In this document: positions 1-64,000 of the stretch, in pieces | Position numbering within the stretch: position 1 is the first letter of the stretch | How the letters are laid out: the number at the start of each line of letters is the position of its first letter | Source of the DNA: Deltaproteobacteria bacterium | GTDB taxonomy: Bacteria; Myxococcota_A; Polyangia; Polyangiales; Polyangiaceae | Length of the DNA stretch: 64,000 nucleotides | NCBI GenBank assembly: GCA_043747815.1 | Contig: JAYTOL010000037.1 | Span: 11,695-75,694 of the forward strand | Reading direction: 5' to 3' | Program-made: the position numbers and the translations under genes | The notes under the pieces: model-generated | What the model was told of the DNA's origin: nothing | The model's input: only the letters and a program-made list of their open reading frames with translations | Database searches by the model: none

Positions 1-2910
<2,910 letters not shown>

Positions 2911-2914
<4 letters not shown>

Positions 2915-3900
2915 GGCTGGATTTCGCCCTTTCGGGGCTGGGCAAAGGCTGAGACGACCTCGAAGTACGGCTTCTTGCGCTCGCGTGAACAGATACGGCA
3001 CTGCCGTACGTCAAACCCGTTGGTTTCGAGCAGCGACGTGAGCTCGCCGATCTCGAAGCCGGGGACGAGGTGCTGGTATTGGGCCGTGATGGCCTCATGG
3101 GAGTGACGGTGCAAGCACATCAGCGCGAGCGTACCGCCGGGGCGTAGCACACGAGCCATCTCGCGCGTCACGACGTCGGGCGCGTGTGAGTAGGTGAGGG
3201 CATTGAAGAAAATGATTTGATCAAAGCTCTCTCTCTCGAAGGGCAGCTCGTGCATGTCGCCTTGCCGGCAGAGGACGTGGTCGAAGCGCCCCAGCCTTTT
3301 CCGAGCCGCTTTTACCATGCGCTCACTGCGATCGAGGCACACGATGCTCTTGGCGTGCGGGGCCACGAGCTCCGCGAGCACGCCATCCCCCGAGCACAGA
3401 TCCAGCACGTCCCCCAGCAGAGAAAAACCGAGCAGCCCACGCGCGGTCGCCTCCCAGGTGCGCCCGGGAGAGTAGTGCCGTTCCATCTCGCCGGCCACAG
3501 CGTCGAGCCAGGGGCTCTTTCCCGCCCTGGCCCGCAAAAGGTCATCGAGCCGGCGGCGATCGGATTCGATCACGGCGTCCGTCAATGACGCCTGGAGCCG
3601 TGACCAAAGCTGCCGGGCGTGCTCCGGCATGCTGCTGTCGAGCGCGTAGAAGCTCGACGAGCCCGCGCGCCGGTCCCGGAGCAAACCGGCATCGCGCAAC
3701 TTAGCGAGATGAGTAGAAATTCTCGACTGAGTGAGGTTGGTGATTTGGGTCAGCTCCGCGACGGTCAGCTCCTCGGCGGCGAGCAACGCCAGGAGGCGAA
3801 CTCGTGTGCCGTCCGCCATGGCGCTCATCAGCTCCACCATGGATTCCAGAGAGAGGCATCCGTCCATCGAGATAGACGGATTACCATATTTGAGCCCCAA
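2911..3900 (-). CDS. ArsR-family HTH fused to a class I SAM-methyltransferase-like domain (SahR-like regulator of the methionine/SAM cycle)
   Basis: Winged HTH: [42 protein letters not shown]. Methyltransferase motif I: VLDLCSGDG. The stop TGA overlaps the metH ATG (ATGA at 2911-2914). The start is uncertain (in-frame ATG at 3900, 3867 or 3840). Confidence 0.8.
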
Positions 3901-4074
3901 AGTGTCAAGCTAGGCAAGGCCGTGGGCCTGGTGGCCGAGCCGCGCGTCAGGGGCAGGGCGAACCCGGCCAGATAGGCGCCTCTGCAGTCGGCACTTTCTC
4001 TACATTGGTCGAAACCCGGCGCGGACTTCAGGTTTCTCCGATTAGGGTCCGTCGCCGCGTTGGCGTCTTCCCCA

Positions 4075-7017
4075 ATGTCCCACCCCATCCATCGGCGTTT
4101 GTTGGCCGAGCAACTCCTCGGTTTGCGCCGCTCGACCGAGGGTCGTCGCTATGCGTCGGCCCAGCGCGGCGGGCGCATCGACGCCAACCCTCACCAGGTC
4201 GACGCGGTGATTTTCGCGCTCGGGAGGGTGCGTGAGGGGGGCTGCATCCTGGCTGACGAGGTGGGGCTGGGAAAAACCATCGAGGCAGGCCTGGTGATGG
4301 CCCAGCTACGTGCCGAGGGGGCGACCCGCATCCTGCTCGTGGCGCCCAAAGCCCTGCTCGGTCAGTGGCGCGAGGAGCTCTTCACGCTCTTCGGCGTAAC
4401 CGCCACCGAGCCCGGCCTGGGCGCGGACGCCTTCGAAGGGCCGGGCGTGTTTCTGATCGGTCGCGACCTGCTCGGCAGCGAGCTCGGGCTGTCGCGCCTG
4501 CTCTCGGCCGGCCCTTTCGACCTGTGCGTGGTCGATGAAGCGCACGAGGTCTTCGCAGGCATCTATCGCCGCTTCGATCGCTCCGGCAACTACATCAGCG
4601 ACTCGCCGTACGCCAAGATCGCGGGCCGCTTGCGGCTGCTCCTGGGCGGGCAGACGCCCGTGCTGTTGCTCACGGCGACGCCGCTTCAGAATTCGCTCGC
4701 GGAGCTCTGGGGCCTCGTCCAGTACGTGGACCGGAGCGGCACGTTGCTCGGAGATTTGCCGACATTTCGTCAGATGTTCTGCTCTGACGACGACCGCATG
4801 CTGTTGTCCGGTCAGGAGCTGGATCTGCAGCGCCGCATGCAGGTCGTCGTGCGCCGAACGTTGCGGCGCCAGGCCCAGGAGTTCATGAAGACGCCGTTCG
4901 TGACGCGGCGGGCCCGCCTGTTCGAGTACGACATGACCCCGGACGAACGCGCCCTCTACGACGACGTGACCCTGTATCTGCTCACGCCGGGGCTCGCAGC
5001 ATTTCGCGGCCCGCATCGGCGTCTGCTGGTGCTCGGCTTTCATCGCCGCATGGCCTCGTCACACCGGGCCCTCGCGACCAGCCTGGGGCGGGTCGCGGAG
5101 CGCTTGCGCGGCCTGCTCGCGGGCGCAGACGTCGATCCAGCGCTCGAGCTTGCCGATGACCTGGAGGAGGGCGACGAGGTCGCGCCAACGGACAGCGACG
5201 AAGGGCCCGCGCCCGAAGCCGCGAACATCTCGGCCGAGCTCGCGCTCGTGGAGAGCTTGATTGCGCGGCTCGGGGGCCTCGCCACCGACAGCAAGGCGCG
5301 GGCGCTGCTCGACGCCGTGCGCGTGTCGAGCCAGGCCGCCGCGCGGGGAGAAGGCAGCGGCAAGCTCGTGATCTTCACCGAGTCGCTGTCGACGCAGGAC
5401 TACCTGCGCGAGCTGTTGATCGGCTCGGGCCTGGCAGAGGACGGCGAGATCACGCTGTTTCGAGGGCAAAACGTCTCGCCCCGAGCGATCGAGGCCCTGC
5501 GGCATTGGGAGGAAGAAGTAGCCAAGAACCTCGGGGAGGGTGCACGCCCGAGCCGCGACGTGGCGGTGCGCCTGGCGTTGGTGCACGAGTTCAGGAGCCG
5601 CTCGCACGTGTTCATCGCGACCGAGGCCGGCGCCAAGGGGCTCAATCTACAGTTCTGCGACACGGTGATTAATTATGATCTCCCGTGGAACCCGCAGCGC
5701 ATCGAACAACGCATCGGGCGCTGCCACCGCTACGGTCAGCAGCGAGACGTCACAGTCATCAATTTTCTGGCGCGCGATAACGCCGCTCAACGCTTGACCT
5801 TCGAAATTTTGAGCCGCAAGCTCGAGCTGTTCGGCGCCGTGTTAGACGCCTCGGATCACGTACTGTACGAGCCGAGCGGGCAGAGCCCCGGCGTCGTGCT
5901 CTCGGCGCTCTCCAGCGATTTTGTGAGCGAGCTCTCGCGCATTTATCAGGGGGCTCGCAGCGTGGCTCAGATCGAAGCGGGGTTGTCCCGCCTGAGCGCC
6001 TCTCTCGATCTCCAGCGCGCCGAGGTGGAGGCCAGCCACGAGCGCACGGCAGGGCTCATCGCGTCGCGCTTCGACGCGAGCGTGCGCAAGACCTTTCGCC
6101 ATATCGCAGAGGAGCTGCCGCTGCATCTCGGTGAGTTGGATCGGGACCTCGAGCGCCTGCTCTGCGACTACCTGCAGGATCGCCGGGTCGGCTATCTTCG
6201 TAGCGCCTCGAGCGCCGGGGTGGGCATCGAGGTCGAGCCCAACCAGGTCTTGCCCGAGCCGTTCAGCGCCGGCGTGCACGTGGTGATCGGGGCCAATCGA
6301 GCCCTCTCCGCTGGCGAAGCGCTGCACCTCGGCCATCCGCTCGTGCAGCTCGCCGCTGCCGCCGCGCGGGACTCCACGCGCGAGCCGTTCCGAATACGCA
6401 TGGGCCAGGCAGACCCGAGCCCAGAGCTCTTGCCGCTGCGCGGTCGCCGCGGTCGGCTCCGCGTCATCAAGCTGCGTTACCCCGGTTTTGAGCCGGTCGA
6501 TCGCCTCGTACCCGTTGCCGTGCTGGAGCAAGGGCATCCCGGGATCGATCCTGAGACCACGCTGCGCTTGCTGCACGGGCCGCTCGAGCCCCTGCCGGAG
6601 CTCGAGACGGCGGTGACCGAGTCGGAGCTCCAGGAGGCCGTCGAGGAGGCGCTTTTCCTCGATGAGCGCGCCGTGTCGGTGCTGGAGCAGCAGCTCTTCG
6701 AACGCGCGATGAGCCAGCTGGAGCGCTTCATCGAAGATCGCGTGCTGATCCTGAAGCGAAGCCGGGAAGAGGTCACCCGTCGCATCAAGAGCGGCCGGCG
6801 AGATCGCGACACGGCAGCCGGCTCCGACGCGCGCACGCGGGTGGAGGCGCTGCTCGAGCGGTCGGAGCGCGAGCTGGAAGCACTTGACGCGGAGCTCGCC
6901 CGTCTGCAATCCCGAGATGACGATGGCTACCAGCGCTGGCGAAAGCATGCCTATGATCGGCGCTATGCACCGCCGGAGCGAGAGTCGATTCTGGACGTGG
7001 AGTTTGTGATTGGATGA
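4075..7017 (+). CDS. SNF2/RapA-like superfamily 2 helicase with a ~400-aa C-terminal extension of unknown function
   Basis: Motifs: ILADEVGLGKTIEAG (motif I), VVDEAHEV (DEAH), LLLTATPLQNS (III), ATEAGAKGLNLQ, and NYDLPWNPQRIEQRIGRCHRYGQ (V/VI). The ORF opens at TTG 4060; the first ATG is at 4075. The C-terminus has a short coiled-coil segment (ELEALDAELARLQ). Confidence 0.9.
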   Translation: MSHPIHRRLLAEQLLGLRRSTEGRRYASAQRGGRIDANPHQVDAVIFALGRVREGGCILADEVGLGKTIEAGLVMAQLRAEGATRILLVAPKALLGQWREELFTLFGVTATEPGLGADAFEGPGVFLIGRDLLGSELGLSRLLSAGPFDLCVVDEAHEVFAGIYRRFDRSGNYISDSPYAKIAGRLRLLLGGQTPVLLLTATPLQNSLAELWGLVQYVDRSGTLLGDLPTFRQMFCSDDDRMLLSGQELDLQRRMQVVVRRTLRRQAQEFMKTPFVTRRARLFEYDMTPDERALYDDVTLYLLTPGLAAFRGPHRRLLVLGFHRRMASSHRALATSLGRVAERLRGLLAGADVDPALELADDLEEGDEVAPTDSDEGPAPEAANISAELALVESLIARLGGLATDSKARALLDAVRVSSQAAARGEGSGKLVIFTESLSTQDYLRELLIGSGLAEDGEITLFRGQNVSPRAIEALRHWEEEVAKNLGEGARPSRDVAVRLALVHEFRSRSHVFIATEAGAKGLNLQFCDTVINYDLPWNPQRIEQRIGRCHRYGQQRDVTVINFLARDNAAQRLTFEILSRKLELFGAVLDASDHVLYEPSGQSPGVVLSALSSDFVSELSRIYQGARSVAQIEAGLSRLSASLDLQRAEVEASHERTAGLIASRFDASVRKTFRHIAEELPLHLGELDRDLERLLCDYLQDRRVGYLRSASSAGVGIEVEPNQVLPEPFSAGVHVVIGANRALSAGEALHLGHPLVQLAAAAARDSTREPFRIRMGQADPSPELLPLRGRRGRLRVIKLRYPGFEPVDRLVPVAVLEQGHPGIDPETTLRLLHGPLEPLPELETAVTESELQEAVEEALFLDERAVSVLEQQLFERAMSQLERFIEDRVLILKRSREEVTRRIKSGRRDRDTAAGSDARTRVEALLERSERELEALDAELARLQSRDDDGYQRWRKHAYDRRYAPPERESILDVEFVIG

Positions 7018-7042
7018 CGAGCTACTCGCAGGCGAGGGCCTT

Positions 7043-8194
7043 GTGGCGCTGAAGCTCGTGCACACCGCCGACTGGCACCTCGGAATGACATTCCCGAGCT
7101 TCGACGCGGACGCGCGTCTGCGGCTGTCGCGCGCTCGGCTGGAGGTCGTCGATCGGATCCTGGGGCTGGCGGAGCGGCACACGGTGCACGCCGTGCTGTG
7201 CGCGGGGGATTTGTTTGACGATCCGGATCCACCGCGCGAGTGGTGGGAGGGGCTCTCGCGAAAGCTTCAAGCTCGGCGCTGGGTGGGGCGACCGCTGTTT
7301 CTCCTGCCCGGCAATCACGATCCGCTGACGCAGAATGGCGTGTACGCCAAAAATCATGCGTTTCGTTCGGCCTTGCCGGACTGGGTGCACGTTGTGGATC
7401 GCGACGACTTCAGCTTCGAGCTCGCAGACGGCGCCATGCTCTTCGCGGCGCCCTGTCGCTCCCGCTCGGAGAGTCGGGACCTGGCGCTGACCCTGCTGCC
7501 GGAGCGCCAGCGCGGCGACGAGGGCGTGCGCATCGGCATGGTGCATGGCCAGACCTTCGACCTGCCGGGTTGTCAGATCAACTTCCCCATCGCGCCCGAC
7601 GCGGCGGAGCGAAAAGGGCTCGACTACTTGGCGATCGGGGACACCCACGGCTTCCGTGACGTGACGCCTGATCGGCACGCGCCGACCGTCTACCCCGGCG
7701 CGCCGGAGCCGACCCACTTCGGCGAAAGAAAGCCGGGCCACGCCGCGGTCGTGTACTTTCCCAAGGACCGGCGGCGGCGCGCTCTGGTGCGCGAGGAGTT
7801 GGTGGGGCATTTTAGCTGGGAGGTCCTCACGGTCACCAGCCTGGAGGAGCTCGAAGGCCTGGCGGCGCGCGACCTCCGGCAGCATGTCGTGCGCCTCGTG
7901 CTCGACCTGCGCGCCAGCGTCGATGAATTTGACGCCATCGAGAAAATCCTGATCCAGCTCTCCGGTACGGATGCAGCGCACGGCACTGTCGGGGTCCTGC
8001 AGGTCGACCGTGCACGGCTGCGGCTGGATACGCTCAATCTAGAGGCGACGCTCGAGCAGGCACCGGACGTGCTACGGCGGGCGGCGGCGCGCTTGCGCGA
8101 GCTCGAGCAGCAACACGGTCCAGACACTGACCAAGGCGAGATCGCGCGGCGCGCGCTCTACCAGTTGTACCGGCTGACGCGTGAGGCGAGCTGA
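7043..8194 (+). CDS. SbcD/Mre11/YhaO-like metallophosphoesterase (DNA exonuclease family)
   Basis: Calcineurin-like phosphoesterase motifs appear in order: HTADWHLG, CAGDLFDD, LPGNHD, MVHG, GDTHG. The ORF opens at TTG 7010, overlapping the SNF2 stop by 8 nt. GTG 7043 preceded by GAGGG gives the family-typical N-terminus (V)ALKLVHTADWHLG. The start choice is uncertain. Confidence 0.85.
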   Translation: MALKLVHTADWHLGMTFPSFDADARLRLSRARLEVVDRILGLAERHTVHAVLCAGDLFDDPDPPREWWEGLSRKLQARRWVGRPLFLLPGNHDPLTQNGVYAKNHAFRSALPDWVHVVDRDDFSFELADGAMLFAAPCRSRSESRDLALTLLPERQRGDEGVRIGMVHGQTFDLPGCQINFPIAPDAAERKGLDYLAIGDTHGFRDVTPDRHAPTVYPGAPEPTHFGERKPGHAAVVYFPKDRRRRALVREELVGHFSWEVLTVTSLEELEGLAARDLRQHVVRLVLDLRASVDEFDAIEKILIQLSGTDAAHGTVGVLQVDRARLRLDTLNLEATLEQAPDVLRRAAARLRELEQQHGPDTDQGEIARRALYQLYRLTREAS

Positions 8195-11100
8195 GTGAAG
8201 TTTCGTCGACTCGAGGTGCGCTCGTACCGGGCGATCGACGAAGCCTTGCTGGACTTCGGTCCGGGCCTCAACGTGCTGTACGGGCCCAACGACCTCGGCA
8301 AGACCACGCTCGCTTCGGCGATGCGGGCAGCGCTGCTCCTACCGGCGGATTCGACGGCGCATCAAGCTTTCGTGGCCTGGCATGGCGCTGAGCCGCCTCG
8401 CGTGAGCCTGAGCTTCGAAAGCGACGCCGTCGTGTATCGGGTCACCAAGACCTTTGGTCTGGGCTCGCTCGGCTCGGCGCGCCTCGAGAGCTCGCCGGAC
8501 GGGCTGTCGTTTCACGAAGACGAGCGAGGGCGAGCCGTCGATCGGCGCCTGCGCGAGCTCTTGCGCTGGGGCATCGAGGCGCCCGGGGGCAAGGGCGGCG
8601 GGAAAGGGTTGCCGGAGAGCTTTTTGAGCCATGTGCTGCTCGCGGCACAAGCGGGCGTGCCCATGATCCTGGAGCGAACACTGATCGGCGATCGGGACAC
8701 CTCCGGGCGAGAGCGCCTGCACGACGCACTCGCCGCCCTGGCGCAAGACCCGCTGTTCAAGCGCGTGCTCGAGGCGGCGCAGGCCAAGGTCGACGCGGCG
8801 TTCACGCCCACGGGGCGCCGCAAGACGGGCCAAAATTCTCCCTTCGCCCCGCTCAAGGAGCAGATCACCCAGCTCGCGCAGGAGTTCGAGCGCCTGAGCC
8901 ATCAGCGGCGCGAGAGCGAAGACGTGCAGCAGCGTATCGAGCAGCTGAGCGACGAGCGGCTGGCCCAGGAGGCTGAAGTGGCGGCGCTCGAGCAGCGTGT
9001 CACGGCCCAAGCAGCCCTGCTCGAGCGGCGCGCGGCGCATCAGCGCGCTATCGACTGCCACTCGGCGGCCAAGCACGTCGTCCTCGGCCACGCTGGCTTG
9101 CAGGCAGAGTTGACCCGGCTCAGGGCCGAGCTCGGCGCGACACGTGAGCGAGCCGAGCTCAACGCACAAAAGCTCGCAGCCGCTGCCGCGCTCCTCAGTG
9201 AGGCGGAAGCCCGCGCCGCCGCTGGTGATCGAGCGCTCGCGGACCTGAGCAGTGAGCTCCCGCTCGAACGGCAGGCGCTCGAGCGAGCGGCTCTGCAGGC
9301 TGAGCACCAGGAGCGGCGCGAGGCGTTGCTGGCCGCGGAAGAGCTCACACTTTTGGAGTCCGCCGCACTGGCGGCAGAAGCGGCGTGGCAGGCGGAGCAC
9401 CGCGAGCTCGAGGTCGCCGAAGCCGCTGAGGGGGCGCTCCGACAGAAGCTGCAGGAGGTGGAGGCAGCGCTCGCCGAAGCGCGTCAGCTCGAGCTCGCTT
9501 GCCAGTGGCGCGAAGCCAACGCATGCGCCGACAGGGCTCGCGCCGCGCGCGGCGATGCACTCGAGCTCGAGGCGAAAGCGAGCGCGCTCAGGGCTCGCGC
9601 CACGGCCGATGACGCCGCCGGGCGCCGCCTCGCCGAGACGTCTCCCGCGACGCTCAACGAGCTGCGCAGCCTGGACGGGCAGATTCGGGTCGCGGCGGGT
9701 CGCCTCGAGGTCGGGCTCGCTGTCGCTCTGACGCTGCCCGTCGGCTGTGACGTGGCGCTCTCCATCGACGGAGTGGCCGAGCCGCGACGGGTGGGCACCG
9801 GGCAGCGGATCTGGAGCCGCGGTCGCAGTCGGGTGCAGGCGCGGGTGTCTGGGGGCATCGAGCTCGAAGCCGTGGCTGGAGATCCTGAGCTGCGAGAGAA
9901 GCTGGCCCTGCTCGAGCGGCGCTGGGCCGAAGAGGCGGTCCCCTTGCTGCAGGCGGCCGGGGCGGACACGCTCGACGCTTTGGCCGAACGGCTCGAGGCA
10001 GAGCGGGCGCGTTTGCGCGACGCTGCGGCGGCGCTGCGCGAGTCCGTATCGCTCGAGGCTCGCGCCGCGGAGAAGCGAGAGCGTGGGCTCGAGCTCGAGG
10101 TGTGGGAGCAACGCGCCGAGCAGCGGCGGCAGGCGCTCGGCCGCCTGGAGCTTTCGGAGCTGCGCGGGCCGCTGGACGAGCTGGGGGCGGCTTGGGAGGT
10201 CGAGCTCCAGAAGCGCATCGGGGCTGCCAATGCCGAACGAGCCCGCGCGAGCGCCGCGCTCGAAGCTCGAGCAGCGGCGTTGGTACGAGTCACGACACGG
10301 CTCGGTGCGCTCGCTGAGAGCCGAGACGCCGCGAGCACACGACGTGACGCCGCCTTGGCACGGCACGGCCTCTCGGACGTCGAGCGGCCGTCGCTTCTGC
10401 AGCTGAAGCAGCGCGTGACGAGCGCCGAACAGGCCAAAGCGGCTGCCGCGGGCAAGCTCGAGGCCTGGGAGCGCCGGCTCGCTCTGCAAAGCGCCGACGC
10501 GCGCCGCGCGCGGGAGCAGGCGGCGTTGGCCCTCAGCGAAGCCCGCCGCGCTCACGACGCCGCTCAGGCGGCGAGCTTGGCGGCGCGAGAAGGAGAGCTC
10601 ACGCTGGCCGCCCGTGTGCGCGAACGCGAGCATCACTTGGGTGGGGTCGACATGCTAGCGGGTCGCCTGGAGCTCGAGCGCGCAGAGGCCGAGCTCCGTG
10701 GGTTCGGCGAGCTCGATGAGCTGACGCTCGAAGACCTGGCGCGAAGCGAAGGCGAGCTCGAGCGAGCGCGGGCCGAGCTCCAGCGCTCGGTCGGTGAATT
10801 GCGGCGTGCAGAGGGTGCGCTCGGGCACGTCGGCGGAGACGTGGTGGTCGAGCGAGAGCGGCAGACGCGGGAAGCGCTGGAGCGTGCCCGCGCGCTCGAG
10901 CTCGACCAGGAGCGCGAATACGAAGCTTTTCGCCTGCTCGCAGAGACGCTGCGCGGGGTCGAGAACGAAGCAGGCGCACACCTCGGCCGAGCGCTGGAGG
11001 CGCCCGTCAGCGAGCGCTTCGAGCGCTTGACCGAAGGGCGCTATCGCAACGTGGGTCTCGACTCGGGCCTCGGGCTTCAGGGCGTGTTCGTGGCGGGGCA

Positions 11101-11452
11101 GGCGCGTGCCTATCGCGATCTGTCCGAGGGCACGCAGGAGCAGCTGGCCACCATCTTGCGCCTGTGCATTGCCGAGCACCTGCAGACCGCGATCGTGCTC
11201 GACGATCACTTGGCGCAGACGCACCGCCGGCGCGCGGAGTGGTTTCGCCAGACGCTGCGCGAGGCGGCTCTGCGCATTCAGATCATCGTGCTCACCGCCC
11301 GACCCGAAGACTATCTCTCGCCCGCTGAGCTCGGTGACGGCACAGCGCCGCGCGAGGCGTCAGGCGCCCTCGTGCGAGCCATCGATCTCGAAGGGGTGAT
11401 CAAGCGCGCCGTCTACACTGCCGCGGCTTCACGCGAGGCCGCCGAGGGCTGA
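8195..11452 (+). CDS. SbcC/Rad50/YhaN-like SMC-type ATPase (long coiled coil, no CxxC zinc hook)
   Basis: GTG 8195 directly follows the upstream TGA (8192-8194). Head motifs: Walker A YGPNDLGKTT, signature LSEGTQEQL, Walker B IVLDDHL. Between the heads lie several hundred residues of A/E/R/L-rich heptad-like sequence. Confidence 0.85.
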   Translation: MKFRRLEVRSYRAIDEALLDFGPGLNVLYGPNDLGKTTLASAMRAALLLPADSTAHQAFVAWHGAEPPRVSLSFESDAVVYRVTKTFGLGSLGSARLESSPDGLSFHEDERGRAVDRRLRELLRWGIEAPGGKGGGKGLPESFLSHVLLAAQAGVPMILERTLIGDRDTSGRERLHDALAALAQDPLFKRVLEAAQAKVDAAFTPTGRRKTGQNSPFAPLKEQITQLAQEFERLSHQRRESEDVQQRIEQLSDERLAQEAEVAALEQRVTAQAALLERRAAHQRAIDCHSAAKHVVLGHAGLQAELTRLRAELGATRERAELNAQKLAAAAALLSEAEARAAAGDRALADLSSELPLERQALERAALQAEHQERREALLAAEELTLLESAALAAEAAWQAEHRELEVAEAAEGALRQKLQEVEAALAEARQLELACQWREANACADRARAARGDALELEAKASALRARATADDAAGRRLAETSPATLNELRSLDGQIRVAAGRLEVGLAVALTLPVGCDVALSIDGVAEPRRVGTGQRIWSRGRSRVQARVSGGIELEAVAGDPELREKLALLERRWAEEAVPLLQAAGADTLDALAERLEAERARLRDAAAALRESVSLEARAAEKRERGLELEVWEQRAEQRRQALGRLELSELRGPLDELGAAWEVELQKRIGAANAERARASAALEARAAALVRVTTRLGALAESRDAASTRRDAALARHGLSDVERPSLLQLKQRVTSAEQAKAAAAGKLEAWERRLALQSADARRAREQAALALSEARRAHDAAQAASLAAREGELTLAARVREREHHLGGVDMLAGRLELERAEAELRGFGELDELTLEDLARSEGELERARAELQRSVGELRRAEGALGHVGGDVVVERERQTREALERARALELDQEREYEAFRLLAETLRGVENEAGAHLGRALEAPVSERFERLTEGRYRNVGLDSGLGLQGVFVAGQARAYRDLSEGTQEQLATILRLCIAEHLQTAIVLDDHLAQTHRRRAEWFRQTLREAALRIQIIVLTARPEDYLSPAELGDGTAPREASGALVRAIDLEGVIKRAVYTAAASREAAEG

Positions 11453-11482
11453 GAGCGCCCCTTTCTGCGTTGCCTTCGCGCT

Positions 11483-11794
11483 TCAGCGCCCGGTGGGCTC
11501 TCGGGTCGCGCCGTCTGCCTTCTTTTTGGCGAGCGTGAGCTGCAGCTGGAAGAGCGCGAGCTGCTTTCGTTCTCGATCGGCGAACCCAGCTCGGTCGGCC
11601 GCGTGCTCCTTACGCCAGACCAGGATCAAGAGCGCGAGCGACCCCACGAACGCGAGCGCGGCGACCATCCCCACGGCGTTGGCCCCCGCTTCGGGGCCTG
11701 GGCCACGCGTCTTGGCCATCACCAGCGCGATCGCCGAGAGCGAGACCGCCGCGCCAAGCGCACGGCGGAATCGGCGCAGCGTCGGCAGATCCAT
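11483..11794 (-). CDS. Small two-TM membrane protein, function unknown
   Basis: Two hydrophobic segments (AVSLSAIALVMA; VGMVAALAFVGSLALLILVW). The ATG at 11794-11792 overlaps the glgP stop (TGATG), suggesting translational coupling. No recognisable domain. Confidence 0.5.
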   Translation of the reverse strand: MDLPTLRRFRRALGAAVSLSAIALVMAKTRGPGPEAGANAVGMVAALAFVGSLALLILVWRKEHAADRAGFADRERKQLALFQLQLTLAKKKADGATREPTGR

Positions 11795-14319
11795 CAAGGT
11801 TCCGCGAATTTGCTCATATCGACGGGCACGGGGCGGATCTTCCAGATCTCCTCGGCGTACTGGCTGACGGTCTCGTCGCTCGAGAAGCGGGCCGATCCGG
11901 CGATGTTGAGCAGCGCCTTGCGGGACCAGGTGCGGCGATCCGTGTACAGGCGAGCGGCCTCGGCTTCCGTCGCGACATAGGCGTCGAAGTCCGCGCAGAC
12001 CATGAACGCATCTACGTTCTTTAGATTGTCGACCACGGAGGCGTACCGGTGGGGGTCGTTCGGGCTAAAGAAGCCTTTCTCCAACATGCCAACGACCTCG
12101 CGTAGCCGTGGGCTCCGGTCGATGTAGGTGTTGGGGTTGTAGCCGCGATTGCGCACCTCCTTGACCTCGGGGGCGGTCAGGCCAAAGAGGAAGAAGTTCT
12201 CCTCCCCGACCTCTTCACGGATCTCCACGTTGGCCCCGTCGAGAGTGCCGATCGTGAGCGCCCCGTTCATCGTCAACTTCATGTTGCCCGTGCCGGAGGC
12301 CTCTTTGCCCGCAAGCGAGATCTGTACGGACAGGTCGGCGCCGGGGATCAACACCTCGGCGAGCGACACGCCATAGTTCGGGACGAAAGCGACGCGGATC
12401 CGCCTCGAGATAGCCGGGTCACCGTTGATGATGTCGGCCACGTCGTTGATCAAGTGGATGTGCTGCTTGGCGATCTGGTAGCCCGGGGCGGCCTTCCCGG
12501 AGAAAATGTAGGTGCGCGGGACGATCGCCATGTTGGGGTCGCGCTTGATGTCGATATATAGGGAGATGACCTGCAAAATCGCCAAGAGCTGGCGCTTGTA
12601 TTCGTGGATGCGCTTGACCTGTACGACGAACATGCTGTCCGGATCGAGGTCTACGTTGATGCGTTCCTTGACCAGGCGCGCGACCGCGAGCTTGTTCTGC
12701 CGCTTGACGCTCCAGAGCTTCTCGAGCAGGGCTTCGTCTCCGACGTGGTCCCGTAGCCGCTTGATTTGGTTGAAGTCGCGCAGCGTCCAGTCCGAGCCGA
12801 TGCGCGTGGTGATCAGGTCGCTCAGTGGCTTGTTGGCGTGCAAGAGCCAGCGCCGCGGCGTCACGCCGTTCGTCTTGTTGTTGAAGCGCTCGGGCCACAG
12901 CTCGTAGAAGTCCTTGAGCAGGTCCTCCTTGATCAGCTCCGTGTGCAGCTTGGCCACGCCATTCACGCTGAACGAGCCGACGGTGGCGAGGTTCGCCATG
13001 CGGATCTGCTTGTCCGGGCCCTCTTCGATCAAGCTCATGCGCTGCAGCCGCTCGGTGTCGTTAGGCCAACGCACGTGCACCGTCTTGAGGAAGCGCCGGT
13101 TGATCTCGTAGATGATCTGCAGGTGCCGGGGCAGCAGCTTCTCAAACATGCGCACGGGCCACTTCTCGAGCGCCTCGGGCAAGAGGGTGTGGTTGGTATA
13201 TCCGAAGGTCCGTTGGCACAGGTCCCACGCACGATCCCATTCGAGGTTCTCCAGATCGACGAGCACGCGCATCAGCTCTGCCACCGCGATGCTCGGGTGC
13301 GTGTCGTTGAGCTGGACGGCGATGCGATCCGGCAGGTCGTCAAACGTGCTGTGCCGCGTCTTGTAGCGGCGCACGACGTCCGCGATCGAGCAAGCCACGA
13401 AGAAGTACTGCTGCTGCAGCCGCAGCCGCTTGCCTGCGTCTGTCGAGTCGTTGGGGTAGAGCACCTTGGAGATGCTCTCACTGTCGATCTTCTGTTCTAC
13501 CGCACGCCGGAAGTCACCCTCATTGAACAACGCCAGGTTGAAATCGCGCGTGGCGCGCGCGGACCAGAGCCGCAGCGTCCCTACCGTGTCCGTCTGGTGG
13601 CCGACGATGTAGATGTCGTAAGGCAGGCCGATCACCTGCTCCGTGTCGACCCAATGCACCTTCAGGCGCCCGCCAGCTTCGGTGTGCGTCTCGACCCGCC
13701 CGCCGAAGTTGACGATCTGAGACAGCTCGTAGCGCGGCATTTCGCGCGCGCTGCCGTCCTGGAGCCAGTCGTCACGCTGCTCGACTTGCTGACCGTCTTT
13801 CATGAGCTGCTTGAAGATGCCGTAGTCGTAGCGAATGCCGTAGCCCATCGCGGGCAGCTCCATCGTGGCGAGGGAGTCCATGAAACAAGCCGCCAGCCGC
13901 CCGAGGCCGCCATTGCCGAGCCCGGGGTCGCTCTCACACTCCAGCACCGTCTCCAGATCACAGCCGTGCTCGCGCAAGATCTCCGCGATCTGATCCTCGA
14001 GGCCCAAGTTGACCAGGCACAAGCCCAGGCTGCGCCCGATCAAGAACTCCGAAGACAGGTAACACACGAGCTTGACGTCGCCGTTGGCGAGGTACGTGTT
14101 CCGCGTCGCGAGCCAGCGGTGGATCAGGCGGTCTCGCACCGCGTGTGAGAGCGCACGATAGAAATCAAAGGGGGTCGCGTCGCTGATGTCTTTGGTGCAG
14201 GTGTAGAGCAAGTGATCGATGAGCGCACGCCGCAGCGCAGGGGTCGACATGCCCGTTCGAACTCCGGGCGTGGTCAGGTGGCTACTGCTGTTCTCTTGGG
14301 CGTCCAACTCTCGAATCAT
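11794..14319 (-). CDS. glgP: Glycogen/alpha-glucan phosphorylase
   Basis: 841 aa. PLP-lysine motif EASGTGNMKLTMNGALTIGTLDGANVEI. Typical N-terminus ALSHAVRDRLIHRW. A GAGGAG Shine-Dalgarno lies 7 nt upstream of ATG 14319. Confidence 0.95.
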   Translation of the reverse strand: MIRELDAQENSSSHLTTPGVRTGMSTPALRRALIDHLLYTCTKDISDATPFDFYRALSHAVRDRLIHRWLATRNTYLANGDVKLVCYLSSEFLIGRSLGLCLVNLGLEDQIAEILREHGCDLETVLECESDPGLGNGGLGRLAACFMDSLATMELPAMGYGIRYDYGIFKQLMKDGQQVEQRDDWLQDGSAREMPRYELSQIVNFGGRVETHTEAGGRLKVHWVDTEQVIGLPYDIYIVGHQTDTVGTLRLWSARATRDFNLALFNEGDFRRAVEQKIDSESISKVLYPNDSTDAGKRLRLQQQYFFVACSIADVVRRYKTRHSTFDDLPDRIAVQLNDTHPSIAVAELMRVLVDLENLEWDRAWDLCQRTFGYTNHTLLPEALEKWPVRMFEKLLPRHLQIIYEINRRFLKTVHVRWPNDTERLQRMSLIEEGPDKQIRMANLATVGSFSVNGVAKLHTELIKEDLLKDFYELWPERFNNKTNGVTPRRWLLHANKPLSDLITTRIGSDWTLRDFNQIKRLRDHVGDEALLEKLWSVKRQNKLAVARLVKERINVDLDPDSMFVVQVKRIHEYKRQLLAILQVISLYIDIKRDPNMAIVPRTYIFSGKAAPGYQIAKQHIHLINDVADIINGDPAISRRIRVAFVPNYGVSLAEVLIPGADLSVQISLAGKEASGTGNMKLTMNGALTIGTLDGANVEIREEVGEENFFLFGLTAPEVKEVRNRGYNPNTYIDRSPRLREVVGMLEKGFFSPNDPHRYASVVDNLKNVDAFMVCADFDAYVATEAEAARLYTDRRTWSRKALLNIAGSARFSSDETVSQYAEEIWKIRPVPVDMSKFAEP

Positions 14320-14485
14320 TCTGTGGCTCCTCGGTTCTCGACTGCACGCGGTCCAAACACGACGTAAGTGTTTTTACGGTGTATTTCGAGCGTACGATAG
14401 CCGCTGAGCTGCATCAGCCATCCGTCCGGTACGGACCGCGTCCCTCGCCCTTGAACTCCGCTCCGGCTCAATCGACAATCGCCTC

Positions 14486-14965
14486 ATGAAGTACGATCTA
14501 AAGCTCCGAACCCTGGGCGGCGACCCGCGTTCGCTCGAAGACTATCAGGGCCAGGCCCTCCTCATCGTCAACGTGGCGTCCAAGTGCGGGCTCACCCCTC
14601 AGTACGCGGGGCTCCAGGCTCTGCACGAGCAATACGGTGAGCGAGGTCTCACGGTGCTCGGCTTCCCGTGCAACCAGTTTGGCGCGCAAGAGCCGGGCAG
14701 CGCCGAGCAAATCACCGAGTTTTGTACCGCCAACTATGGCGTCACGTTTCCCATGTTCGAAAAGCTCTCCGTCAATGGCCCTGACCGTCACCCTCTCTAC
14801 ACGGAGCTGACAAAGGTCGCCGACGCGAGCGGTAAAGCCGGAGACGTGGAGTGGAACTTCGAGAAGTTTTTTGTGGGTGCGGATGGCGCAGTGCGGCGCT
14901 TTCGGCCCAAGACCAAGCCGGACGACCCGAGCCTCGTCGAGGCCATCGAAGACGCCTTGCCTTGA
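14486..14965 (+). CDS. Glutathione peroxidase (Cys-type)
   Basis: Motifs VNVASKCGLTPQY, FPCNQFGAQEPG and WNFEKF. The active-site residue is encoded by TGC (Cys), not TGA (Sec). Confidence 0.9.
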   Translation: MKYDLKLRTLGGDPRSLEDYQGQALLIVNVASKCGLTPQYAGLQALHEQYGERGLTVLGFPCNQFGAQEPGSAEQITEFCTANYGVTFPMFEKLSVNGPDRHPLYTELTKVADASGKAGDVEWNFEKFFVGADGAVRRFRPKTKPDDPSLVEAIEDALP

Positions 14966-15052
14966 GCGCTTCGACTGGGTAGCCCCGTCGGCCCCCAAGC
15001 CTTGACAGGGGTAGGGAAACGCGCGACTGACGCGGCTCAGACTGGAGTCGTA

Positions 15053-16945
15053 ATGAGTTTTCCCATCGATCTCGGCGCGTATGTGCCACTTTCTCTCGAT
15101 CTGGCGGCGGAGTCGCTGACCCCCGCCGCTGCCCGGCAGCTCGGCGCCAACGTTCAGCTCGCGCGCGACGCGATCGTGTTCTTTACGGCGTTGGCACACG
15201 CTCGCGGCTTGGGGGGCCACACTGGAGGTGCTTACGACATCACGCCAGAGTTGCTGCTGGCGGATGCCTTCATGCGCGGCAACCCTCGCATCTTGCCCCA
15301 CTACTACGACGAGGCGGGGCACCGTGTCGCCATTCAATATTTGATGAGCGTGCTCAACGGGCACCTGCGCGCGGAGTCGCTCTTGCACTACCGCGAAGCG
15401 GAGTGGAAGCTTCCGGGGCATCCCGAGCGGGGCTTCACGCCGGGCATCACTTTTTCCTCCGGGCGGCTCGGCCACCTGTGGCCGTACGTGAACGGCATCG
15501 CCGCGCGCGAGCCGGACAAGGCGCTGGTGCTGTTTGGCTCGGACGGCTCACAGCAGGAGGGCAATAGCGCAGAGGCCGCGCGCTTCGCAGTGGCTCGCGG
15601 TCTCGAGGTCAAGCTCATCATCGATGACAACGACGTGACGATTTCGGGTCATCCCAGCCAGTATCTGAAGGGCTACGATCTTCAGAAGACCTTGGCCGGG
15701 CACGGGCTCCGGGTGGAGAGCGTGAACGCCGAGGACGTGCATGCCCTGCACGGCGCGATGCGGCGCTTGCTCACGAGCAAAGGGCCCGCAGCCCTGCTCT
15801 GCAAACGGCCTATGGCGCCCGGCATCGCAGGGATCGAAGGCAGCCCCAAGGGGCACGACGCCATCCCGGTTGCCGCGGGCATCGAGTACTTGCGCGCCCG
15901 AGGCCACGAGGCCGCGGCACGTGTGCTCGAAGACGCGAAGCCCGCGCCCAAGCTTCCTCAGCTGCGCGGCAGCTCCGGCGCCCGCACGGCCGTGCGCACC
16001 GTCTTCGGCGAGGCGCTCTCCGAGGTACTCGAGGGGCTCGACAAAGCGACGCGCGCTCGCACCTGGGTCGTCGACAGCGACCTGGCGGGCTCGTGCGGCC
16101 TATCCGTCATCGCCAAGGCCTGGCCAGAGGTCTACGTCGCGGGCGGCATCATGGAGCGCAGCAATTTTTCCGCGGCCGCCGGCTTTGGCTCGGAGCCGGG
16201 CTACCAGGGGGTGTTCGGCACGTTCTCGGCGTTCCTGGAGATGATCGTGTCCGAAGTCTCGATGGCGCGCTTGAACGAGAGCAACGTGCTGGCTCACTTC
16301 TCGCACGCCGGCGTGGCCGACATCCTGGACAACACCTGCCATTTCGGCATCAATAATTTCTTCGCCGACAACGGCCTCGGTCCGGGCGATAGCACGCGCC
16401 TCTACTTCCCGGCAGACCAACACCAGATGCGCGCGGTGGTTCACCGCGTGTTCTCCGACGCGGGCTTGCGTTTCATCTTCTCGCCGCGCGCCGCGCTGCC
16501 CGACATTCAGGACGACGCTGGCAAGCCGCTCTACGGCGAGGGCTATCGCTTCGAACCTGGGGTCGATCACGTCGTACGCGAGGGCAAGGCAGGGTGGGTC
16601 GTCAGCTACGGCGACGTATTGCATCTCGCGCTGGATGCGGTGCTGGGGCTCAGAGCGGCGGGCCTCGACGTGGGTCTGATCAACAAGAGTACCCTCAACC
16701 AGGTGGATGAGGCGACGCTCGCGCGCGTGGGCCAGAGCGAGTTCGTGCTGGTCGCGGAGAGCCAGAGTCGGAGCACGGGCCTCGGTTCGCGCTTCGGCAC
16801 CTGGCTGCTCGAGCGAGGGCTACGGCCGCGCTACGCGCGGGTGGGGACGCACGTGCGAGGGAACGGCGGCGCGTTCGAGCAGATCGTCCAACAGGGACTG
16901 GACGCGCCGAGCATCAGCCAGGCTATCAAGAGGCTTTGCGGCTGA
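15053..16945 (+). CDS. Transketolase-family thiamine-diphosphate enzyme
   Basis: Motifs GGHTGGAYDI, GSDGSQQEGNSAEAARFA and LIIDDNDVTISG (TPP-binding region), followed by Pyr and C-terminal domains. ATG 15053 is preceded by GGAG; the ORF opens at TTG 15002. Confidence 0.75.
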   Translation: MSFPIDLGAYVPLSLDLAAESLTPAAARQLGANVQLARDAIVFFTALAHARGLGGHTGGAYDITPELLLADAFMRGNPRILPHYYDEAGHRVAIQYLMSVLNGHLRAESLLHYREAEWKLPGHPERGFTPGITFSSGRLGHLWPYVNGIAAREPDKALVLFGSDGSQQEGNSAEAARFAVARGLEVKLIIDDNDVTISGHPSQYLKGYDLQKTLAGHGLRVESVNAEDVHALHGAMRRLLTSKGPAALLCKRPMAPGIAGIEGSPKGHDAIPVAAGIEYLRARGHEAAARVLEDAKPAPKLPQLRGSSGARTAVRTVFGEALSEVLEGLDKATRARTWVVDSDLAGSCGLSVIAKAWPEVYVAGGIMERSNFSAAAGFGSEPGYQGVFGTFSAFLEMIVSEVSMARLNESNVLAHFSHAGVADILDNTCHFGINNFFADNGLGPGDSTRLYFPADQHQMRAVVHRVFSDAGLRFIFSPRAALPDIQDDAGKPLYGEGYRFEPGVDHVVREGKAGWVVSYGDVLHLALDAVLGLRAAGLDVGLINKSTLNQVDEATLARVGQSEFVLVAESQSRSTGLGSRFGTWLLERGLRPRYARVGTHVRGNGGAFEQIVQQGLDAPSISQAIKRLCG

Positions 16946-18533
16946 CGTCCCCCTGCGACCAGTGTCCGTCGATGCGTCGCCACATCTTCCCGGTCGGGTT
17001 GTGATCGGCGAGCTCGGGCGGGAGGCGCTGCGGGCGGACTTGGTCGTAGCAGTGCAGAGCAGTGAAACGCACGATGCTCGCGGGGAGGCCCACGCTCGTG
17101 AAGCCGGGGTGCCCCGTCGCAGGAAAAGGGCCACCGTGATTCATCGCGGGTGACACCGCGACGCCGGTGGGCATCTTGTCGTTGAGCAAACGCCCGACGC
17201 GCTGGCGCAAGCGCGGCTCGAGCGCGCGGGCGACCGGCTCGTCTTCCCCCTGACTGTCGCTGTAGATGGCAGCGGTCAAGCTCCCCTGGAGCGCGTTCGC
17301 GATCGCGCAGAGCTCGTCCGTCCCTTGGGCGAACACCAGCAAATGCGCGGGGCCAAATGCCTCGGCCTGCAGCGCGTTTGGATGCTTTAGAAAGTCGCTA
17401 CCCGACACGAGCGCCAGCGTATTTTCGAACGCGAACCCCGGGCCTTTGGCCTTCCCACCCGTCAACAGCTGAGCTCCATGCGACAGCCAGCCCGCGAGGC
17501 TCTCGCTGACGTGCCCCGCGCTCTCAGGCCCGAACAGCGCCCCGCGGGGTGCAGCCTCCAAGAGCCCCTTCAGCTCGGCCGCGAAAGCATCGGCGAGGCC
17601 GCCCTCACACAGCACGCTGATGCCGGGCTTGGTGCAGAACTGCCCTGCGCCGAGCGTACAAGACGCGGCGAGCTCCTTCGCGATGCTGGCGCCGCGCTCG
17701 CGCAGGGCCGCCGGCAAGATGAACAGCGGATTGATCGCTGACAGCTCGAGATAGATAGGTTTGCCCGCCTGATCGGCGGCGGCCTTCAGCGCCAGCCCGG
17801 CGCGCCGGCTGCCGGTGAAGGCGCTGGCGCCGAGCTTGGGGTGCGCGACCAGCTCGAGCCCGAGCTCCGGCGGCAGGCCGTAGAGCAATTGAACGCTCGC
17901 CGCCGGCAAGCCGCTGTGGCTCAGCGCCTCTGACGCTGCTTCTGCCAAGAGGCGCGTGGTGTCGAGGTGGCCGGGGTGCGCCTTGGCGATCACGGGGTTA
18001 CCGGCGGCGATCGCGGCAGCGAAGTCGCCGCCCAGCATGGCATTGAAGGCAAAAGGAAAGTTGTTTGGCCCAAACACCGCTACCGGGCCCCCGAGCGGGC
18101 CGCGCATGGATCGGATCTCATTTTTCGTGTCGATGCAGGCGTCGCAAAACGAGCGCTCGCGCGCTGCTACGGCGGCTTGGCGCAGCTGCCCGGCCGTGCG
18201 CGGGAGCTCGACGTTCTTCAGCCGGGGCTCCATCGGCAGCCCCGTCTCGAGATGTGCGCTGGCCACCAGGGCGTCTGCCCGAGCCTCGAGGTTGTCCGCG
18301 CAGCGCTCCAGAAAAGCCCCGATCCGCGCCGGGTCCGTCGCGCGCAGCTCGCCTGCCGCTGCGCTGCCGGCGGCCAGAGCCGCCTTCAGCGTCGCCTCTC
18401 CCGAAATCGGGAAGCGCGCTTCGAGCCGCTCCCCGGTGCGCGGATTGTACGACCAGAGTTGCCCTTCTGGTGAGGCCTCCGCTTGCCAGCGCCCGGAGAT
18501 CCAGATCGATTGTAGCGACATCGAGCCTTCCAT
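16926..18533 (-). CDS. NAD(P)-dependent aldehyde dehydrogenase, alpha-ketoglutarate-semialdehyde dehydrogenase-like
   Basis: ALDH motifs FTGSRRAG and ELSAINP, plus the catalytic-Cys region GAGQFCTKPG typical of the KGSADH subgroup. The 3' end overlaps the convergent transketolase-family gene by 20 nt. Confidence 0.8.
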   Translation of the reverse strand: MEGSMSLQSIWISGRWQAEASPEGQLWSYNPRTGERLEARFPISGEATLKAALAAGSAAAGELRATDPARIGAFLERCADNLEARADALVASAHLETGLPMEPRLKNVELPRTAGQLRQAAVAARERSFCDACIDTKNEIRSMRGPLGGPVAVFGPNNFPFAFNAMLGGDFAAAIAAGNPVIAKAHPGHLDTTRLLAEAASEALSHSGLPAASVQLLYGLPPELGLELVAHPKLGASAFTGSRRAGLALKAAADQAGKPIYLELSAINPLFILPAALRERGASIAKELAASCTLGAGQFCTKPGISVLCEGGLADAFAAELKGLLEAAPRGALFGPESAGHVSESLAGWLSHGAQLLTGGKAKGPGFAFENTLALVSGSDFLKHPNALQAEAFGPAHLLVFAQGTDELCAIANALQGSLTAAIYSDSQGEDEPVARALEPRLRQRVGRLLNDKMPTGVAVSPAMNHGGPFPATGHPGFTSVGLPASIVRFTALHCYDQVRPQRLPPELADHNPTGKMWRRIDGHWSQGDVSRKAS

Positions 18534-19351
18534 TAGTTCTGTGCCACTTCGTTTTCGAGCTTCGCGTCGGCGACTTGGATCTCCACCACGTCGCCTCCCA
18601 GCAAGCTGAAGTCGTCTGGCGGAACGATGCCCGTCCCCGTCATCAGGAAGACGCCTTGGGGAAAGCTCAGCTCTCGTCCCAGATAGCCTGCCAGCTCGGC
18701 CAGTGTCCGCTTCATCTCTGAGCTCCGCGTCTCCCCCTCGAAGATACGGCGGCCTGCCCGCGTGATGGTCAAGCGAATCGGCACGTTGGCAAGCCCGTCC
18801 TCCGTCGCCAGGAAAATGCCGGGCCCCAAAGCACAGCTGCCGTCGTAGAGCTTGGCTTGCGGCAGATACAGGGGATTTTCACCCTCGATGTCGCGCGAGG
18901 ACACATCGTTGCCCGCAGCGTAGCCAATCACCTCCAGCGCGCGATTCAACACGAGCGTCAGCTCCGGCTCGGGCACGCTCCACTGGCTATCCCTACGGAT
19001 TCTGATGCTCATCCCCGGACCGACCACGCGCCAGCCGGGCGACTTGAAAAATAGCTCCGGGCGGCTCGCGACGTACACCCTCTCGTAGACGTCTTTGACC
19101 GCCGACTCGACCGTGCGCGCCTCCCGGCTCCGCTTGTAGGTCACGCCGCTCGCCCACACCTCGTGCTCGCTCTCGATCGGGGCCAGCAGGGGACCGAGCG
19201 CTGGCTCGCGGCTGGCGATGCTGTCGAGGAAGGGCATGATGAAGGCGGGCGAGAGCTCCAGCAATACGCCGAGACGGAACCCCTCTGCTAGAAACTCGCC
19301 GTCTCTGGCCCAGCGCGGCCCGCTCGGTGTCGAATGTCGCGTCAGTAACAT
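18533..19351 (-). CDS. Fumarylacetoacetate-hydrolase-family protein (2-keto-3-deoxy-pentonate dehydratase-like)
   Basis: FAH-fold signature [31 protein letters not shown]. The stop TAA overlaps the downstream ALDH ATG (TAATG at 18531-18535). Confidence 0.7.
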
Positions 19352-19446
19352 GGCTCTGGTCTATCCGTTGCCTCGCATCGACCCGTCAAGCGGCATCGCT
19401 CGGGCTGCCCGTCGTTCGCCCTCATCCTCCGAAACGGAGCGCTGCG

Positions 19447-20313
19447 CTACAGCACCTCGATCAGCGCCGACATATCCTCTTCCGACAAGCCAGCATCGCT
19501 CGCTAGCGCGAGCTGCGCGCGGACTGCGACCCCGAGCGGAGCGGAAGCGCCAGCGAGCCCGGTCGCCAGGCGCACGTCCTTGAGCATATGTTTGATCGAG
19601 AACTGTGGCGCATATTCGCCGCTCCGCAGCTTGGGCTCCTTCAGCGAGTGGAACCCGGACCACAGGGCGGTGCCTCGCAAGATCTCGAAGTAGTCTTCAT
19701 CGCTCAGACCGGACTGCCGCGAGAGGCGCAAGCTCTCGCACAGCCCCTGCATGGTGATGGCCACGTGCAGGTTGAACGACAGCTTCAAAGCCGCCGCCTG
19801 GGCCTCACTGCCGACCAGGCGCCGGACGCTCGACAGATGCGCCAACACCGAAAGCGCTCGTCCTACCCCGGGCTCTGCGCCACCCATCAAAAAAACCGTC
19901 TTGCGCTGTTCCGCGGCGGGCCGGCTGCCCATGAAGGGCGCTTCCACGTAGCTCGCGCCGCGCGCCTTTACGCGCTTGGCAAACGCCGTCGCGCTCTCTG
20001 GATCGATGGTCGTCGATTGAATCACCAGCTGCGTTGGGCCTAGCTCGGGCTCGATCGCCGAGAGCACCTGCTCTACCGCGCTCGGGTCCGATACGACGAT
20101 GTGCAGCACCGTCGAGGCGCGCGCGACCGCCGACGCGTCGGCAACGGGCCTGGGCACTCGAGATTTTGGGGACCGGTTCCAGGTCGCTACGAGCAGACCA
20201 TCAGCGGCGTAGTTGGCGGCCCACACGCTGCCGATGATGCCCAGACCGATCACACCCACGCGCTCGTCGAGCGCAACCTTTACGGCTTCGTTCCCCGCTG
20301 CTCCTTCAATCAT
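19447..20313 (-). CDS. NAD(P)-dependent oxidoreductase, 3-hydroxyisobutyrate/6-phosphogluconate dehydrogenase-like
   Basis: N-terminal Rossmann motif VGVIGLGIIGSVWA, and a C-terminal all-helical domain typical of the HIBADH family. Confidence 0.75.
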   Translation of the reverse strand: MIEGAAGNEAVKVALDERVGVIGLGIIGSVWAANYAADGLLVATWNRSPKSRVPRPVADASAVARASTVLHIVVSDPSAVEQVLSAIEPELGPTQLVIQSTTIDPESATAFAKRVKARGASYVEAPFMGSRPAAEQRKTVFLMGGAEPGVGRALSVLAHLSSVRRLVGSEAQAAALKLSFNLHVAITMQGLCESLRLSRQSGLSDEDYFEILRGTALWSGFHSLKEPKLRSGEYAPQFSIKHMLKDVRLATGLAGASAPLGVAVRAQLALASDAGLSEEDMSALIEVL

Positions 20314-20622
20314 GGCGCGGTTTTAGCGCGCCCGGCCTTGCGTCGATAGCGACTCCAGTGGGCATTGTCGCATGACTGGATTCTTCCAGTGATCGGCAAA
20401 CGCTTCAGCAGATGTGACGTCTGGCTGGCGCATCCGCGATTTATGAGCCATTTCGGCACGTCGCGCGGCGGGGCAGAGCAGCGGAAATCTCCTACCATGT
20501 GATCTTTCCCATTGATTGCTAGCGCTCGCGTTCTAAAAGAGGGGTGTAACAAGTTAAGGTTGCCCGTGCGCCGGCACTCTGCACGCTCGGTTTCTCGCCT
20601 TATTTTTGGAGAATTTGCTTTC

Positions 20623-21318
20623 ATGCGCTCTTGGACTGACTTGAAAATCGTGCTTTGTGCGGTGTGTGTGGCCGGCGGTGTGGCGTGCTCAGATGACGAC
20701 CCTGACGGCGGGATCGCCAATCCCCCGGCCAATGGTGGCAGCGCGGGCGCGGCAGGCAGCGCGGGCGCGGGCGGCTCCGCCGGGCAGGGTGGAGCGGCGG
20801 GCGGCGCCGTTACCGCTGGCTCGGGCGGCTCCGCGGGCGCGGCAGCAGGTGCATCGGGTGGCGCGGGTGCCCCGGGCGTCGCGGTCACTTCGGATGCGGG
20901 TGTCGTGGTGAGCGCGCCGGACGCAGGGGACGGCCCAGGTGAGCCGGATGCCGGTGGTGGGGATCCTGGCCCTGTAGACCCGGGCCCTGTGGATCCGGTC
21001 CCTGTGGATCCGGAGCCGACCGTGACTTTCGGTGACGTCTTCCCGGTCCTCGTCGCTCGGTGTGGCGGTTGCCACGGCGCCAACGCGCCGGGAGCCCGGC
21101 CGCGCTTCGCGGTCACGGGGAATGAGGCCGCGTCCTTCGCGGCGACGCAGGCGATGTCGCAGGGGGCAGTCGTATCTGCTCGCATCATCACACTCGCGGT
21201 CAATCAGGGCTCAATGCCTCCGGCTTGTGGTGGTGGCGATCCAGGTCAGGCGGGTTGCATCAGCGTAGCGGAGGCCACCCAGCTCAGTGCGTGGGTCGAT
21301 CAAGGCGCCCAACCGTAA
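20623..21318 (+). CDS. Lipoprotein with a Gly/Ala-rich tether and a C-terminal c-type-cytochrome-like domain (paralog 1)
   Basis: Signal and lipobox MRSWTDLKIVLCAVCVAGGVAC|SDDD. A GSAGA-type linker and a PGPVD x3 repeat follow. The C-terminal domain has FGDVFPVLVARCGGCHG (CxxCH), SMPP, and GCISVAEATQLSAWVDQGAQP. Confidence 0.75.
   Translation: MRSWTDLKIVLCAVCVAGGVACSDDDPDGGIANPPANGGSAGAAGSAGAGGSAGQGGAAGGAVTAGSGGSAGAAAGASGGAGAPGVAVTSDAGVVVSAPDAGDGPGEPDAGGGDPGPVDPGPVDPVPVDPEPTVTFGDVFPVLVARCGGCHGANAPGARPRFAVTGNEAASFAATQAMSQGAVVSARIITLAVNQGSMPPACGGGDPGQAGCISVAEATQLSAWVDQGAQP
20965..21009 (+). repeat. 15-bp in-frame tandem repeat (3 copies) encoding PGPVD/PVPVD
   Basis: cctggccctgtagac | ccgggccctgtggat | ccggtccctgtggat, inside the linker of lipoprotein paralog 1. 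Confidence 0.85.
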
Positions 21319-21414
21319 TCAAGTTCGTGCTTGGGCCGCGCGCGCCTCTGCCGAGCCGCTCGATCACGTTCAGGCTCATGCTTTGCCGCCCCGCCGCCGC
21401 TCAGAAGAACCACC

Positions 21415-22035
21415 ATGCCCAAGCTCCTGACTTTGATCGCGTTATGCGCTCCACTCAGCCTCCTCGGTTGCTCCGATGACGACGGCGCCAATGTTCCCCG
21501 CAACGGCCCACCGGGCCAGGGCGGGTCAGGGGGCGGCGACCAGGGTGGCGCGGCGGGTGCGGGCGCCGGGCGAGCTGGCTCCGGCGGTGCCTCCGGCTCG
21601 TCCGCGGTGGATGCCGGAGGCGCCGCGGGCTGCTCGAATGCCCCGGACGCAGGCCTCGATGCGGGCCTTGCCGACGGCGGGCTCTCGGACGCAGGCCTCG
21701 ATGCCGGTGATCCGGATGCCAGCGGCGACGGGGGCATATCGGGGCTCGTCAGTTTCGCCAGAGACATCCATCCCATCTTCGAAGCGAAATGCGGTCCGTG
21801 CCACGTCGATATCGGTTATGGGGGTCACAACGTCGGTGGTGAGCTCGAGCAGGCGTATGTCGACGCGGTGGGCTTGGGGCAGGTCTTGCTGATGCGCATC
21901 GACGGTGGCGGTATGCCGCCACCCAGCGCAGAGCCACCCAATGCCTGCAACGGTGACCCCGGCACGCCGGGCTGCCTGACGGTTGAGCAAGTCGCGTTGG
22001 TCGCTACCTGGATCGCTCAGTGCAATCCGAGGTGA
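21415..22035 (+). CDS. Lipoprotein with a Gly/Ala-rich tether and a C-terminal c-type-cytochrome-like domain (paralog 2)
   Basis: Signal and lipobox MPKLLTLIALCAPLSLLGC|SDDD. Domain motifs FARDIHPIFEAKCGPCHV (CxxCH), GGMPPP, and GCLTVEQVALVATWIAQ. Confidence 0.75.
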   Translation: MPKLLTLIALCAPLSLLGCSDDDGANVPRNGPPGQGGSGGGDQGGAAGAGAGRAGSGGASGSSAVDAGGAAGCSNAPDAGLDAGLADGGLSDAGLDAGDPDASGDGGISGLVSFARDIHPIFEAKCGPCHVDIGYGGHNVGGELEQAYVDAVGLGQVLLMRIDGGGMPPPSAEPPNACNGDPGTPGCLTVEQVALVATWIAQCNPR

Positions 22036-22091
22036 ATCAAGCCGCGGCCGATGCCGTGAACCCGTCCGTCAAACCTGTACGAAGGAGTGAA

Positions 22092-22583
22092 ATGTCGAGA
22101 TTCGGAACGTGCGCGCTGACCCTCTTTGCCCTCGCCGGGCTCTTCGGCTGCTCTGATGATGCAGGTCCAAGCACCGCCTCGGCTGGCACTGGCGGCGGTG
22201 CGGGTGCGGGAGGTGGTGCCGGCGTTGGAGGTAGCGGTGCCGGCGCCGGCGGTGCCGAAGCCCTCAGCTTCGCCGCCGATATTTTTCCTATCCTGAGCAT
22301 GAAATGCGCCGGGTCTAATTGCCACGGCAGAGACCAAGGCATGTTTCAGCCCGCGCACGGCTCTGCGAACGTCGATGAGGCCTACGCTGCAACCCAACAG
22401 CCCGGCTCCATGGGAGAACCCGTCTACGAACGCATCCTCGTGCGAGTGACCAGCGACGTGGCGATGATGCCGCCCGACTACGCGAACCCTCCGTGTCCCG
22501 GCGAAGTGGGAGCGCCTGGCTGCATCAGCGAGGCAGAGCTCGCGTTGCTGGAGGCTTGGGTCGAGCAGGGCGCGCTTCCCTGA
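22092..22583 (+). CDS. Lipoprotein with a Gly/Ala-rich tether and a C-terminal c-type-cytochrome-like domain (paralog 3, CX4CH variant)
   Basis: A strong AAGGAG Shine-Dalgarno precedes ATG 22092. Signal and lipobox MSRFGTCALTLFALAGLFGC|SDDA. Domain motifs FAADIFPILSMKCAGSNCHG, AMMPPD, and GCISEAELALLEAWVEQGALP. Confidence 0.8.
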   Translation: MSRFGTCALTLFALAGLFGCSDDAGPSTASAGTGGGAGAGGGAGVGGSGAGAGGAEALSFAADIFPILSMKCAGSNCHGRDQGMFQPAHGSANVDEAYAATQQPGSMGEPVYERILVRVTSDVAMMPPDYANPPCPGEVGAPGCISEAELALLEAWVEQGALP

Positions 22584-22680
22584 TCACTAACCCCATCACT
22601 TGAAAGACGAGATCGAGAGATGCTAGCGTCTGTCGGTCCATTGCCGCAATGAAGCACCGAACTGCCCCGGCGGAGCATGC

Positions 22681-24758
22681 TCAGGGCCCAACGACGAGGA
22701 CTGGCACGGTGCTACTCGCGCTGGAGTTATTGCCAAGTTGCCCACGGGCATTGTCGCCCCAACATCTGGCCGTGCCGTCGTTCAACACGGCACAGGTGTG
22801 ATTCCATCCTGCGGCGATGTCGCGCACTCCGTTCAAGCCCGAGACTCGAACGGGGGTCAAGCTCGTTTCCGACGGCGAGCCAGTTCCGAGCTGTCCGAGC
22901 GCGTTGCCGCCCCAACAGTGAGAGCACAAGCATGAGTGGCTGCAACGAAGATGTCTAATACGCGTCCTAGAGCAGTTACCGCCGATGACGACACTTGCGT
23001 CGTGCGCCCCCAGCAGATGGCATTTCCGCCGGCATCGAGTGAACAAGAGGAACGAAAACCCGCCATGACGTGCGCAGTTCCCGCGCCTTCCGCCCGTACC
23101 GGAGTCGCGCGGTTAGTCGTGGTTCCATCGCCGAGCTCTCCGGAAGTGTTTTCACCCCAGCAACGCACGCTGGCGGCTCGACCCCCTTGCGCGGCCAGGA
23201 GTGCGCAGGAATGCCTGTTACCTACGCTCAGCTGCCGTACGCCGGTCAGCCCAGCCACGGCCCGTGGAGTAGGTACATTATCGGTACCGCCACTTCCGGT
23301 CTGGAAGGCGTCATTCGCTCCCCAACAACGGACGGTTCCGTCCGAAAGTAGGCCACACGTGTGTGCCTCGCCTGCCCCCACTGAGACGAACTTGATGCAG
23401 GGGGGATCCTCATCGACTTGGCCGTCGCAGTCATCGTCCCTCTGATTCCCACAGATCTCAGCATTTGATGTGGTGCAACTCGGAGCTGCCGGTGCCCAAA
23501 TGCCTGCAGGCGAGCATGTGATATTTCGAACAGCGCACTCTCCTTGGGAGCCGTGAATCTGGCCGCACGTGGCGCTCGAACCTGGATCGCAATCTCCTGT
23601 GCAGTTACCGCTGCCGGTGCACACCGAAGGACACGCGGCTTGATTCTGCCACTGAAAGGCGACGCATAGTTGCGCCACGCTCGTGGTTCCGCATCGGCGT
23701 GCTCCCGACATGCACTCTCCGCTGCAATTGCCATTGCCCGTGCAGGTGAATTGGCAGGGTGTTTGGCTATCCCAGGAACCAGTGTTGCTGCATTGTTGTG
23801 GGGCACCAGTGTTTGGACTGCAACGGCGCGTGCCTGGGACGCATTCACCTCCGCAGATCGTTCCGACGCAGGCATTCGCACAGCCAACGGCGTCGCTCCA
23901 CTGACCTTCGTCACTGCATCTTTGCTCCTGTGTTGTAGAGTTGCAGCGTGTCGTGCCCGGCACACATTCGCCGCCGCATGAGGCCCCGATACAAGCGTTG
24001 GGACATGCGGCGGGTGCTTGCCACTGGCCCTGTTCACTGCATGTTTGCTGCCGAGTCTCCGAGAAGCACCGTGTCTGTGCCGGCGTGCATTCACCAGTGC
24101 AACTCTGGCCAAGACAAGCGTTCCCACACTGGGTCGCGGTACCCCACTCGCCTAGGTCATTACAGGTCTCCATCGAGGTCGGTGAGATACAGCGTGTTTG
24201 GTTGGGAGTACACTGGCCGCCGCAATCGTTCATCAAGCAGGCTGCGTCACATTCGGTGGGCTCTAGCCACGTTCCCTGTGCCCCGCACGTCCGGCGACGG
24301 GTACTCGATAGGCATTCGCTCGCGCCTGGAACGCATTCCCCATTGCAGTTCTCGCCAATGCACGCATAGGGGCACGTAGTGGGAGTCGTCCAAACCCCAT
24401 CAATTCCGCATTCGACGCGTGTCGTCGGCGTGTCGCACAATGTTGCGCCTGGAACGCATTCCTTGGCGCAGGCGCTTCCGGCATCACAACCACAAGTGCC
24501 ATCGTCGTCACACAAAGGGCCCGCAGGGTTGACGCTCGCGCCAGTGGATGCGTCACGCGGCTCGGATTCTGCCCGCGGATCTTGACCGATTGGCACCGGA
24601 AGAGACGGCGGAGCGGCGCCTGCTTCACTTAACGGACGCGCAGGCTCGCCCGCGCCACCGCTGAAATCGCGCTTCTTGCCGGAACATGCTGCAGCCAAGA
24701 TCGCGCTACAGAGGACCATGACGGCGGCACGCGCAGAACGACTCTCTTCCACACCCAC
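22681..24758 (-). pseudogene. Frameshifted lipoprotein: Myxococcus-type Cys-rich repeats + MopE-like DDDCDG motif + RCC1 beta-propeller repeats
   Basis: GTG 24758 has a GGAGG Shine-Dalgarno; lipobox AILAAAC|SGKK. There are about 8 modules of C.NAC.G.SCGGEC.PG..RC, then CGNQRDDDCDGQVDED, then RCC1 blades (HTCGLLSDGTVRCWGAN, HSCALL..VRCWGENTSGELG). The main frame stops at 22857, but RCC1 repeats continue in another frame (ORF 22681..23046: HCWGGNALGQLG...HTCAVLNDGTARCWGDNARGQLG). The frame switch is near 22917-22935. Confidence 0.6.
23440..24510 (-). repeat. Coding tandem array of ~40-aa cysteine-rich modules (about 8 copies)
   Basis: Periodic pattern C-x2-AC-x-G-x2-C-x-GEC-x-PG-x2-RC-x(7-9)-C-x3-G-x-W in the translation of the minus-strand ORF. 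Boundaries are approximate. Confidence 0.6.
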
Positions 24759-25368
24759 GACTTACCTCCGAATCGCCCCTTCCATTCGTCGGGGGCCGGG
24801 AAAACTATCAGAGTTCCTCGGCCGGGTACAGACCGCAGTTGCTCACGAAGCGCGGGTTCAGCAATGTCCTTGGATTGCGGCCGGCGCTGATCGGACATTG
24901 GCGCATGCGTCGCAAGAGCAAGTGACGGCCGTGATGATGTCGATGCCGCATCGTTAGCAAATGCGAACGCGTTGCCCGGCGACAAACCGATTGAGTCGTG
25001 GTTTCCGACGTCGCTCAGCGCGCTTGTCGGAGTTGCAACGGAGGGAGACACCGAGCACGCTGACGTCGCCGAGGGAGATGTGCCCGAGATCGACGAGACC
25101 CGACAGCGTCGTGGCGTTCGCGGCACCCGCCGCCGAGGTGCCGGGTGATGCGTGTGCCGACGTGCGCCGTTCGGGTAGCTTTTGCAAGCGCGAGGGGACA
25201 TCGTCACGAGGAAACCGTGCCGCGATGACCTCGCGCGCCTGCTGCACCGATCTTCCCGAGCGAGAGAGAGCAGTTCAGCAATTCTGTCCGGAAGCTAAGT
25301 GCGGTTTCAGCAGAGCCGCGACGGACAGCGACACCTGCCTTCAGGTGGGACAACGATCATATCCCACA

Positions 25369-25397
25369 TTGACAAAATCCCACTTGCGGTTCATGCT
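25369..25397 (+). promoter_or_regulatory. Sigma70-like promoter candidate for the toxin-antitoxin pair, flanked by a direct repeat
   Basis: TTGACA (25369-25374), 17-nt spacer, CATGCT (25392-25397; weak -10). ATCCCAC occurs twice (25361-25367 and 25377-25383), bracketing the -35. GGAGG at 25406-25410 lies 7 nt before ATG 25418. Confidence 0.35.
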
Positions 25398-25417
25398 CTG
25401 AGGTTGGAGGTGTCACC

Positions 25418-25693
25418 ATGCTTGCCAAGAAGTTCGAGAGTGTGCTCCGTCCCGACAGCAAAGGTCGCATTGCGCTCGGAGAGCTGGCCAAGGGTGTCAG
25501 TAGTTTCCGCGTCAGCGTGGATGGGGATCGGATCATCCTCGAGCCGTACGCGGAGATCCCCGCCCGTGAGAAATGGCTCTTCGAGAAGCCGGAGGCGCTG
25601 GCCAGCGTCAAGCGCGGTCTGGCTGATAGCGCAGCGGGGCGCATCAAGAGGCGCGGTAGTTTTGCCAAGCACGTTGGCGACAGTGACGACTGA
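25418..25693 (+). CDS. Type II antitoxin, AbrB/SpoVT-like N-terminal DNA-binding fold
   Basis: 91 aa. PDSKGRIALGELAKGVSSFRVSVDGDRIILEP resembles a swapped-hairpin AbrB/MazE domain, followed by an acidic tail. The stop overlaps the toxin ATG (TGATG at 25691-25695). Confidence 0.65.
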   Translation: MLAKKFESVLRPDSKGRIALGELAKGVSSFRVSVDGDRIILEPYAEIPAREKWLFEKPEALASVKRGLADSAAGRIKRRGSFAKHVGDSDD

Positions 25694-25989
25694 TGGCGTT
25701 CCAGCTCCTCTTCACCGACGAGGCGAGCGACAACCTCCGCGTTCTGGAGAAGGGCGCTGGGCTCGCCAAGCAACTGAAGGCAGTCCGCAAATCCCTTGGC
25801 TACTTGGAAACTAACCCGAGGCATCCAAGCCTGAACACGCACGAGTTCAGCTCATTGCGTGGCGGAAGCGGGGAAAAGGTCTTCGAGGCATACGCCGAGA
25901 ACCGGACCCCTTCTGCGTACCGCATCTTCTGGCATTACGGCCCGGAAAAGGATCAGATCACCATCATCGCCATCCTCCCGCATCCCTGA
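25693..25989 (+). CDS. RelE/ParE-superfamily type II toxin
   Basis: 98 aa. The C-terminal YRIFWHYGPEKDQITIIAILPHP is typical of RelE/ParE-fold toxins. Small size and 1-nt overlap with the upstream antitoxin gene. Confidence 0.7.
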   Translation: MAFQLLFTDEASDNLRVLEKGAGLAKQLKAVRKSLGYLETNPRHPSLNTHEFSSLRGGSGEKVFEAYAENRTPSAYRIFWHYGPEKDQITIIAILPHP

Positions 25990-26015
25990 AGCCAGGAGCG
26001 GTGCCTTAGCGTCCT

Positions 26016-27407
26016 TCAGCCGGTGAGCGCAGCCAGCGGCCCCGTCGTGATCGCGGGATTACGGGCTTGGCCGAAGCTGTCGACCCGTACGCCGAAGGCG
26101 TGGCAGATGGAGACGAGCAGGTGGTTGTTGGCGCCGCCGGCCTTGCCTTCGCAGACGATGTGGCGTCCACCCTTGAAAGCGCCCCCCGCGAGCAAGGTCG
26201 GGACGCTGCGCGAGCTGTGACGGGAAGGGTCGCCCATGTCGCTGCTCACGTAGATGACGGTGTCGTCGAGGAGCTTGTGTTCGTCTAGCCGCTGCATGAG
26301 CCGAGCGACTTTGCCGTAGCTGTAGCGGTTCTGGCGGGCCAACGGCAGCCAGCTCTCGGGGTGACCGGGCTGGCCCTCGGCTCGCGCGCGGTAGCGGTGC
26401 GCGACGTCGAAGTGCATGTCCTCGGGCATGTCTGGGAGCACGTGCGTCCGACTCAGATCGCCAAGAAAGAGCGTGCCGAAGCGGGTCAGGTCGCAGGCCA
26501 TGGCCCGAGCCAACAGGTCCACCTGCAGGTCCGTTATGGCGTCGAGGAAACGAGCGGCGCCGCTGCCGGCTCCGACGCTCTCGAAAGCGGAAGGCCGCTC
26601 GGGGAGGGCGCACGCGGCTTCGATTCGAGTCAGCCGACGTTCGAGCTCGCGCTGCGCCGTCAGATGTTGATCGAGCTTCTCGAGCTCGGCCTTGGGAAGC
26701 TGCGCCGAGAGCGCGGTGAGCTGCTCGGACAAGAAGTCGAGGCTGCTCTTGTCCCGCGCGCGTTGCGCCCGGACGCGCAGGGCAGCCTCGGGATCCTTGG
26801 GCAGAATGAGCTCGCCGAAGACGACATCGTAGACCTCGCTCGGGTCGATGCGTTTGGGCACCGGGCGCCCTCCCGCCTGGTAGGAGATGTTGGAGCCGAT
26901 GTCCGTCTCGTTCGAGCCGACGCCGAGCACCAGGGAGCTGTAGGGAGTGGACGCGCCGAGCCCGCGTTCGACCGCCAGAAATTGGTCGAGCGAGGCGTTG
27001 TCAGCATCCGCCGCGCCGCCCGTGAGGATGACGCGCGCACCCTCATGACCGACCGTGCCGGCTTCGATGCCGGCGCTGAGATCGAGCCCCTCGACGACGA
27101 GGATTCGATCGCGAAAGCTCTGCCCAAAGCTCGCCGCGTCATCGAAGGGTTGTAGGCTGCAGCTCTCGTAGCTCAGATCGAAGCCGGTACCTGGCACCCA
27201 GAGCTCGCGCGCCATGCCGTGCGGCGCGTAGATGCCGATGAAGCGCCGCATGGGACCAGCCCCATCGCCCACTACCGACTCGGCCTGCGCCAGGGAAGGA
27301 GCGAGCAGGCAGCGCAGAAATGGAGCGAAGCCGAGGCCCGCCAGGCCTGACCTCAGAAACGCCCTGCGCGACGCTCGCGGCTTCGGGATCGACATGTGCT
27401 TTTTCAT
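26016..27407 (-). CDS. DUF1552-family secreted protein (Tat-type signal)
   Basis: N-terminus RASRRAFLRSGLAGLGFAPFL is a twin-arginine-like signal. Size and its position downstream of a DUF1592-type gene match the family's usual pairing. ATGA overlap with the upstream gene (27404-27407). Confidence 0.6.
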   Translation of the reverse strand: MKKHMSIPKPRASRRAFLRSGLAGLGFAPFLRCLLAPSLAQAESVVGDGAGPMRRFIGIYAPHGMARELWVPGTGFDLSYESCSLQPFDDAASFGQSFRDRILVVEGLDLSAGIEAGTVGHEGARVILTGGAADADNASLDQFLAVERGLGASTPYSSLVLGVGSNETDIGSNISYQAGGRPVPKRIDPSEVYDVVFGELILPKDPEAALRVRAQRARDKSSLDFLSEQLTALSAQLPKAELEKLDQHLTAQRELERRLTRIEAACALPERPSAFESVGAGSGAARFLDAITDLQVDLLARAMACDLTRFGTLFLGDLSRTHVLPDMPEDMHFDVAHRYRARAEGQPGHPESWLPLARQNRYSYGKVARLMQRLDEHKLLDDTVIYVSSDMGDPSRHSSRSVPTLLAGGAFKGGRHIVCEGKAGGANNHLLVSICHAFGVRVDSFGQARNPAITTGPLAALTG

Positions 27408-29032
27408 GAGCCTGACTCTTTGGCTGTGCGTTGCATGAACATCGGGCTCTGGATGAAGGCCACCAGCGTCGCGAAGAGATCGCGCTGCTCGGCTTCAGGT
27501 AAGCGGCGCCTTTCGGCGAGGAACGCGGCTTCGACGCCCGCGTCGTGCTGACCCGTGAAGAAGCGGAACGCCTGTCGCGCGAAACACTCGTGAGCGCGTG
27601 GATTGCCTGCCAACCAGCGCGACACGTCGCGACTGTCCTGGAACGTCTGTGGACCCCCCGGGCCCCCGTATTCGGTGCGCGTATCGATCGCGCGTTGATT
27701 CTCCTCGGTGCGAACGCGACCCACGAAGTCGAAGTTCTCGAAAGTGAAACCAATGGCATCGATGGTGCGGTGACAGCTCCGGCAGGTCGGGTCTTCCGCG
27801 TGGCGAGCGTGCCGTTGGCGCGTGGTGAGCTCTGGGTCGGGCGGTGGAAAGGTGACCTGCAGACCGAGCTCGGTAGGGCGAGGCAACTCGATGCACAAGA
27901 AACGCTCGAGGATCGCCTTGCCCCGTAACACCGGCGCCGTCTGGCTCTCGTGAGAGTGGACGGCAAGGAAACTGGGCTGTTGCAACAGCCCGACCCGCGC
28001 GCTACCCGCCAGCGAGACGCGCCCATAGTGCTGGCCGGGCGCTGCCGGGGGCAGGCCCTCGAACGTGCGCAAGGAGGCGGGTATGACCGTGAAGTTTGCC
28101 GAGAGCAACTTGTCGAGCGAGGCCCCTTCATACATGAACACCTCGTCCACGAAGGCATCCGTCTCCGCGATCAGCCCCAAGCGCAGCTGCTGGTCATCGG
28201 TGACCGGTTTGGGGAGGGACGCGAGGGCGTCCAACCCCAGCCACTCGTGCACGAAGCGACGAAATTGAAAGCGCGTGTTTGATTGCCCGAGCAGGCGCCA
28301 AGCTTCACGCGCCCGTTGCTCGGGTACTCGCAGCCGCCCCTCGGCACCCGCACTCACCAGCGCTTCGTCTGGCGGGCCGCCGGTCAACATGTAGCCGAGC
28401 ACGCTGGCGGCTTCTTCGGACGTCAGCTGGCGCGCTTCCGGCGACGCTGGAGCGCCGAGCTCACTCACGTAAAGCACCTGCGGCGAGACCAAGAGCGTGG
28501 CGATGAGCTGCTCGAGCCCGACCTCGAACCCCCCGCTCTGAGCTGCCTCTCGAAACAACTCCAGGGCGGCCCGCGTCTCGGCAGGGCGAGGCGGTCGACG
28601 GTAGGCGCGCCGTTCAAACGCCGTGACCACGGATTCGGCGCAGCGCGCGTTGGCCGGAGCGCACGGAACGAGCGCCTCGAAACGCTCTCGCACGGCGCGC
28701 CGCGCTAGCTCGCGAGCGAGCTTTTTAGCCTCCGCGGCGTACGTGGGGTCGACGCTCTGGCGATCGTTGGATGAAAATCCGTTAGAGAGGACGTCGCGCG
28801 GGAAGCTCGCTGGCAACACCACTCGGAAGCCGAGAATATGCGTGAGGGTCTGGGCGTATTCGGCGTTGGATAGCCGCCGCAACCGAACGGGTAGATGGCG
28901 CGCGTGCGCGGTGCTCGCCGGGTTTGAAGCTGACGCATGGGCGGGAGGCGACGACGCCGACAGTGACGACCGGCAGGCGGCTCCGACCCCGATGACCAGG
29001 GCCGCACACATCAGGAGCCGACGTTGCATCAC
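27404..29032 (-). CDS. DUF1592/DUF1588/DUF1585-type protein with a C-terminal CxxCH motif
   Basis: Signal peptide MMQRRLLMCAALVIGVGAAC. C-terminal CRSCHRTIDAIGFTFENFDFVG, typical of the planctomycete/myxobacterial DUF158x-159x family that pairs with DUF1552. Confidence 0.6.
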   Translation of the reverse strand: MMQRRLLMCAALVIGVGAACRSSLSASSPPAHASASNPASTAHARHLPVRLRRLSNAEYAQTLTHILGFRVVLPASFPRDVLSNGFSSNDRQSVDPTYAAEAKKLARELARRAVRERFEALVPCAPANARCAESVVTAFERRAYRRPPRPAETRAALELFREAAQSGGFEVGLEQLIATLLVSPQVLYVSELGAPASPEARQLTSEEAASVLGYMLTGGPPDEALVSAGAEGRLRVPEQRAREAWRLLGQSNTRFQFRRFVHEWLGLDALASLPKPVTDDQQLRLGLIAETDAFVDEVFMYEGASLDKLLSANFTVIPASLRTFEGLPPAAPGQHYGRVSLAGSARVGLLQQPSFLAVHSHESQTAPVLRGKAILERFLCIELPRPTELGLQVTFPPPDPELTTRQRHARHAEDPTCRSCHRTIDAIGFTFENFDFVGRVRTEENQRAIDTRTEYGGPGGPQTFQDSRDVSRWLAGNPRAHECFARQAFRFFTGQHDAGVEAAFLAERRRLPEAEQRDLFATLVAFIQSPMFMQRTAKESGS

Positions 29033-29038
29033 GTCAGG

Positions 29039-29851
29039 TCACTTGGCTTGGTGCGGCATGAAAGCCACGTCGTCGAGCCACAGCTCGGCGGGCTGATCCG
29101 CCCGGCCCACGCTGAAGTTGACGGCCAGCAGCTCTTTGACGTTGAGGCGCGAGGCCGTGCCCCAGCCCTGTTGAGTAAAGGCAGACCAGGGCAGGCGATG
29201 TTGCGTCCACTCGTCCTTCAAGAACACGAAGGCACCATGGCTGTCCCAGCAGCCCCGTTGGCAGCGCCCTTCTTGCTCGGCCGGTGTCGTTTCCGGAACG
29301 CTCAGGTTGATCCGAATGCGGCCCCTCCCGCGGGCCATGAACGATAGGCCCTCGAACGCTTCGGCGTTGAACGGGCACTTGATCCCCTCCTCGGGCACGT
29401 AGCGCACTTGAAACCCGAGCGCCGCGCCCCATTCGCTGAAACCCTCGACCCGATAATGCACGGCATAGTTGGACCCGTTGTAGCCGCCGCGTTCGGCCGC
29501 ATAGGCCTCGGGGGACTGCTTGCCGTCCGGGGAGCCGTCGTTCGACATGTACCAGGTGCCATAACGCTCGGGCACCGGCCTCAAAAAGACCGTGTCTTGC
29601 TCGAAGTCGGCGAGCAAGGGGTCCTGCGTGAGCGCGGGTACGCTCTGACAACGCCCCACGCTCTCCGTGACGACTCGCGCACCTCCCGACTCGCCGAACG
29701 ACGCGCGCTCACCCCCGAACGCCTTGTGCTCGACAGGGCTCGCCGGCGCAGTTTCCGGCGCCGCGGCGCAGCCAGCTATTGCCGCGCCCCACAGGACCCA
29801 CCCAATCGGCTCGATGTAATCGAAGTGCGACCTCAGGAAGCGTATGAGCAT
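29039..29851 (-). CDS. Lipoprotein with a CBM11/CIA30-like (galactose-binding-like) domain
   Basis: Lipobox AAIAGC|AAAPE. Beta-sandwich-type segments NYAVHYRVEGFSEWGAALGF, LSFMARGRGRIRINLSV and WTQHRLPWSAF..VKELLAVNFSV. Only 6 nt separate its stop from the next gene's start. Confidence 0.5.
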   Translation of the reverse strand: MLIRFLRSHFDYIEPIGWVLWGAAIAGCAAAPETAPASPVEHKAFGGERASFGESGGARVVTESVGRCQSVPALTQDPLLADFEQDTVFLRPVPERYGTWYMSNDGSPDGKQSPEAYAAERGGYNGSNYAVHYRVEGFSEWGAALGFQVRYVPEEGIKCPFNAEAFEGLSFMARGRGRIRINLSVPETTPAEQEGRCQRGCWDSHGAFVFLKDEWTQHRLPWSAFTQQGWGTASRLNVKELLAVNFSVGRADQPAELWLDDVAFMPHQAK

Positions 29852-30185
29852 GCCTGTGCAGGTATAGCTCCATTGGCCGCGCGCGCGAGCGCCCCATCAG
29901 CTCGCCCGGGCTTTAGCCAGCGTCGGGGCGGGCCAGGCACTCATCGAAGCGGGGCTCGACTGGGCAGAACCTCCCCCGAGGTGAGCCCCGTAACCCGTCC
30001 AGCTACGGCGCCTGCGCAAACGGCGGACGCCTCGGACACGGGGCGGTGTGCGAGACAAAACGTGCGCAATTCGCCGCAGGACGTGGCACGGGTCGGTACC
30101 CTACGCGCAGTGGGCATGGCGGAGTTGACGCGCTCAGGCAGCCGGCGCTTCGCTGCGAAGTACAAAGTGCTCGTTTTCCGAAGTG

Positions 30186-30224
30186 GGCGCGTCCCAATCA
30201 TTTACTGGGACCGCCGCGTTTTTT
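30186..30224 (+). terminator. Orphan intrinsic-terminator-like hairpin followed by a T6 run
   Basis: GGCGCGTCCCA (30186-30196), 9-nt loop, TGGGACCGCCGCG (imperfect: 6 bp + bulge + 2 bp), then TTTTTT (30219-30224). It sits in a 430-bp stretch without a credible ORF, and no plus-strand gene lies upstream. Confidence 0.25.
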
Positions 30225-30281
30225 GTTGCTTCTCTCGTGATCTGCGTTCGGCAAGAACGGTACGAGGATTGGGGACTAAAT

Positions 30282-30944
30282 TCAGTCCGCCTGCACGCGC
30301 CGAGCCCTCCACTCGCGCAGTACCTCGATCCCGGCTGGCAAGACACTGAGCACGATGATCGCCAGGAGCACGTAATGAAACTGCTCCTTCACGAACGAGA
30401 TGTTGCCGAAGGCATAGCCCACGGGCACGAACAGCCCTACCCAGAGGGTAGCCCCGACGACGTTGAAAACTAAGAAACGCCGGTAACGCATCTGGCCGAT
30501 ACCCGCCACGAAGGGCGCAAAGGTGCGGATGATCGGGATGAAACGCGCGATGATGATCGTCTTGCCGCCGTAACGATCGTAGAACTTCTGTGTGCGCTCG
30601 AGGTGCTTCTTGTTCAGGAAGGTCGACTTCTCGCTCTGGAACACACGCGGCCCGATCTGGCGGCCCACGGCGTAGTTGACTGCGTCGCCGAGCACCGCGG
30701 CACAAAGCAAGAGCGGGATGATCAGAGCGATGTGCAGCGGCGTGCCATCGCGCGCGCACAACGCACCCACCGCGAACAGCAGCGAGTCACCCGGCAGAAA
30801 TGGTGTGACAACCAGCCCTGTCTCGCAAAAGATGACTAGAAACAGCGCCGCATACAGCCAGCCCCCCATCGATGAAGCCCAGCCGTCCAGGTGTTGATCC
30901 AGATGGCCGACGACGTTCCAGACGCGAAGTGCGAGCTCGACCAC
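30282..30944 (-). CDS. DedA-family inner-membrane protein
   Basis: Motifs VTPFLPGDSLLF and RFIPIIRTFAPFVAG, with multiple TM segments. GTG 30944 has an AGGAGG Shine-Dalgarno. Confidence 0.9.
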   Translation of the reverse strand: MVELALRVWNVVGHLDQHLDGWASSMGGWLYAALFLVIFCETGLVVTPFLPGDSLLFAVGALCARDGTPLHIALIIPLLLCAAVLGDAVNYAVGRQIGPRVFQSEKSTFLNKKHLERTQKFYDRYGGKTIIIARFIPIIRTFAPFVAGIGQMRYRRFLVFNVVGATLWVGLFVPVGYAFGNISFVKEQFHYVLLAIIVLSVLPAGIEVLREWRARRVQAD

Positions 30945-31329
30945 GCCGGCTCCTCCTGTGGTTTGGCCGCAAAATGGGCTATACCCATACCAGAACTAGG
31001 CGTCGTGTCGAGCGCACAAAGCGGCGACCAGCGCGGCGCCCCTCGTACATGGAGCCCATAACGTGCTGCTCACGCCAGACCTTGGTGAGCTGGCGCCCCG
31101 CGAGGCTTTCTCGCGAGTCGCCACGCCGTTACAGTTCACCGGTGTGCCTTCGGCCGAGCACGGGGTCCCGACATCACGACTGGGCCACTGGCGGCGCTCG
31201 CGGGCTGAGCCGTCGCCTGCTCACCCGAGGGACTCGCGCGTCGGCAGCGTCGGCGTATTCGAGTCCGTGCGGCTCAGCTCCCAGCCACCAATGCCGGGGA
31301 GCTGTGACGCCCGTCGGAAGGATCTCGAC

Positions 31330-34300
31330 TTAGCGTCGGCGCCGCAATAGGCGGCCGCCCAATGCCAAGCCAATGACACCCCAGAACAGGTTTGCAGCAG
31401 GGTTGGTCCGCGCCGTGGCTGAAGACAACGCGCAGCCTTCCTCCTCGTTGCGGCGAGTATCCCGGAGGGCGACGCCGCTCGGCAGCAAAGTCAACCCGGA
31501 GACCTCTATTTTCTCCGAAGCCTGCTCGGTTGCGAATGTCACGATCCCCGCGCTGGAAACCCCTTCGAAGGCGGAGACGGGAATCGCTTCCCACGCGCCG
31601 CCGCGTCGGGCCGGCAAGGCAACGCAGGCGCGGCCCTCGGCCGCTTCGAGGCAGAGATTGTAGGGGCGGTCCACCGAGATCCAATACGTCAACATGTTTA
31701 ACGAGCCGGTATCCAGCGGGTTGATGAGCGCGCGGGCCACTCCACCGGGGGCGGGCGGGTCCCGGGTGACTAGTCCGCAGCCAGACAAGCGCACTGCACC
31801 GTCGGAACTCGACAGGCCCCAGGCACGTGCCTCATCGGAAGCAAAAAATTCGCGATTCTCGCACTCAGTGCGCGAGAACGTTCCCGACGGAGGGCCCCCC
31901 TGCCAGATGCTATCGTCGTATGCTGCCCAGGCCCCATCGGAGGCCCAGACGCGGTCGACGACTTCGCCTCCGTCCATCACATCGATCGTCGCTTCTAGGA
32001 ATGGGTCAAACGTGAAAGTGTGATGCGATGTCGCTGGGCCCGCACTGGCGTCTGTAACGAGCGTGGTGGTCGTCACGCCATCCTGCTCTAACCTCGAAAA
32101 CTGCAATTGAACGCTTCCTGCTCCGGCGACCCGGCGAAGCGCGAGCTCAACGTGCCCGCCGAGAGTAGACACGTTTTCGACGAGTACGCTTGGGAGGAGG
32201 GGGTTGACAGTGAGTCCGAGGTCCCGCGGATCAGGCTCCGGTGAGGAGACGTAGTCGGCATCGTCCACGGTCGTCGAAGTTCGCGGCCAATCGATGGCTT
32301 GCTCGAGCTCGACCCGCTGCACGATAGATTCGGCCAATTCGGCGATGAATGTCGGCGAATCTCCCCAGACCTGAATGGTGACGACTGAGGCGTCCGGCTG
32401 CACCGCGGGCGCGTCCTCCGTGACCCAGAAAACCGCTGGCTTCAGCTTATCTGCGCCCTCTGACAGGTGTAGCGTCATCGAATATTCGAGGCGCCCTTCC
32501 CGCGTGGATGTCACGATCGATTGCAGCACATCGAGACTGCGGAACCTAATAGGACGTACCTCCAGCAAGTTGGCGCCGCGTACGCGATCGCAGATACTCT
32601 TCTGGTGCTCGTAGAATCCTCCTGCGGCTGTGAGGATCAGCGCTCCGCCGCGTCGTTTCCCTTCGGCGGTCACGTAGTCGCTGCCGGTGACCGCGATGGC
32701 GTTGGTAACATCCAGGAGATCGGTGGGCGTGTCGCTGACCCCTGCGGCGTCTCCGAGTTGTGAAGGCAGCCAGCGGCTGGGGGATGCAACGTCTTCGAGT
32801 GGATTGATTGAGGTTTCAGGAATGCCGGGCACCATGCTCATGCGCGTTCGCCGGATGGCTCGCCGGGCGAGCGCGCTGGAGAGGCGGCCATTCGATTCGA
32901 GACCGGAGAAGGCAGAGGCGACGGGAACCGCGTATTGGGTACCGTCAAGGACGCCGTTTGCATCCGTGTCTGGATTGCCTGGCTCGCTGCCGATCAAGCA
33001 ACTTTCCTGAAAGTCGGTGAGGCCGTCGCCATCGGAATCCGAGAAGTCCGCCGCCTGCACTTGAATCGTGGCGGATGTCGCTTCGTCGAGCCACACGTAG
33101 GTGTCGAGATACGAGACGTTGCCCTTTCCAGCCCCGGTAAAATTGCCCCAGCTCCGCGCATTTTGGTTGGCGACCACGGTGTCTGCGTAGCCCCCCGGCA
33201 CGACGCTTCCTTCCGAGCTCACGAGCCCAAACGAGCCGTTCGGCATTTGTGCGTCGTTGGCTTGAACCAGGTTGTCATTCCAGTACATGGCCAGACCTGT
33301 GCGGCTATTGTCTGCGTTGACTCGAAACAGGCGCATGCCGGGATAGCTCGTCTCGATATCGCGGCCGACGTAGTGAAACTCGCCAACAGTCAGCTTTACG
33401 CGACAAGAGACAGCACCACTCGGGATTGGCGCGCCGTTGTGCTCGCCATTCCAAGCCACGACATTTGTGCCAATTGCAGCCGAGCCGAGCAGCAACAGAT
33501 CCTGTCCCGAACCGACACTGAAGCTGCCGTCGTGGTTAAGGTCGCACTGAAGTTGATACGAGCCCTCGGTTGTCGAGTTGAAGGAGAAGTAGCCCTGACT
33601 CTGGCCGGGCAGCACCTGGTCGCACGGGGTAATGCTATCTCCCAACACGTTGGTGCTAACGCCGCCTGCGTAGGCGATTCCCGAAATGGAGGGAACGGCG
33701 TGGTCGAAGTTGGCGAGCGTGGGCACCTGGACGTAGATCGCATATTCGAGCGAAACCGTGTTCCCCGCTTCGGGAACGCTGCGACCAGCGTTGGTGCCGT
33801 CAACTCCTCGCCGGTTGGCATTGATGTCGTAGATGTAGCCCGCCAGTCCGCTGAGCTTTAGCTCAATCACGGACAGACTCGATTGGCTTCCTGCAGGCAC
33901 TAACGCATAGAAGCTTGCATTGGTCGCCGCGCTCTGAGCGAACGAGCCGGCGTTGAACTGCCAGTTCTTTGCCGACAGTCGCCCTTTTGCATCCGTTTGC
34001 CCGATCACGGCGACGTCCCACACCGCGCCAATTGACTGGTCTCGCCCGACAACCAACTTGTACGCGCCCGCGCCCTGCGTAGGCGTGATGCTAGCCCCAC
34101 TCTGACGCGTACCAAGGTTAGTCCCGGTCGGACCATACACGGTAACCGAACCGTTCCCCGTCCACCGGATGGACTCGACGGCTGGATTGACGATGTCGAC
34201 GCTGAGAGTGGTGCCGGAGCGGAGTGCTTGAGTGGTGCCGAGCTGCGCGGTGCCCTCTGCCCACGCCGGGCTGGCAAGTAGCAGGACCCACGTTGCAGCC

Positions 34301-34377
34301 AGTGCAGCTGTTGAGCGAACGCCTTGACGGCGTGTAACCCTTGTCGGGCGTCGCGAACTGAATGAACTCGATGGCAT
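31330..34377 (-). CDS. Large secreted surface protein with TSP3-like calcium-binding repeats and a MYXO-CTERM-type sorting tail
   Basis: ATG 34377 has a GAGAGGAAG Shine-Dalgarno. Signal AALAATWVLLLASPAWA. Repeats DSDGDGLTDFQE and NPDTDANGVLDG. The C-terminus GCALSSATARTNPAANLFWGVIGLALGGRLLRRRR shows the GC + hydrophobic helix + Arg cluster pattern. Confidence 0.7.
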   Translation of the reverse strand: MPSSSFSSRRPTRVTRRQGVRSTAALAATWVLLLASPAWAEGTAQLGTTQALRSGTTLSVDIVNPAVESIRWTGNGSVTVYGPTGTNLGTRQSGASITPTQGAGAYKLVVGRDQSIGAVWDVAVIGQTDAKGRLSAKNWQFNAGSFAQSAATNASFYALVPAGSQSSLSVIELKLSGLAGYIYDINANRRGVDGTNAGRSVPEAGNTVSLEYAIYVQVPTLANFDHAVPSISGIAYAGGVSTNVLGDSITPCDQVLPGQSQGYFSFNSTTEGSYQLQCDLNHDGSFSVGSGQDLLLLGSAAIGTNVVAWNGEHNGAPIPSGAVSCRVKLTVGEFHYVGRDIETSYPGMRLFRVNADNSRTGLAMYWNDNLVQANDAQMPNGSFGLVSSEGSVVPGGYADTVVANQNARSWGNFTGAGKGNVSYLDTYVWLDEATSATIQVQAADFSDSDGDGLTDFQESCLIGSEPGNPDTDANGVLDGTQYAVPVASAFSGLESNGRLSSALARRAIRRTRMSMVPGIPETSINPLEDVASPSRWLPSQLGDAAGVSDTPTDLLDVTNAIAVTGSDYVTAEGKRRGGALILTAAGGFYEHQKSICDRVRGANLLEVRPIRFRSLDVLQSIVTSTREGRLEYSMTLHLSEGADKLKPAVFWVTEDAPAVQPDASVVTIQVWGDSPTFIAELAESIVQRVELEQAIDWPRTSTTVDDADYVSSPEPDPRDLGLTVNPLLPSVLVENVSTLGGHVELALRRVAGAGSVQLQFSRLEQDGVTTTTLVTDASAGPATSHHTFTFDPFLEATIDVMDGGEVVDRVWASDGAWAAYDDSIWQGGPPSGTFSRTECENREFFASDEARAWGLSSSDGAVRLSGCGLVTRDPPAPGGVARALINPLDTGSLNMLTYWISVDRPYNLCLEAAEGRACVALPARRGGAWEAIPVSAFEGVSSAGIVTFATEQASEKIEVSGLTLLPSGVALRDTRRNEEEGCALSSATARTNPAANLFWGVIGLALGGRLLRRRR

Positions 34378-34489
34378 GACTTCCTCTCTGATTAGAACTG
34401 ATTGCGTTGACTCAATGAACGGCTTTGTTCGCCGGGGAGTTAACGCGTTAGTCGGTAACGCCGCATCTGGACATCGGGACATCGCACCT

Positions 34490-37252
34490 TCAATACAAGG
34501 TGATTTGCGTGGTGACGCCGAGCTCATAGTAGTCAAAGCCCGCGATGTTGCTGCTGGCACTGCTGGACGTTTGCCCGAGCGCCACGATCTTGAGAGAACG
34601 CCACGGCCTGACGCCGAGTCGCGCATTGAAGCGATAGGTCTTCTGTGACGATCGATCCTCGATCCACTGCACGCCGCCCGCGGCCAGGGCTCCGTAGATC
34701 AGAACGTCGTCGACATTGTCAGCGAGTATCTCGGCGAAAGCCTCGGTGTTCACCAGCTGCGACGGGCTGAAGTAACTGCGCACGCTGGTTTCACTAAACC
34801 CAAGGATTTGACCATTCAAGCCCGTCTTCACCACCGGTTGATTCACGAGGTCAGAATAGAGCGAGGCGAAAACCAGGCCGCGCTCATTGCCATCAGTCAA
34901 CTCCGCCACCGACAGGTTGGTGTAATAAGAGACCCAGGGGATGACGGGGCCGTAGGAGATCGCGGCCAGCGTATGCAGGCCTAAATGGTCATCCGCCATG
35001 CCAGCCGTGTAGGAGAAGGTGTCGGCTTGATATTCCAGGGCCAGTCTGTGGGCTATCCCGATCCGCAGGTCAGTTCGCGCCATTCCCCAGGGAGCAATAC
35101 CATCTGCTGCCAAGTCGGACCTGAACTGCGCTACTCCGACCGCCGCCGATACGGCCACGCGGCTCGTCCATTGGTGCGCTAATCCCAACCGCACACCCAC
35201 CACGTTAGCGCTTTCCCCCGTACCCTGGTTCACGACGCTGCGTAAGCTCGCGTCCGCAGTGGCGCGAAGATCTGGGTCCAGATCTGTCGAGCTGTTCACC
35301 CCGTACTCCCAAGCTTGATTGGTGCCGTTGTCCCACGAATGCATCAAACGAGCACTTGCGGCGGGCGCGTGCGAAAACTCTAGCCGGTCGAGAAAGCGCA
35401 CCGCGTCCGGCTGCCCCGGTTCGATTTCTAGCGCAGTTCTCGCCAGCCGAAAGGCGTCGCCCTCAAGGTTGAGCGCATGGCTGGCGTCAGCCAGTGACAA
35501 GACCGCCCCGAACGAGCGCTCCTGTTCGAGAGCCGCTTCTACTTGCTCATGCGCGAGAAAGAAGTTCCCTTGTCTCATCGATACCTGGGCCAAGCGCAGC
35601 TTCGGAGCCTGGCTGTCGGGTTGCAGCCGAGCGAAGTTGCGGTACTCGACAGCGGCCTGGTCGAGTTTGTCATCGAGCACTAGGGCATCGCCCAAGCCCA
35701 GCTGGACGTCGAACTTGGCCTCAGCTGGCTCGGTCTTCAGCAGCGCAATCGCACGCTTCGCCAGGGCAGCGTGATCTCGCTCGCCCGGTACCCGTGCTAA
35801 CGCGGACAGAAGTCGAGGCGACTTGGGATTTTGTTCGATGGCCCCGGTCAGTGTCAGCGCTGCCGCGTCGTCCCGACCTTGAATCTGCAATGCGGAGGCG
35901 AGGAGCAGAGCGCCCTCGATGGACCGGGCATCCAGGGCTAAGGCCTTTCGCGACAGGCGCTCACCGTCGAGCGGCTGGTGACCCTGCAGCGCCTTGTTGG
36001 CGCCGCGTACGTACATGTCCACACGCATGGCGTTTGCCTGTTTGCGGTCGGCGTCGGGTAGCCTCTCGAACGCGACGATGGCGACTTCTGCTTTCTGAAA
36101 GTCGTTCCCTCCCATCGCAGCCTGGGCGCTGCCCAGCCAGGCATCTTTGTTCTTTGGTTCGCGCTTGCTCAGGGCGCCGAAGGCGGCCGCCGCCCCCGGG
36201 AAATCGGCGACTGCCATCGACGAGTGCCCGAGCGCGAGCAGTAGGCAGCTCGGCCTTTCAGTAGGCTTTAGACTCAGTGCGACGTGTCGTGCGCCCTCTG
36301 GGTTTTTGTTTCCCAGCAACGACCAAGCCGCTCCGCACGCCAGGTCACCGAGTGCGGCGCGGACGTCTTCCGAGGTCGGGTCGCGACTGACGATAGCTCG
36401 CGCGCGCTCGAAGGCAGCCGGAAAGTCTTCCCATCGACTCTCAACCGTGAGCAGCAGTCGCTCGCGCTTCGAATCCTGGGGCCAGCGACTCTCGACGGCT
36501 TTGACGCCAGCGGCGCGTTCCTCTCGCGGCAGCCGCGGGAGTGCCTCCGTCAGGAGGGCCTCTGCCGCGCCCTGATCTTCCGGCCCGGACGACACGGAGC
36601 GCCACTCCGCAGCAGCAGCGATTCGATCGAGGGTCGGGACATTCGGCGATGCCAACAGGCGCTTACGAAGGCGCGCTTGGATGACCTTTGCTTCCGCATG
36701 GGTCCCAAATTCTAAAACGACGGCATCGATCGTGGATTTGGCGGAGGCGAGCTTGCCGAGAGCGTCCAGCACCTCGGCCAGCAGAATGCGAACGTCCAAC
36801 GAGCGCTGTATCTCTTCCGGCGCCGCTTTCAATACACGCTCCGCTCGTTCCGGTGACTTACCCCACAGCAGTGCCTTGGCCCGAAGCAGCACCACCTCCA
36901 GGGACACCGGAGCGGATTCTAACACGCTTGCAGCTTGCAGAGGCTGGTCTGCCGCGAGCAGCGCTTGAGCCACGTTCAGCCGCAGCTCCAAATCCAGCGG
37001 TGCATTCGCAAGCTCCGAGGTGAGATCCCGCAAATTGCGGTTCGTGGCCTCGTTGGCACCCGCTGCCGTGGCCATCAGTAGCGAACAAAAACCCGCGCCT
37101 ATCGCGCCGCGCACGATCGAGCTCCGTCGATGTGATGGGCGAGCCTGATCCCTCGGCGCCCGATTCACGGCGTCATGGGGGGCCATCGCATCACAGGAGC
37201 GATTTTTCGAGCAGCCAAGCTCTTGCGCAGGGGTCATCTGTCGCCTGTTCAT
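34490..37252 (-). CDS. TPR-repeat protein fused to a C-terminal outer-membrane beta-barrel (PelB/PgaA/BcsC-like architecture)
   Basis: The start was chosen at ATG 37252 because it overlaps the upstream GT4 stop (ATGA at 37249-37252). After a signal-like LLMATAAGA, the N-terminal about two thirds is helical TPR-like repeats. The C-terminal third has alternating-hydrophobic beta strands ending YYELGVTTQITLY. Confidence 0.6.
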   Translation of the reverse strand: MNRRQMTPAQELGCSKNRSCDAMAPHDAVNRAPRDQARPSHRRSSIVRGAIGAGFCSLLMATAAGANEATNRNLRDLTSELANAPLDLELRLNVAQALLAADQPLQAASVLESAPVSLEVVLLRAKALLWGKSPERAERVLKAAPEEIQRSLDVRILLAEVLDALGKLASAKSTIDAVVLEFGTHAEAKVIQARLRKRLLASPNVPTLDRIAAAAEWRSVSSGPEDQGAAEALLTEALPRLPREERAAGVKAVESRWPQDSKRERLLLTVESRWEDFPAAFERARAIVSRDPTSEDVRAALGDLACGAAWSLLGNKNPEGARHVALSLKPTERPSCLLLALGHSSMAVADFPGAAAAFGALSKREPKNKDAWLGSAQAAMGGNDFQKAEVAIVAFERLPDADRKQANAMRVDMYVRGANKALQGHQPLDGERLSRKALALDARSIEGALLLASALQIQGRDDAAALTLTGAIEQNPKSPRLLSALARVPGERDHAALAKRAIALLKTEPAEAKFDVQLGLGDALVLDDKLDQAAVEYRNFARLQPDSQAPKLRLAQVSMRQGNFFLAHEQVEAALEQERSFGAVLSLADASHALNLEGDAFRLARTALEIEPGQPDAVRFLDRLEFSHAPAASARLMHSWDNGTNQAWEYGVNSSTDLDPDLRATADASLRSVVNQGTGESANVVGVRLGLAHQWTSRVAVSAAVGVAQFRSDLAADGIAPWGMARTDLRIGIAHRLALEYQADTFSYTAGMADDHLGLHTLAAISYGPVIPWVSYYTNLSVAELTDGNERGLVFASLYSDLVNQPVVKTGLNGQILGFSETSVRSYFSPSQLVNTEAFAEILADNVDDVLIYGALAAGGVQWIEDRSSQKTYRFNARLGVRPWRSLKIVALGQTSSSASSNIAGFDYYELGVTTQITLY

Positions 37253-38538
37253 GGCCGCTCGCTCGAGCGCTGCGGCATAATGCTTGCCAGTCTCTGGCCG
37301 TCTGCTGCCGTGTGCAACCGAGCTACATCCACGGTCGGGACGAGTTGATCGAGCTCGTCGAGATACGCAGCAGCGACATCCCCCATCGTGAAGGCGCCTG
37401 ACGCGCGCAGATTGGCAAGCTCGAGACTGCGGCGATGGTTGGGGTCCACCAAGACCTTTGCCATGGCGTCGGCGAGGCTCTCGGCACACGTGGGCTCGAA
37501 GACTTCCCCGCGGTAGCCCTCGGCTCGAGTCAGCGCTGCCAAATCATCGATGTCCGGATATACGACGGCTCTCCCGACTTGACCGATCTGGTGCAAGACG
37601 CCAGAGCTGCCCGTCGTGGCGGTATACGGCAACACGATAACGGTGGCACTGGCGAGAGTATTTTCGACGTCGGATTCGGGAATGTATCCGAGGAAGCTCA
37701 CGCCCTGCACGTCGGAGAAACGCTGTCTCACGGACTCCAAATAACCCGGCGTATTGGGGCTATCCGTTCCGGCGATGACCACCTCGATGTCGTTGAAGCC
37801 GCGTTGGCGCAAGAGCACAGCCGCTTCGAGCAGCAGTTCGACCTTCTTATAGGTGCCGAATTTGCCGAATGCCAGCAGGCGTCGCGGGCCACTCGGTATC
37901 GGTAAAGGGGCGGAACGAGTCTCGCCGAAGCTGCCGTGTGGCACGTGCAGGATGTTGGTCCGTCCGTAGTTGCGCCGAAGCAGCGCGGCGTACGTCGGAA
38001 GGAGCACGCCGACCCGGCTCGAGTACAGCAAGACTCGCGTGAGCGAAGTGCCGATGAACATTGCTAGCCTCGCCAGCCAACGATTTTGAACAAGGCCGTT
38101 GGCGACTAAGTCGACGGTCTCGATCAGGTTGTGGAGGATCAACACCGTCGGAATCCCGAGGCCGCGCAGCGCTGGCGCGGCGAGCAGTCCCAAGGCGCTG
38201 GCGGCGCTTTTTTGTCCGAAGCTGCGGAAGTGTGAGTTGAAGATTACGCCGTCGAGGCCTTCACGCAGAGCGGCCCGAGCCACCTGATAGCCCGCACCGT
38301 AGCCGTCAAATTGCCAGCACCTTTCCACGGTGACGTTAGGGATATGCCTGACCAGCGCTGGCGGCTCGATGTGCTCAATCACGTCAGCCAACACGTGGAC
38401 ACGGCCCACTCGTGGGTCCTTGCTCAGCGCGGACACGAGGTGCAACCCGTACTCGTTGAGTGTCCCCCCGCTCGGTGGAAACGCAGTAACCACCCCGATG
38501 GCGAGTTTTCTGCGTTCGCCAGCCTTCAAGTTTGCCAT
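37249..38538 (-). CDS. GT-B fold glycosyltransferase (family 4/1-like)
   Basis: 429 aa. N-terminal IGVVTAFPPSGGTLNEYG. The C-terminal Rossmann half RLLAFGKFGTYKKVELLLEA...VIAGTD...VIVLPY is typical of group 1 glycosyltransferases. GAGGGG Shine-Dalgarno. Confidence 0.75.
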   Translation of the reverse strand: MANLKAGERRKLAIGVVTAFPPSGGTLNEYGLHLVSALSKDPRVGRVHVLADVIEHIEPPALVRHIPNVTVERCWQFDGYGAGYQVARAALREGLDGVIFNSHFRSFGQKSAASALGLLAAPALRGLGIPTVLILHNLIETVDLVANGLVQNRWLARLAMFIGTSLTRVLLYSSRVGVLLPTYAALLRRNYGRTNILHVPHGSFGETRSAPLPIPSGPRRLLAFGKFGTYKKVELLLEAAVLLRQRGFNDIEVVIAGTDSPNTPGYLESVRQRFSDVQGVSFLGYIPESDVENTLASATVIVLPYTATTGSSGVLHQIGQVGRAVVYPDIDDLAALTRAEGYRGEVFEPTCAESLADAMAKVLVDPNHRRSLELANLRASGAFTMGDVAAAYLDELDQLVPTVDVARLHTAADGQRLASIMPQRSSERP

Positions 38539-38656
38539 ATTGATTCCCCTCGGCGTCCGTTAAGACGCCAGCGATGCCGTTACCCCACGGGGTGAGCACT
38601 GAGTTAGGCTCATAGCGACCCCGGCCTCAGTGCTTCAGCTCCTGAGTGCGAGCCGA

Positions 38657-38678
38657 GGCTCCTGTTCTTCCAGGAGCC
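38657..38678. promoter_or_regulatory. Perfect 8-bp-stem hairpin/inverted repeat followed by an A7 tract, in a divergent promoter region
   Basis: GGCTCCTG-ttcttc-CAGGAGCC (38657-38678), then atcAAAAAAAgg. It lies between the divergent GT4 (-) and GT2 (+) genes. The geometry does not fit a terminator on either strand. Confidence 0.3.
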
Positions 38679-38895
38679 ATCAAAAAAAGGATCGGATCGG
38701 CACGCAGATGCTTGAGCGGGCGGCGGCGCTTTGGTCTGGCGTGAACGGCAATCCTGTACGTTCCGAGCGAGCGAAGGCGCGTGAGCGTCTTTCAGATGTC
38801 GACGACGCCCGATTCGGAGCAGATGTCGTTCAAGGTTCGTGCTCGCGGGTCGATCTTTCCTCTGTGCCGCCTACTACCGAGTTTTGGAGGAAATT

Positions 38896-39870
38896 TTGAA
38901 AGCCGACGATCTGCTAGTCATCCCCTGTTACAATGAAGAGAATCGATTGCCGCATGAGCTTGCGCTGAGCTTGCTTGCCGGCGGACGAATCGAGATTTTG
39001 CTAGTGAACGATGGCTCGACCGATCGAACGCGTGAGGTGATCGATGGGCTCGTCAAGGCTGGACAGGGGAGGATCCATGCGCTCCATATGGCAGAGAATT
39101 CTGGCAAGGCCGAAGCAGTCCGGCGCGGCCTCCTTTGGGGCGTGGAACAGGGCGCTCGATGCGTCGGCTACGCCGACGCCGATTTTGCAACACCACCCAA
39201 GGAGATCCTCAGACTTCTGGAGGCCATGGAAGCTCAAGGCTTGGGAGCGGTTCTGGGCTGTCGCGTCGCCCGCCTCGGCGCACAAGTCAATCGCAGGTTC
39301 TCCCGCCACCTGGTATCGCGCGTTTTTGCGAGCTTAGCCTCAGCGGTACTGGGCGTCTCCGTGTACGACACCCAGTGTGGCGCAAAGTGGTTTCGGGTCA
39401 ATCCCGCGCTCGAAGCCACGATTGCGGAGAAATTTTCCTCGCGCTGGGCCTTCGACGTGGAGCTTTTGGGGCGTTTGCTCGGGCGTTGGGGCAAGGGTCC
39501 ACGTCTCGATGACGACGACGTTCTCGAGATCCCCGTGCGGGCTTGGCGCGACGTTGGCGGATCGAAGGTTTCACTCAGCGGCATGTTGCGGGCCATGTCC
39601 GATATGTGCCGAATGGTCATCGTGTCCATGCGCTTGGGGCGCGACTACCCCAAGAGCCTCGTCAAAGTCTCGATCGGCGCGCGTTTGGCTCACCCCCGTA
39701 CGTCGTGGTCTTCACCCGTGGAGCTCGACGGGGGGGCTGAAAACGATACGCTGCCCCGGTCGCAGCTGATCGTCATCGGGTCGCACCAACCCGTGGCCCT
39801 GGGTCCGGACGCAGTTTCGACGGCGATCCCCGGCGCTCGGGGCCAACGTGGCGCCGTCGCAGGCCGTTGA
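38896..39870 (+). CDS. GT2 glycosyltransferase of the polyprenyl/dolichyl-phosphate sugar synthase type (DPG-synthase/GtrB-like)
   Basis: Motifs LLVIPCYNEENRL, LVNDGSTDRT, YADADFATP, DTQCGAKWF and RWAFDVELL. TTG 38896 is preceded by GGAGGAAA; the ORF opens at GTG 38839. The C-terminal ~100 aa are low complexity. Confidence 0.8.
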   Translation: MKADDLLVIPCYNEENRLPHELALSLLAGGRIEILLVNDGSTDRTREVIDGLVKAGQGRIHALHMAENSGKAEAVRRGLLWGVEQGARCVGYADADFATPPKEILRLLEAMEAQGLGAVLGCRVARLGAQVNRRFSRHLVSRVFASLASAVLGVSVYDTQCGAKWFRVNPALEATIAEKFSSRWAFDVELLGRLLGRWGKGPRLDDDDVLEIPVRAWRDVGGSKVSLSGMLRAMSDMCRMVIVSMRLGRDYPKSLVKVSIGARLAHPRTSWSSPVELDGGAENDTLPRSQLIVIGSHQPVALGPDAVSTAIPGARGQRGAVAGR

Positions 39871-39997
39871 CTAGGGAGCTGAAGGCGCCGCACCCTATTG
39901 TTCGCACTCGACGGGGACGTTTGAGCTGACACGATTACCCTCATGACTCGAGCTCGGGGCTGGACATCGGCTCCTAGCGAGTCACAGGTGTCACCCG

Positions 39998-41161
39998 GTG
40001 ATTAACCCCCTGCTCCCACTGTTCCTGGCCCTCACGGTGCTAGCGCCGTTGGTCATCTGGAGATGGGTGACGAGATGCTTGACCAGAGACATTCGTCATC
40101 GGGGCTGGATTAGGGGAGCGCTCTTCGGATTGGCCGCGTTGCATTGGCCAACCGGCTGGCTCACCTTGCATGGGCATGTCGGATGGGCCAGCCCGCTACA
40201 TGCTGTTGCTCTGGGCGCGTTGATCAGCATGAGTCTCGCTGCAATCCCGCTCGGTCTCGTGCAGTTCGCGAGTTGGCTGCGACGTTGGGCGATGCGGCCA
40301 ATTCGTCCGAATGCCGCTCCGCCGGAGCCTCGACGGCGTCAACTCTTGGAGGCTGGCGCTGGGGTTGCGGTCTTGAGCTTGACGGGCTCTGCGCTGGGTT
40401 GGGGCTTCATCAAAGGAAGACACGACTATGAGCTTTGTGAAGTTCCGGTGAGGATACCGGGACTCCCACGCGCGCTCGACGGCTACGTCATAACTCAGCT
40501 GAGCGACATTCACACGGGTCCCTTTGTCAACGAGGCGGAGCTGAACGTGAGCCTGTCGTTGGTGACCAGATCGAAGCCGGATCTGATTTGCGTTACGGGC
40601 GATCTCGTCGACGCCGAGGCGAGATGGGCTCCTTTGATCGCCGCTCGGCTTGGCGGACTCAAGAGCCGGGATGGGGTTGTGGCCGTGCTGGGTAACCATG
40701 ACCATTACGCCGGTTGGCAGTCAGTGGCGAGCGCGCTACGCGACGCGGGAGTCGAGCTCCTGCTGAACCAGGGTCGTGTCATTCGTCCCCGCGACGGCGG
40801 CGGCTTCGCGCTGCTCGGCGTCGATGATTTGTCGGCTATCGATTTCGGCGGGCGGGGGCCGGATCTGAATGGTGCGTTGGGCATGGTGCCTATCGACCTT
40901 CCTCGAATCCTGCTCTCACATCGACCGACGACGGTGGATCGATGGGCCGGGCAGGTAGCGCTTCAGCTCAGTGGACACACGCACGGTGGGCAAATTAACC
41001 CGGGCTCGCTCGCGGCCGATCTGTTGTTCAAATACGTCGCCGGTCGGTATGTGGTGGACGGAACTACGCTATACGTCAATCGAGGGTTGGGGACTGGAGG
41101 GCCTCCGTCACGCATCGGTGCCCGACCTGAGGTTACCCGTATAGTCCTGATCTCGGCCTGA
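39998..41161 (+). CDS. Membrane-anchored metallophosphoesterase (YkuE-like), copy 1
   Basis: Three to four N-terminal TM helices, then LSDIHTG, TGDLVD, LGNHDHY and GHTHGGQI. Confidence 0.85.
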   Translation: MINPLLPLFLALTVLAPLVIWRWVTRCLTRDIRHRGWIRGALFGLAALHWPTGWLTLHGHVGWASPLHAVALGALISMSLAAIPLGLVQFASWLRRWAMRPIRPNAAPPEPRRRQLLEAGAGVAVLSLTGSALGWGFIKGRHDYELCEVPVRIPGLPRALDGYVITQLSDIHTGPFVNEAELNVSLSLVTRSKPDLICVTGDLVDAEARWAPLIAARLGGLKSRDGVVAVLGNHDHYAGWQSVASALRDAGVELLLNQGRVIRPRDGGGFALLGVDDLSAIDFGGRGPDLNGALGMVPIDLPRILLSHRPTTVDRWAGQVALQLSGHTHGGQINPGSLAADLLFKYVAGRYVVDGTTLYVNRGLGTGGPPSRIGARPEVTRIVLISA

Positions 41162-41314
41162 TTCGCCGACGGTCTCCCGACGGGCGTGGGGCTCGGCCTG
41201 AACTGACTCCCGGCGTGCCTATCGCGGCCTGACACGGGTTCGCGCCGGGCGCACCGCTTGGACATTGGCTTGTGTGTGCCTATGCACCGCTGACCTGCTC
41301 GGCGCGTACGGCTT

Positions 41315-44300
41315 ATGATCCAGCAGCTGCGGGCGTTTCACAGCTGCGGTGACGCGGACTTGGAGCCGCTCGCGTTCGCCGAACGTGAGCCCATGCGCGC
41401 AGTCATCAAACGTTACAATCCCCACGTCTTCGTCGCCCTGGCGCTCGCGCTAGCCTACCACGGAGCGCTGCTGTTCTCCGGGACGTTCAAGGACACGTAC
41501 GACGCCTACGTCCACATCTTCTTTGCGGACCACTACGCTCGCGCCTGGTTCGACCACTGGGAGCCCCGTTGGTACACCGGGTTCCCGATGACCAGCTACC
41601 CTCCAGGCGCGCAGCAGTCGATCGCGTTGCTCTCGCATCTGGTGGGGCTGGAGACGGGCTTTGCCATCGTCGCACTCTTTGCAGTTCTGAATTGTACGCT
41701 CGGCATATACCGGTCTTCAAAGCTGTGGGTCAGTGACGAAGCCGCCGGCTACGCGGCGTTGCTATATGTCTTTGCCTCCTCCGTGGCGGAGACAATTCAT
41801 GTATTCGGTCAGCTGCCAACGCTGTTTTCGCTGGGCTTTCTGCTCAACGCTTTGCCATTTGTCTATCGTTGGGTGACCGAAGGTAAGTTGAAATGGCTGT
41901 TCACGGCATGGCTGCTGAACGCCGCGACGACGGCGGGCCATCACGTCACGACGCTCTTTGGCGCGGTGTTCTTCGTAGCTCCCGTGATCTTGGCGGCGTT
42001 GGTGAGTGAGCTTCGGACGCCGCTCGACGACGAGCCGACCCAACACCCAGCCCGAGTGACGGCTAGAAACCTCCGCCCGCTGCTGTCGCGCAGGTTGCGA
42101 CGCATACTGCCGGGCCTGGTCCGGACGGCGGTTTACGGGCCAGGCTTGATCTTGGCGCTCGTACTCGTCGTGCTGCCGTACTGGATGTACAGTAAGGCGG
42201 ATCCGATCACGCAGGTGTCGATCCCGCACGCATCGCGCGACTCGTTCCTCGAGAACACCTCGGCAGGGTTTGTGTTCTGGCTCGTGCCCTACGGCCTGAC
42301 AGTATTGCTGCTGCCCTATGTGCTGTACAAGGGGCTCAGCACGCGTGCCTGGCCGATGGCGCTGTCGTGGGCCTTGATGGTGCTGCTTGGCACTGGGGGA
42401 ACGACTCCACTGCCGCGTCTCATATTGCGCGGCGCATTCGACATTCTGACGCTCGATCGATTTACCTTCTGGGCAACGATCGCGCAGCTGCCGCTGCTCG
42501 GCGAATTAGTCGCGAGCCTGCGCCACGGGCGGCTAGCACGTTACACCCGCGAGCAGTTGGGTGAAATCAGCTGGCGGCTCGTCCAAATCAGCCTCATCGT
42601 CGGCTACCTATTGGTGTCGGTGTTCGTCGCGAACTTGACAAAATATCGCCGGTTCCAACCGTCCCGCCTCGACTTTCAGCCCGTCGTCAACTTTCTCGAC
42701 AAGGACCAACACTGGCGTTGGCGCTACTTGACCCTCGGCTTGGGCGACCAAATGGCGTGGCTGTCAGCACAAACTCGCGCGTGCTCAGTCGACGGGAACT
42801 ACCATTCCGCACGGCGCTTGCCCGAACTAACTACGACCCCGGTGGAGCGGTTGGAGGGTGCCAAGTACAGCGGGATGCCGGGCATCGGGTCTCTTCAGCA
42901 GTTCATTGCGGTTCCCGACAAGTATAATTTGAAGTTCATCTTTTCGAACGATGAGTTCTATGATCCGCTGCTGTTCTTTTCCGGCTGGCATCGCCTTCAG
43001 CGCCTGGAAAACGGAATCATGGTCTGGGAGCGAGAGGACATACCGCCGCTGCCGGAGATCCTTCCGCGAAAGGAGATCCCGGTCTACCAGCGGGTGTTGT
43101 GGGGCCTCGTGCCTATGTCCGCGCTCGCGTCCGCCTCTGTGGCGTTCTGTGCGCCCATGTGGTGGCCGTACATGCTCTGGCTGCTCGATCGCGAACCTGG
43201 CGCCGGGTTTTCGACAAAGCACCACTTGCGCCGGCGTTTCTGGCGCGTAGCGACGTCGCCGTTTCGCCCGCTCTGGACGGCGACATGCGCCGCCGCGCAG
43301 CGCGCGAGTTTGCTCCGCCCGCTGCGCGCGAGTTGGAGCCGCCTCGACCATCGCCTGCTCGCTGCGTCTGCGCTTCCCGCGAGTGATGAGTCGTCCGCAC
43401 CTCGCTGGCAGGTATGGAGGGACTGGGCGGCGCGATTTCCCCGTCCCCACCTCGTGACGCCGAAGGCTCAGCACGTGCGCCTGGCGCTCTTGACGCTGTG
43501 CTTGGCGCTGGGGGGCTTCGCGGTCGATCGCCATTTCCGGCGACAGACTCAGGCACCGGCCGCCGTCGTCGAGCAATACTACGACGACCTCGATTTTAGA
43601 CGTTTCCGCGCTGCGTTCGCGCGGCTAGACCCCCACACCCGCCCTTCTTACGATCAGTATCTGGTGGAGCTGAGCGTCGCAGGCGGCATCGTGGCCTCGT
43701 ATGGCAAGCTCGACAGCATCACCCAAAAGCTCCTGACGGAGGAACCAGAACGCGTGAGCCTGATCGCCACCACGGATTGGGTCACCGCAGTGTCCGCCTA
43801 CCGGACAAATCAGTGGCTCGTGCTCTGGAAGCGGGAGGAAGGCTGGTTTATCGAGCCGCCGAGCTTCGATCTCGCGTTGGCGCCGGACCAGTTTTTTCGT
43901 CGCGGTGAAGTGGGGTGGGCTTCGGCGGGTCGGCGCAGAGTGAGCACCGAGACCACGGCTGTCGGGGACATTCTCGATCGACCGGAGCTGCGGATCCTCT
44001 CCGCGCGCGCGGTTCGACAGGGTGGCAACTATCACGTCGTTGGCGAGCTGATCAACATCGACTCGGACCCAGCCGACCTGACGGTCACGGCTTTTCTCGA
44101 CGACGCGAACGGCAAAGAGCTCACGCACTACAACGCGCAGGAGGTGATGATGCACAAGCTGTTCCCCAAGGAAGTCACCCCATTTCGCATCGACTTCGAA
44201 GGCGTCGCGGGCGCCAGCTTGCAGCCCGACGATGCGCTCACGAATTTCAAACCTGGGGCGTTCACTCCGCCGGTCTTGGAGCGCCCCGTGGCAAACTTCG

Positions 44301-44731
44301 AGGTGTATGCGAAGGCCGTAGTGACCCGGCATGATCTGGCTCGCGACCTCACCGCACAAGATGTGAAAGTGGAACGCTCGAGCAATGGCTCGTGGCACGT
44401 CTCGGGCCGGTTGCTCAACATGGGAACCCGCGAGGCGCTCATCCCGCATGTGTTACTGACTTACTACGATAGCGCGCAGCAGGTTGTCTGGGTAGATCAT
44501 GCCTACGTACGCGATTCCGTGCGCCCGCAGCACAGCAAGGAGTTCGATGTCGTCGTCACGCCCTACCGCTCAGTCGAAGTCGTCCTCGACAATGGAGAAC
44601 TGTACGAGGACAACCTGAAGGCGGATCTCGAGTTCGACCCCAACTGGGCCGAACGCACGCCGCTGCCCGCCGAGCTCGGGTATGTGTCGTACAGAATCAG
44701 TGTGAACTATTTCATGGCCGCCCCCCAATGA
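41315..44731 (+). CDS. Giant polytopic membrane protein: GT-C-fold-like N-terminal half and a ~500-aa extracytoplasmic C-terminal half
   Basis: More than 10 predicted TM helices. The first loop after TM1 carries an acidic/aromatic motif (KDTYDAYVHIFFADHY...WEPRWYTGFPMTSYPPG), reminiscent of GT-C enzymes. An alternative ATG is at 41393. The family assignment is tentative. Confidence 0.45.
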   Translation: MIQQLRAFHSCGDADLEPLAFAEREPMRAVIKRYNPHVFVALALALAYHGALLFSGTFKDTYDAYVHIFFADHYARAWFDHWEPRWYTGFPMTSYPPGAQQSIALLSHLVGLETGFAIVALFAVLNCTLGIYRSSKLWVSDEAAGYAALLYVFASSVAETIHVFGQLPTLFSLGFLLNALPFVYRWVTEGKLKWLFTAWLLNAATTAGHHVTTLFGAVFFVAPVILAALVSELRTPLDDEPTQHPARVTARNLRPLLSRRLRRILPGLVRTAVYGPGLILALVLVVLPYWMYSKADPITQVSIPHASRDSFLENTSAGFVFWLVPYGLTVLLLPYVLYKGLSTRAWPMALSWALMVLLGTGGTTPLPRLILRGAFDILTLDRFTFWATIAQLPLLGELVASLRHGRLARYTREQLGEISWRLVQISLIVGYLLVSVFVANLTKYRRFQPSRLDFQPVVNFLDKDQHWRWRYLTLGLGDQMAWLSAQTRACSVDGNYHSARRLPELTTTPVERLEGAKYSGMPGIGSLQQFIAVPDKYNLKFIFSNDEFYDPLLFFSGWHRLQRLENGIMVWEREDIPPLPEILPRKEIPVYQRVLWGLVPMSALASASVAFCAPMWWPYMLWLLDREPGAGFSTKHHLRRRFWRVATSPFRPLWTATCAAAQRASLLRPLRASWSRLDHRLLAASALPASDESSAPRWQVWRDWAARFPRPHLVTPKAQHVRLALLTLCLALGGFAVDRHFRRQTQAPAAVVEQYYDDLDFRRFRAAFARLDPHTRPSYDQYLVELSVAGGIVASYGKLDSITQKLLTEEPERVSLIATTDWVTAVSAYRTNQWLVLWKREEGWFIEPPSFDLALAPDQFFRRGEVGWASAGRRRVSTETTAVGDILDRPELRILSARAVRQGGNYHVVGELINIDSDPADLTVTAFLDDANGKELTHYNAQEVMMHKLFPKEVTPFRIDFEGVAGASLQPDDALTNFKPGAFTPPVLERPVANFEVYAKAVVTRHDLARDLTAQDVKVERSSNGSWHVSGRLLNMGTREALIPHVLLTYYDSAQQVVWVDHAYVRDSVRPQHSKEFDVVVTPYRSVEVVLDNGELYEDNLKADLEFDPNWAERTPLPAELGYVSYRISVNYFMAAPQ

Positions 44732-45999
44732 GAGGTCGGCTCCGCGTTGCCTGCGCGTTGGCGATTTGCTGCGCCACGCTCGCGTTGGGGGGCGGCCTCT
44801 GGTGGCACCGCAGGCTTGTGGCGCCTGCGAACCCTAGCAGCGAAATCGTTGGTCTCGTGGTCGACGCGCCGGAAACTTTGATGGTGGGCGAGCCCCTGCG
44901 GGTCGCGCTTGCCGCAACGGGCAGCGCCGACGGATTGGTGACGCTCGCTTACGTCGGCATCGCCGGGCTCAAGCTGTATACGGCGCACTTGACGCGCGGC
45001 CGGGGGGGGGTCGTCATTCCGAGTTCCGATACCCGCCAATCGGGTACGGCCACGTTAATTGCTACGGCAGGTCGTGCGCGCGCGAGCAAGAGCGTCGAGC
45101 TGGAGCCGAGGCCACCTGTCGATCCGATCGTTGCGTTCGTGGGCGCTCGTTCCATCATCGCCGACGGGGGCCATTGGTGCATGGCAGTGGTCATCCCGCT
45201 GGATGAGCTGGGCAACGTCGTCGCAGAGGGCACCACCGTCGAGTTGAGCGTGGTTCACCCCGACAACGTCCTCGAACAAATCCGAACTCAGGTTCTCCAG
45301 CAGCTTGCCTGGGTGCGCATCTATTCGGGAACCTTGGCGGGCAGAAGCATCGTGACCGCTAGCAGTGGCGGGATGCACGGTCCCGAGGCGACGTTCGAAG
45401 AGGTGCCAGGGTGGCCGGTCCCGTTTGCGATCCGTGCCTCCGCGGTGGGCACGCCGGCAGATGGGCGTCAGCTCGTCACGTTGCGCACCGACATCGTCAA
45501 AGATGAAAACGGCAACCCCATGCTCGACGGCACGCTCATCACGTTCATGAGTCGCGCCGAAAGCGGCGGGTCCCGCTTCATTCCCACGTATACCATCGAC
45601 GGCATCGCCAAAGCCTCGCTTCAGGCGCCGCAGAGCCCGATGACTCTGAGTGTCGGGGCCGGTACTTATGGCACGGCATCGAGACTAATTCCTCTCGACT
45701 TCGAGAGTGGCCCTGCGGTTGGCGCATTTCCGGTTCAGATCAGCGTCGATCGTGCGGTGCAGTCGTTTAGCATGCGCGCAGGACCGCTCTTGGGATTGCT
45801 GCACCAGTTCGTGCCTGACGGCTTGTCGGTGTCGGGGGAGCTCACGAACGCCCTGGGGCAGCGGCTGCGCATCAACGCCGTGTCAGATGGTGGCTATGCA
45901 CGTGGGTTTGTCCGGCTCAGAACGCTCGAGCCGGGTGACTACAACCTCGACGTCGAGCTGGGCTCAGGGCACGGAACGACAACCTTCCACGTTGACTGA
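44728..45999 (+). CDS. Membrane-anchored protein with repeated bacterial Ig-like (Big) domains
   Basis: ATGA overlap with the upstream gene. N-terminal anchor VACALAICCATLALGGGLWW. Repeated ADG...V.V.V.D..GN.V..GT.V patterns. Confidence 0.5.
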   Translation: MRGRLRVACALAICCATLALGGGLWWHRRLVAPANPSSEIVGLVVDAPETLMVGEPLRVALAATGSADGLVTLAYVGIAGLKLYTAHLTRGRGGVVIPSSDTRQSGTATLIATAGRARASKSVELEPRPPVDPIVAFVGARSIIADGGHWCMAVVIPLDELGNVVAEGTTVELSVVHPDNVLEQIRTQVLQQLAWVRIYSGTLAGRSIVTASSGGMHGPEATFEEVPGWPVPFAIRASAVGTPADGRQLVTLRTDIVKDENGNPMLDGTLITFMSRAESGGSRFIPTYTIDGIAKASLQAPQSPMTLSVGAGTYGTASRLIPLDFESGPAVGAFPVQISVDRAVQSFSMRAGPLLGLLHQFVPDGLSVSGELTNALGQRLRINAVSDGGYARGFVRLRTLEPGDYNLDVELGSGHGTTTFHVD

Positions 46000-46010
46000 C
46001 GCGGCCAGGG

Positions 46011-47783
46011 ATGAGCAAGAACTATCTCAAGCTCATCCTTGGGGCTCTGCTGCTGGCGTTGGTCGGCGCAGGAGTTTGGGGTGCCCTGTCCGGCATGGCA
46101 GCGCTGATTTTATATTTCCAGACGGGCGCCGACCCCGCCGCCGCGCTCCATATCGTGCCGAACGTCCCCCCGGACCTGCACGTTCGGCTCAGCTGGCGAC
46201 CGGACCCACCGGACACGGGCCGCGCACTCGACCCAATGGCACGCAAGGGCGTCGAGTCATCATACCTGCGCGCGTGGCTGCAGTTGCATCTCGCGGCCAT
46301 GAAGCACGAGAACTACGGGCTGAAGACCTACTTTTCGGGCCCCGCCCTGGCCGCTCTGGAGCAGCCGTCCAACGCTGGCTGGCACATCGATGAAGTGGAC
46401 ACCGCGCATCAGCTCGAGCTCCATTTCTACTCTGCCGACGGAGCAATTATCTCATTTACGGACCATGGCGCCTGGGTCTCTCAACTGGCGCGTGCTGGCG
46501 CCGGCCTCGACGCCAAGAGCTCTGCTGGGGGCGATGCTCCGGCTTTCTACGGAGACTTTGTCGCCGACTACGACATTGTGATGTTCCTGGAGGATGGCAA
46601 TTGGCGCGTCCGGCATTGGGTCAGGCGCGCCGCACGCGATATCGAGGCTTCGCCGCCCGCGGCACCGCCGCTGGGAGCCGGCTTCGTCGTGCGTGAGGGC
46701 CAAACTCTCGCGTCAGACGGCCGAGACTACAAAGTCGCTGGCATCGACTACTACCCCAGGACTGCCCCGGGGGACGAGTTCTGGCCGGCGTACACTTCGA
46801 GCGAGACCGCAAGAGATTTCGCCTTGATGCAGCGCTTGGGAATCAACACCGTGCGCGTCGACGTCCCCTTCCAACAATTCGGTGGCCCCGCCGTAGACGA
46901 AGCGATGCTCGAACGCTTGGGAGATCTGCTCAGCCACGCGACCCAAGCCAATTTGAAGGTGATCGTCACGCTATTTGGTCACTTCTCTGACTATCAGGTG
47001 ATCCAGTGGCCCGCCGCCGATCGGCACTTGGAAGCCCTCTTGCGGCGATTTCACGAAGATCCAGCGATACTCGCGTGGGACCTGAAGAACGCGCCAGATG
47101 TGGACTACGCCGGCAATGGCAAGGAGTTGGTGAACGCGTGGCTCCGGCATGTCGCCCGCCTGGCGCGCAGCTGCGATTCGAATCACCTGTTAACCGTCGG
47201 ATGGGGTAGAGCAGCGGCCGCCGCCGACTTGTCGGACGTACTCGATATCGCCTCTTTTCGGCACTTCGAGTCAGCGGCCTCACTAGAGGCCGGCTACGCC
47301 GCGTTGAGGGCTCGAGTTGCCGCGCCGATTCTAATCTCGGCGTTTGGCCTTTCCACGTGGAACAGCTTCTTTTTTCCCGGGGGCCACACCGAACTGGAAC
47401 AAGCCAGCTATTATGCGGAAGTGCGTCGCGTGTTGCGCCGCGTGGGTGCCGTGGGCAGCGTGGCGTCGACTCTGCACGACTACGACCACGCTCCCAAAGC
47501 GCTGCCCGCCTGGCAGCCTTGGGTGACAGGGGCGATGCAAAATCTTGGCGTCGTCCGCAGAGATGGCACGCTGAAGCCCGCGGCGGCGCTGCTGCGTGAG
47601 GAGGCCGAGGTGCTGGTCGCGTCTGCGCCGGTGTGGGGTCGACTCTTTAAGCCATTTTGGTTGGTCGTGGCGTTGCTCGCGCTCGGGTGCGGAGTCGTTG
47701 CAGTTCGGGGGTACGCTCGACGGCGCAGAACCCGCGCAGAGTGTGAGGTGTCGGGAGGTCGTGCTGGCACGAGCAAGCCCTGA
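46011..47783 (+). CDS. GH5-like (clan GH-A TIM barrel) protein with both catalytic glutamates replaced by alanine; N- and C-terminal TM anchors
   Basis: It is a paralog of the 59958..61832 product. WDLKNAPD stands where the paralog has WDLKNEPD, and ILISAFG where it has VVLGEFG. HDY is also degenerate (RHF). Both Ala codons are GCG, a single-nucleotide change from GAG. Confidence 0.65.
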   Translation: MSKNYLKLILGALLLALVGAGVWGALSGMAALILYFQTGADPAAALHIVPNVPPDLHVRLSWRPDPPDTGRALDPMARKGVESSYLRAWLQLHLAAMKHENYGLKTYFSGPALAALEQPSNAGWHIDEVDTAHQLELHFYSADGAIISFTDHGAWVSQLARAGAGLDAKSSAGGDAPAFYGDFVADYDIVMFLEDGNWRVRHWVRRAARDIEASPPAAPPLGAGFVVREGQTLASDGRDYKVAGIDYYPRTAPGDEFWPAYTSSETARDFALMQRLGINTVRVDVPFQQFGGPAVDEAMLERLGDLLSHATQANLKVIVTLFGHFSDYQVIQWPAADRHLEALLRRFHEDPAILAWDLKNAPDVDYAGNGKELVNAWLRHVARLARSCDSNHLLTVGWGRAAAAADLSDVLDIASFRHFESAASLEAGYAALRARVAAPILISAFGLSTWNSFFFPGGHTELEQASYYAEVRRVLRRVGAVGSVASTLHDYDHAPKALPAWQPWVTGAMQNLGVVRRDGTLKPAAALLREEAEVLVASAPVWGRLFKPFWLVVALLALGCGVVAVRGYARRRRTRAECEVSGGRAGTSKP

Positions 47784-47917
47784 CAGCGCGTTTGGCCTAA
47801 AGGTATGCTTCTCGAGGACGTAACGCTGAGGCAGGCTCGCGAGAACGCGGTCGATGTGTCCGCCTGGGACCTCGCGCTGCCCGCAGCTGCCACTTCCTGC
47901 TACCCGGGGACACGGAG

Positions 47918-48943
47918 ATGAAGAACCTGCGCAACAACGGCGCCTCAGCCGCGCATATCGTGCCCAATCGCGAGCCTCACGGTGCGTCTCCAAAACTCGC
48001 GTCGCCAGCGGACGAATGGCGCGGCGACTCCATCAGTGCACGGCAGTTGTGGGCGCAGAATCGCTTCTGGATGGAGACGCAAAACCTTGCCTCGAAGCGC
48101 CATGGTGGACGCCGTCAGCAGCATCATCGAGCATTGCTGTTCGCCATGAAGACGTTTGAGTGGGGCCTGAAGTGCGTCGGGCAGTATCGCCGAGGTGTGG
48201 AGAATGCGCGCGACATAACAGTGCGGGAGCTCGACCTTGCCCTCCCGGGTCTGCCCGCTCATTTCGACGGGTTCACCATCCTTCACATTTCGGACCCACA
48301 CCTGGATGGAATGCCCGGTTTGGAGTTCGAGGTGCTGCGTCTCCTCCAGCATCGACGCTTTGACATTTGCGCGCTCACCGGGGACTACCGCAATGCGATC
48401 CACGGATCCATCCGAGCAACCATGCAAGGGCTGGAGAGGCTCGTGCACGGAATTCAAACCCGGGAGGGTTTTGTAGGAGTCCTGGGCAATCACGACGACT
48501 GTCACATGGTTGCACCGATGGAGGCGATGGGGATCCGCGTGTTGATCAACGAGGCGTGGGTGCTCGAGCGGAATGGTCAAATGCTGCAGTTCGTCGGTAC
48601 GGACGACGTGCACTACTACTACACTGACCAAGCCCTGCTCGCCCTGGAGCGGGCCTGCCGGGGCTTCACCATCGCGCTCGTGCACTCACCCGAGCTGTGT
48701 GACGCTGCGGCGGAGGCCGGCGTGTCGCTCTACCTGTGTGGGCATACTCACGCCGGGCAAGTGTGCTTACCCGGCGGCATTCCCTTGGTCAAGCACTTGC
48801 GTTCTGGGCGAGCCTACTACCGCGGGCACTGGCAGCACCGAGGCATGCAGGGGATCACTAGTGCAGGCATGGGCACCTCGGGGATTCCGGTACGTTTCAA
48901 TACACAGGGAGAGGTGATGATCTTGACGCTGAGAAGGAAGTGA
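47918..48943 (+). CDS. Metallophosphoesterase (YkuE-like), copy 2
   Basis: Motifs ILHISDPHLDG, TGDY, LGNHDD and GHTHAGQV. No TM helix is evident. The start is uncertain (in-frame ATG at 47918, 48071 or 48146; none has a good Shine-Dalgarno). Confidence 0.8.
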   Translation: MKNLRNNGASAAHIVPNREPHGASPKLASPADEWRGDSISARQLWAQNRFWMETQNLASKRHGGRRQQHHRALLFAMKTFEWGLKCVGQYRRGVENARDITVRELDLALPGLPAHFDGFTILHISDPHLDGMPGLEFEVLRLLQHRRFDICALTGDYRNAIHGSIRATMQGLERLVHGIQTREGFVGVLGNHDDCHMVAPMEAMGIRVLINEAWVLERNGQMLQFVGTDDVHYYYTDQALLALERACRGFTIALVHSPELCDAAAEAGVSLYLCGHTHAGQVCLPGGIPLVKHLRSGRAYYRGHWQHRGMQGITSAGMGTSGIPVRFNTQGEVMILTLRRK

Positions 48944-49141
48944 TTGGAGCGCCACTGCCCGTTCTCACGCCGCCAAGTCGACGCGAGGGCTCCCGATGGC
49001 GCTCGGGGGCGGGGGAAGGGCGAGGAGGAACGACTCCGAACTAAAGTTTTCGACGATGGGCGCCGTCAATTTGCCCCGAGGCTCGTCGCGCGGACGGTAG
49101 TCATGGTGCTCGAGTGACTCACGCTCGATTGGGAGGGGAAC

Positions 49142-52100
49142 ATGGGCGGAGTTATTCGGGGTACCGTTGGTGCGTTTGCATTTCGAGCGCTGGCTGTCTC
49201 CACAGTGCTCGGATTGAGTGCCTGCGGTGATGACGACTCGACGTCCGTCGGCAACGGTGGCTCCGGAGGTCGAGGCGGAGCGGGCGGGGGGGACGACGCG
49301 GGCTCCATGACCGACGACAGTACGACTGTCGCCGAAGACCCCCTGGTAGGTACGGGCGGGCAAGTAGGTACGGGCGAATCGGGCGGGCAAGGGGGGGCAC
49401 CCTCGATCGGAGAGTCCGGTGCGAGTGGCGAAGCAGGCGCGGGCGGTGGCGAAGGCGGAGCGACCTCCGAAACTGGAGGAACGGGCGGAAATAGTGACGC
49501 TGGTACGACGGATGCTTCGATTCCAGGCGAATCGGGCGGTGCCGCCGGGCAAGGCGAATCGGGTGGTGCCGCCGGGCAAGGCGAATCAGCCGGTGCCGCC
49601 GGCGACCCTGTGGACGCTGGCCCACAGGTCATCTGCGCGCCCAACATTGAGGACTCGACCGCAACCATCCAAGAGTTCGACGCACCTCCAGGCAGCGCCT
49701 GCGTCCCTGGAACGCAGGGAACGTCGTATGCGTGTGACGTGGAAACCGAACAAGTCGCTTACCCTGGTCCACAGATCTTGGCTGGGGCTCACCTGGACCC
49801 TCCTGCGTACCTGCGGTTGCTGACACCAACCAGCGGAGGTGGGGGGGTTCAGACCTCAATTGCCTTCGAGTCGACGTCGCCCGCCCGCCCCGTCATCGTC
49901 GCCGACTTTGATTTCCGCGTCACACCGGAAAAGCTGTTCCGAGCCGACGGCTTTGGGTTTGCCTTGTTGGATGCCCAAACGTTCCCAGCGGGACCTGTGG
50001 GCTCTACCCCTCCGTGTTTTTCCGCTGAAGAGCCGAACTTCGACAATTCGGTCGGCGTCGGCTTCGACGTATACAGGAACAGCAACGATCTGGGCGACGA
50101 CGATCTCCGCGTCAACTACTCCAACGCCGTGTCCGTTCACTATGTCCCGGCGGGAACGGCATTTCCGAACTGCGACCTAGCCAAGGTCGCGTCGACCCAG
50201 GTCGAGGTCGGGCGGGTGGTCCATACGCTGGGTGTGCTGGACACCGGGCTCGAGCTCGTGAGCACGACGTGGAATCACGCCAGAGTCATTCTGGAGCAGC
50301 AGGCGGACCATGCGCTGGTCACCCTCCGGCTTACCGGAGAGTACGGCCAAACCTCGACGGTCGTCGATCGGGTCGAAATACCCGTCCCGGTGCCCTATTC
50401 CCCCCGGGTTTGGTTTGGTGCACGCGCAGGTGGGGAGAGCTCGACCTACGACATCGCCAATGTTCGCGTCCATTCACTGCAAGCGGCTGAATCGGGCGTC
50501 GCGTTTTCGAAGCGCGAGTGGAGAGTCGACGAAGCCGGATCGTTTGTCGACCTCGAGATCGTGCGCGAGGGCGCGTCGAGCTCTTCCTTGGTCGTTCAGT
50601 ATTTCACCCAGGATCGGACGGCGGTCGCCGGGCAGGACTACGAGACGCGGTGTGGTGAGGTGAGATTCGGCCCGGGAGAGTCCACCAAGAGCATTCGCAT
50701 ACACGTCCTCGATGATCAGCTCGACGAGTCGTCGACCACCTCAGTGGGTGGCTCCAGCGAACCCATCCCTTTGCCGGATGCCGAGAGCTTCACCGTTTCG
50801 TTGTCGACCAGTGACCCGAATGGCCGGATCTTTGGTCCATCCGTGGCCAACGTGACGATCGTCGATGACGAAGCTGCACGCAGTTCTGGCAGCTGGGGCC
50901 CGCTCTTGCCGTCCGGAATCGTCGCCGTGCATGCCGCCCTCTTGCCGACGGGGAAGCTATTGTTACTCGATCGGCTGGGAAACTTGGTGCTCTCGCAGTT
51001 GGGTGGGCAGAATGTGTCAATCGGGGGCCCGGGCTACGATGCCTTCTGCAATGGGGCGGCCTTTCTGGAGGATGGCAAGCTCCTCGTCAGCGGCGGTCAC
51101 GATGCGCCCACGGGGGCGGCCCTCATGGACGGCGTCGGCGTCGTGAACAACAGCCTGTTCGATCCAGTGGAGAATTCCTGGTTGCCGCTGCCCGAGATGA
51201 ATGAGGGGCGCTGGTACCCGACCGTCACGACTCTTTCGGATGGGACAGCATTACTCCTATCGGGTAGCTACGAGCAGGATTTCGAGAAGAATCCATTGCC
51301 TCAGGTCTATCTCCCCGACCAAGGGATCTATCGCGACCTCGTGGCGGCGGAGGCCCAACCCGAGAACGATCTCGCGCTCGGCTACGATCTGTATCCCCGC
51401 GTGTTTGCTCTTCCGAACGCAAAAGTGATCAAAGTGGGACCGGATCCGGACACGTGGATCCTCGACACGAACGGTGATGGGGGGTGGGTCGAAGGCCCTA
51501 CCACCATCGAGCAGGGCGGTCGAATCTATGGTCCGGCGGTCCTGCGCAATCATCAGGTGATGTTGACAGGAGGGGGGAGCCTCGACGACGCCGCTGCGCC
51601 AACCGATTCGACGGAGGAGCTCGACCTCGACACGCTCGCAGGCGAACCCGCCTGGGCTGCTCGTCCGCCCTTGTTCTTCGCGCGGCGCCAACACAACGCT
51701 ACGGTGTTGCCGGACGGACGAGTCTTGGTAACGAACGGCTGCCAGGGGCCCGGCTTCAGCGATATGAGCACCGCCGTGTTGCCCGCGGAGATGTTTACCA
51801 ACGGTGACTGGCAGATAATGCCGGCGTCGAGGGTACCGCGCTGCTACCATTCAGTCGCGCTCCTCCTCGCAGACGGAAGCATTCTGATCGGCGGTGGGGG
51901 TCAGGGGGCGGCTCTGCCGAGTGCTCAGAATAATTTCGAGATCTATTATCCTGATTACTTCTATCGGCCTCGCCCCAGCCTCAGCGGCGTGCCCGCGGAG
52001 GTGCACTACGGCGCCGCCTTCAACGTGACTACTTCGGCACCACCGAGTCGTATCTCCGTGGTTCGGCTGGGGGCCGTCACCCATTCGTTCGATCAAAATC

Positions 52101-52255
52101 AGCGATTCGCGGAGCTGCCTTTCACTCCAATAGCCCGCGGCGCCAGCGTCACTGCTCCGAACGATGGTTGGTTGCCTCCGGGTCACTATGTGCTGTTCGT
52201 GCTCGACCAGGCCGGCGTGCCGTCGGTAGGTGAACTGATTCGTCTGACACTCTGA
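49142..52255 (+). CDS. Lipoprotein: Gly-rich tether + L-type-lectin-like domain + Calx-beta + galactose/glyoxal-oxidase-type copper radical oxidase + C-terminal Ig-like domain
   Basis: GGGAGG Shine-Dalgarno. Lipobox VLGLSAC|GDDD. Lectin-like RADGFGFALLD. Calx-beta AVAGQDYE..GESTKSIRIHVLDDQLDE. Kelch blades and RCYHSVALLLADGSILIGGGG, which matches the Tyr-His copper ligands of galactose oxidase. C-terminal PPGHYVLFVLDQAGVPSVGELIRL. Confidence 0.8.
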   Translation: MGGVIRGTVGAFAFRALAVSTVLGLSACGDDDSTSVGNGGSGGRGGAGGGDDAGSMTDDSTTVAEDPLVGTGGQVGTGESGGQGGAPSIGESGASGEAGAGGGEGGATSETGGTGGNSDAGTTDASIPGESGGAAGQGESGGAAGQGESAGAAGDPVDAGPQVICAPNIEDSTATIQEFDAPPGSACVPGTQGTSYACDVETEQVAYPGPQILAGAHLDPPAYLRLLTPTSGGGGVQTSIAFESTSPARPVIVADFDFRVTPEKLFRADGFGFALLDAQTFPAGPVGSTPPCFSAEEPNFDNSVGVGFDVYRNSNDLGDDDLRVNYSNAVSVHYVPAGTAFPNCDLAKVASTQVEVGRVVHTLGVLDTGLELVSTTWNHARVILEQQADHALVTLRLTGEYGQTSTVVDRVEIPVPVPYSPRVWFGARAGGESSTYDIANVRVHSLQAAESGVAFSKREWRVDEAGSFVDLEIVREGASSSSLVVQYFTQDRTAVAGQDYETRCGEVRFGPGESTKSIRIHVLDDQLDESSTTSVGGSSEPIPLPDAESFTVSLSTSDPNGRIFGPSVANVTIVDDEAARSSGSWGPLLPSGIVAVHAALLPTGKLLLLDRLGNLVLSQLGGQNVSIGGPGYDAFCNGAAFLEDGKLLVSGGHDAPTGAALMDGVGVVNNSLFDPVENSWLPLPEMNEGRWYPTVTTLSDGTALLLSGSYEQDFEKNPLPQVYLPDQGIYRDLVAAEAQPENDLALGYDLYPRVFALPNAKVIKVGPDPDTWILDTNGDGGWVEGPTTIEQGGRIYGPAVLRNHQVMLTGGGSLDDAAAPTDSTEELDLDTLAGEPAWAARPPLFFARRQHNATVLPDGRVLVTNGCQGPGFSDMSTAVLPAEMFTNGDWQIMPASRVPRCYHSVALLLADGSILIGGGGQGAALPSAQNNFEIYYPDYFYRPRPSLSGVPAEVHYGAAFNVTTSAPPSRISVVRLGAVTHSFDQNQRFAELPFTPIARGASVTAPNDGWLPPGHYVLFVLDQAGVPSVGELIRLTL
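49526..49603 (+). repeat. 27-bp in-frame tandem repeat (~2.9 copies) encoding GESGGAAGQ
   Basis: ggcgaatcgggcggtgccgccgggcaa | ggcgaatcgggtggtgccgccgggcaa | ggcgaatcagccggtgccgccggc, read directly from the sequence. Confidence 0.9.
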
Positions 52256-52433
52256 GCGTGAGGGCGTCGGCAGACGGCGAACGCGCCAACTCGAAGTCCT
52301 CTCGGGGCTCGGCGAGCGCAGTCGCCCCGCTCGCAGCCACGAGCCATCCGGCGTGCCGCGCACCGGCATTGCAGGGCGGCCGCCAGTGCGTCGGCGGCTG
52401 CAGTTCCTCCAGCGCCGAGCCGCCCGGGCCGCC

Positions 52434-55400
52434 TTAGCGTTCCCTGATGCCCACGAGCTCGGCGATGGGCCGACCCGTGCGCTGCGCTTCGAGGAGCTGG
52501 CGGTGGCGCCAGATCGTGTACAAAACGGGTAGCACTTCCAGGGTCAAGAACGCGCTGGTGAGCAAACCGCCGAGCATGGGTGCCGCGACGCGGCGCATGA
52601 TCTCGGCGCCAGCTCCGTTGCTCCAGAGCAGTGGCAAGAGGCCGGCCGCCATGGTGGTAATGGTCATGAGCTTGGGTCGGAGACGGCGCACGGTGCCCTC
52701 GGTGTGAGCCTCCACGATGTCGTTGCGCGTCGTCAGCTTACCTTCACGCACGCGCTGATAAAACGCATCGTCGATGTACACGACCATTACTACGCCGGTC
52801 TGCATGGCGAGGCCGACGACCGAGAGCAGACCCACCCAGACCGGCGCGGAAAGGGGGTAATCCAGTATGTACAGCGTCCAGATGCTGCCAACCAGCGCGA
52901 AGGGGACGGCGCTGAGCACGATCAGCGCATGCATCCAGCCACGGAACTGAAGGAAGAGCAGGAGCAAGAGCGAGCCGAACACGAGCGGCACGATCCAGCG
53001 CAGCCGCCGCTCGCCTTGCTCGATGAGCGCGTACTGCCCGGTCCATTCGAAGCGCTCTCCCGGCTGGAGCTGCAGGCTACCGCCTTGCAGGGCAGCGTCC
53101 AGCTGGCGTTGGCCTTCGCGAATGTAGCTGCCCACGTCGGCGTCGGTTGTGAGATCGACGTACAGGTAGGCGACCAGCTCGCCGCCCTCGGATCGAATCG
53201 AGGAGGGCACGGGGACGTGAGCGGTGCGACCGAGCAAGGCGAGCGGGATGGGGCCTGCCGCGCCGCGCACGCTCAACTGGCGCAGCCGATCGGGGTCGCC
53301 GCCGCCGCTCACCCTGCGGGGCAAGAGGCGTACCCGCGTCGCCTGGCCGTCGATCTCGACATCGCCCAGCGAGCCACCGTGTAGCACGACGTCAGCGGTG
53401 CGCTGGACCAGGCCAGGCTCGGTCTGCAGGCGCGCGAGCGCGTCCGCGTCGGGAGTGAAGCCCAGGCGTGCCTCGCCGCCCAATGATTCAAAGAACACGC
53501 TACGCGTTCCAGTGACGTCTTCCAGCTGTGACTTCAGAGCAATCCCGAGCGCTTCCAGACGCTCGCCGCCCGCCGCCACGACGCGCAGGCCCACCGGGGT
53601 GCGGACGCCGGTCGCCAGCATATCCAGGCGCGCGCGCGCCGGCGCCGTCCAGGAGCTCGTCCAGCCCGGCAAGTGAGTGGCGGAGTCGAGTGCCGCGACG
53701 AGCTCCTGCGTCGAGCGCGCCTCTCGCTCGGGCCAGCCTAGCGCGAGGCAACGCCGGAACGGCTCCGGCGCCCAGATCGAGTACCAGCGCGGGTGTGGGA
53801 ACTTTGGCCATTGCTCTCGCGGTTTGAGCCGAATGGTCGTCTCGGCCATCGACCAGGGCGCGGGATCGGTCGCTGTTTCGGCTCGCCCGACCTTGCCGAA
53901 CACGCTCTCGACCTCGCCAAACTTGGCGATGATGCGATTCTGTAGATCGAGTTGGTCCTGAGCGTCTTCCGGATTAATACCAGGCAGCGTCGTGGGCATG
54001 AAGAGCAGATCGCCCTCCTCGATGCGCGGCAGGAACTCGCTGCCGAGCTGGGCGGCGATGGGCACGCTCGAGAGCAGCGCTAGCGCGGCCGTGGCGAGCG
54101 TCAGCAGTGGGCGGCCGAGTGCGAAGTGCACGATGGGGCGGTAAGCGCGTACCAGGAGGCGCACGAGCGGATGCTCGAACTCGGGGATCACACGACCCTT
54201 CAGCAGCAACGCCCTCAGAGCCGGCGCGAGGGTCAGCATGACGAGCAATGCGGCTGCGATCACCAGGGTCTTGGTCAGCGCCAGCGGCCGCAGCAGCTGG
54301 CCCGTCTCACCCGTGAATGCGAAGACCGGCAGGAAGGTGATCGCCGCGATCGAGAGTGAGGTGAAGATCGCGGACGTAAAGCCCGGATTAGCCACATCTA
54401 GAGCGGGTTCGCTTTGCGGCCGCAGGGCAGCCGCCTCGAGACGCCGGTGGCAGGCTTCCAGAGCCACTACGTCGGCGTCCACCGCGAGGCCCAGCGCGAT
54501 GCCGATGCCGCCGAGGCTCATGATGGTGGCCGGCACGCCGAGCAGCCACATGCCGAGAAACGTCAGCCCCAACACCACCGGCAGGGTGATCAGCGGAATC
54601 AAGGCGCTTCTCAGATGGAGAAGAAACAGTAGGACGATGGCCACCACGACGGCGACTTCTTCTGCGAGGGCCGCTACCAGGGTGCCGTGCACGTGGTTGA
54701 CGAGGTCGAGCCTATCGTAGACCGTGACCCAGCGGACGTGGTCGCGCGGCGGCCCGAGCTTCTGGTCGAGGGTACGGCGAACCCGCTCGATGAGTGGCCC
54801 GAGATCGGCGTCACGCCGCGCCACCACGATGCCCCCCACCACCGCGGGGTTGCCGGCGAGGTTGGCCAACCCGCTAGGCATGGTGGTCTTGAGCCGGAGT
54901 CGCGCCACCTCCCCCAAGAAGAGCGTCGAGCCGTCCGGTCCAGCGAGCGGGAGCTGCGCCAGAGCTTCGGGGCTTACGGCTCCGCGTTGCTCGCGCAGCG
55001 CCCGCTCCAACGGAGGCAGCGTATCGCTGAACGCGAGCCCGCGCTCCTCCAGCACGGTGCCATGTACCTCGACGAGCAGCTCTTCCACGGCACCGCCCAC
55101 GCTGGCGACCTCGGCGACGCCGGGAATCTCGAGTAGCGCCGGGCGCAACACGTCGTCCTGAAGACGCTTCAGCGTGAGCAACGACTGGTGGCGCGAGGGA
55201 TCCGACAGGGCGTACTGAAACACCCAACCGGTACTGGCCGCCGCCGGACCTACCTGAAGCCGCAGATCCGGGGGTAGTTGCGACCGCAGGGATGCGAGCC
55301 GGTCGAGCACCTCGCGGCGCTGCTGCTCCAGGTCAGAGCCATCGGCGAAGCTCACGTCGACGTACGCCATATCCGTCATCGACGAGCCGCGCACCGCAGT

Positions 55401-55637
55401 GGTACCGGGCAGTGAGCGCAGGGCGCCAGTCAGCAGGCTCGTCACGTCCTCGGCCACCTCGCTTGCGGAGTGCCCCATCCAGTCTCCCACGAGCGCGATC
55501 TTCGGATCGGAGAGCTCTGGAATGACGTCTCGTGAAAGCGCCCTCCGCCGCCATTCTCCCGCGAGGGCCAAGCAGACCATGAGCAGCAGCACGGCAGGCG
55601 CGTGCCGCGTGCAGAAGGTCTCGATGCGGCGGATCAA
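52434..55637 (-). CDS. Heavy-metal-efflux-type RND inner-membrane transporter (CusA/CzcA family)
   Basis: 1067 aa with 12-TM RND topology. The N-terminal IPELSDPKIALVGDWMGHSASEVAEDVTSLL is typical of the HME-RND family. The TTG start overlaps the adaptor stop (TTGA). Confidence 0.85.
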   Translation of the reverse strand: MIRRIETFCTRHAPAVLLLMVCLALAGEWRRRALSRDVIPELSDPKIALVGDWMGHSASEVAEDVTSLLTGALRSLPGTTAVRGSSMTDMAYVDVSFADGSDLEQQRREVLDRLASLRSQLPPDLRLQVGPAAASTGWVFQYALSDPSRHQSLLTLKRLQDDVLRPALLEIPGVAEVASVGGAVEELLVEVHGTVLEERGLAFSDTLPPLERALREQRGAVSPEALAQLPLAGPDGSTLFLGEVARLRLKTTMPSGLANLAGNPAVVGGIVVARRDADLGPLIERVRRTLDQKLGPPRDHVRWVTVYDRLDLVNHVHGTLVAALAEEVAVVVAIVLLFLLHLRSALIPLITLPVVLGLTFLGMWLLGVPATIMSLGGIGIALGLAVDADVVALEACHRRLEAAALRPQSEPALDVANPGFTSAIFTSLSIAAITFLPVFAFTGETGQLLRPLALTKTLVIAAALLVMLTLAPALRALLLKGRVIPEFEHPLVRLLVRAYRPIVHFALGRPLLTLATAALALLSSVPIAAQLGSEFLPRIEEGDLLFMPTTLPGINPEDAQDQLDLQNRIIAKFGEVESVFGKVGRAETATDPAPWSMAETTIRLKPREQWPKFPHPRWYSIWAPEPFRRCLALGWPEREARSTQELVAALDSATHLPGWTSSWTAPARARLDMLATGVRTPVGLRVVAAGGERLEALGIALKSQLEDVTGTRSVFFESLGGEARLGFTPDADALARLQTEPGLVQRTADVVLHGGSLGDVEIDGQATRVRLLPRRVSGGGDPDRLRQLSVRGAAGPIPLALLGRTAHVPVPSSIRSEGGELVAYLYVDLTTDADVGSYIREGQRQLDAALQGGSLQLQPGERFEWTGQYALIEQGERRLRWIVPLVFGSLLLLLFLQFRGWMHALIVLSAVPFALVGSIWTLYILDYPLSAPVWVGLLSVVGLAMQTGVVMVVYIDDAFYQRVREGKLTTRNDIVEAHTEGTVRRLRPKLMTITTMAAGLLPLLWSNGAGAEIMRRVAAPMLGGLLTSAFLTLEVLPVLYTIWRHRQLLEAQRTGRPIAELVGIRER

Positions 55638-56404
55638 GGCATCCCAGCAGGGGCCACACCAAGACGGCGTTCGGCGTCCAGAAAGAAGGCGTTGCGGACA
55701 AGGACGGGCTCGTGCTCCGACAAGCCGCTGACGACCGTCACCTTTTGATACTGGATCTTGCCGATGCGGAGCGGCCGCTGTTCGAAGCGGTCTGACTCGC
55801 CCGCGCGCACGAGCACGTACGGACCATGGCCGAGCGAGAGCAGCGCTTGCTCGGGCACTACGAGCGAGCTGCGGGTGCGGCGGGCGGTGAGCAGCACGCG
55901 TCCGACGCTCTGCGGCGCGAGCCCGTCGGGCACGGCACCTTCAAAACGAAAGCCGACACGCGAGGTCGACTCGTCCCACGGCAAGGGCGGCTCGGGCGCG
56001 CGCGACAGCGCCCGTGGCGGGTCGGTGCGGGCACCAAAATAGGCGAACGGGAGGTCAGCGTTTGATAGGCTCGGGAGCTCGTCGTTATATAGGATCGCTT
56101 GAACCCGTCCCGCAGCATCCAACCAGGCGGGTGCCTCGATAGCTTGGGAGAACACCTGCCGCAGCGCGGGCTTCACGTCGCCACGAGCCGGGGCGCTGTC
56201 TGTCGGGTCGGCGGCGGCCGCCTCGGCTCCCAGCGGCGCAGCCCGCCGCCAGGGCTCCAGCGCCATGCCGCACACAGGGCAGTCCCCCGAGCGCTCCGAC
56301 CTCACCTCCGGGTGCATGGGGCACACGTAGAGACTCCCGCTCGAAGAGCCGGATCTCGAAAAGGCAAAGCCAACCGCCAGCAGGCAGAAGAACACCAGAA
56401 CCAT
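55634..56404 (-). CDS. Short RND periplasmic adaptor with an N-terminal heavy-metal-binding CxxC-type domain
   Basis: TM/signal MVLVFFCLLAVGFAFS. Metal-binding domain YVCPMHPEVRSERSGDCPVCGMAL. The rest is about 190 aa resembling only the beta-barrel/membrane-proximal part of MFPs (LVVPEQALL...YVLV...RPLRIG...VTVVSGLSEHEPVLV). The ORF opens at 56671; ATG 56404 was chosen because it precedes the hydrophobic segment. Confidence 0.6.
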   Translation of the reverse strand: MVLVFFCLLAVGFAFSRSGSSSGSLYVCPMHPEVRSERSGDCPVCGMALEPWRRAAPLGAEAAAADPTDSAPARGDVKPALRQVFSQAIEAPAWLDAAGRVQAILYNDELPSLSNADLPFAYFGARTDPPRALSRAPEPPLPWDESTSRVGFRFEGAVPDGLAPQSVGRVLLTARRTRSSLVVPEQALLSLGHGPYVLVRAGESDRFEQRPLRIGKIQYQKVTVVSGLSEHEPVLVRNAFFLDAERRLGVAPAGMP

Positions 56405-56968
56405 GCGCCCGCCAACGATCCAGCGTGACAGAACTCGACCCTCCCTCCGGCGCAATCCCTCGACACCACCGAGACCCGGACTCTCCCAGTAGCGGCTTCC
56501 GACTGTCCGAACATACTCTGGACCGAGGGAATGGTCGACTCGACCAGCTTCGCGAAGCCGGCACGGGCTTTCAGAGGGAGGTGCGCAGCGGCTGACCTTT
56601 GCGATCGGAACGCGAGAGCGGCTGGCGCGCATTGCCGTCGCGAGCAAAGCCCTGCCTTTCCGGATCTGCACGTCCGTCAGATGGGAGGGTCCTCAATGCG
56701 TCCCGTTCGAGGCTCGCGATCGGCCTGCGTTGCTCCCCGGTCGTCCTGCCCAGGTCGAGGAGCATCGCGGCAACGAAGCGGACCTCCCGCTACGCCATCT
56801 CCCTCCGACACGTGAGGTTTTTCGGCATGCGCGGCTACTCTGGCGACAAGCCGTCGCCACGCAGCAGGCGAGCCGCGGGAAGCAGCGGCGCATCGATGAG
56901 CGTTGCGCGCCCCGCATGCTTCTGCCACATCTTGGTTCTTTGCTTCGTCAGAAGGATCTGGGGTGTGC

Positions 56969-59878
56969 ATGCGCTACGTAATAGGTTGCGTTCTCTTCGT
57001 GTCCACCCTCGGGGGGTGCAAGCCGAACGAAATGGGGGGGGGCCGATCCCCGGCGCTAGCCGCCGCCGTAGGAGTACAGCGCGCATTGTTCGTGTCCGGA
57101 GGTCGTTCCCTCGAGCTCGAGTTTCTGGGGGACGACCTGCTGCATTTCCAAATTTCTGGTGTGGGTCCGCCCCCGGCCGCAACTGACGCCATCGCGATCA
57201 CGCCGCAAGTGCTGAAGACGGATTACACTGGACCGACGATGTTCGTTAGAGACGGCAACACGTTTAGGACGAGCGAGCTCCAGGTGGTCGTTGCCGAGCC
57301 AAGCTTGTGCCTTAGCCTCACTGATACGGCGCGGCAAGTCGAGCTAACGACCATCTGCCCTCTCGATCTGGGTCAAGTAGGCCAGCGGCTGAGCATCGCG
57401 CGGGGCGTGATGCAGAACGCTTACGGGCTGGGTGAGGAGTTCTGGCCCGGTGCCGATCCCGATGGGGACTGGATCGGGCGCGTGCGTTCGTCGCCAGACC
57501 GATTGGGCAATAAAATGGCCCCCTACAACGACGGCAGCGACGCCAACGTACAGCTACCCGTGCTCTACGCGCTTGGCCCTGGCTCGTCCAACTACGGACT
57601 CTTCGTCGACCACATCTACACTCAGACGTGGGATTTCACCGCCGAGCCTTGGCTACTTCGAACTGAAGGGGACGCCATCCGCGGCTATGTGATGACAGGC
57701 GCCGATCTGCCCGATCTGCGAACCGATTACATGGACCTGGTGGGCCACCCGATCGTGCCGCCCAAACAGCTCTTCGGCGTGTGGGTTTCGGAGTTCGGAT
57801 ATGACGATTGGACCGAAATCGATGGCAAGCTCGAAACGCTACGCGCGCATGCGTTTCCCGTTGATGGCTTCGTCCTCGATGTGCAGTGGTTTGGCGGGGT
57901 CGCGGGCGACTCGGACGCTTCCAACATGGGGCGCCTCACGTGGGACGCGGGTCATTTTCCAGAACCCGCGGCTAAGCTCGCCAGCTATGCCGCAGATGGG
58001 ATTGGGATAATTCCCATCGAGCAGTCATACGTGGGCAAGAGCCTAGCCGAGCACGCAGACCTCGAAGGCCGAGGCTTCCTGATTCGCCAATGCGCCGGCT
58101 GCGTGCCAGTCTATCTCTCATCAAATCCCTGGTGGGGGAAGGGGGGAATGATCGATTGGACCGAAGGAGCGGCCGGCGACTACTGGCATGACCAAAAACG
58201 GCAGCCGTTGATCGCGGATGGCGTGCTCGGCCACTGGCTCGCTTTGGGCGAGCCAGAAGCATACGATGCTAACGATTGGGCAAGCGGCGTATTGGTCGGT
58301 AAACACGCGCACGCTGACTACCACAACATGTACAATTTCGAGTGGGCCAGGAGCGTTGCTCGCGGCTACGCGCGCAACCTCGTTACGCGGCGGCCCTTCA
58401 TCTTGGCGCGTTCGGGTGCCGCCGGTATCCAGCGCTTCGGCGTCGCGTTGTGGTCGGGAGACATTGCGAGCCGGATGGGTAGCTTGAGGGCGCACCTGAA
58501 CGCGCAAATGCACATGTCGCTCTCAGGCATCGACTATTTTGGTTCGGACGTGGGTGGGTTCGCTCGCGACAGGCTCGACAGTGATCTCGATGACCTGTAC
58601 ACACGCTGGCTAGCAAATAGCTTGTGGATCGACTTGCCAGTTCGGCCTCACACCAACAACAGCGATCCCAGGCAACCACGAGAGACAGCGCCCGACCGCG
58701 TTGGTAACTCCGTGACAAACCTTGCCAACATACGCCAGCGCTACGAGCTCGTTCCCTACCTCTATTCGCTGGCGCATCGTGCCTACACGCATGGCGAACC
58801 CTTCGCCCCCCCAGTCGTGCAGTACTATCAGAACGACCTCAACGTGCGTCGCCTCGGCAGCGAGAAGCTCGTCGGTAGAGACGTGCTAGTGGCCTGCATC
58901 ACAAACGTCGCACCGCCCGCGCCAGAGCCCCGGGGGAGCGATCGAGGGGTCTATTTACCCGCCGGCGACTGGGTCAACTATCACACCGGACAATGGTTCC
59001 ATAGTTCCGGGCAGCTCTATGGTGGGCAACCCCTTTGGGTCGACGGCATATTGCGCGTTCCGGTCTACGTACGAGCGGGGGCGATCCTGCCAAAAATGTA
59101 CGTCGACGCACAAACGCAGAACGCGCTGGGCCGCCGTGCGGACGGGACCACGCGGAACGAGTTGATCGTGCGCGCCGTCACGGCTGCCCGCGAAACCCAT
59201 TTCACGCTCTATGAAGATGACGGCACTACGATCGCGTATCAGGGTGGAGCAGTACGCCAGACGCTCCTGTCGCAGAACACGAGCGGCTCGGAGTCAATTG
59301 TGACGATCGGAGCAGCGACGGGCGCGTATGAAGGGGCGCCAAGCAGCCGGGACAACGTCGTCGAGCTCGTCACTGACGGCCGTCGCGCGATATCGGTCCA
59401 CCTGAACGGGGCCGCGCTCAAAGCGTTCGCGAGGTGCGCCGAGCTCGATTCTACTCCGAGCGGCTGGTGCAACCTCGGTCGCGGCGTGGTGCGGGCCAAG
59501 TCTGGAAACCAGGGCGTGAACCGTCCAAAGGTGTTCTCGTTCGCGACCGAGACCGACCCGAAGGTGGCCGCCCACTTCGTGTGTGACGGCTTAGCGTCGA
59601 AAGCGGGCGAGTCTGTCTACGTCGTGGGCAACGTGCCGGTGCTCGGCAACTGGCAGCCGGACAAGGGCGTAAAGCTCGAGCCAAACGGCCCCTTCCCGCG
59701 GTGGACGCGGACGCTGGAGGACCTACCCCCCAACGCGTCAATCGAATGGAACTGCGTCAAGCGCTCGGATACGACCCCATCGAGCTCGAAGATCGAGTTG
59801 CAATCCGCTCGCAAGAACCACTTCACGACTCCGGCCTTCGGCCACATTGGTACGATCTTCGGCACCTTTTCGCCCTGA
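56969..59878 (+). CDS. GH31 alpha-glucosidase/transglucosidase-family lipoprotein with a C-terminal CBM20 starch-binding domain
   Basis: Lipobox LFVSTLGGC|KPNE. GH31 core: DGFVLDVQWFGG, HWLALGEPE, RSGAAGIQRFGVALWSGDI and FGSDVGGF. CBM20-like tail: HFVCDGLASKAGESVYVVGNVPVLGNWQPDKGVKL...WNCVKR. Confidence 0.8.
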   Translation: MRYVIGCVLFVSTLGGCKPNEMGGGRSPALAAAVGVQRALFVSGGRSLELEFLGDDLLHFQISGVGPPPAATDAIAITPQVLKTDYTGPTMFVRDGNTFRTSELQVVVAEPSLCLSLTDTARQVELTTICPLDLGQVGQRLSIARGVMQNAYGLGEEFWPGADPDGDWIGRVRSSPDRLGNKMAPYNDGSDANVQLPVLYALGPGSSNYGLFVDHIYTQTWDFTAEPWLLRTEGDAIRGYVMTGADLPDLRTDYMDLVGHPIVPPKQLFGVWVSEFGYDDWTEIDGKLETLRAHAFPVDGFVLDVQWFGGVAGDSDASNMGRLTWDAGHFPEPAAKLASYAADGIGIIPIEQSYVGKSLAEHADLEGRGFLIRQCAGCVPVYLSSNPWWGKGGMIDWTEGAAGDYWHDQKRQPLIADGVLGHWLALGEPEAYDANDWASGVLVGKHAHADYHNMYNFEWARSVARGYARNLVTRRPFILARSGAAGIQRFGVALWSGDIASRMGSLRAHLNAQMHMSLSGIDYFGSDVGGFARDRLDSDLDDLYTRWLANSLWIDLPVRPHTNNSDPRQPRETAPDRVGNSVTNLANIRQRYELVPYLYSLAHRAYTHGEPFAPPVVQYYQNDLNVRRLGSEKLVGRDVLVACITNVAPPAPEPRGSDRGVYLPAGDWVNYHTGQWFHSSGQLYGGQPLWVDGILRVPVYVRAGAILPKMYVDAQTQNALGRRADGTTRNELIVRAVTAARETHFTLYEDDGTTIAYQGGAVRQTLLSQNTSGSESIVTIGAATGAYEGAPSSRDNVVELVTDGRRAISVHLNGAALKAFARCAELDSTPSGWCNLGRGVVRAKSGNQGVNRPKVFSFATETDPKVAAHFVCDGLASKAGESVYVVGNVPVLGNWQPDKGVKLEPNGPFPRWTRTLEDLPPNASIEWNCVKRSDTTPSSSKIELQSARKNHFTTPAFGHIGTIFGTFSP

Positions 59879-59957
59879 GCGAGCCGCCGCGCAGCACGGC
59901 AGGAATGTGTCGAGCCCGGTTCAAAAATGGCGGAATGGGAGCAGGAGGACCGTGCCG

Positions 59958-61832
59958 ATGATCTGCAAGGTGGGTATCGCCTGCCGCGCCGCGTGCTTGA
60001 CCGGAGCCCTGACAATGACAGGCGCATGCGCAGGCCCGCACGTGAGCGCCGCCGCCGCGGAAGCACTGACCATAACGATCCTCGGAAACGCCGAGTTCGA
60101 GGTTGGCAGTAACGTCACCTTTCGCGTCCCATCGTGTCCGCGCGGAATGGAAGCCCACGTACGGAATGCTTGGGGAGCATTTCCGATCGAGATAAGGCGC
60201 GGGTCTGCCGACAAGTCCTGCGTGCTTGCGTTCGGAGCGCCGGTTTCCTCCACCATCGGGCTCGCGACAATCGAGGCCTCGGCAAATGGAAGGAGCATAA
60301 AAAAGCCGATCTGGGGCCGTCCGCCGGCATTGCCCCTCCACGATTCACCAGCCAAAAATGTCAATCCACCAGAGGTTCATCTCGATCCTTCTCGTCGGGC
60401 CGTGAATTTGAGGCGTACGGGGCATTTTACCTGGTTGCCTGCAGGGACGAGCCTCGCTAGCCTAGTGAGCGATTCTCTGCGTCATGACGTGCAGGAAGGC
60501 TATGCTCGAGCATTGGCGCAGTTGGCGCGTGCCCGCGCTGACGGAAACCAAGCAAGTCTCCTGACCTGTTTCGAGGGTGAGGCGCTAGAGCAGGCGCGCG
60601 TCGCCGTCCACATGGGCACACGAAGTGCGTTGTTTCGGGAGGAGATCGATATTGACCACGAGCTCCAGGTCGCAGACATTGATGCCAAGCTAGGTACCCT
60701 GACGCTTGTGGACTACGCGGCTAGCGTCTATCGCGTCGATCGCGACCGACGCACACATGAGGCTGTGAACACTGAGTTCGTGGCAGCCGATTGGTCAGTG
60801 AGAATGCGCTTGAGGGAGGGCATTTGGCGCGTTAGCGCCTTGACCCGTCAGGCGGAATCAAGCCCCACCCCCCCGCCGCGCCTGACGGGATCCGGCGGGC
60901 GGTTCGTCCGTGCGAGCGGCACAAGTTTGATAGCGCCCGACGGCGGGCCTCTGACCCTCAGGGGATTCAACTACTATCCGAGTCAGGCCGCTTGGGAAAA
61001 GTTCTTCCCGAAGTATTCAAAACGGCAAGTCGAGTTGGACCTCGAGGCGATAGCTCGTGCCGGTGCCAACGTGCTCCGGATCTTCATTCATGTCGAGGCG
61101 TGCGCCGCCGAAGGATCGGCGTGGGAATGCCAGGAGAAGCTTCAGCACCTCCTCGAAACCAGCCGCCACCTCGGGTTATACGTGATAGCAACACTCTTCG
61201 ACTTTCAGCCAGGCTACAGCCTCGATCGTTGGCACGCCGCCGACCGCTACCTGGAGCAATGGGTGACGCCCTTCTCCCAGGAACCAGCGCTGCTGGGATG
61301 GGACCTGAAGAATGAGCCCGATCTCGATCGCCGAAATGCTGCCGACGACGTCGATCGGTTTTTACAGTTCTTTTTGGAACGGGTTCGCGTCTACGATACC
61401 AACCACCTATTGACGATCGGCTGGCAAAGCAACCAGACGGCGTGCGACCTGGCAGGTAGCGTCGATTTCATCAGCTATCACGACTACGGCGACCCCGCGA
61501 CCATTGGCGAGCGAGCAAAGCGTGTCCTTGGACGGTGCGGCTCCAGGCCTGTCGTTCTAGGGGAGTTCGGCACACCCAGTGACGACAGCGCTCCGATCTC
61601 GCAATACGACTACTTCGATAGCGCTGCTGCTTCCCTCGCCAGCGTGATGCTCGCGGGGACCCTCATTTGGACATGGAATGATTTCGACTCGACCCCGACG
61701 TCCGTCAGTGGCGGCAACGACTGGGCCGCCTCGAGGGAGACGCGTTTCGGCATGCTCGACCTGAGCGGTGAAGCCAAACCCGCATTCTCGATTGTGCGCG
61801 AGCATTTTCTCAATCGAGCAGTTAGAAAGTAG
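59958..61832 (+). CDS. GH5-like (clan GH-A) glycoside hydrolase lipoprotein with an intact catalytic dyad
   Basis: AGGAGG lies upstream of ATG 59958. Lipobox-like LTMTGAC|AGP. Catalytic features: NEP in WDLKNEPD, HDY in ISYHDYG, nucleophile in VVLGEFG, and a W in LIWTWNDF. It shares an N-terminal ~200-aa extra domain with the 46011 paralog. Confidence 0.7.
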   Translation: MICKVGIACRAACLTGALTMTGACAGPHVSAAAAEALTITILGNAEFEVGSNVTFRVPSCPRGMEAHVRNAWGAFPIEIRRGSADKSCVLAFGAPVSSTIGLATIEASANGRSIKKPIWGRPPALPLHDSPAKNVNPPEVHLDPSRRAVNLRRTGHFTWLPAGTSLASLVSDSLRHDVQEGYARALAQLARARADGNQASLLTCFEGEALEQARVAVHMGTRSALFREEIDIDHELQVADIDAKLGTLTLVDYAASVYRVDRDRRTHEAVNTEFVAADWSVRMRLREGIWRVSALTRQAESSPTPPPRLTGSGGRFVRASGTSLIAPDGGPLTLRGFNYYPSQAAWEKFFPKYSKRQVELDLEAIARAGANVLRIFIHVEACAAEGSAWECQEKLQHLLETSRHLGLYVIATLFDFQPGYSLDRWHAADRYLEQWVTPFSQEPALLGWDLKNEPDLDRRNAADDVDRFLQFFLERVRVYDTNHLLTIGWQSNQTACDLAGSVDFISYHDYGDPATIGERAKRVLGRCGSRPVVLGEFGTPSDDSAPISQYDYFDSAAASLASVMLAGTLIWTWNDFDSTPTSVSGGNDWAASRETRFGMLDLSGEAKPAFSIVREHFLNRAVRK

Positions 61833-61950
61833 AAAGTGACACACTGCCCCCGGCTGGTCTGTAGCTGGCCAGGCGGGTTCGTGGCTTAACGCTTGCGGCT
61901 AGGGTCGCGTTTGCCATTTTTCGGTCGGTCTCCAGGTAAGGCGAGGCTAC

Positions 61951-64000
61951 TCAGGAGCTTGCATTTGTGCTGCCGGGCGTGCCTGGCGTGTGAACCAGGC
62001 CGCAGCGCTCCAGAGTCGCGGAGAGATCCTCGAGGCTGACCGGCTTGCTCACGTAATCGTCCATGCCCGCGGCCAGGCATTGCTCCCGATCGCTGGGCAT
62101 CGCGTACGCGGTGAGCGCGATGATGGGAACGCGCCGATCCAAGCCAGGTACTTGCCCGTCGCGTATCTGACGTGTGGCCATGTAGCCATCGATGCCTGGC
62201 ATCTGGCAATCCATGAGCACCGCATCATAACGCTCGCAAGCGAGCATAGCGAGCGCCTCGGCTCCGTCGTTGGCGACGTCGACGCTGTGACCTAGCTTCT
62301 CGAGCAAGCGCCGCCCCACGAACTGATTGGTGCGATTGTCTTCGGCCAAGAGGAGACGCAGGCTCCGGGACGCGAACTGTAGCGCCACCCGGGGCGTCGT
62401 CGAATTCGTCGGCGCCTTCTGTTCCGCGAGCGCGCGGCTTAGGCCTGCATGGAGGTCGCGTTTTCTCACCGGCTTGATCAAGATGGCGTCGAAGTCGTTC
62501 ATGCTCGTCTGAGCCGGCCTCGCCAGCCCGTGATCGGAGGAGAGGAGCAATAGGGGCGTGCTACGGATCAGCGAATTGCTCCGGATCCGGCGCGCGAGCT
62601 CCACACCGTCCATGTCGGCGAGGTGCCCATCCAGCAGGGCGGCGTGATACGGAAGGCCGGTTTGGGCTTGGGATAGCAAGCGGTCGAGGGTAGCACTGCC
62701 CGTCTCGACGGTGTCTACCTGCGCGCCCCAACTGCGCAGTTGACCAGCGATGATTTGTCGGTTCGTCGCGTTGTCGTCCACCGCGAGGATCCGCAACGAC
62801 GCTGGCAAGACGAGCAGTGCTGGAACGTGGCGACCGCTGACCTTGGGCAGCGGCAACTCGAACCAAAACGTGGAACCACGGCCAAAAACGCTTGCGAAGC
62901 CGATTCTACCGTCCATCAGCTCGACCAAGCGGCGCGAGATGGCAAGGCCAAGTCCCGTGCCGCCGAAGTGACGCGTGGTGCTGCCGTCGGCTTGCACGAA
63001 GGGCTGAAACAGTTGCTTTTGGGCCTCGCTGCGTATGCCGATGCCAGTATCAGCGACTTGAACGTTGAGCACCAGCTCTGTTTCGGTCTCTTCCAGCGCT
63101 CGCACGATCACGCTGATTTCCCCGCATGCGGTGAATTTGATCGCATTGCCCAAGAAGTTGGTAAAAACTTGACGGATCCGGAGGGGGTCACCGTGCAGCC
63201 AGGGCAGCGTCGTCCGGCCGAGGTCGCAACACAGCTCCAGGCCCTTCCGTTGAGCATTCGGTGCGAGTGGCATGAGAGCCTGCTCAAACAGCTCGTTCGG
63301 GTCAAACTCGTCCCGGGTCACGCTCAGCTTGCCCGCCTCGATCTTTGATAGATCGAGAATGTCGTTGATGATGACGAGCAGCGTGTCAGCACTATTTTGC
63401 ACGATCAGTGCCATCTCGTGCTGAGCCGTCGTGAGCTCGGTGTCGAGCAGCAGGTCCAGCATACCGATCACGCCGTTCATGGGGGTGCGAATCTCATGAC
63501 TCATGTTGGCCAAGAACTCCGACTTCAGCTGTGATGCCTCGAGCGCCTGATCGCGTGCTTCCGCGAGTGTTTGCTCGAGCTGCTTGCGCTGGGTCACGTC
63601 GGTATGCGTACCGAGCATGCGGCAAGGGCGCCCTTTTGAGTCGCGCCGCACGACTTTGCCGCGTGATGAAATCCAGCGGTAGACTCCGTCTTTCCCCTTC
63701 ATGCGGTACTCGTGTTCGTAGGGCTCGGTTGCGGCGCTGGAATGGTGCTTTGCGAGCAAGGCCAGCACGCCAACGAGGTCGTCGGGATGGACGCGCGCCG
63801 GTGCGTCTGTGGAGATGGCCTCCTGTTCATCGTAGCCGAAGAGGGCGCGCCACTGGCGGGAATAGAAGACCTCTCCCGTTTCCATGTTCCAATCCCAGAC
63901 GCCGTGACCGCTGCCTTCGAGAGCGAATTTCCAACGTTCCTCGCTTTCGCGCAGCGCGTCCTGTGCGAGCTTGAGGCTGGTGATATCGCGGTTGACCCCC
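61951..64000 (-). CDS. Hybrid sensor histidine kinase with PAS domain(s), HisKA-HATPase core and two receiver domains (N-terminus beyond window end)
   Basis: H-box SHEIRTPMNGVIG; G-boxes DTGIGI and GGTGLGLAI; two REC domains (ILAVDDNATNRQ...D; LLLAEDNRTNQF...VLMDCQMPGIDG). The reading frame stays open upstream of ATG 63885 to position 64000 (..ALRESEERWKFALEGSGHGVWDWNMETGE, a PAS sequence). Confidence 0.9.
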   Translation of the reverse strand, partial: GVNRDITSLKLAQDALRESEERWKFALEGSGHGVWDWNMETGEVFYSRQWRALFGYDEQEAISTDAPARVHPDDLVGVLALLAKHHSSAATEPYEHEYRMKGKDGVYRWISSRGKVVRRDSKGRPCRMLGTHTDVTQRKQLEQTLAEARDQALEASQLKSEFLANMSHEIRTPMNGVIGMLDLLLDTELTTAQHEMALIVQNSADTLLVIINDILDLSKIEAGKLSVTRDEFDPNELFEQALMPLAPNAQRKGLELCCDLGRTTLPWLHGDPLRIRQVFTNFLGNAIKFTACGEISVIVRALEETETELVLNVQVADTGIGIRSEAQKQLFQPFVQADGSTTRHFGGTGLGLAISRRLVELMDGRIGFASVFGRGSTFWFELPLPKVSGRHVPALLVLPASLRILAVDDNATNRQIIAGQLRSWGAQVDTVETGSATLDRLLSQAQTGLPYHAALLDGHLADMDGVELARRIRSNSLIRSTPLLLLSSDHGLARPAQTSMNDFDAILIKPVRKRDLHAGLSRALAEQKAPTNSTTPRVALQFASRSLRLLLAEDNRTNQFVGRRLLEKLGHSVDVANDGAEALAMLACERYDAVLMDCQMPGIDGYMATRQIRDGQVPGLDRRVPIIALTAYAMPSDREQCLAAGMDDYVSKPVSLEDLSATLERCGLVHTPGTPGSTNASS

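Follow-up and report, generated by a model that had tools for sequence, protein, structure and literature searches.

We identified a cassette of three co-directed genes, encoding a Snf2 helicase, an Mre11/SbcD-like nuclease and a Rad50/SbcE-like ATPase, that is a single unit, moves horizontally as a block and is most likely an undescribed system. Because the trio always travels together between unrelated bacteria, often among anti-phage genes, its most likely interpretation, in which we place slightly better than even confidence, is a methylation-independent defence module, assembled from DNA-repair components, that would degrade foreign DNA.

In the window, the 64,000-nucleotide stretch of DNA that was analysed, the cassette consists of three ORFs on the forward strand, those of the helicase (4060/4075-7017; 980 aa from ATG 4075), the nuclease (7010-8194; 394 aa from TTG 7010 or 383 aa from GTG 7043) and the ATPase (8195-11452; 1085 aa, GTG start), all with a coding-frame GC3 of 0.81-0.83. 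The gapless same-strand packing described in the first-pass annotation was recovered: the same ORFs were found again, and the nuclease TGA (8192-8194) abuts the ATPase GTG at 8195, with GAGG 8 nt upstream of the latter. The overlap between the helicase and nuclease genes that was also claimed exists for the ORF that opens with TTG 7010, read directly as 8 nt before the end of the helicase TGA (7015-7017). However, the nuclease orthologues are mostly ~383 aa long, their alignment begins at residue 10-14, and an SD-like GAGGG sits 5 nt 5' of GTG 7043, so that the true start is probably GTG 7043, 25 nt past the helicase stop and without overlap. Even with this start, the genes remain tightly packed, and stop-start overlaps of 1-8 nt occur at several junctions in the gene-called trio loci. 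The intergenic region 3901-4074 (forward strand), the presumed promoter/leader, separates ATG 4075 from the upstream neighbour, a divergent ArsR-HTH/SAM-methyltransferase gene (2911-3900, reverse strand). No sigma-70 consensus was found in this region, and colinearity with L086, a 77% identical relative, begins exactly at 4075 and is missing upstream.

The helicase (4075-7017, forward strand) is a RapA/DrmD-like dsDNA translocase of the Snf2 family, with an ATPase core at aa ~1-590 and a conserved C-terminal module at aa 630-980. It matches the Pfam domains SNF2-rel_dom and Helicase_C and contains DEVGLGKT (aa 61-68), DEAH (154-157), TATP (200-203) and QRIGRCHRYGQ (545-555); motifs I, II (DEAH), III and VI are invariant in an alignment of 36 homologues. 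The top PADLOC/NCBIfam family is DrmD, but the scores of 392-394 bits stay far below its cut-off of 950. The similarity to the DrmD helicases, which are associated with class 1 DISARM and Type III restriction-modification (R-M), extends over nearly the full length, including the C-terminal module, at 29-37% identity, but the trio helicase reaches only 394 bits, whereas the Type III-linked relatives score ~700 bits with the same PADLOC model. The nearest relatives outside the trio adjoin Type III methyltransferase and restriction genes; none of DrmA, DrmB, DrmC, DrmMI or Type III Mod/Res adjoins the trio. The C-terminal module (5962-7014, forward strand), modelled by AF2 with pLDDT 85-95 (80 for the helicase model), starts with a long helix (aa 630-702), which is followed by an alpha/beta domain (707-840), then a helical hairpin (849-945) and finally a terminal strand, and a profile search of PDB sequences gave no match to it. 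The ~400-aa C-terminal extension singled out in the first-pass annotation indeed corresponds to no Pfam family but is not trio-specific, being common to the Type III R-M-linked DrmD-like helicases, which align with the trio helicase up to residue ~935-974 in tblastn.

The nuclease (7010-8194, forward strand) is a metallophosphoesterase of the Mre11/SbcD type (Pfam Metallophos, 9e-12), and its top PDB sequence matches are the N-terminal regions of T. maritima and E. coli SbcD/Mre11. The score against TIGR00619 (sbcd), 60.6 bits, falls under the cut-off of 77.65. The motifs HTADWH, GDLFD, GNHD, MVHG and GDTHG were all located, and an alignment of 14 orthologues shows no variation in the five phosphoesterase motifs.

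The third protein (8195-11452, forward strand; 1085 aa) was recognized with Pfam, AF2 and Foldseek as a Rad50/SbcE-like coiled-coil ABC ATPase of the SMC superfamily. Pfam AAA_23, AAA_15 and SMC_N match its N-terminus only, and in the AF2 model (pLDDT 82) a split head is bridged by ~300 aa of antiparallel coiled coil; Foldseek matches include Smc5/6, condensin, MukB, Rad50 and JetC, with Rad50 accounting for the head-only matches. The motifs GPNDLGKTT, Q152, LSEGTQEQ and IVLDD are present, and 35 homologues show no variation at Walker A, Q152, the signature residues S977/G979/Q983, D1003-D1004 or R1036. Thus, the catalytic motifs that the first-pass annotation reported as present were all located in the three proteins and are (nearly) invariant in orthologues, but the ATPase Walker B reads hhLDD and lacks the catalytic Glu of ABC ATPases. 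The H-loop position reads T-A/C-R-P, with Arg in place of His. Given the absence of the Walker B Glu and the H-loop His, the ATPase may hydrolyse ATP slowly or serve mainly as an ATP-dependent clamp. No CxxC zinc hook was found anywhere in the protein; the hook, or an SMC hinge, is replaced by an apex ('central') domain (9707-9964, forward strand), predicted by AF2 to consist of six beta strands (aa 508-560) and two helices (564-588), with a hydrophobic pattern that is conserved among the orthologues. The label 'SbcC/Rad50-like' is therefore imprecise: with no CxxC, a unique beta-rich apex, an LDD Walker B and Arg for the H-loop His, the ATPase resembles B. subtilis SbcE/YhaN more closely than SbcC/Rad50, in a comparison of descriptions and motifs.

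In the SbcE/SbcF (YhaN/YhaO) system, the nuclease gene lies upstream of the ATPase gene, SbcE combines long coiled coils with a unique central domain and lacks a CxxC hook, and the two proteins interact in yeast two-hybrid (PMC2811018). The trio shares the gene order, the coiled coils, the lack of CxxC and the unique apex, a likeness by description, but adds the Snf2 helicase, whereas SbcEF is a two-gene set that is not mobile and has a core repair/competence function in Firmicutes. Orthologues of the trio ATPase show weak matches to Pfam AAA_27 (YhaN), and one is named 'YhaN' by JGI; helicase-free relatives of the pair (L251, Rhizobium pRL12) have the same LDD Walker B and S/T-C-R motif. On such descriptive grounds, the nuclease/ATPase pair belongs with the two-gene modules of the SbcE/SbcF type, which are also found without a helicase. 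With SbcCD and Mre11-Rad50, the trio shares the adjacency of the genes, the overall plan of head, coiled coil and apex, a nuclease N-terminal region closest to SbcD/Mre11 and an ATPase head closest to Rad50. It differs in lacking the zinc hook, in Walker B (DD, not DE), in the Arg replacing the H-loop His, in nuclease motif V (GDxH, not GHxH) and in having an obligatory third subunit, the Snf2 protein, and it scores under every SbcD, SbcC, Mre11 and Rad50 family cut-off. A motor or helicase also shares an operon with an Mre11/Rad50-type pair in archaeal herA-mre11-rad50-nurA and Bacillus addAB-sbcDC, but there the motor is the HerA hexameric translocase or the AddAB helicase-nuclease, with a core repair function, rather than a Snf2 protein.

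Among defence systems, Lamassu (LmuB), Wadjet (JetC) and Gabija (GajA) similarly combine a coiled-coil/ABC ATPase with a nuclease effector, are methylation-free and reside in defence islands, but their nucleases are of the Toprim, Cap4 or PD-(D/E)xK type, unlike the trio metallophosphoesterase, and the LmuB and GajA models match just a ~45-residue P-loop region of the trio. None of the three proteins matches the PADLOC models of LmuA, LmuC, JetA, JetB or JetD, and the Pfam-scanned flanking genes include nothing that resembles these proteins. In PADLOC-DB v2 (2023), no model covers the nuclease, and the helicase and the ATPase give only generic matches; no NCBIfam (2026) equivalog reaches its cut-off for any of the three, and no description of the trio as a system was found in the literature searched. 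Thus, the initial impression that the trio is not a named system stands, and no match to a described system or repair operon emerged from these searches.

Wherever helicase identity is 50% or more, the nuclease and ATPase genes follow in the same order (19 of 19 loci with enough DNA, from Myxococcota, Acidobacteriota, Pseudomonadota and Spirochaetota), as expected of the dedicated unit that had been proposed. The nucleases of these loci are 48-78% identical, and the cross-phylum helicase identity is 52-55%. The partners are absent from all ~150 loci with 22-41% identical helicases, among which most of the 69 genome loci carry Type III R-M genes. The whole block is mobile: L008 and L250 share 74% DNA identity, confined to a segment that opens ~90 nt upstream of the helicase start and ends ~25 nt short of the ATPase stop. 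Of the relatives with a syntenic glgP site, L170, L172, L173 and L175 have the trio there, and L171 has different cargo, encoding a DUF4329 protein together with a HerA-like ATPase. In the lineage of the window, the trio is kept at one site in five of the six contigs with enough downstream DNA (these four and L086, but not L171).

The neighbourhoods, counted by hand in ~15 contexts, often include defence genes. In L008, a bona fide Gabija system lies directly downstream (GajA, 470 bits; GajB, 368 bits), and L250 carries a Gabija-like pair (OLD-TOPRIM ATPase and UvrD helicase, by Pfam), a TerB/ATPase/helicase set and an integrase. L081 encodes an Eco57I-type (Type IIG) R-M protein, DUF2357/PDDEXK, PemK, HNH and a DUF4011 helicase; L088, a BrxC/D-like ATPase, an Lhr-like helicase, a dynamin-like protein, a PLD protein and Mrr; L089, an integrase, GmrSD, a transposase and HsdR; L001, a PDC-S37/Hhe-like helicase; and L084, toxin-antitoxin pairs. 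In the window and its closest relatives, the flanking genes are of the housekeeping kind (glycogen phosphorylase, glutathione peroxidase, transketolase). As the first-pass annotation had observed of the window, the flanks show no integrase (among ten ORFs scanned with Pfam), no tRNA gene (within 1-25000) and no sharp compositional break, the GC content shifting between 0.67-0.71 and, in the flanks, 0.62-0.65.

From these flanks, the first-pass annotation had considered repair at least as likely as defence, but because the cassette occurs elsewhere within defence islands and on mobile elements, and the nearest helicase relatives in Type III R-M loci, the balance tilts to defence. A DSB-repair operon, that is, an SbcEF/SbcCD-like end/hairpin-processing complex that recruited its own Snf2 motor for DSB resection or blocked-end processing in the host chromosome, is the main alternative, possible but rather unlikely. 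It would fit the housekeeping flanks (window, L086, L087, L170-L175), recF-dnaN-dnaA near the cassette in L087, Ku and LigD 1.6-3.6 kb downstream in L084, the retention at one site in the lineage, and the helicase-free pairs annotated 'DNA repair exonuclease' in ordinary chromosomal or megaplasmid settings. Furthermore, B. subtilis SbcEF, of the same architecture, functions in competence and DSB repair rather than in defence (PMC2811018). However, a repair function is hard to square with the patchy cross-phylum distribution with high identity between phyla, the sharp boundaries of the mobile block, the variable presence at one site in close relatives, the recurrence in defence islands and integrative/conjugative elements, and the R-M ties of the sister group of the helicase clade.

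A role in the mobile elements themselves, in processing the element's DNA as it transfers or integrates, or in attacking rival elements or host restriction, rather than in immunity, appears quite improbable. The cassette lies within integrase-bearing elements (L089, L250), next to TrwC relaxase and TrwB coupling protein genes (L001) and downstream of an integrase fragment (L004), but such elements commonly bear defence genes as cargo, mobility genes are missing from the 8-10 kb around many copies (window, L086, L087, L007, L006), and none was found in PLSDB plasmids, INPHARED cultured phages or the best IMG/VR matches, which also counts against defence. Still more doubtful is a transcription/replication conflict module, in which stalled RNA polymerase would be the target of the Snf2 protein and the DNA structures that arise would be processed by the nuclease complex. 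E. coli RapA is both the best PDB sequence match and the closest fold of the helicase (whole length, E 1e-24), but with a modest TM of 0.4-0.5, an NCBIfam RapA score of 117.6 bits (cut-off, 576), genomic partners that differ from those of RapA, the relatives being linked to R-M rather than to RNA polymerase, and an apparently missing RapA N-terminal region, given that the top-ranking fold match is to a RapA truncated at its N-terminus. Chance or loose adjacency, suggested by L003, where 2.7 kb with an opposite-strand fatty-acid desaturase gene separates helicase and nuclease, is effectively refuted by the 19/19 synteny across four phyla and the DNA conservation confined to the block, with the short overlaps.

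The mobile defence module is favoured by the strict co-occurrence, the block mobility, the defence and mobile neighbourhoods, the Type III-linked helicase relatives, the conserved catalytic motifs of all three proteins and the SbcE-SbcF interaction; the SbcEF repair role, the ATPase lacking the Walker B Glu and H-loop His, and no evident self/non-self mechanism count against it, along with the housekeeping flanks, the single-site retention and the L084 and L087 contexts. Under the defence reading, we infer that this one horizontally mobile operon encodes a nuclease machine in which the nuclease and the coiled-coil ATPase would assemble as in Mre11-Rad50, SbcCD or SbcEF, with a nuclease dimer on ATP-gated ABC heads and long coiled coils meeting at an apex made of protein. 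As a dedicated dsDNA translocase, the RapA/DrmD-like Snf2 protein would strip proteins off the target, invading phage or plasmid DNA, or reel it to the nuclease. RecBCD, SbcCD and Wadjet discriminate by DNA structure. As the cassette includes no methyltransferase or other self-marking gene, discrimination would likewise depend on structural features, such as DNA ends or hairpins, of incoming or replicating foreign DNA.

The three genes follow one another on the plus strand of the window, each with a coding-frame GC3 of 0.81-0.83: the Snf2 helicase ORF (4060/4075-7017), the nuclease ORF (7010-8194, opening at a TTG at 7010, with an alternative GTG start at 7043), and the ATPase ORF (8195-11452, from a GTG at 8195). 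The GC content of the window is high (0.62-0.71), and the proteins that match it best come from Polyangiaceae/Myxococcota. Direct reading of the second junction places the ATPase GTG immediately after the nuclease TGA, as originally described. The overlap between nuclease and helicase proposed in the first-pass annotation probably does not hold: the TTG at 7010 does open inside the helicase gene, 8 nt before its TGA ends, but the true start is probably GTG 7043, because the orthologous nucleases are mostly ~383 aa long and their alignments begin at residue 10-14, and because a GAGGG lies 5 nt upstream of this GTG. Judging from these sequence features, the two genes would be separated by a 25-nt gap. 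All catalytic motifs reported in the first pass were recovered and are invariant or nearly so in the orthologue alignments; Pfam assigns SNF2-rel_dom and Helicase_C to the helicase, Metallophos to the nuclease, and AAA_23/SMC_N to the ATPase.

To define the helicase relatives, one genome per GTDB species was scanned, which returned two tiers. Tier 1 (46-62% identity) comprises Terriglobales, Bryobacteraceae, other Acidobacteriota, Myxococcales, Proteobacteria MAGs, Thermoanaerobaculia and Spirochaetia; for the synteny count, contigs from exact-protein look-ups were added, and only loci with enough downstream DNA were taken in. In all 19 of these loci, the helicase is followed by the nuclease (48-78% identity) and then by the ATPase. 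Tier 2 holds ~150 loci: some lie in genomes (29-37% identity), others on IMG/VR viral contigs (22-41%), and neither the nuclease nor the ATPase accompanies any of them. In the 69 genome loci of Tier 2, the neighbours conserved most often are Type III methyltransferases (two forms, in 35 and 19 loci) together with Type III restriction enzymes, at PADLOC scores of 710-804 bits. Across the 19 trio loci there is no conserved fourth gene; small ORFs upstream of the trio in three loci (L082, L086, L087) were considered for this role and rejected, as they are not common to those loci. In a proteobacterial MAG, the operon is broken by 2.7 kb that separate the helicase from the nuclease (L003:10946-13679) and encode, on the opposite strand, a fatty-acid desaturase and a 279-aa ORF. 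In a long-read MAG of Terriglobia (L011:7992-15334), the helicase and the ATPase are fragmented into several ORFs, through either pseudogenisation or assembly indels.

The helicase contains a complete set of Snf2 ATPase motifs (DEVGLGKT, DEAH, TATP, QRIGRCHRYGQ) and is closest to the DrmD family, at 392-394 bits, far below the NCBIfam cut-off of 950 (394 bits against NF038318), with lower scores for RapA, DpdE, BrxH, ZorD and HmaA. It also falls short of the cut-offs of NF038317 (206 bits against 610) and of the RapA model NF003426 (117.6 bits against 576). In the AlphaFold2 model (pLDDT 80), the C-terminal part forms a confident module of a long helix, an alpha/beta domain and a helical hairpin. 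A Pfam search of this extension, as the first-pass annotation suggested, was run and left the module without a family; a profile of the module found no sequence match in the PDB, and the Foldseek output, dominated by the Snf2 core, gives it no identity. Membership of DISARM was rejected, since the drmA, drmB (DUF1998), drmC (PLD) and methyltransferase genes are all missing beside the trio and the DrmD scores are under the cut-off. Type III R-M systems were rejected as well: Mod and Res genes adjoin the 29-37% identical helicases on genome contigs, whereas the flanks of the trio loci, as annotated, showed neither. Those more distant helicases (L012-L080, for example L013:6050-12646 and L048:8001-17183) themselves score ~700 bits against the PADLOC DrmD model PDLC02619, and the genes most often conserved beside them are Type III R-M genes rather than DISARM drmA/B/C.

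The nuclease shares with SbcCD/Mre11-Rad50 the five metal-binding phosphoesterase motifs, which are invariant in 14 orthologues, although motif V reads GDTH instead of GHxH. Its first ~100 residues are nearest to SbcD/Mre11; the whole protein stays under every curated cut-off (TIGR00619, 60.6 bits against 77.65; NF008206, 45 against 450) and has zero PADLOC matches. In a 1338-aa database protein, P0366, a truncated nuclease (aa 1-270) is followed by the start of an ATPase (MRLVKL...GPNDTGKSS, at about aa 346); this protein was set aside as a Rosetta-stone fusion of the two, being probably a frameshifted gene call and not a true fusion.

For the ATPase, the label 'SbcC/Rad50-like' turned out to be imprecise. 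The AlphaFold2 model (pLDDT 82) shows a split ABC head, an antiparallel coiled coil of ~300 residues and an apex, that is, the SMC/Rad50 plan, and, together with the adjacent nuclease gene, these features are common to the trio and SbcCD/Mre11-Rad50; Foldseek retrieves Smc5/6, condensin, MukB, Rad50 and JetC, and those of its matches that span just the head are to Rad50. Unlike SbcC/Rad50, however, the protein has no CxxC zinc hook anywhere in its sequence, its apex being a six-stranded beta domain; its Walker B is LDD (D1003, D1004) in place of hhhhDE, so that the catalytic glutamate is absent; and the H-loop histidine is replaced by arginine (R1036). Both substitutions are invariant in 35 homologues. 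Scores against Rad50 models are only 16-30 bits, against cut-offs of 700-1087. The PADLOC matches are confined to the P-loop (residues 1-47, or as far as residue 88 with two LmuB models), and Lamassu, Wadjet and Gabija were rejected as there is neither a full-length match to LmuB, JetC or GajA nor the accompanying set of partner genes.

A better precedent is the SbcEF pair of Bacillus subtilis. SbcE (YhaN) is SbcC-like but lacks CxxC and has a unique central domain, its gene lies downstream of that of the SbcD-like nuclease SbcF (YhaO), and the two proteins interact in yeast two-hybrid assays (PMC2811018). The trio ATPase likewise combines the lack of CxxC with a unique central domain and an SbcD-like nuclease gene directly upstream; this is a likeness by description, and the Pfam family AAA_27 (YhaN) gives weak matches in some orthologues and none at E < 0.01 for the window ATPase. 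More distant nuclease-ATPase pairs that lack the helicase are found in a metagenome contig (L251:8775-13375, with a WYL regulator nearby) and on the Rhizobium johnstonii plasmid pRL12 (L252:7010-10758), where the genes are annotated as 'DNA repair exonuclease' and 'AAA family ATPase' and adjoin a ParDE toxin-antitoxin pair. Both ATPases have the LDD Walker B, and an S/T-C-R motif replaces the H-loop. Thus, by the same sequence signatures, the nuclease-ATPase pair of the trio is assigned to a branch of an SbcEF-like two-gene family. No canonical SbcCD paralogue was recovered from a candidate region of the window, 52434-56671 (1067 aa and 345 aa), which actually encodes an RND efflux pump and a heavy-metal-binding-domain protein. 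Elsewhere in the window, two large, apparently translationally coupled ORFs without Pfam matches (1138 aa and 423 aa; 41315-45999, plus strand) are followed by a GH5-like protein and by a second, unrelated metallophosphoesterase (47918-48943).

Across phyla, helicase identity is 52-55%. Two trio loci with unrelated flanks, L008 and L250, share 74% DNA identity that is limited to the block from ~90 nt before the helicase start to ~25 nt before the ATPase stop. The colinearity between the window and its 77%-identical relative, L086, begins exactly at the helicase ATG. In the window, the trio is flanked upstream by a divergent gene (2911-3900, minus strand) for an ArsR-type HTH fused to a SAM methyltransferase of small-molecule-type Pfam families, and downstream by the glycogen phosphorylase gene, glgP. 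The former was ruled out as a modification partner because it is not conserved beside the trio elsewhere. Downstream, the lineage shares a backbone of a 104-aa ORF, glgP, glutathione peroxidase and transketolase. The trio occupies the glgP site in four metagenome relatives (L170, L172, L173 and L175; glgP 80-86% identical), whereas a fifth (L171:6000-10900; glgP 85% identical) has the tkt-GSHPx-glgP-orf104 backbone without the trio; at the place that corresponds to window positions 11453-11483 it carries, as cargo, a DUF4329 protein, a HerA-like ATPase and an unknown ORF of 305 aa. In this lineage, the position downstream of glgP thus takes variable cargo. The hydrophobic ORF of 104 aa that separates the trio from glgP (11483-11797, minus strand) is kept in all close relatives (49-61% identity), including the trio-lacking one, and therefore belongs to the glgP backbone rather than to the cassette. 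As for insertion scars, no tRNA gene was found in positions 1-25000, nor any direct or inverted repeats of at least 8 nt common to both cassette borders.

By hand count, defence or mobility genes lie within 8-10 kb of the trio in roughly half of ~15 independent contexts. Directly downstream of the trio, L008 carries a PADLOC-confirmed Gabija system (GajA, 470 bits; GajB, 368 bits), and L250 has a Gabija-like OLD-TOPRIM ATPase and a UvrD helicase (Pfam), along with a TerB/ATPase/helicase set and an integrase. Other neighbourhoods include Type IIG R-M, DUF2357/PDDEXK, PemK, HNH and a DUF4011 helicase (L081); a BrxC/D-like ATPase, an Lhr-like helicase, a dynamin-like protein, PLD and Mrr (L088); an integrase, GmrSD, a transposase and HsdR (L089); a PDC-S37/Hhe-like helicase with TrwC relaxase and TrwB (L001); toxin-antitoxin pairs, with Ku and LigD farther along (L084); and DUF3800 (L082/L083). 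Housekeeping neighbours surround the trio in the window, L086, L087, L006 and L007. A GajA/GajB-type pair thus lies directly 3' of the trio in two loci with otherwise DNA-unrelated flanks (L008:15855-18486 and L250:13384-17452); the L250 set of TerB, BrxC/D-like ATPase and DEAD helicase, which the integrase accompanies, is Shango-like. Two unrelated genomes (L001:2359-6969 and L081:18674-22961) carry beside the trio a giant SF1 helicase whose C-terminus bears an MTES_1575/DUF559 nuclease-like domain; the L081 copy also contains the DUF4011 domain, and that of L001 matches PADLOC PDC-S37 and Hhe.

We lean, with some caution, towards a role of the trio against foreign DNA, because of the mobility of the block, its patchy spread across phyla, its residence in defence islands and the R-M-linked sister clade of helicases; protection is argued here from guilt by association. 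The main rival, a repair operon, draws on the known role of SbcEF and on the housekeeping flanks in the window lineage; weighed against the same mobility, patchiness, defence islands and sister clade, it appears rather unlikely, and the balance tilts away from the first-pass view that repair is at least as probable as defence. A function of the mobile elements themselves, suggested by the integrases and the relaxase near some copies, is very unlikely; searches of PLSDB plasmids, INPHARED phages and the best IMG/VR matches turned up no copy of the trio. Remoter still is a RapA-like role in transcription conflicts: E. coli RapA is the best whole-chain fold match of the helicase (TM 0.4-0.5), but the best-matching RapA is N-terminally truncated and the helicase appears to lack the RapA N-terminal domain. 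Chance adjacency, given an order kept in every locus counted, is scarcely credible.

By its anatomy, the trio would be an ATP-gated nuclease of the MR/SbcEF type working with a dedicated Snf2 dsDNA translocase. In such an assembly, a helix-loop-helix at the nuclease C-terminus is predicted to contact the base of the coiled coil, with the C-terminal module of the helicase docking on the complex. If the role is against foreign DNA, then, since no methyltransferase accompanies the cassette, discrimination of self from foreign would have to rest on DNA ends or structures. Eukaryotic Snf2 remodelers (Fun30/SMARCAD1, INO80) cooperate with MRN in end resection. A bolder and distinctly doubtful proposal is that the trio is an immune system of a new, methylation-independent class, in which a Snf2 remodeler is an obligate subunit of a Mre11-Rad50-like complex and clears invader DNA for resection: Snf2 would strip end-protecting or DNA-coating proteins, and the nuclease would then resect the invading DNA. 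In prokaryotes, such a complex would correspond to the eukaryotic Snf2-MRN cooperation and might even be related to it by descent.

Had the helicase not been syntenic with the nuclease-ATPase pair in related genomes, or had the trio matched a described system, its reading as a separate machine would have lost ground. Neither is the case, because synteny holds in 19/19 loci and the curated model sets fail to recognise the trio, in line with the first impression that it has no name: PADLOC-DB v2 (2023) and NCBIfam release 20 (2026) contain none. The helicase was rejected from all named defence systems, with only sub-threshold matches to DrmD, BrxH, DpdE, ZorD and HmaA (PADLOC/NCBIfam). Full-text literature searches, the reach of which did not extend to the ABC-ATPase classification of Krishnan et al. 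2020, yielded no description of the trio. The trio clade is restricted to Myxococcota, Acidobacteriota and similar bacteria that are uncultivated or have been little studied, which is why current defence catalogues miss it.

All components are of familiar kinds; what is new is that a DrmD/RapA-like Snf2 motor is obligately combined with an SbcEF-like pair. The trio is a solid, testable candidate system, and it would be a conceptual surprise only if the link between Snf2 and the MR-like complex is mechanistically deep. If the function is repair, the trio shows that the SbcEF branch of SMC-like proteins, itself poorly understood, includes helicase-assisted variants that spread horizontally. If it is defence, the trio would be a further family, one in which a complete Mre11-Rad50-type repair machine is redeployed alongside a motor of the chromatin-remodeler type and, as it comes without a methyltransferase, how the nuclease spares the chromosome becomes the question. 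To our knowledge, the cooperation of Snf2 and MR in eukaryotes is documented solely by genetics and complex biochemistry. A trio with a role in defence would provide a tractable bacterial model for a Snf2 translocase that cooperates with an MR-like complex.

Follow-up and report, generated by a model that had tools for sequence, protein, structure and literature searches.

A widespread gene set, apparently for assembly and export of an envelope glycan, around a predicted GT-C-fold membrane protein

The stretch of DNA analysed here (64 kb; hereafter the window) carries two glycosyltransferase genes next to genes for a TPR-barrel protein, a giant membrane protein, a glycanase-like protein, two metallophosphoesterases and a copper-radical oxidase. 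A preliminary description read them as one composite envelope-glycan locus. Do these genes form a single pathway and, if not, which of them belong together and what could they do? All the genes of that description were found in the window by inspection of the ORF list and by family searches (Table 1), and both ATGA overlaps that it reported, between the GT4 and TPR genes and between the GT-C and Big genes, are present in the sequence. Our comparison with other genomes indicates that the core of the locus is one copy of a widespread, apparently unstudied gene set that would assemble and export a sugar polymer of the envelope.

Table 1. Genes of the locus and its surroundings, with positions in the window
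Feature	Position	Strand	Basis or remark
DedA/VTT-family membrane protein	30282..30944	-	Pfam VTT_dom, E 7e-22
~1015-aa secreted protein	31330..34377	-	start 34377 inferred from signal peptide
TPR + beta-barrel protein, candidate outer-membrane exporter	34490..37252	-	AF2, Foldseek
GT4 glycosyltransferase, cytoplasmic	37249..38538	-	Pfam Glycos_transf_1, E 7e-14
GT2, polyprenyl-phosphate-sugar-synthase-like	38839..39870	+	PF00535, E 5e-24
First metallophosphoesterase, membrane	39998..41161	+	profile matches
1138-aa GT-C-fold membrane protein	41315..44731	+	AF2, Foldseek; no Pfam match
Bitopic Ig-like protein (Big_1/Invasin_D3-like)	44728..45999	+	weak matches only
GH5-like protein (clan GH-A)	46011..47783	+	Pfam Cellulase, E 1.4e-5
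Second metallophosphoesterase	47918..48943	+	profile matches
Copper-radical oxidase lipoprotein (galactose-oxidase/GlxA-like)	49142..52255	+	Calx-beta, Glyoxal_oxid_N/Kelch and GO-like E-set domains
GH5-like paralogue, intact motifs	59847..61832	+	sequence comparison

Conservation of the gene set

Co-conservation was counted in the 47 loci that had 8 kb or more of flanking sequence on each side. The genes for GT4, GT2, GT-C, Big and the GH5-like protein travel together in Chloroflexota (18 loci: Big in 18, GH5 in 18, GT4 in 10, flippase candidate in 11, GT2 in 9), in Actinomycetota (15 loci: Big in 14, GH5 in 13, GT4 in 10, flippase candidate in 11, GT2 in 12) and in Flavobacteriaceae, where 14/14 loci hold all six core genes together with the TPR-barrel gene. 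The same set recurs in four closer relatives (L095, L096, L098 and L100), whose proteins are 39-65% identical to those of the window. About 40% of the monoderm loci lack the genes for GT4, GT2 and the flippase candidate within 10 kb. PMM/PGM or GMPP-like genes adjoin the system in L096, L100 and L090. The composite locus thus holds as one set for GT4, GT2, GT-C, Big, the GH5-like protein and, in diderms, the TPR-barrel protein, but not for the phosphoesterases and the oxidase. The core set is named nowhere in Pfam, NCBIfam, PDB or the literature searched, and the statement that it corresponds as a whole to none of the characterised EPS or LPS pathways stood up to these searches.

The sixth core gene lies between the GT2 and GT4 genes in all four closer relatives and encodes a MOP/Wzx-like membrane protein. 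In hhalign, its family aligns weakly with WzxC (252 columns, E 1.4e-3), compared with E 0.64 for a Wzy control, and the L098 member matches Polysacc_synt_3; as the profile similarity is weak, we call the protein a putative MOP/Wzx flippase. Such a gene was not found within the 64 kb of the window; the absence of Wzx in the preliminary description is therefore true of the window, but not of its relatives.

Proteins of the conserved set

The GT2 protein has no transmembrane helices, and 7/7 of its PDB matches are GtrB, ArnC or DPMS (26% identity to Escherichia coli ArnC over 239 aa, E 5e-14); weak matches to AglJ and a haloarchaeal Dol-P-hexose transferase were also obtained. Its conserved motifs are PxYNEE, DAD and DTQCG[FA]K. 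The GT4 protein belongs to a distinct, highly conserved subfamily with the motifs GSSGVLHQ and FGKFGTYKK (47 sequences compared), and PimA is its only PDB sequence match (E 5.6e-5). In three phyla, the GT-C gene has a GT4 orthologue (38-61% identical) in its vicinity. The motifs of both families are intact in the window's copies.

The description of the giant membrane protein as GT-C-like is borne out by its predicted structure. In the AF2 model (mean pLDDT 63, 70-90 in the membrane part), which leaves out residues 450-587, the most conserved extracytoplasmic region, the top Foldseek matches are STT3/AglB (E ~1e-4, probability 1.0). The architecture comprises an N-terminal multi-TM module, the conserved extracytoplasmic region, two more TM helices and C-terminal beta-sandwich domains. 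Its sequence resembles neither ArnT nor any PDB chain, and relatives score marginally against PF10131, which belongs to the GT-C clan. The invariant residues D63, H67, D72 and H73 directly follow TM1, the position at which the catalytic Asp residues of GT-C enzymes are located (PMC11127046), and the window's protein retains all residues invariant in the family, which counts more than 2300 homologues, with relatives in at least 540 species. A Big gene follows the GT-C gene in 46 of the 47 fully flanked loci and the stop/start overlap recurs in L004, L082, L096 and L098; the Big protein is a probable extracytoplasmic partner of the GT-C protein.

The GH5-like protein is anchored by TM helices at both termini. 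The nearest known structures to its family profile are GH5 endo-beta-1,4-mannanases (1qno, E 7e-13), and orthologues weakly match PF26410 (GH5_mannosidase). In the window, NAP replaces NEP and SAFG replaces EFG, so that both catalytic Glu residues are Ala, as had been noticed. This is not a family trait, as NEP and E[FY]G are kept in 51/57 orthologues. The catalytic residues are degenerate in L096 and L098 too, and judging from these alignments the loss is derived and specific to the window's clade. Three lineages of this clade still carry degenerate copies, 40-42% identical, which indicates selection, and the window's catalytically dead copy is probably a binding or scaffold module. A paralogue 12 kb downstream, with intact WDLKNEPDL and VLGEFG motifs and without membrane anchors, may supply the lost hydrolase activity.

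The AF2 model of the TPR protein (pLDDT 89.2) combines TPR helices (residues 63-627) with 16 beta-strands (631-918), and its best PDB match in Foldseek is the E. coli cellulose exporter BcsC (9b8a, E 1.9e-11). This agrees with the outer-membrane-type barrel assigned earlier and makes the protein a candidate BcsC-like outer-membrane exporter. The barrel family is small (197 clusters); orthologues accompany the system in 14/14 Flavobacteriaceae loci and in L095, L096, L098 and L100. A public annotation, P0124 (874 aa), begins 46 codons downstream of the ATG at 37252, immediately ahead of a canonical signal peptide, and the model has pLDDT below 50 over residues 1-65; the ATG at 37252 may thus not be the true start, which may instead be that of P0124.

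The gene for the ~1015-aa protein falls outside the span covered by the preliminary description. Its product has a signal peptide, Ca-binding-like DxDxDG repeats and a C-terminus made of a Cys, a hydrophobic helix and an RRRR tail, with no match in Pfam or NCBIfam. It is 53% identical over 982 aa to a 1024-aa protein encoded just before GT4 in L096, and partial homologues adjoin the TPR-barrel gene in Flavobacteriaceae loci; none is present in L095, L098 or L100. We regard this protein as a variable accessory of the diderm versions. The DedA/VTT protein (NCBIfam DedA 262.6 bits, cut-off 236; UptA-like, E 1.6e-16) is a candidate polyprenyl-phosphate recycler. In L090, a DedA 52% identical to it comes after the GH5-like gene; its association with the system is tentative.

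Proposed pathway and alternative readings

From gene content, protein folds, conserved motifs and co-conservation, we infer the following enzymatic steps and the nature of the sugar. At the cytoplasmic face, GT2 would load a hexose onto polyprenyl phosphate, and GT4 would extend the lipid-linked sugar or prime an acceptor. In the relatives, the MOP/Wzx-like protein would flip the lipid-linked sugar to the outer face, where the GT-C protein and its translationally coupled Ig-like partner may transfer or polymerise sugar units. The membrane-anchored GH5 beta-glycanase could then trim or release the chain and, in diderms, the BcsC-like TPR protein with its 16-strand barrel would move the product across the outer membrane. 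The PMM/PGM or GMPP-like neighbours in L096, L100 and L090 hint at mannose or glucose as the sugar. GH-A enzymes cleave beta-glycosides, and an inverting GT-C acting on a beta-linked Pol-P-sugar would make alpha-linkages; the GH5 substrate may therefore differ from the GT-C product. The window's copy is remodelled: the flippase gene is absent from the locus, the GH5 is dead and a phosphoesterase is inserted between GT2 and GT-C. Function is less certain here than in the relatives because the flippase and the GH5 activity are missing. With these qualifications, we lean, by a little, towards the conserved part being an envelope-glycan assembly and export system around a GT-C enzyme.

The preliminary description favoured a wider pathway, in which the whole 18-kb set, including both phosphoesterases and the oxidase, would make, export and oxidatively modify a glycan, in the manner of CslA-GlxA-CslZ. 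The genes are indeed adjacent, those from GT2 through the oxidase lie on one strand, and the first phosphoesterase (~4 N-terminal TM helices, a RRRQLL Tat-like motif and a YaeI/LpxG-like domain) sits within the GT2-GT-C string, where co-transcription is very likely. GlxA acts together with CslA, which offers a precedent, and the oxidase keeps 5/5 radical-copper residues in an alignment with galactose oxidase (FCNG Cys, GRWY Tyr, CYHS Tyr-His, VTHS His), a lipobox (LSAC) and the Calx-beta domain, as described; the lectin domain attributed to it (residues ~170-450) has no Pfam match even at E<=1. However, a phosphoesterase or the oxidase occurs in 0/47 fully flanked loci and in 0/4 closer relatives. 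The preliminary description had itself named such a lack of co-conservation as evidence against its reading. The first phosphoesterase has no homologue among 90+ related loci, and L095, L096, L098 and L100 hold no Metallophos gene. The second phosphoesterase, which has no TM segment, and the oxidase are absent from all related loci. The oxidase scores 159 bits against the GlxA model of NCBIfam (cut-off 800), is nearer to galactose oxidase, and gave only 12 homologues in our searches, the nearest (40-44% identity) in unrelated contexts. Intergenic gaps (135 and 199 bp) and, at 47780-47809 before the second phosphoesterase, a promoter-like site that is a consensus match only also speak against a single pathway. 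The wider pathway is thus improbable: the first phosphoesterase is a lineage-specific insertion outside the conserved system, and the second phosphoesterase and the oxidase are adjacent genes with no conserved link to it.

Protein glycosylation appears unlikely, yet deserves some weight. An oligosaccharyltransferase-like GT-C would pass a Pol-P-linked oligosaccharide, AglJ/AglB-style, to the Ig-like or ~1000-aa protein, and the TPR-barrel would export the glycoprotein in a Slam-like manner. The STT3/AglB matches of the GT-C model, the weak AglJ-type matches of GT2, a MOP-type flippase without an initiating phosphoglycosyltransferase, the GT-C/Big overlap across phyla and weak TPR_Slam matches in 12/13 TPR-barrel orthologues are consistent with it. 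But the GT-C has neither an STT3 Pfam match nor a WWDYG-type motif, the 16-strand barrel best matches a polysaccharide exporter, a conserved endo-glycanase favours a polymer, and three of the closer relatives do without the ~1000-aa protein. We give still less credence to a lipomannan-type lipoglycan, for which a PimA-like GT4 would prime a glycolipid, GT2 would be a polyprenyl-phosphate-mannose synthase and GT-C would elongate the anchored chain outside the membrane. This follows the PimA/Ppm1/MptA logic and fits the PimA match, the mannanase and mannosidase profiles of GH5 and the PMM/PGM and GMPP-like neighbours; the PimA match is weak, however, known lipomannan pathways have no BcsC-like exporter or MOP flippase, and alpha-mannan is not cut by a beta-mannanase-like enzyme. 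Finally, the flippase gene missing from the window and present in the closer relatives, the loss of both GH5 Glu residues and the foreign gene between GT2 and GT-C could mark the window's copy as a decaying, non-functional remnant. This is very unlikely, as every ORF is intact, the invariant GT-C residues and the GT4 and GT2 motifs are all kept, selection is indicated for the degenerate GH5 copies, and a flippase gene may lie at another site in the genome, as has to be the case for the trio-only Chloroflexota loci.

Comparison with known systems

The envelope-glycan assembly and export system that we favour shares parts with several known pathways. As in cellulose synthesis by BcsA-BcsB-BcsZ-BcsC, a membrane glycosyltransferase is accompanied by an anchored beta-sandwich partner, an endo-glycanase and a TPR protein with a 16-strand barrel, whose best structural match is BcsC itself; the periplasmic TPR and barrel design is common to the synthase-dependent exporters PgaA and BcsC. 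Unlike Bcs, the gene set lacks both a processive, channel-forming GT2 synthase and a PilZ or c-di-GMP module. Its glycanase is GH5-like rather than GH8, and its membrane enzyme is a predicted GT-C, which would draw on lipid-linked donors at the outer side of the membrane. The PelB/PelF analogy (TPR-porin and GT4) drawn previously survives as architecture, a cytoplasmic GT4 gene adjoining a TPR-barrel gene. However, PelA, PelD, PelE and PelG are absent, no Pel model is among the profile matches of GT4 and TPR proteins, the barrel best matches BcsC, and the GT4 subfamily is also conserved in barrel-free monoderms. The neighbourhood resembles Streptomyces cslA-glxA-cslZ in joining a GT2 with a radical copper oxidase and a glycanase-like gene, but the analogy breaks down at the GT2, which resembles the soluble Pol-P-sugar synthases of the GtrB/ArnC/DPMS type and is not a membrane-embedded processive synthase of the CslA/BcsA type. 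In addition, the oxidase stands closer to galactose oxidase than to GlxA and is not co-conserved, and the glycanase is GH5-like and dead in the window. Mycobacterial lipomannan and arabinan assembly (PimA, Ppm1, MptA/B, Emb, AftD) also joins a GT4 and a Pol-P-sugar synthase to an extracytoplasmic polymerising GT-C, and AftD has large soluble C-terminal domains like the GT-C here. This GT-C has no sequence relation to GT87, GT53 or AftD, the taxa differ, and the gene set further includes a MOP flippase, a GH5 and an outer-membrane exporter.

Among three-component systems (GtrA/GtrB/Gtr-type; ArnC/ArnEF/ArnT; CsbB/GtcA/YfhO), the closest is that of Citrobacter youngae, which joins a Pol-P-ribose synthase to a MATE flippase and a GT136 GT-C and provides a described precedent for a Pol-P-sugar synthase, a MATE/MOP flippase and a GT-C with a C-terminal beta-rich domain (PMC11127046). 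The gene set resembles these systems in its Pol-P-sugar-synthase-like enzyme, in the multi-pass flippase candidate of the MOP superfamily (in the relatives only) and in a large GT-C whose C-terminal domain is beta-rich and in which a conserved Asp follows TM1. It differs in that the GT-C is about twice as large and dissimilar in sequence to ArnT, the GT2 lacks TM helices, and no O-antigen or teichoic-acid locus surrounds it to supply an acceptor. Beyond their components it includes a dedicated GT4, an Ig-like protein coupled to the GT-C, a membrane-anchored GH5 glycanase and, in diderms only, an exporter resembling BcsC. Our best reading is that of three-component (GT2, flippase, GT-C) extracytoplasmic glycosylation or polymerisation combined with a Bcs-like export logic, in what looks like an undescribed variant.

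Gene content and conservation of the locus

The open reading frames between 34490 and 52255 lie where the preliminary description had placed them, and most of its family assignments were upheld by Pfam and NCBIfam (see the table of genes below). Both ATGA overlaps that it reported, between the genes for the GT-C and Big proteins and between those for the GT4 and the TPR protein, are present in the sequence. For GT-C/Big, gene calls from independent contigs show the same overlap, which is seen again in other phyla; the GT4/TPR overlap hinges on the ATG at 37252 as the start of the TPR gene. This start is ambiguous (37114-37252, minus strand), the overlapping ATG adding 46 residues ahead of the signal peptide and the public gene call beginning 46 codons downstream at a GTG, directly ahead of a canonical signal peptide. 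We rejected a genomic-island origin on the basis of composition, as the GC content of the locus, at 61-64%, is matched by equally low values elsewhere in the window.

Genes of the glycan locus and of its surroundings in the window
Feature	Position	Strand	Assignment
DUF1552/DUF1588-type pair	26016-29032	minus	DUF1552 (HXXSHH) + DUF1587/1588/1592/1595
DedA/VTT protein	30282-30944	minus	NCBIfam DedA above cut-off, UptA-like
~1015-aa secreted protein	31330-34377	minus	no Pfam or NCBIfam match
TPR-rich protein	34490-37252	minus	TPR families
GT4	37249-38538	minus	Glycos_transf_1
GT2	38839-39870	plus	PF00535
First metallophosphoesterase	39998-41161	plus	YaeI/LpxG-like
1138-aa membrane protein (GT-C)	41315-44731	plus	no Pfam match
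Big protein	44728-45999	plus	Big_1/Invasin_D3-like, weak matches
GH5-like protein	46011-47783	plus	weak Cellulase match
Second metallophosphoesterase	47918-48943	plus	Metallophos
Oxidase	49142-52255	plus	Calx-beta + Kelch/Glyoxal_oxid_N + GO-like E-set
RND pump and adaptor	52434-56671	minus	CusA/CzcA-type; adaptor with heavy-metal-binding domain
Alpha-glucosidase-like protein	56903-59878		GH31 + CBM20
GH5-like paralogue	59847-61832	plus	WDLKNEPDL and VLGEFG intact

The GT-C protein has more than 2300 homologues, all of them without names or annotated as 'hypothetical', the closest named ones being from Chloroflexota. A scan of GTDB, with each species represented by a single genome, revealed relatives in at least 540 species, and the best 80 loci belong to Chloroflexota, Actinomycetota (Acidimicrobiia, Actinoplanes and Microbacterium) and marine Flavobacteriaceae; a metagenome scan with the GT-C protein alone returned just five short loci. 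All proteins of the window were searched against these GT-C loci, and ORF clustering used the non-overlapping longest ORFs. Only loci flanked on either side by at least 8 kb were counted, the neighbourhood being 10 kb each side.

Fully flanked GT-C loci with each component in the neighbourhood (membrane protein, ~420-aa family)
Group	Loci	Big	GH5	GT4	Membrane protein	GT2	TPR-barrel
Chloroflexota	18	18	18	10	11	9	0
Actinomycetota	15	14	13	10	11	12	0
Flavobacteriaceae	14	14	14	14	14	14	14

Conservation of the neighbourhood holds for GT4, GT2, GT-C, Big and GH5 and, in diderms, for the TPR-barrel protein, but not for the oxidase and the two phosphoesterases, which, like the adjoining RND pump, occur in none of the 47 fully flanked loci. 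The same system is present on the contigs of the six barrel-domain matches at 42-52% identity (see below), which come from closer diderm relatives (L095, L096, L098/L099 and L100), and none of these carries a metallophosphoesterase or an oxidase. Its order in L098 is GH5 <- Big <- GT-C <- GT2 / membrane protein -> GT4 -> TPR-barrel, which is the arrangement of the window except for one additional gene between GT2 and GT4 and the absence of the phosphoesterase. The proteins of L096 are 39-62% identical to those of the window. Identity to the Chloroflexia versions reaches 60-68% for GT-C, 43-48% for Big and 46-53% for GH5, whereas for GT4 and GT2 the values against versions outside the clade are only 29-47%. 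Slow evolution of the trio would be consistent with this contrast, as would its horizontal movement. The system has flanking pairs of the DUF1552/DUF1588 type in the window and likewise in L098 (20519-22625), which suggests related genomic backgrounds.

The oxidase had been described as a lectin/Calx-beta/copper-radical-oxidase lipoprotein. The Calx-beta domain and the oxidase stand, an LSAC lipobox is present, and the lectin domain is not recognized by Pfam. In the alignment to galactose oxidase (9g8h, E 4e-41), the protein keeps each of the five radical-copper residues (Cys, Tyr, Tyr-His, His), and it shows the features of AA5_2 enzymes, namely the Cys-Tyr pair, the Tyr/His/His ligands and the Kelch and E-set Pfam domains. 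It has only 12 detectable homologues; among those on usable contigs, the closest two (40-44% identity) lie amid unrelated genes. Distant matches of the oxidase in Sorangium and Polyangium, the MYXO-CTERM-like tail of the ~1015-aa protein (see below) and the DUF1552/DUF1588 neighbours tentatively point to Myxococcota. The RND pump and its adaptor are convergent with the oxidase gene, and a tie to its copper handling is conceivable. The first phosphoesterase, located inside the operon, may have been recruited in the lineage of the window.

Properties of the components

In agreement with the preliminary description, the AF2 model of the GT-C protein (mean pLDDT of 63, moderate, with 70-90 in the transmembrane module) and its Foldseek matches indicate a multi-pass N-terminal module with a GT-C fold. 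STT3/AglB catalytic subunits make up all of the top PDB matches (E ~1e-4, probability 1.0), with TM-scores (target) of 0.27-0.38. A Pfam STT3 match is absent and the WWD motif is missing from the family consensus; the likeness to oligosaccharyltransferases (STT3/PglB/AglB, GT66) is at fold level only. Residues D63, H67, D72 and H73 are invariant among 12 sequences sharing 49-67% identity. D63 and D72 lie 8-17 residues past the helix 36-55 (TM1), and the four residues occupy the position expected for the catalytic Asp of GT-C enzymes, just after the first TM helix (PMC11127046). The window protein has no Pfam match even at E<=10; two of its relatives come close to or above the 26.4-bit cut-off of PF10131 (PTPS_related, which belongs to the GT-C clan, Pfam CL0111), P0104 with 28.2 bits and P0113 with 26.1. 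The family profile shows no similarity to E. coli ArnT (hhalign, E 0.44) and finds nothing among PDB sequences. Judged by sequence, the protein is essentially unclassified.

All seven PDB sequence relatives of the GT2 are GtrB, ArnC or DPMS (26% identity with E. coli ArnC over 239 aa, E 5e-14), although the protein lacks the C-terminal TM helices typical of GtrB and ArnC; by similarity, it would fit the role of a polyprenyl-phosphate sugar synthase. A processive synthase of the BcsA/PgaC/Alg8 type finds no support, since the GT2 has zero TM helices and its matches are polyprenyl-phosphate sugar synthases; the match to PgaC is restricted to the N-terminal GT2 core (51.6 bits for a cut-off of 422). 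No protein with a PilZ domain or a GGDEF I-site is encoded at the locus. The only PDB relative of the GT4 is PimA. PMM/PGM genes lie beside the system in L096 (1506-2888) and L100 (8027-9511), and an NTP_transferase/GMPPB-like gene lies beside it in a metagenomic relative, L090 (18496-19611). The relation of GT4 to PimA, the mannanase-like profile of the GH5 family and these neighbours in three loci hint at a mannose or glucose donor, the neighbours more precisely at one derived from Man-1-P or Glc-1-P.

A family of ~420-aa multi-pass membrane proteins is encoded in 42 related loci. In our scans it has no match in Pfam or NCBIfam and its profile finds nothing among PDB sequences. In-register alignments of this profile were obtained with E. 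coli WzxC over 252 columns, a weak similarity (E 1.4e-3), and with RfbX at E 0.012, compared with E 0.64 for a Wzy control, and the L098 member has a precomputed match to Polysacc_synt_3 (PF13440). On account of these alignments and this match, the family is probably a MOP/Wzx-type flippase. The corresponding HMM found nothing better than E 2 in the six frames of the 64-kb window, where only 300 bp separate GT4 from GT2. As regards Wzx, the earlier statement that Wzx and Wzy are lacking is therefore correct for the window but not for its relatives, in which a Wzx-like protein is present. Downstream of the gene for the ~1015-aa protein, the window encodes a DedA protein; its counterpart in L090 (17621-18283, 52% identity) directly follows the GH5-like gene. 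It is a candidate polyprenyl-phosphate recycler or could act as a scramblase.

The claim of a TPR protein with an outer-membrane barrel is borne out by a confident AF2 model (34 homologues, pLDDT of 89.2), in which a TPR superhelix (residues 63-627) is followed by 16 beta-strands (631-918). In Foldseek, BcsC, which exports cellulose in E. coli, gives the best PDB match (E 1.9e-11), the remaining top matches being TPR-only proteins, and an orthologue in a related locus (L082) weakly matches PgaA_barrel and OMP_b-brl. A word-indexed homologue search with the whole protein returned only itself; when the barrel domain by itself was searched exhaustively, the result was only 197 clusters, six of which are 42-52% identical to the window barrel. 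In the related loci, the alignments span the barrel domain, not the repeats alone. The neighbouring ~1015-aa secreted protein lies outside the range originally described. A 1024-aa secreted protein of L096 is 53% identical to it over 31375-34302, and partial homologues adjoin the barrel gene in Flavobacteriaceae. By eye, its C-terminus (Cys, hydrophobic helix and RRRR) resembles a MYXO-CTERM-type sorting signal; NCBIfam detected no such signal at E<=1.

The GH5-like protein carries TM anchors at both ends, and the profile of its family is nearest to GH5 endo-beta-1,4-mannanases (E 7e-13). It was correctly reported to lack both catalytic Glu, as it reads NAP for NEP and SAFG for EFG, both catalytic residues being Ala. 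This is not a trait of the family, 51 of 57 orthologues having kept both Glu, and the family would normally be catalytically competent. Within the clade of the window, both residues are also lost in L096 and the acid/base in L098. Losses of one or both Glu are seen in Actinoplanes (L038 and L050) and in other Actinomycetota/Acidimicrobiia (L039, L066, L051 and L052), apparently independently of those in the window clade. The retention of a protein predicted to be dead for catalysis suggests that the degenerate form has a non-catalytic role. The window encodes a GH5-like paralogue without TM anchors, directly 3' of the alpha-glucosidase-like gene, which may compensate for the dead anchored copy.

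Possible function of the system

The logic of the three-component trio and a gene order like that of BcsA-BcsB-BcsZ-BcsC lead us to propose a pathway of five steps, which we infer for a locus whose co-conservation, folds and motifs are shown. GT2 would load a sugar on polyprenyl phosphate, perhaps to be extended by GT4, and the lipid-linked sugar would be flipped across the membrane. GT-C, together with the Big protein, would then transfer or polymerize it, the GH5 enzyme would process the chain and, in diderms, the barrel would export the product. It is possible, and we suggest it tentatively, that the core (GT2, MOP flippase, GT4, GT-C with its Ig-like partner, anchored GH5 and the diderm BcsC-like exporter) represents an unrecognized class of exopolysaccharide pathway, in which an extracytoplasmic GT-C polymerase would use lipid-linked donors and the polymer would exit via the TPR-barrel. 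Such a pathway would occur in Chloroflexota, Actinomycetota, Bacteroidota and the lineage of the window, with at least 540 species as carriers.

A protein glycosylation system resembling oligosaccharyltransferases would also suit the GT-C matches to STT3/AglB, the lack of an initiating phosphoglycosyltransferase and the fact that the GT-C gene is coupled to the Big gene. We consider this rather unlikely; a polymer is favoured both by the BcsC-like exporter and by the endo-glycanase, which is conserved. The product could also be a lipoglycan of the lipomannan type, a sub-variant of the proposed pathway to which we attach a very low probability. The single pathway initially envisaged, which would make, export and oxidatively modify a glycan with the help of the oxidase and the phosphoesterases, is contradicted by the comparative data as far as these components are concerned and appears quite improbable; membership of these three proteins should not be assumed. 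Finally, decay of the window copy is unlikely because its ORFs are intact and the invariant residues are retained.

If the pathway proposed here is correct, a new surface-glycan route would be centred on an unclassified GT-C family and unite three-component lipid-linked glycosylation with export of the synthase type, and characterization of this family would add a CAZy-type GT-C family and possibly a new polymer. Carriers of the gene set number in the hundreds of species, among them Acidimicrobiia, Flavobacteriaceae from the sea and the filamentous Chloroflexota found in activated sludge. The repeated loss of Glu in a retained GH5 partner would then amount to a natural experiment on non-catalytic roles of glycanases.

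Comparison with known systems

For the surface glycans of bacteria, four routes are usually distinguished: Wzx/Wzy, ABC transporter, synthase and sucrase. The system shares with the Wzx/Wzy pathway only the Wzx-like protein of the relatives; neither the window locus nor its Pfam-annotated relatives revealed an initiating phosphoglycosyltransferase, Wzy or PCP/OPX protein. Genes for O-antigen, teichoic acid or capsule, as expected for an acceptor pathway, are not consistently adjacent in the related loci. With synthase-dependent exopolysaccharide systems (Bcs, Pga, Alg and Pel), it has in common an exporter made of TPRs and a beta-barrel, here of 16 strands for the 16-18 of such systems, whereas their inner-membrane processive synthase, usually accompanied by a c-di-GMP receptor, is absent. 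The succession of GT-C, anchored beta-sandwich partner, endo-glycanase and TPR-barrel mirrors that of BcsA-BcsB-BcsZ-BcsC.

Two likenesses drawn in the preliminary description did not withstand closer comparison. That to PelB/PelF does not extend beyond the arrangement, as neither the GT4 nor the TPR protein matches a Pel model at E<=0.01 in the NCBIfam and Pfam libraries, which we take to include such models, and no PelA/D/E/G-like protein is encoded by the neighbouring genes. As for cslA-glxA-cslZ, the GT2 is not CslA-like, the oxidase scores 158.7 bits on the NCBIfam GlxA model for a cut-off of 800, and it is not co-conserved. The wps and gsf exopolysaccharide clusters of Actinoplanes, recently dissected, are different systems (PMC13390465). 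The view that the set fits no known system as a whole was sustained, as the curated models, solved structures and open-access literature that we searched nowhere describe it. The closest precedent for the trio of GT2, flippase and GT-C is the Citrobacter system, whose GT-C has a beta-rich binding domain at its C-terminus and is accompanied by a polyprenyl-phosphate sugar synthase and a flippase of the MATE family (PMC11127046). The logic of this three-component extracytoplasmic glycosylation is common to both, with the difference that the flippase is missing from the window. By analogy, the system described here would combine three-component glycosylation with export of the synthase type.
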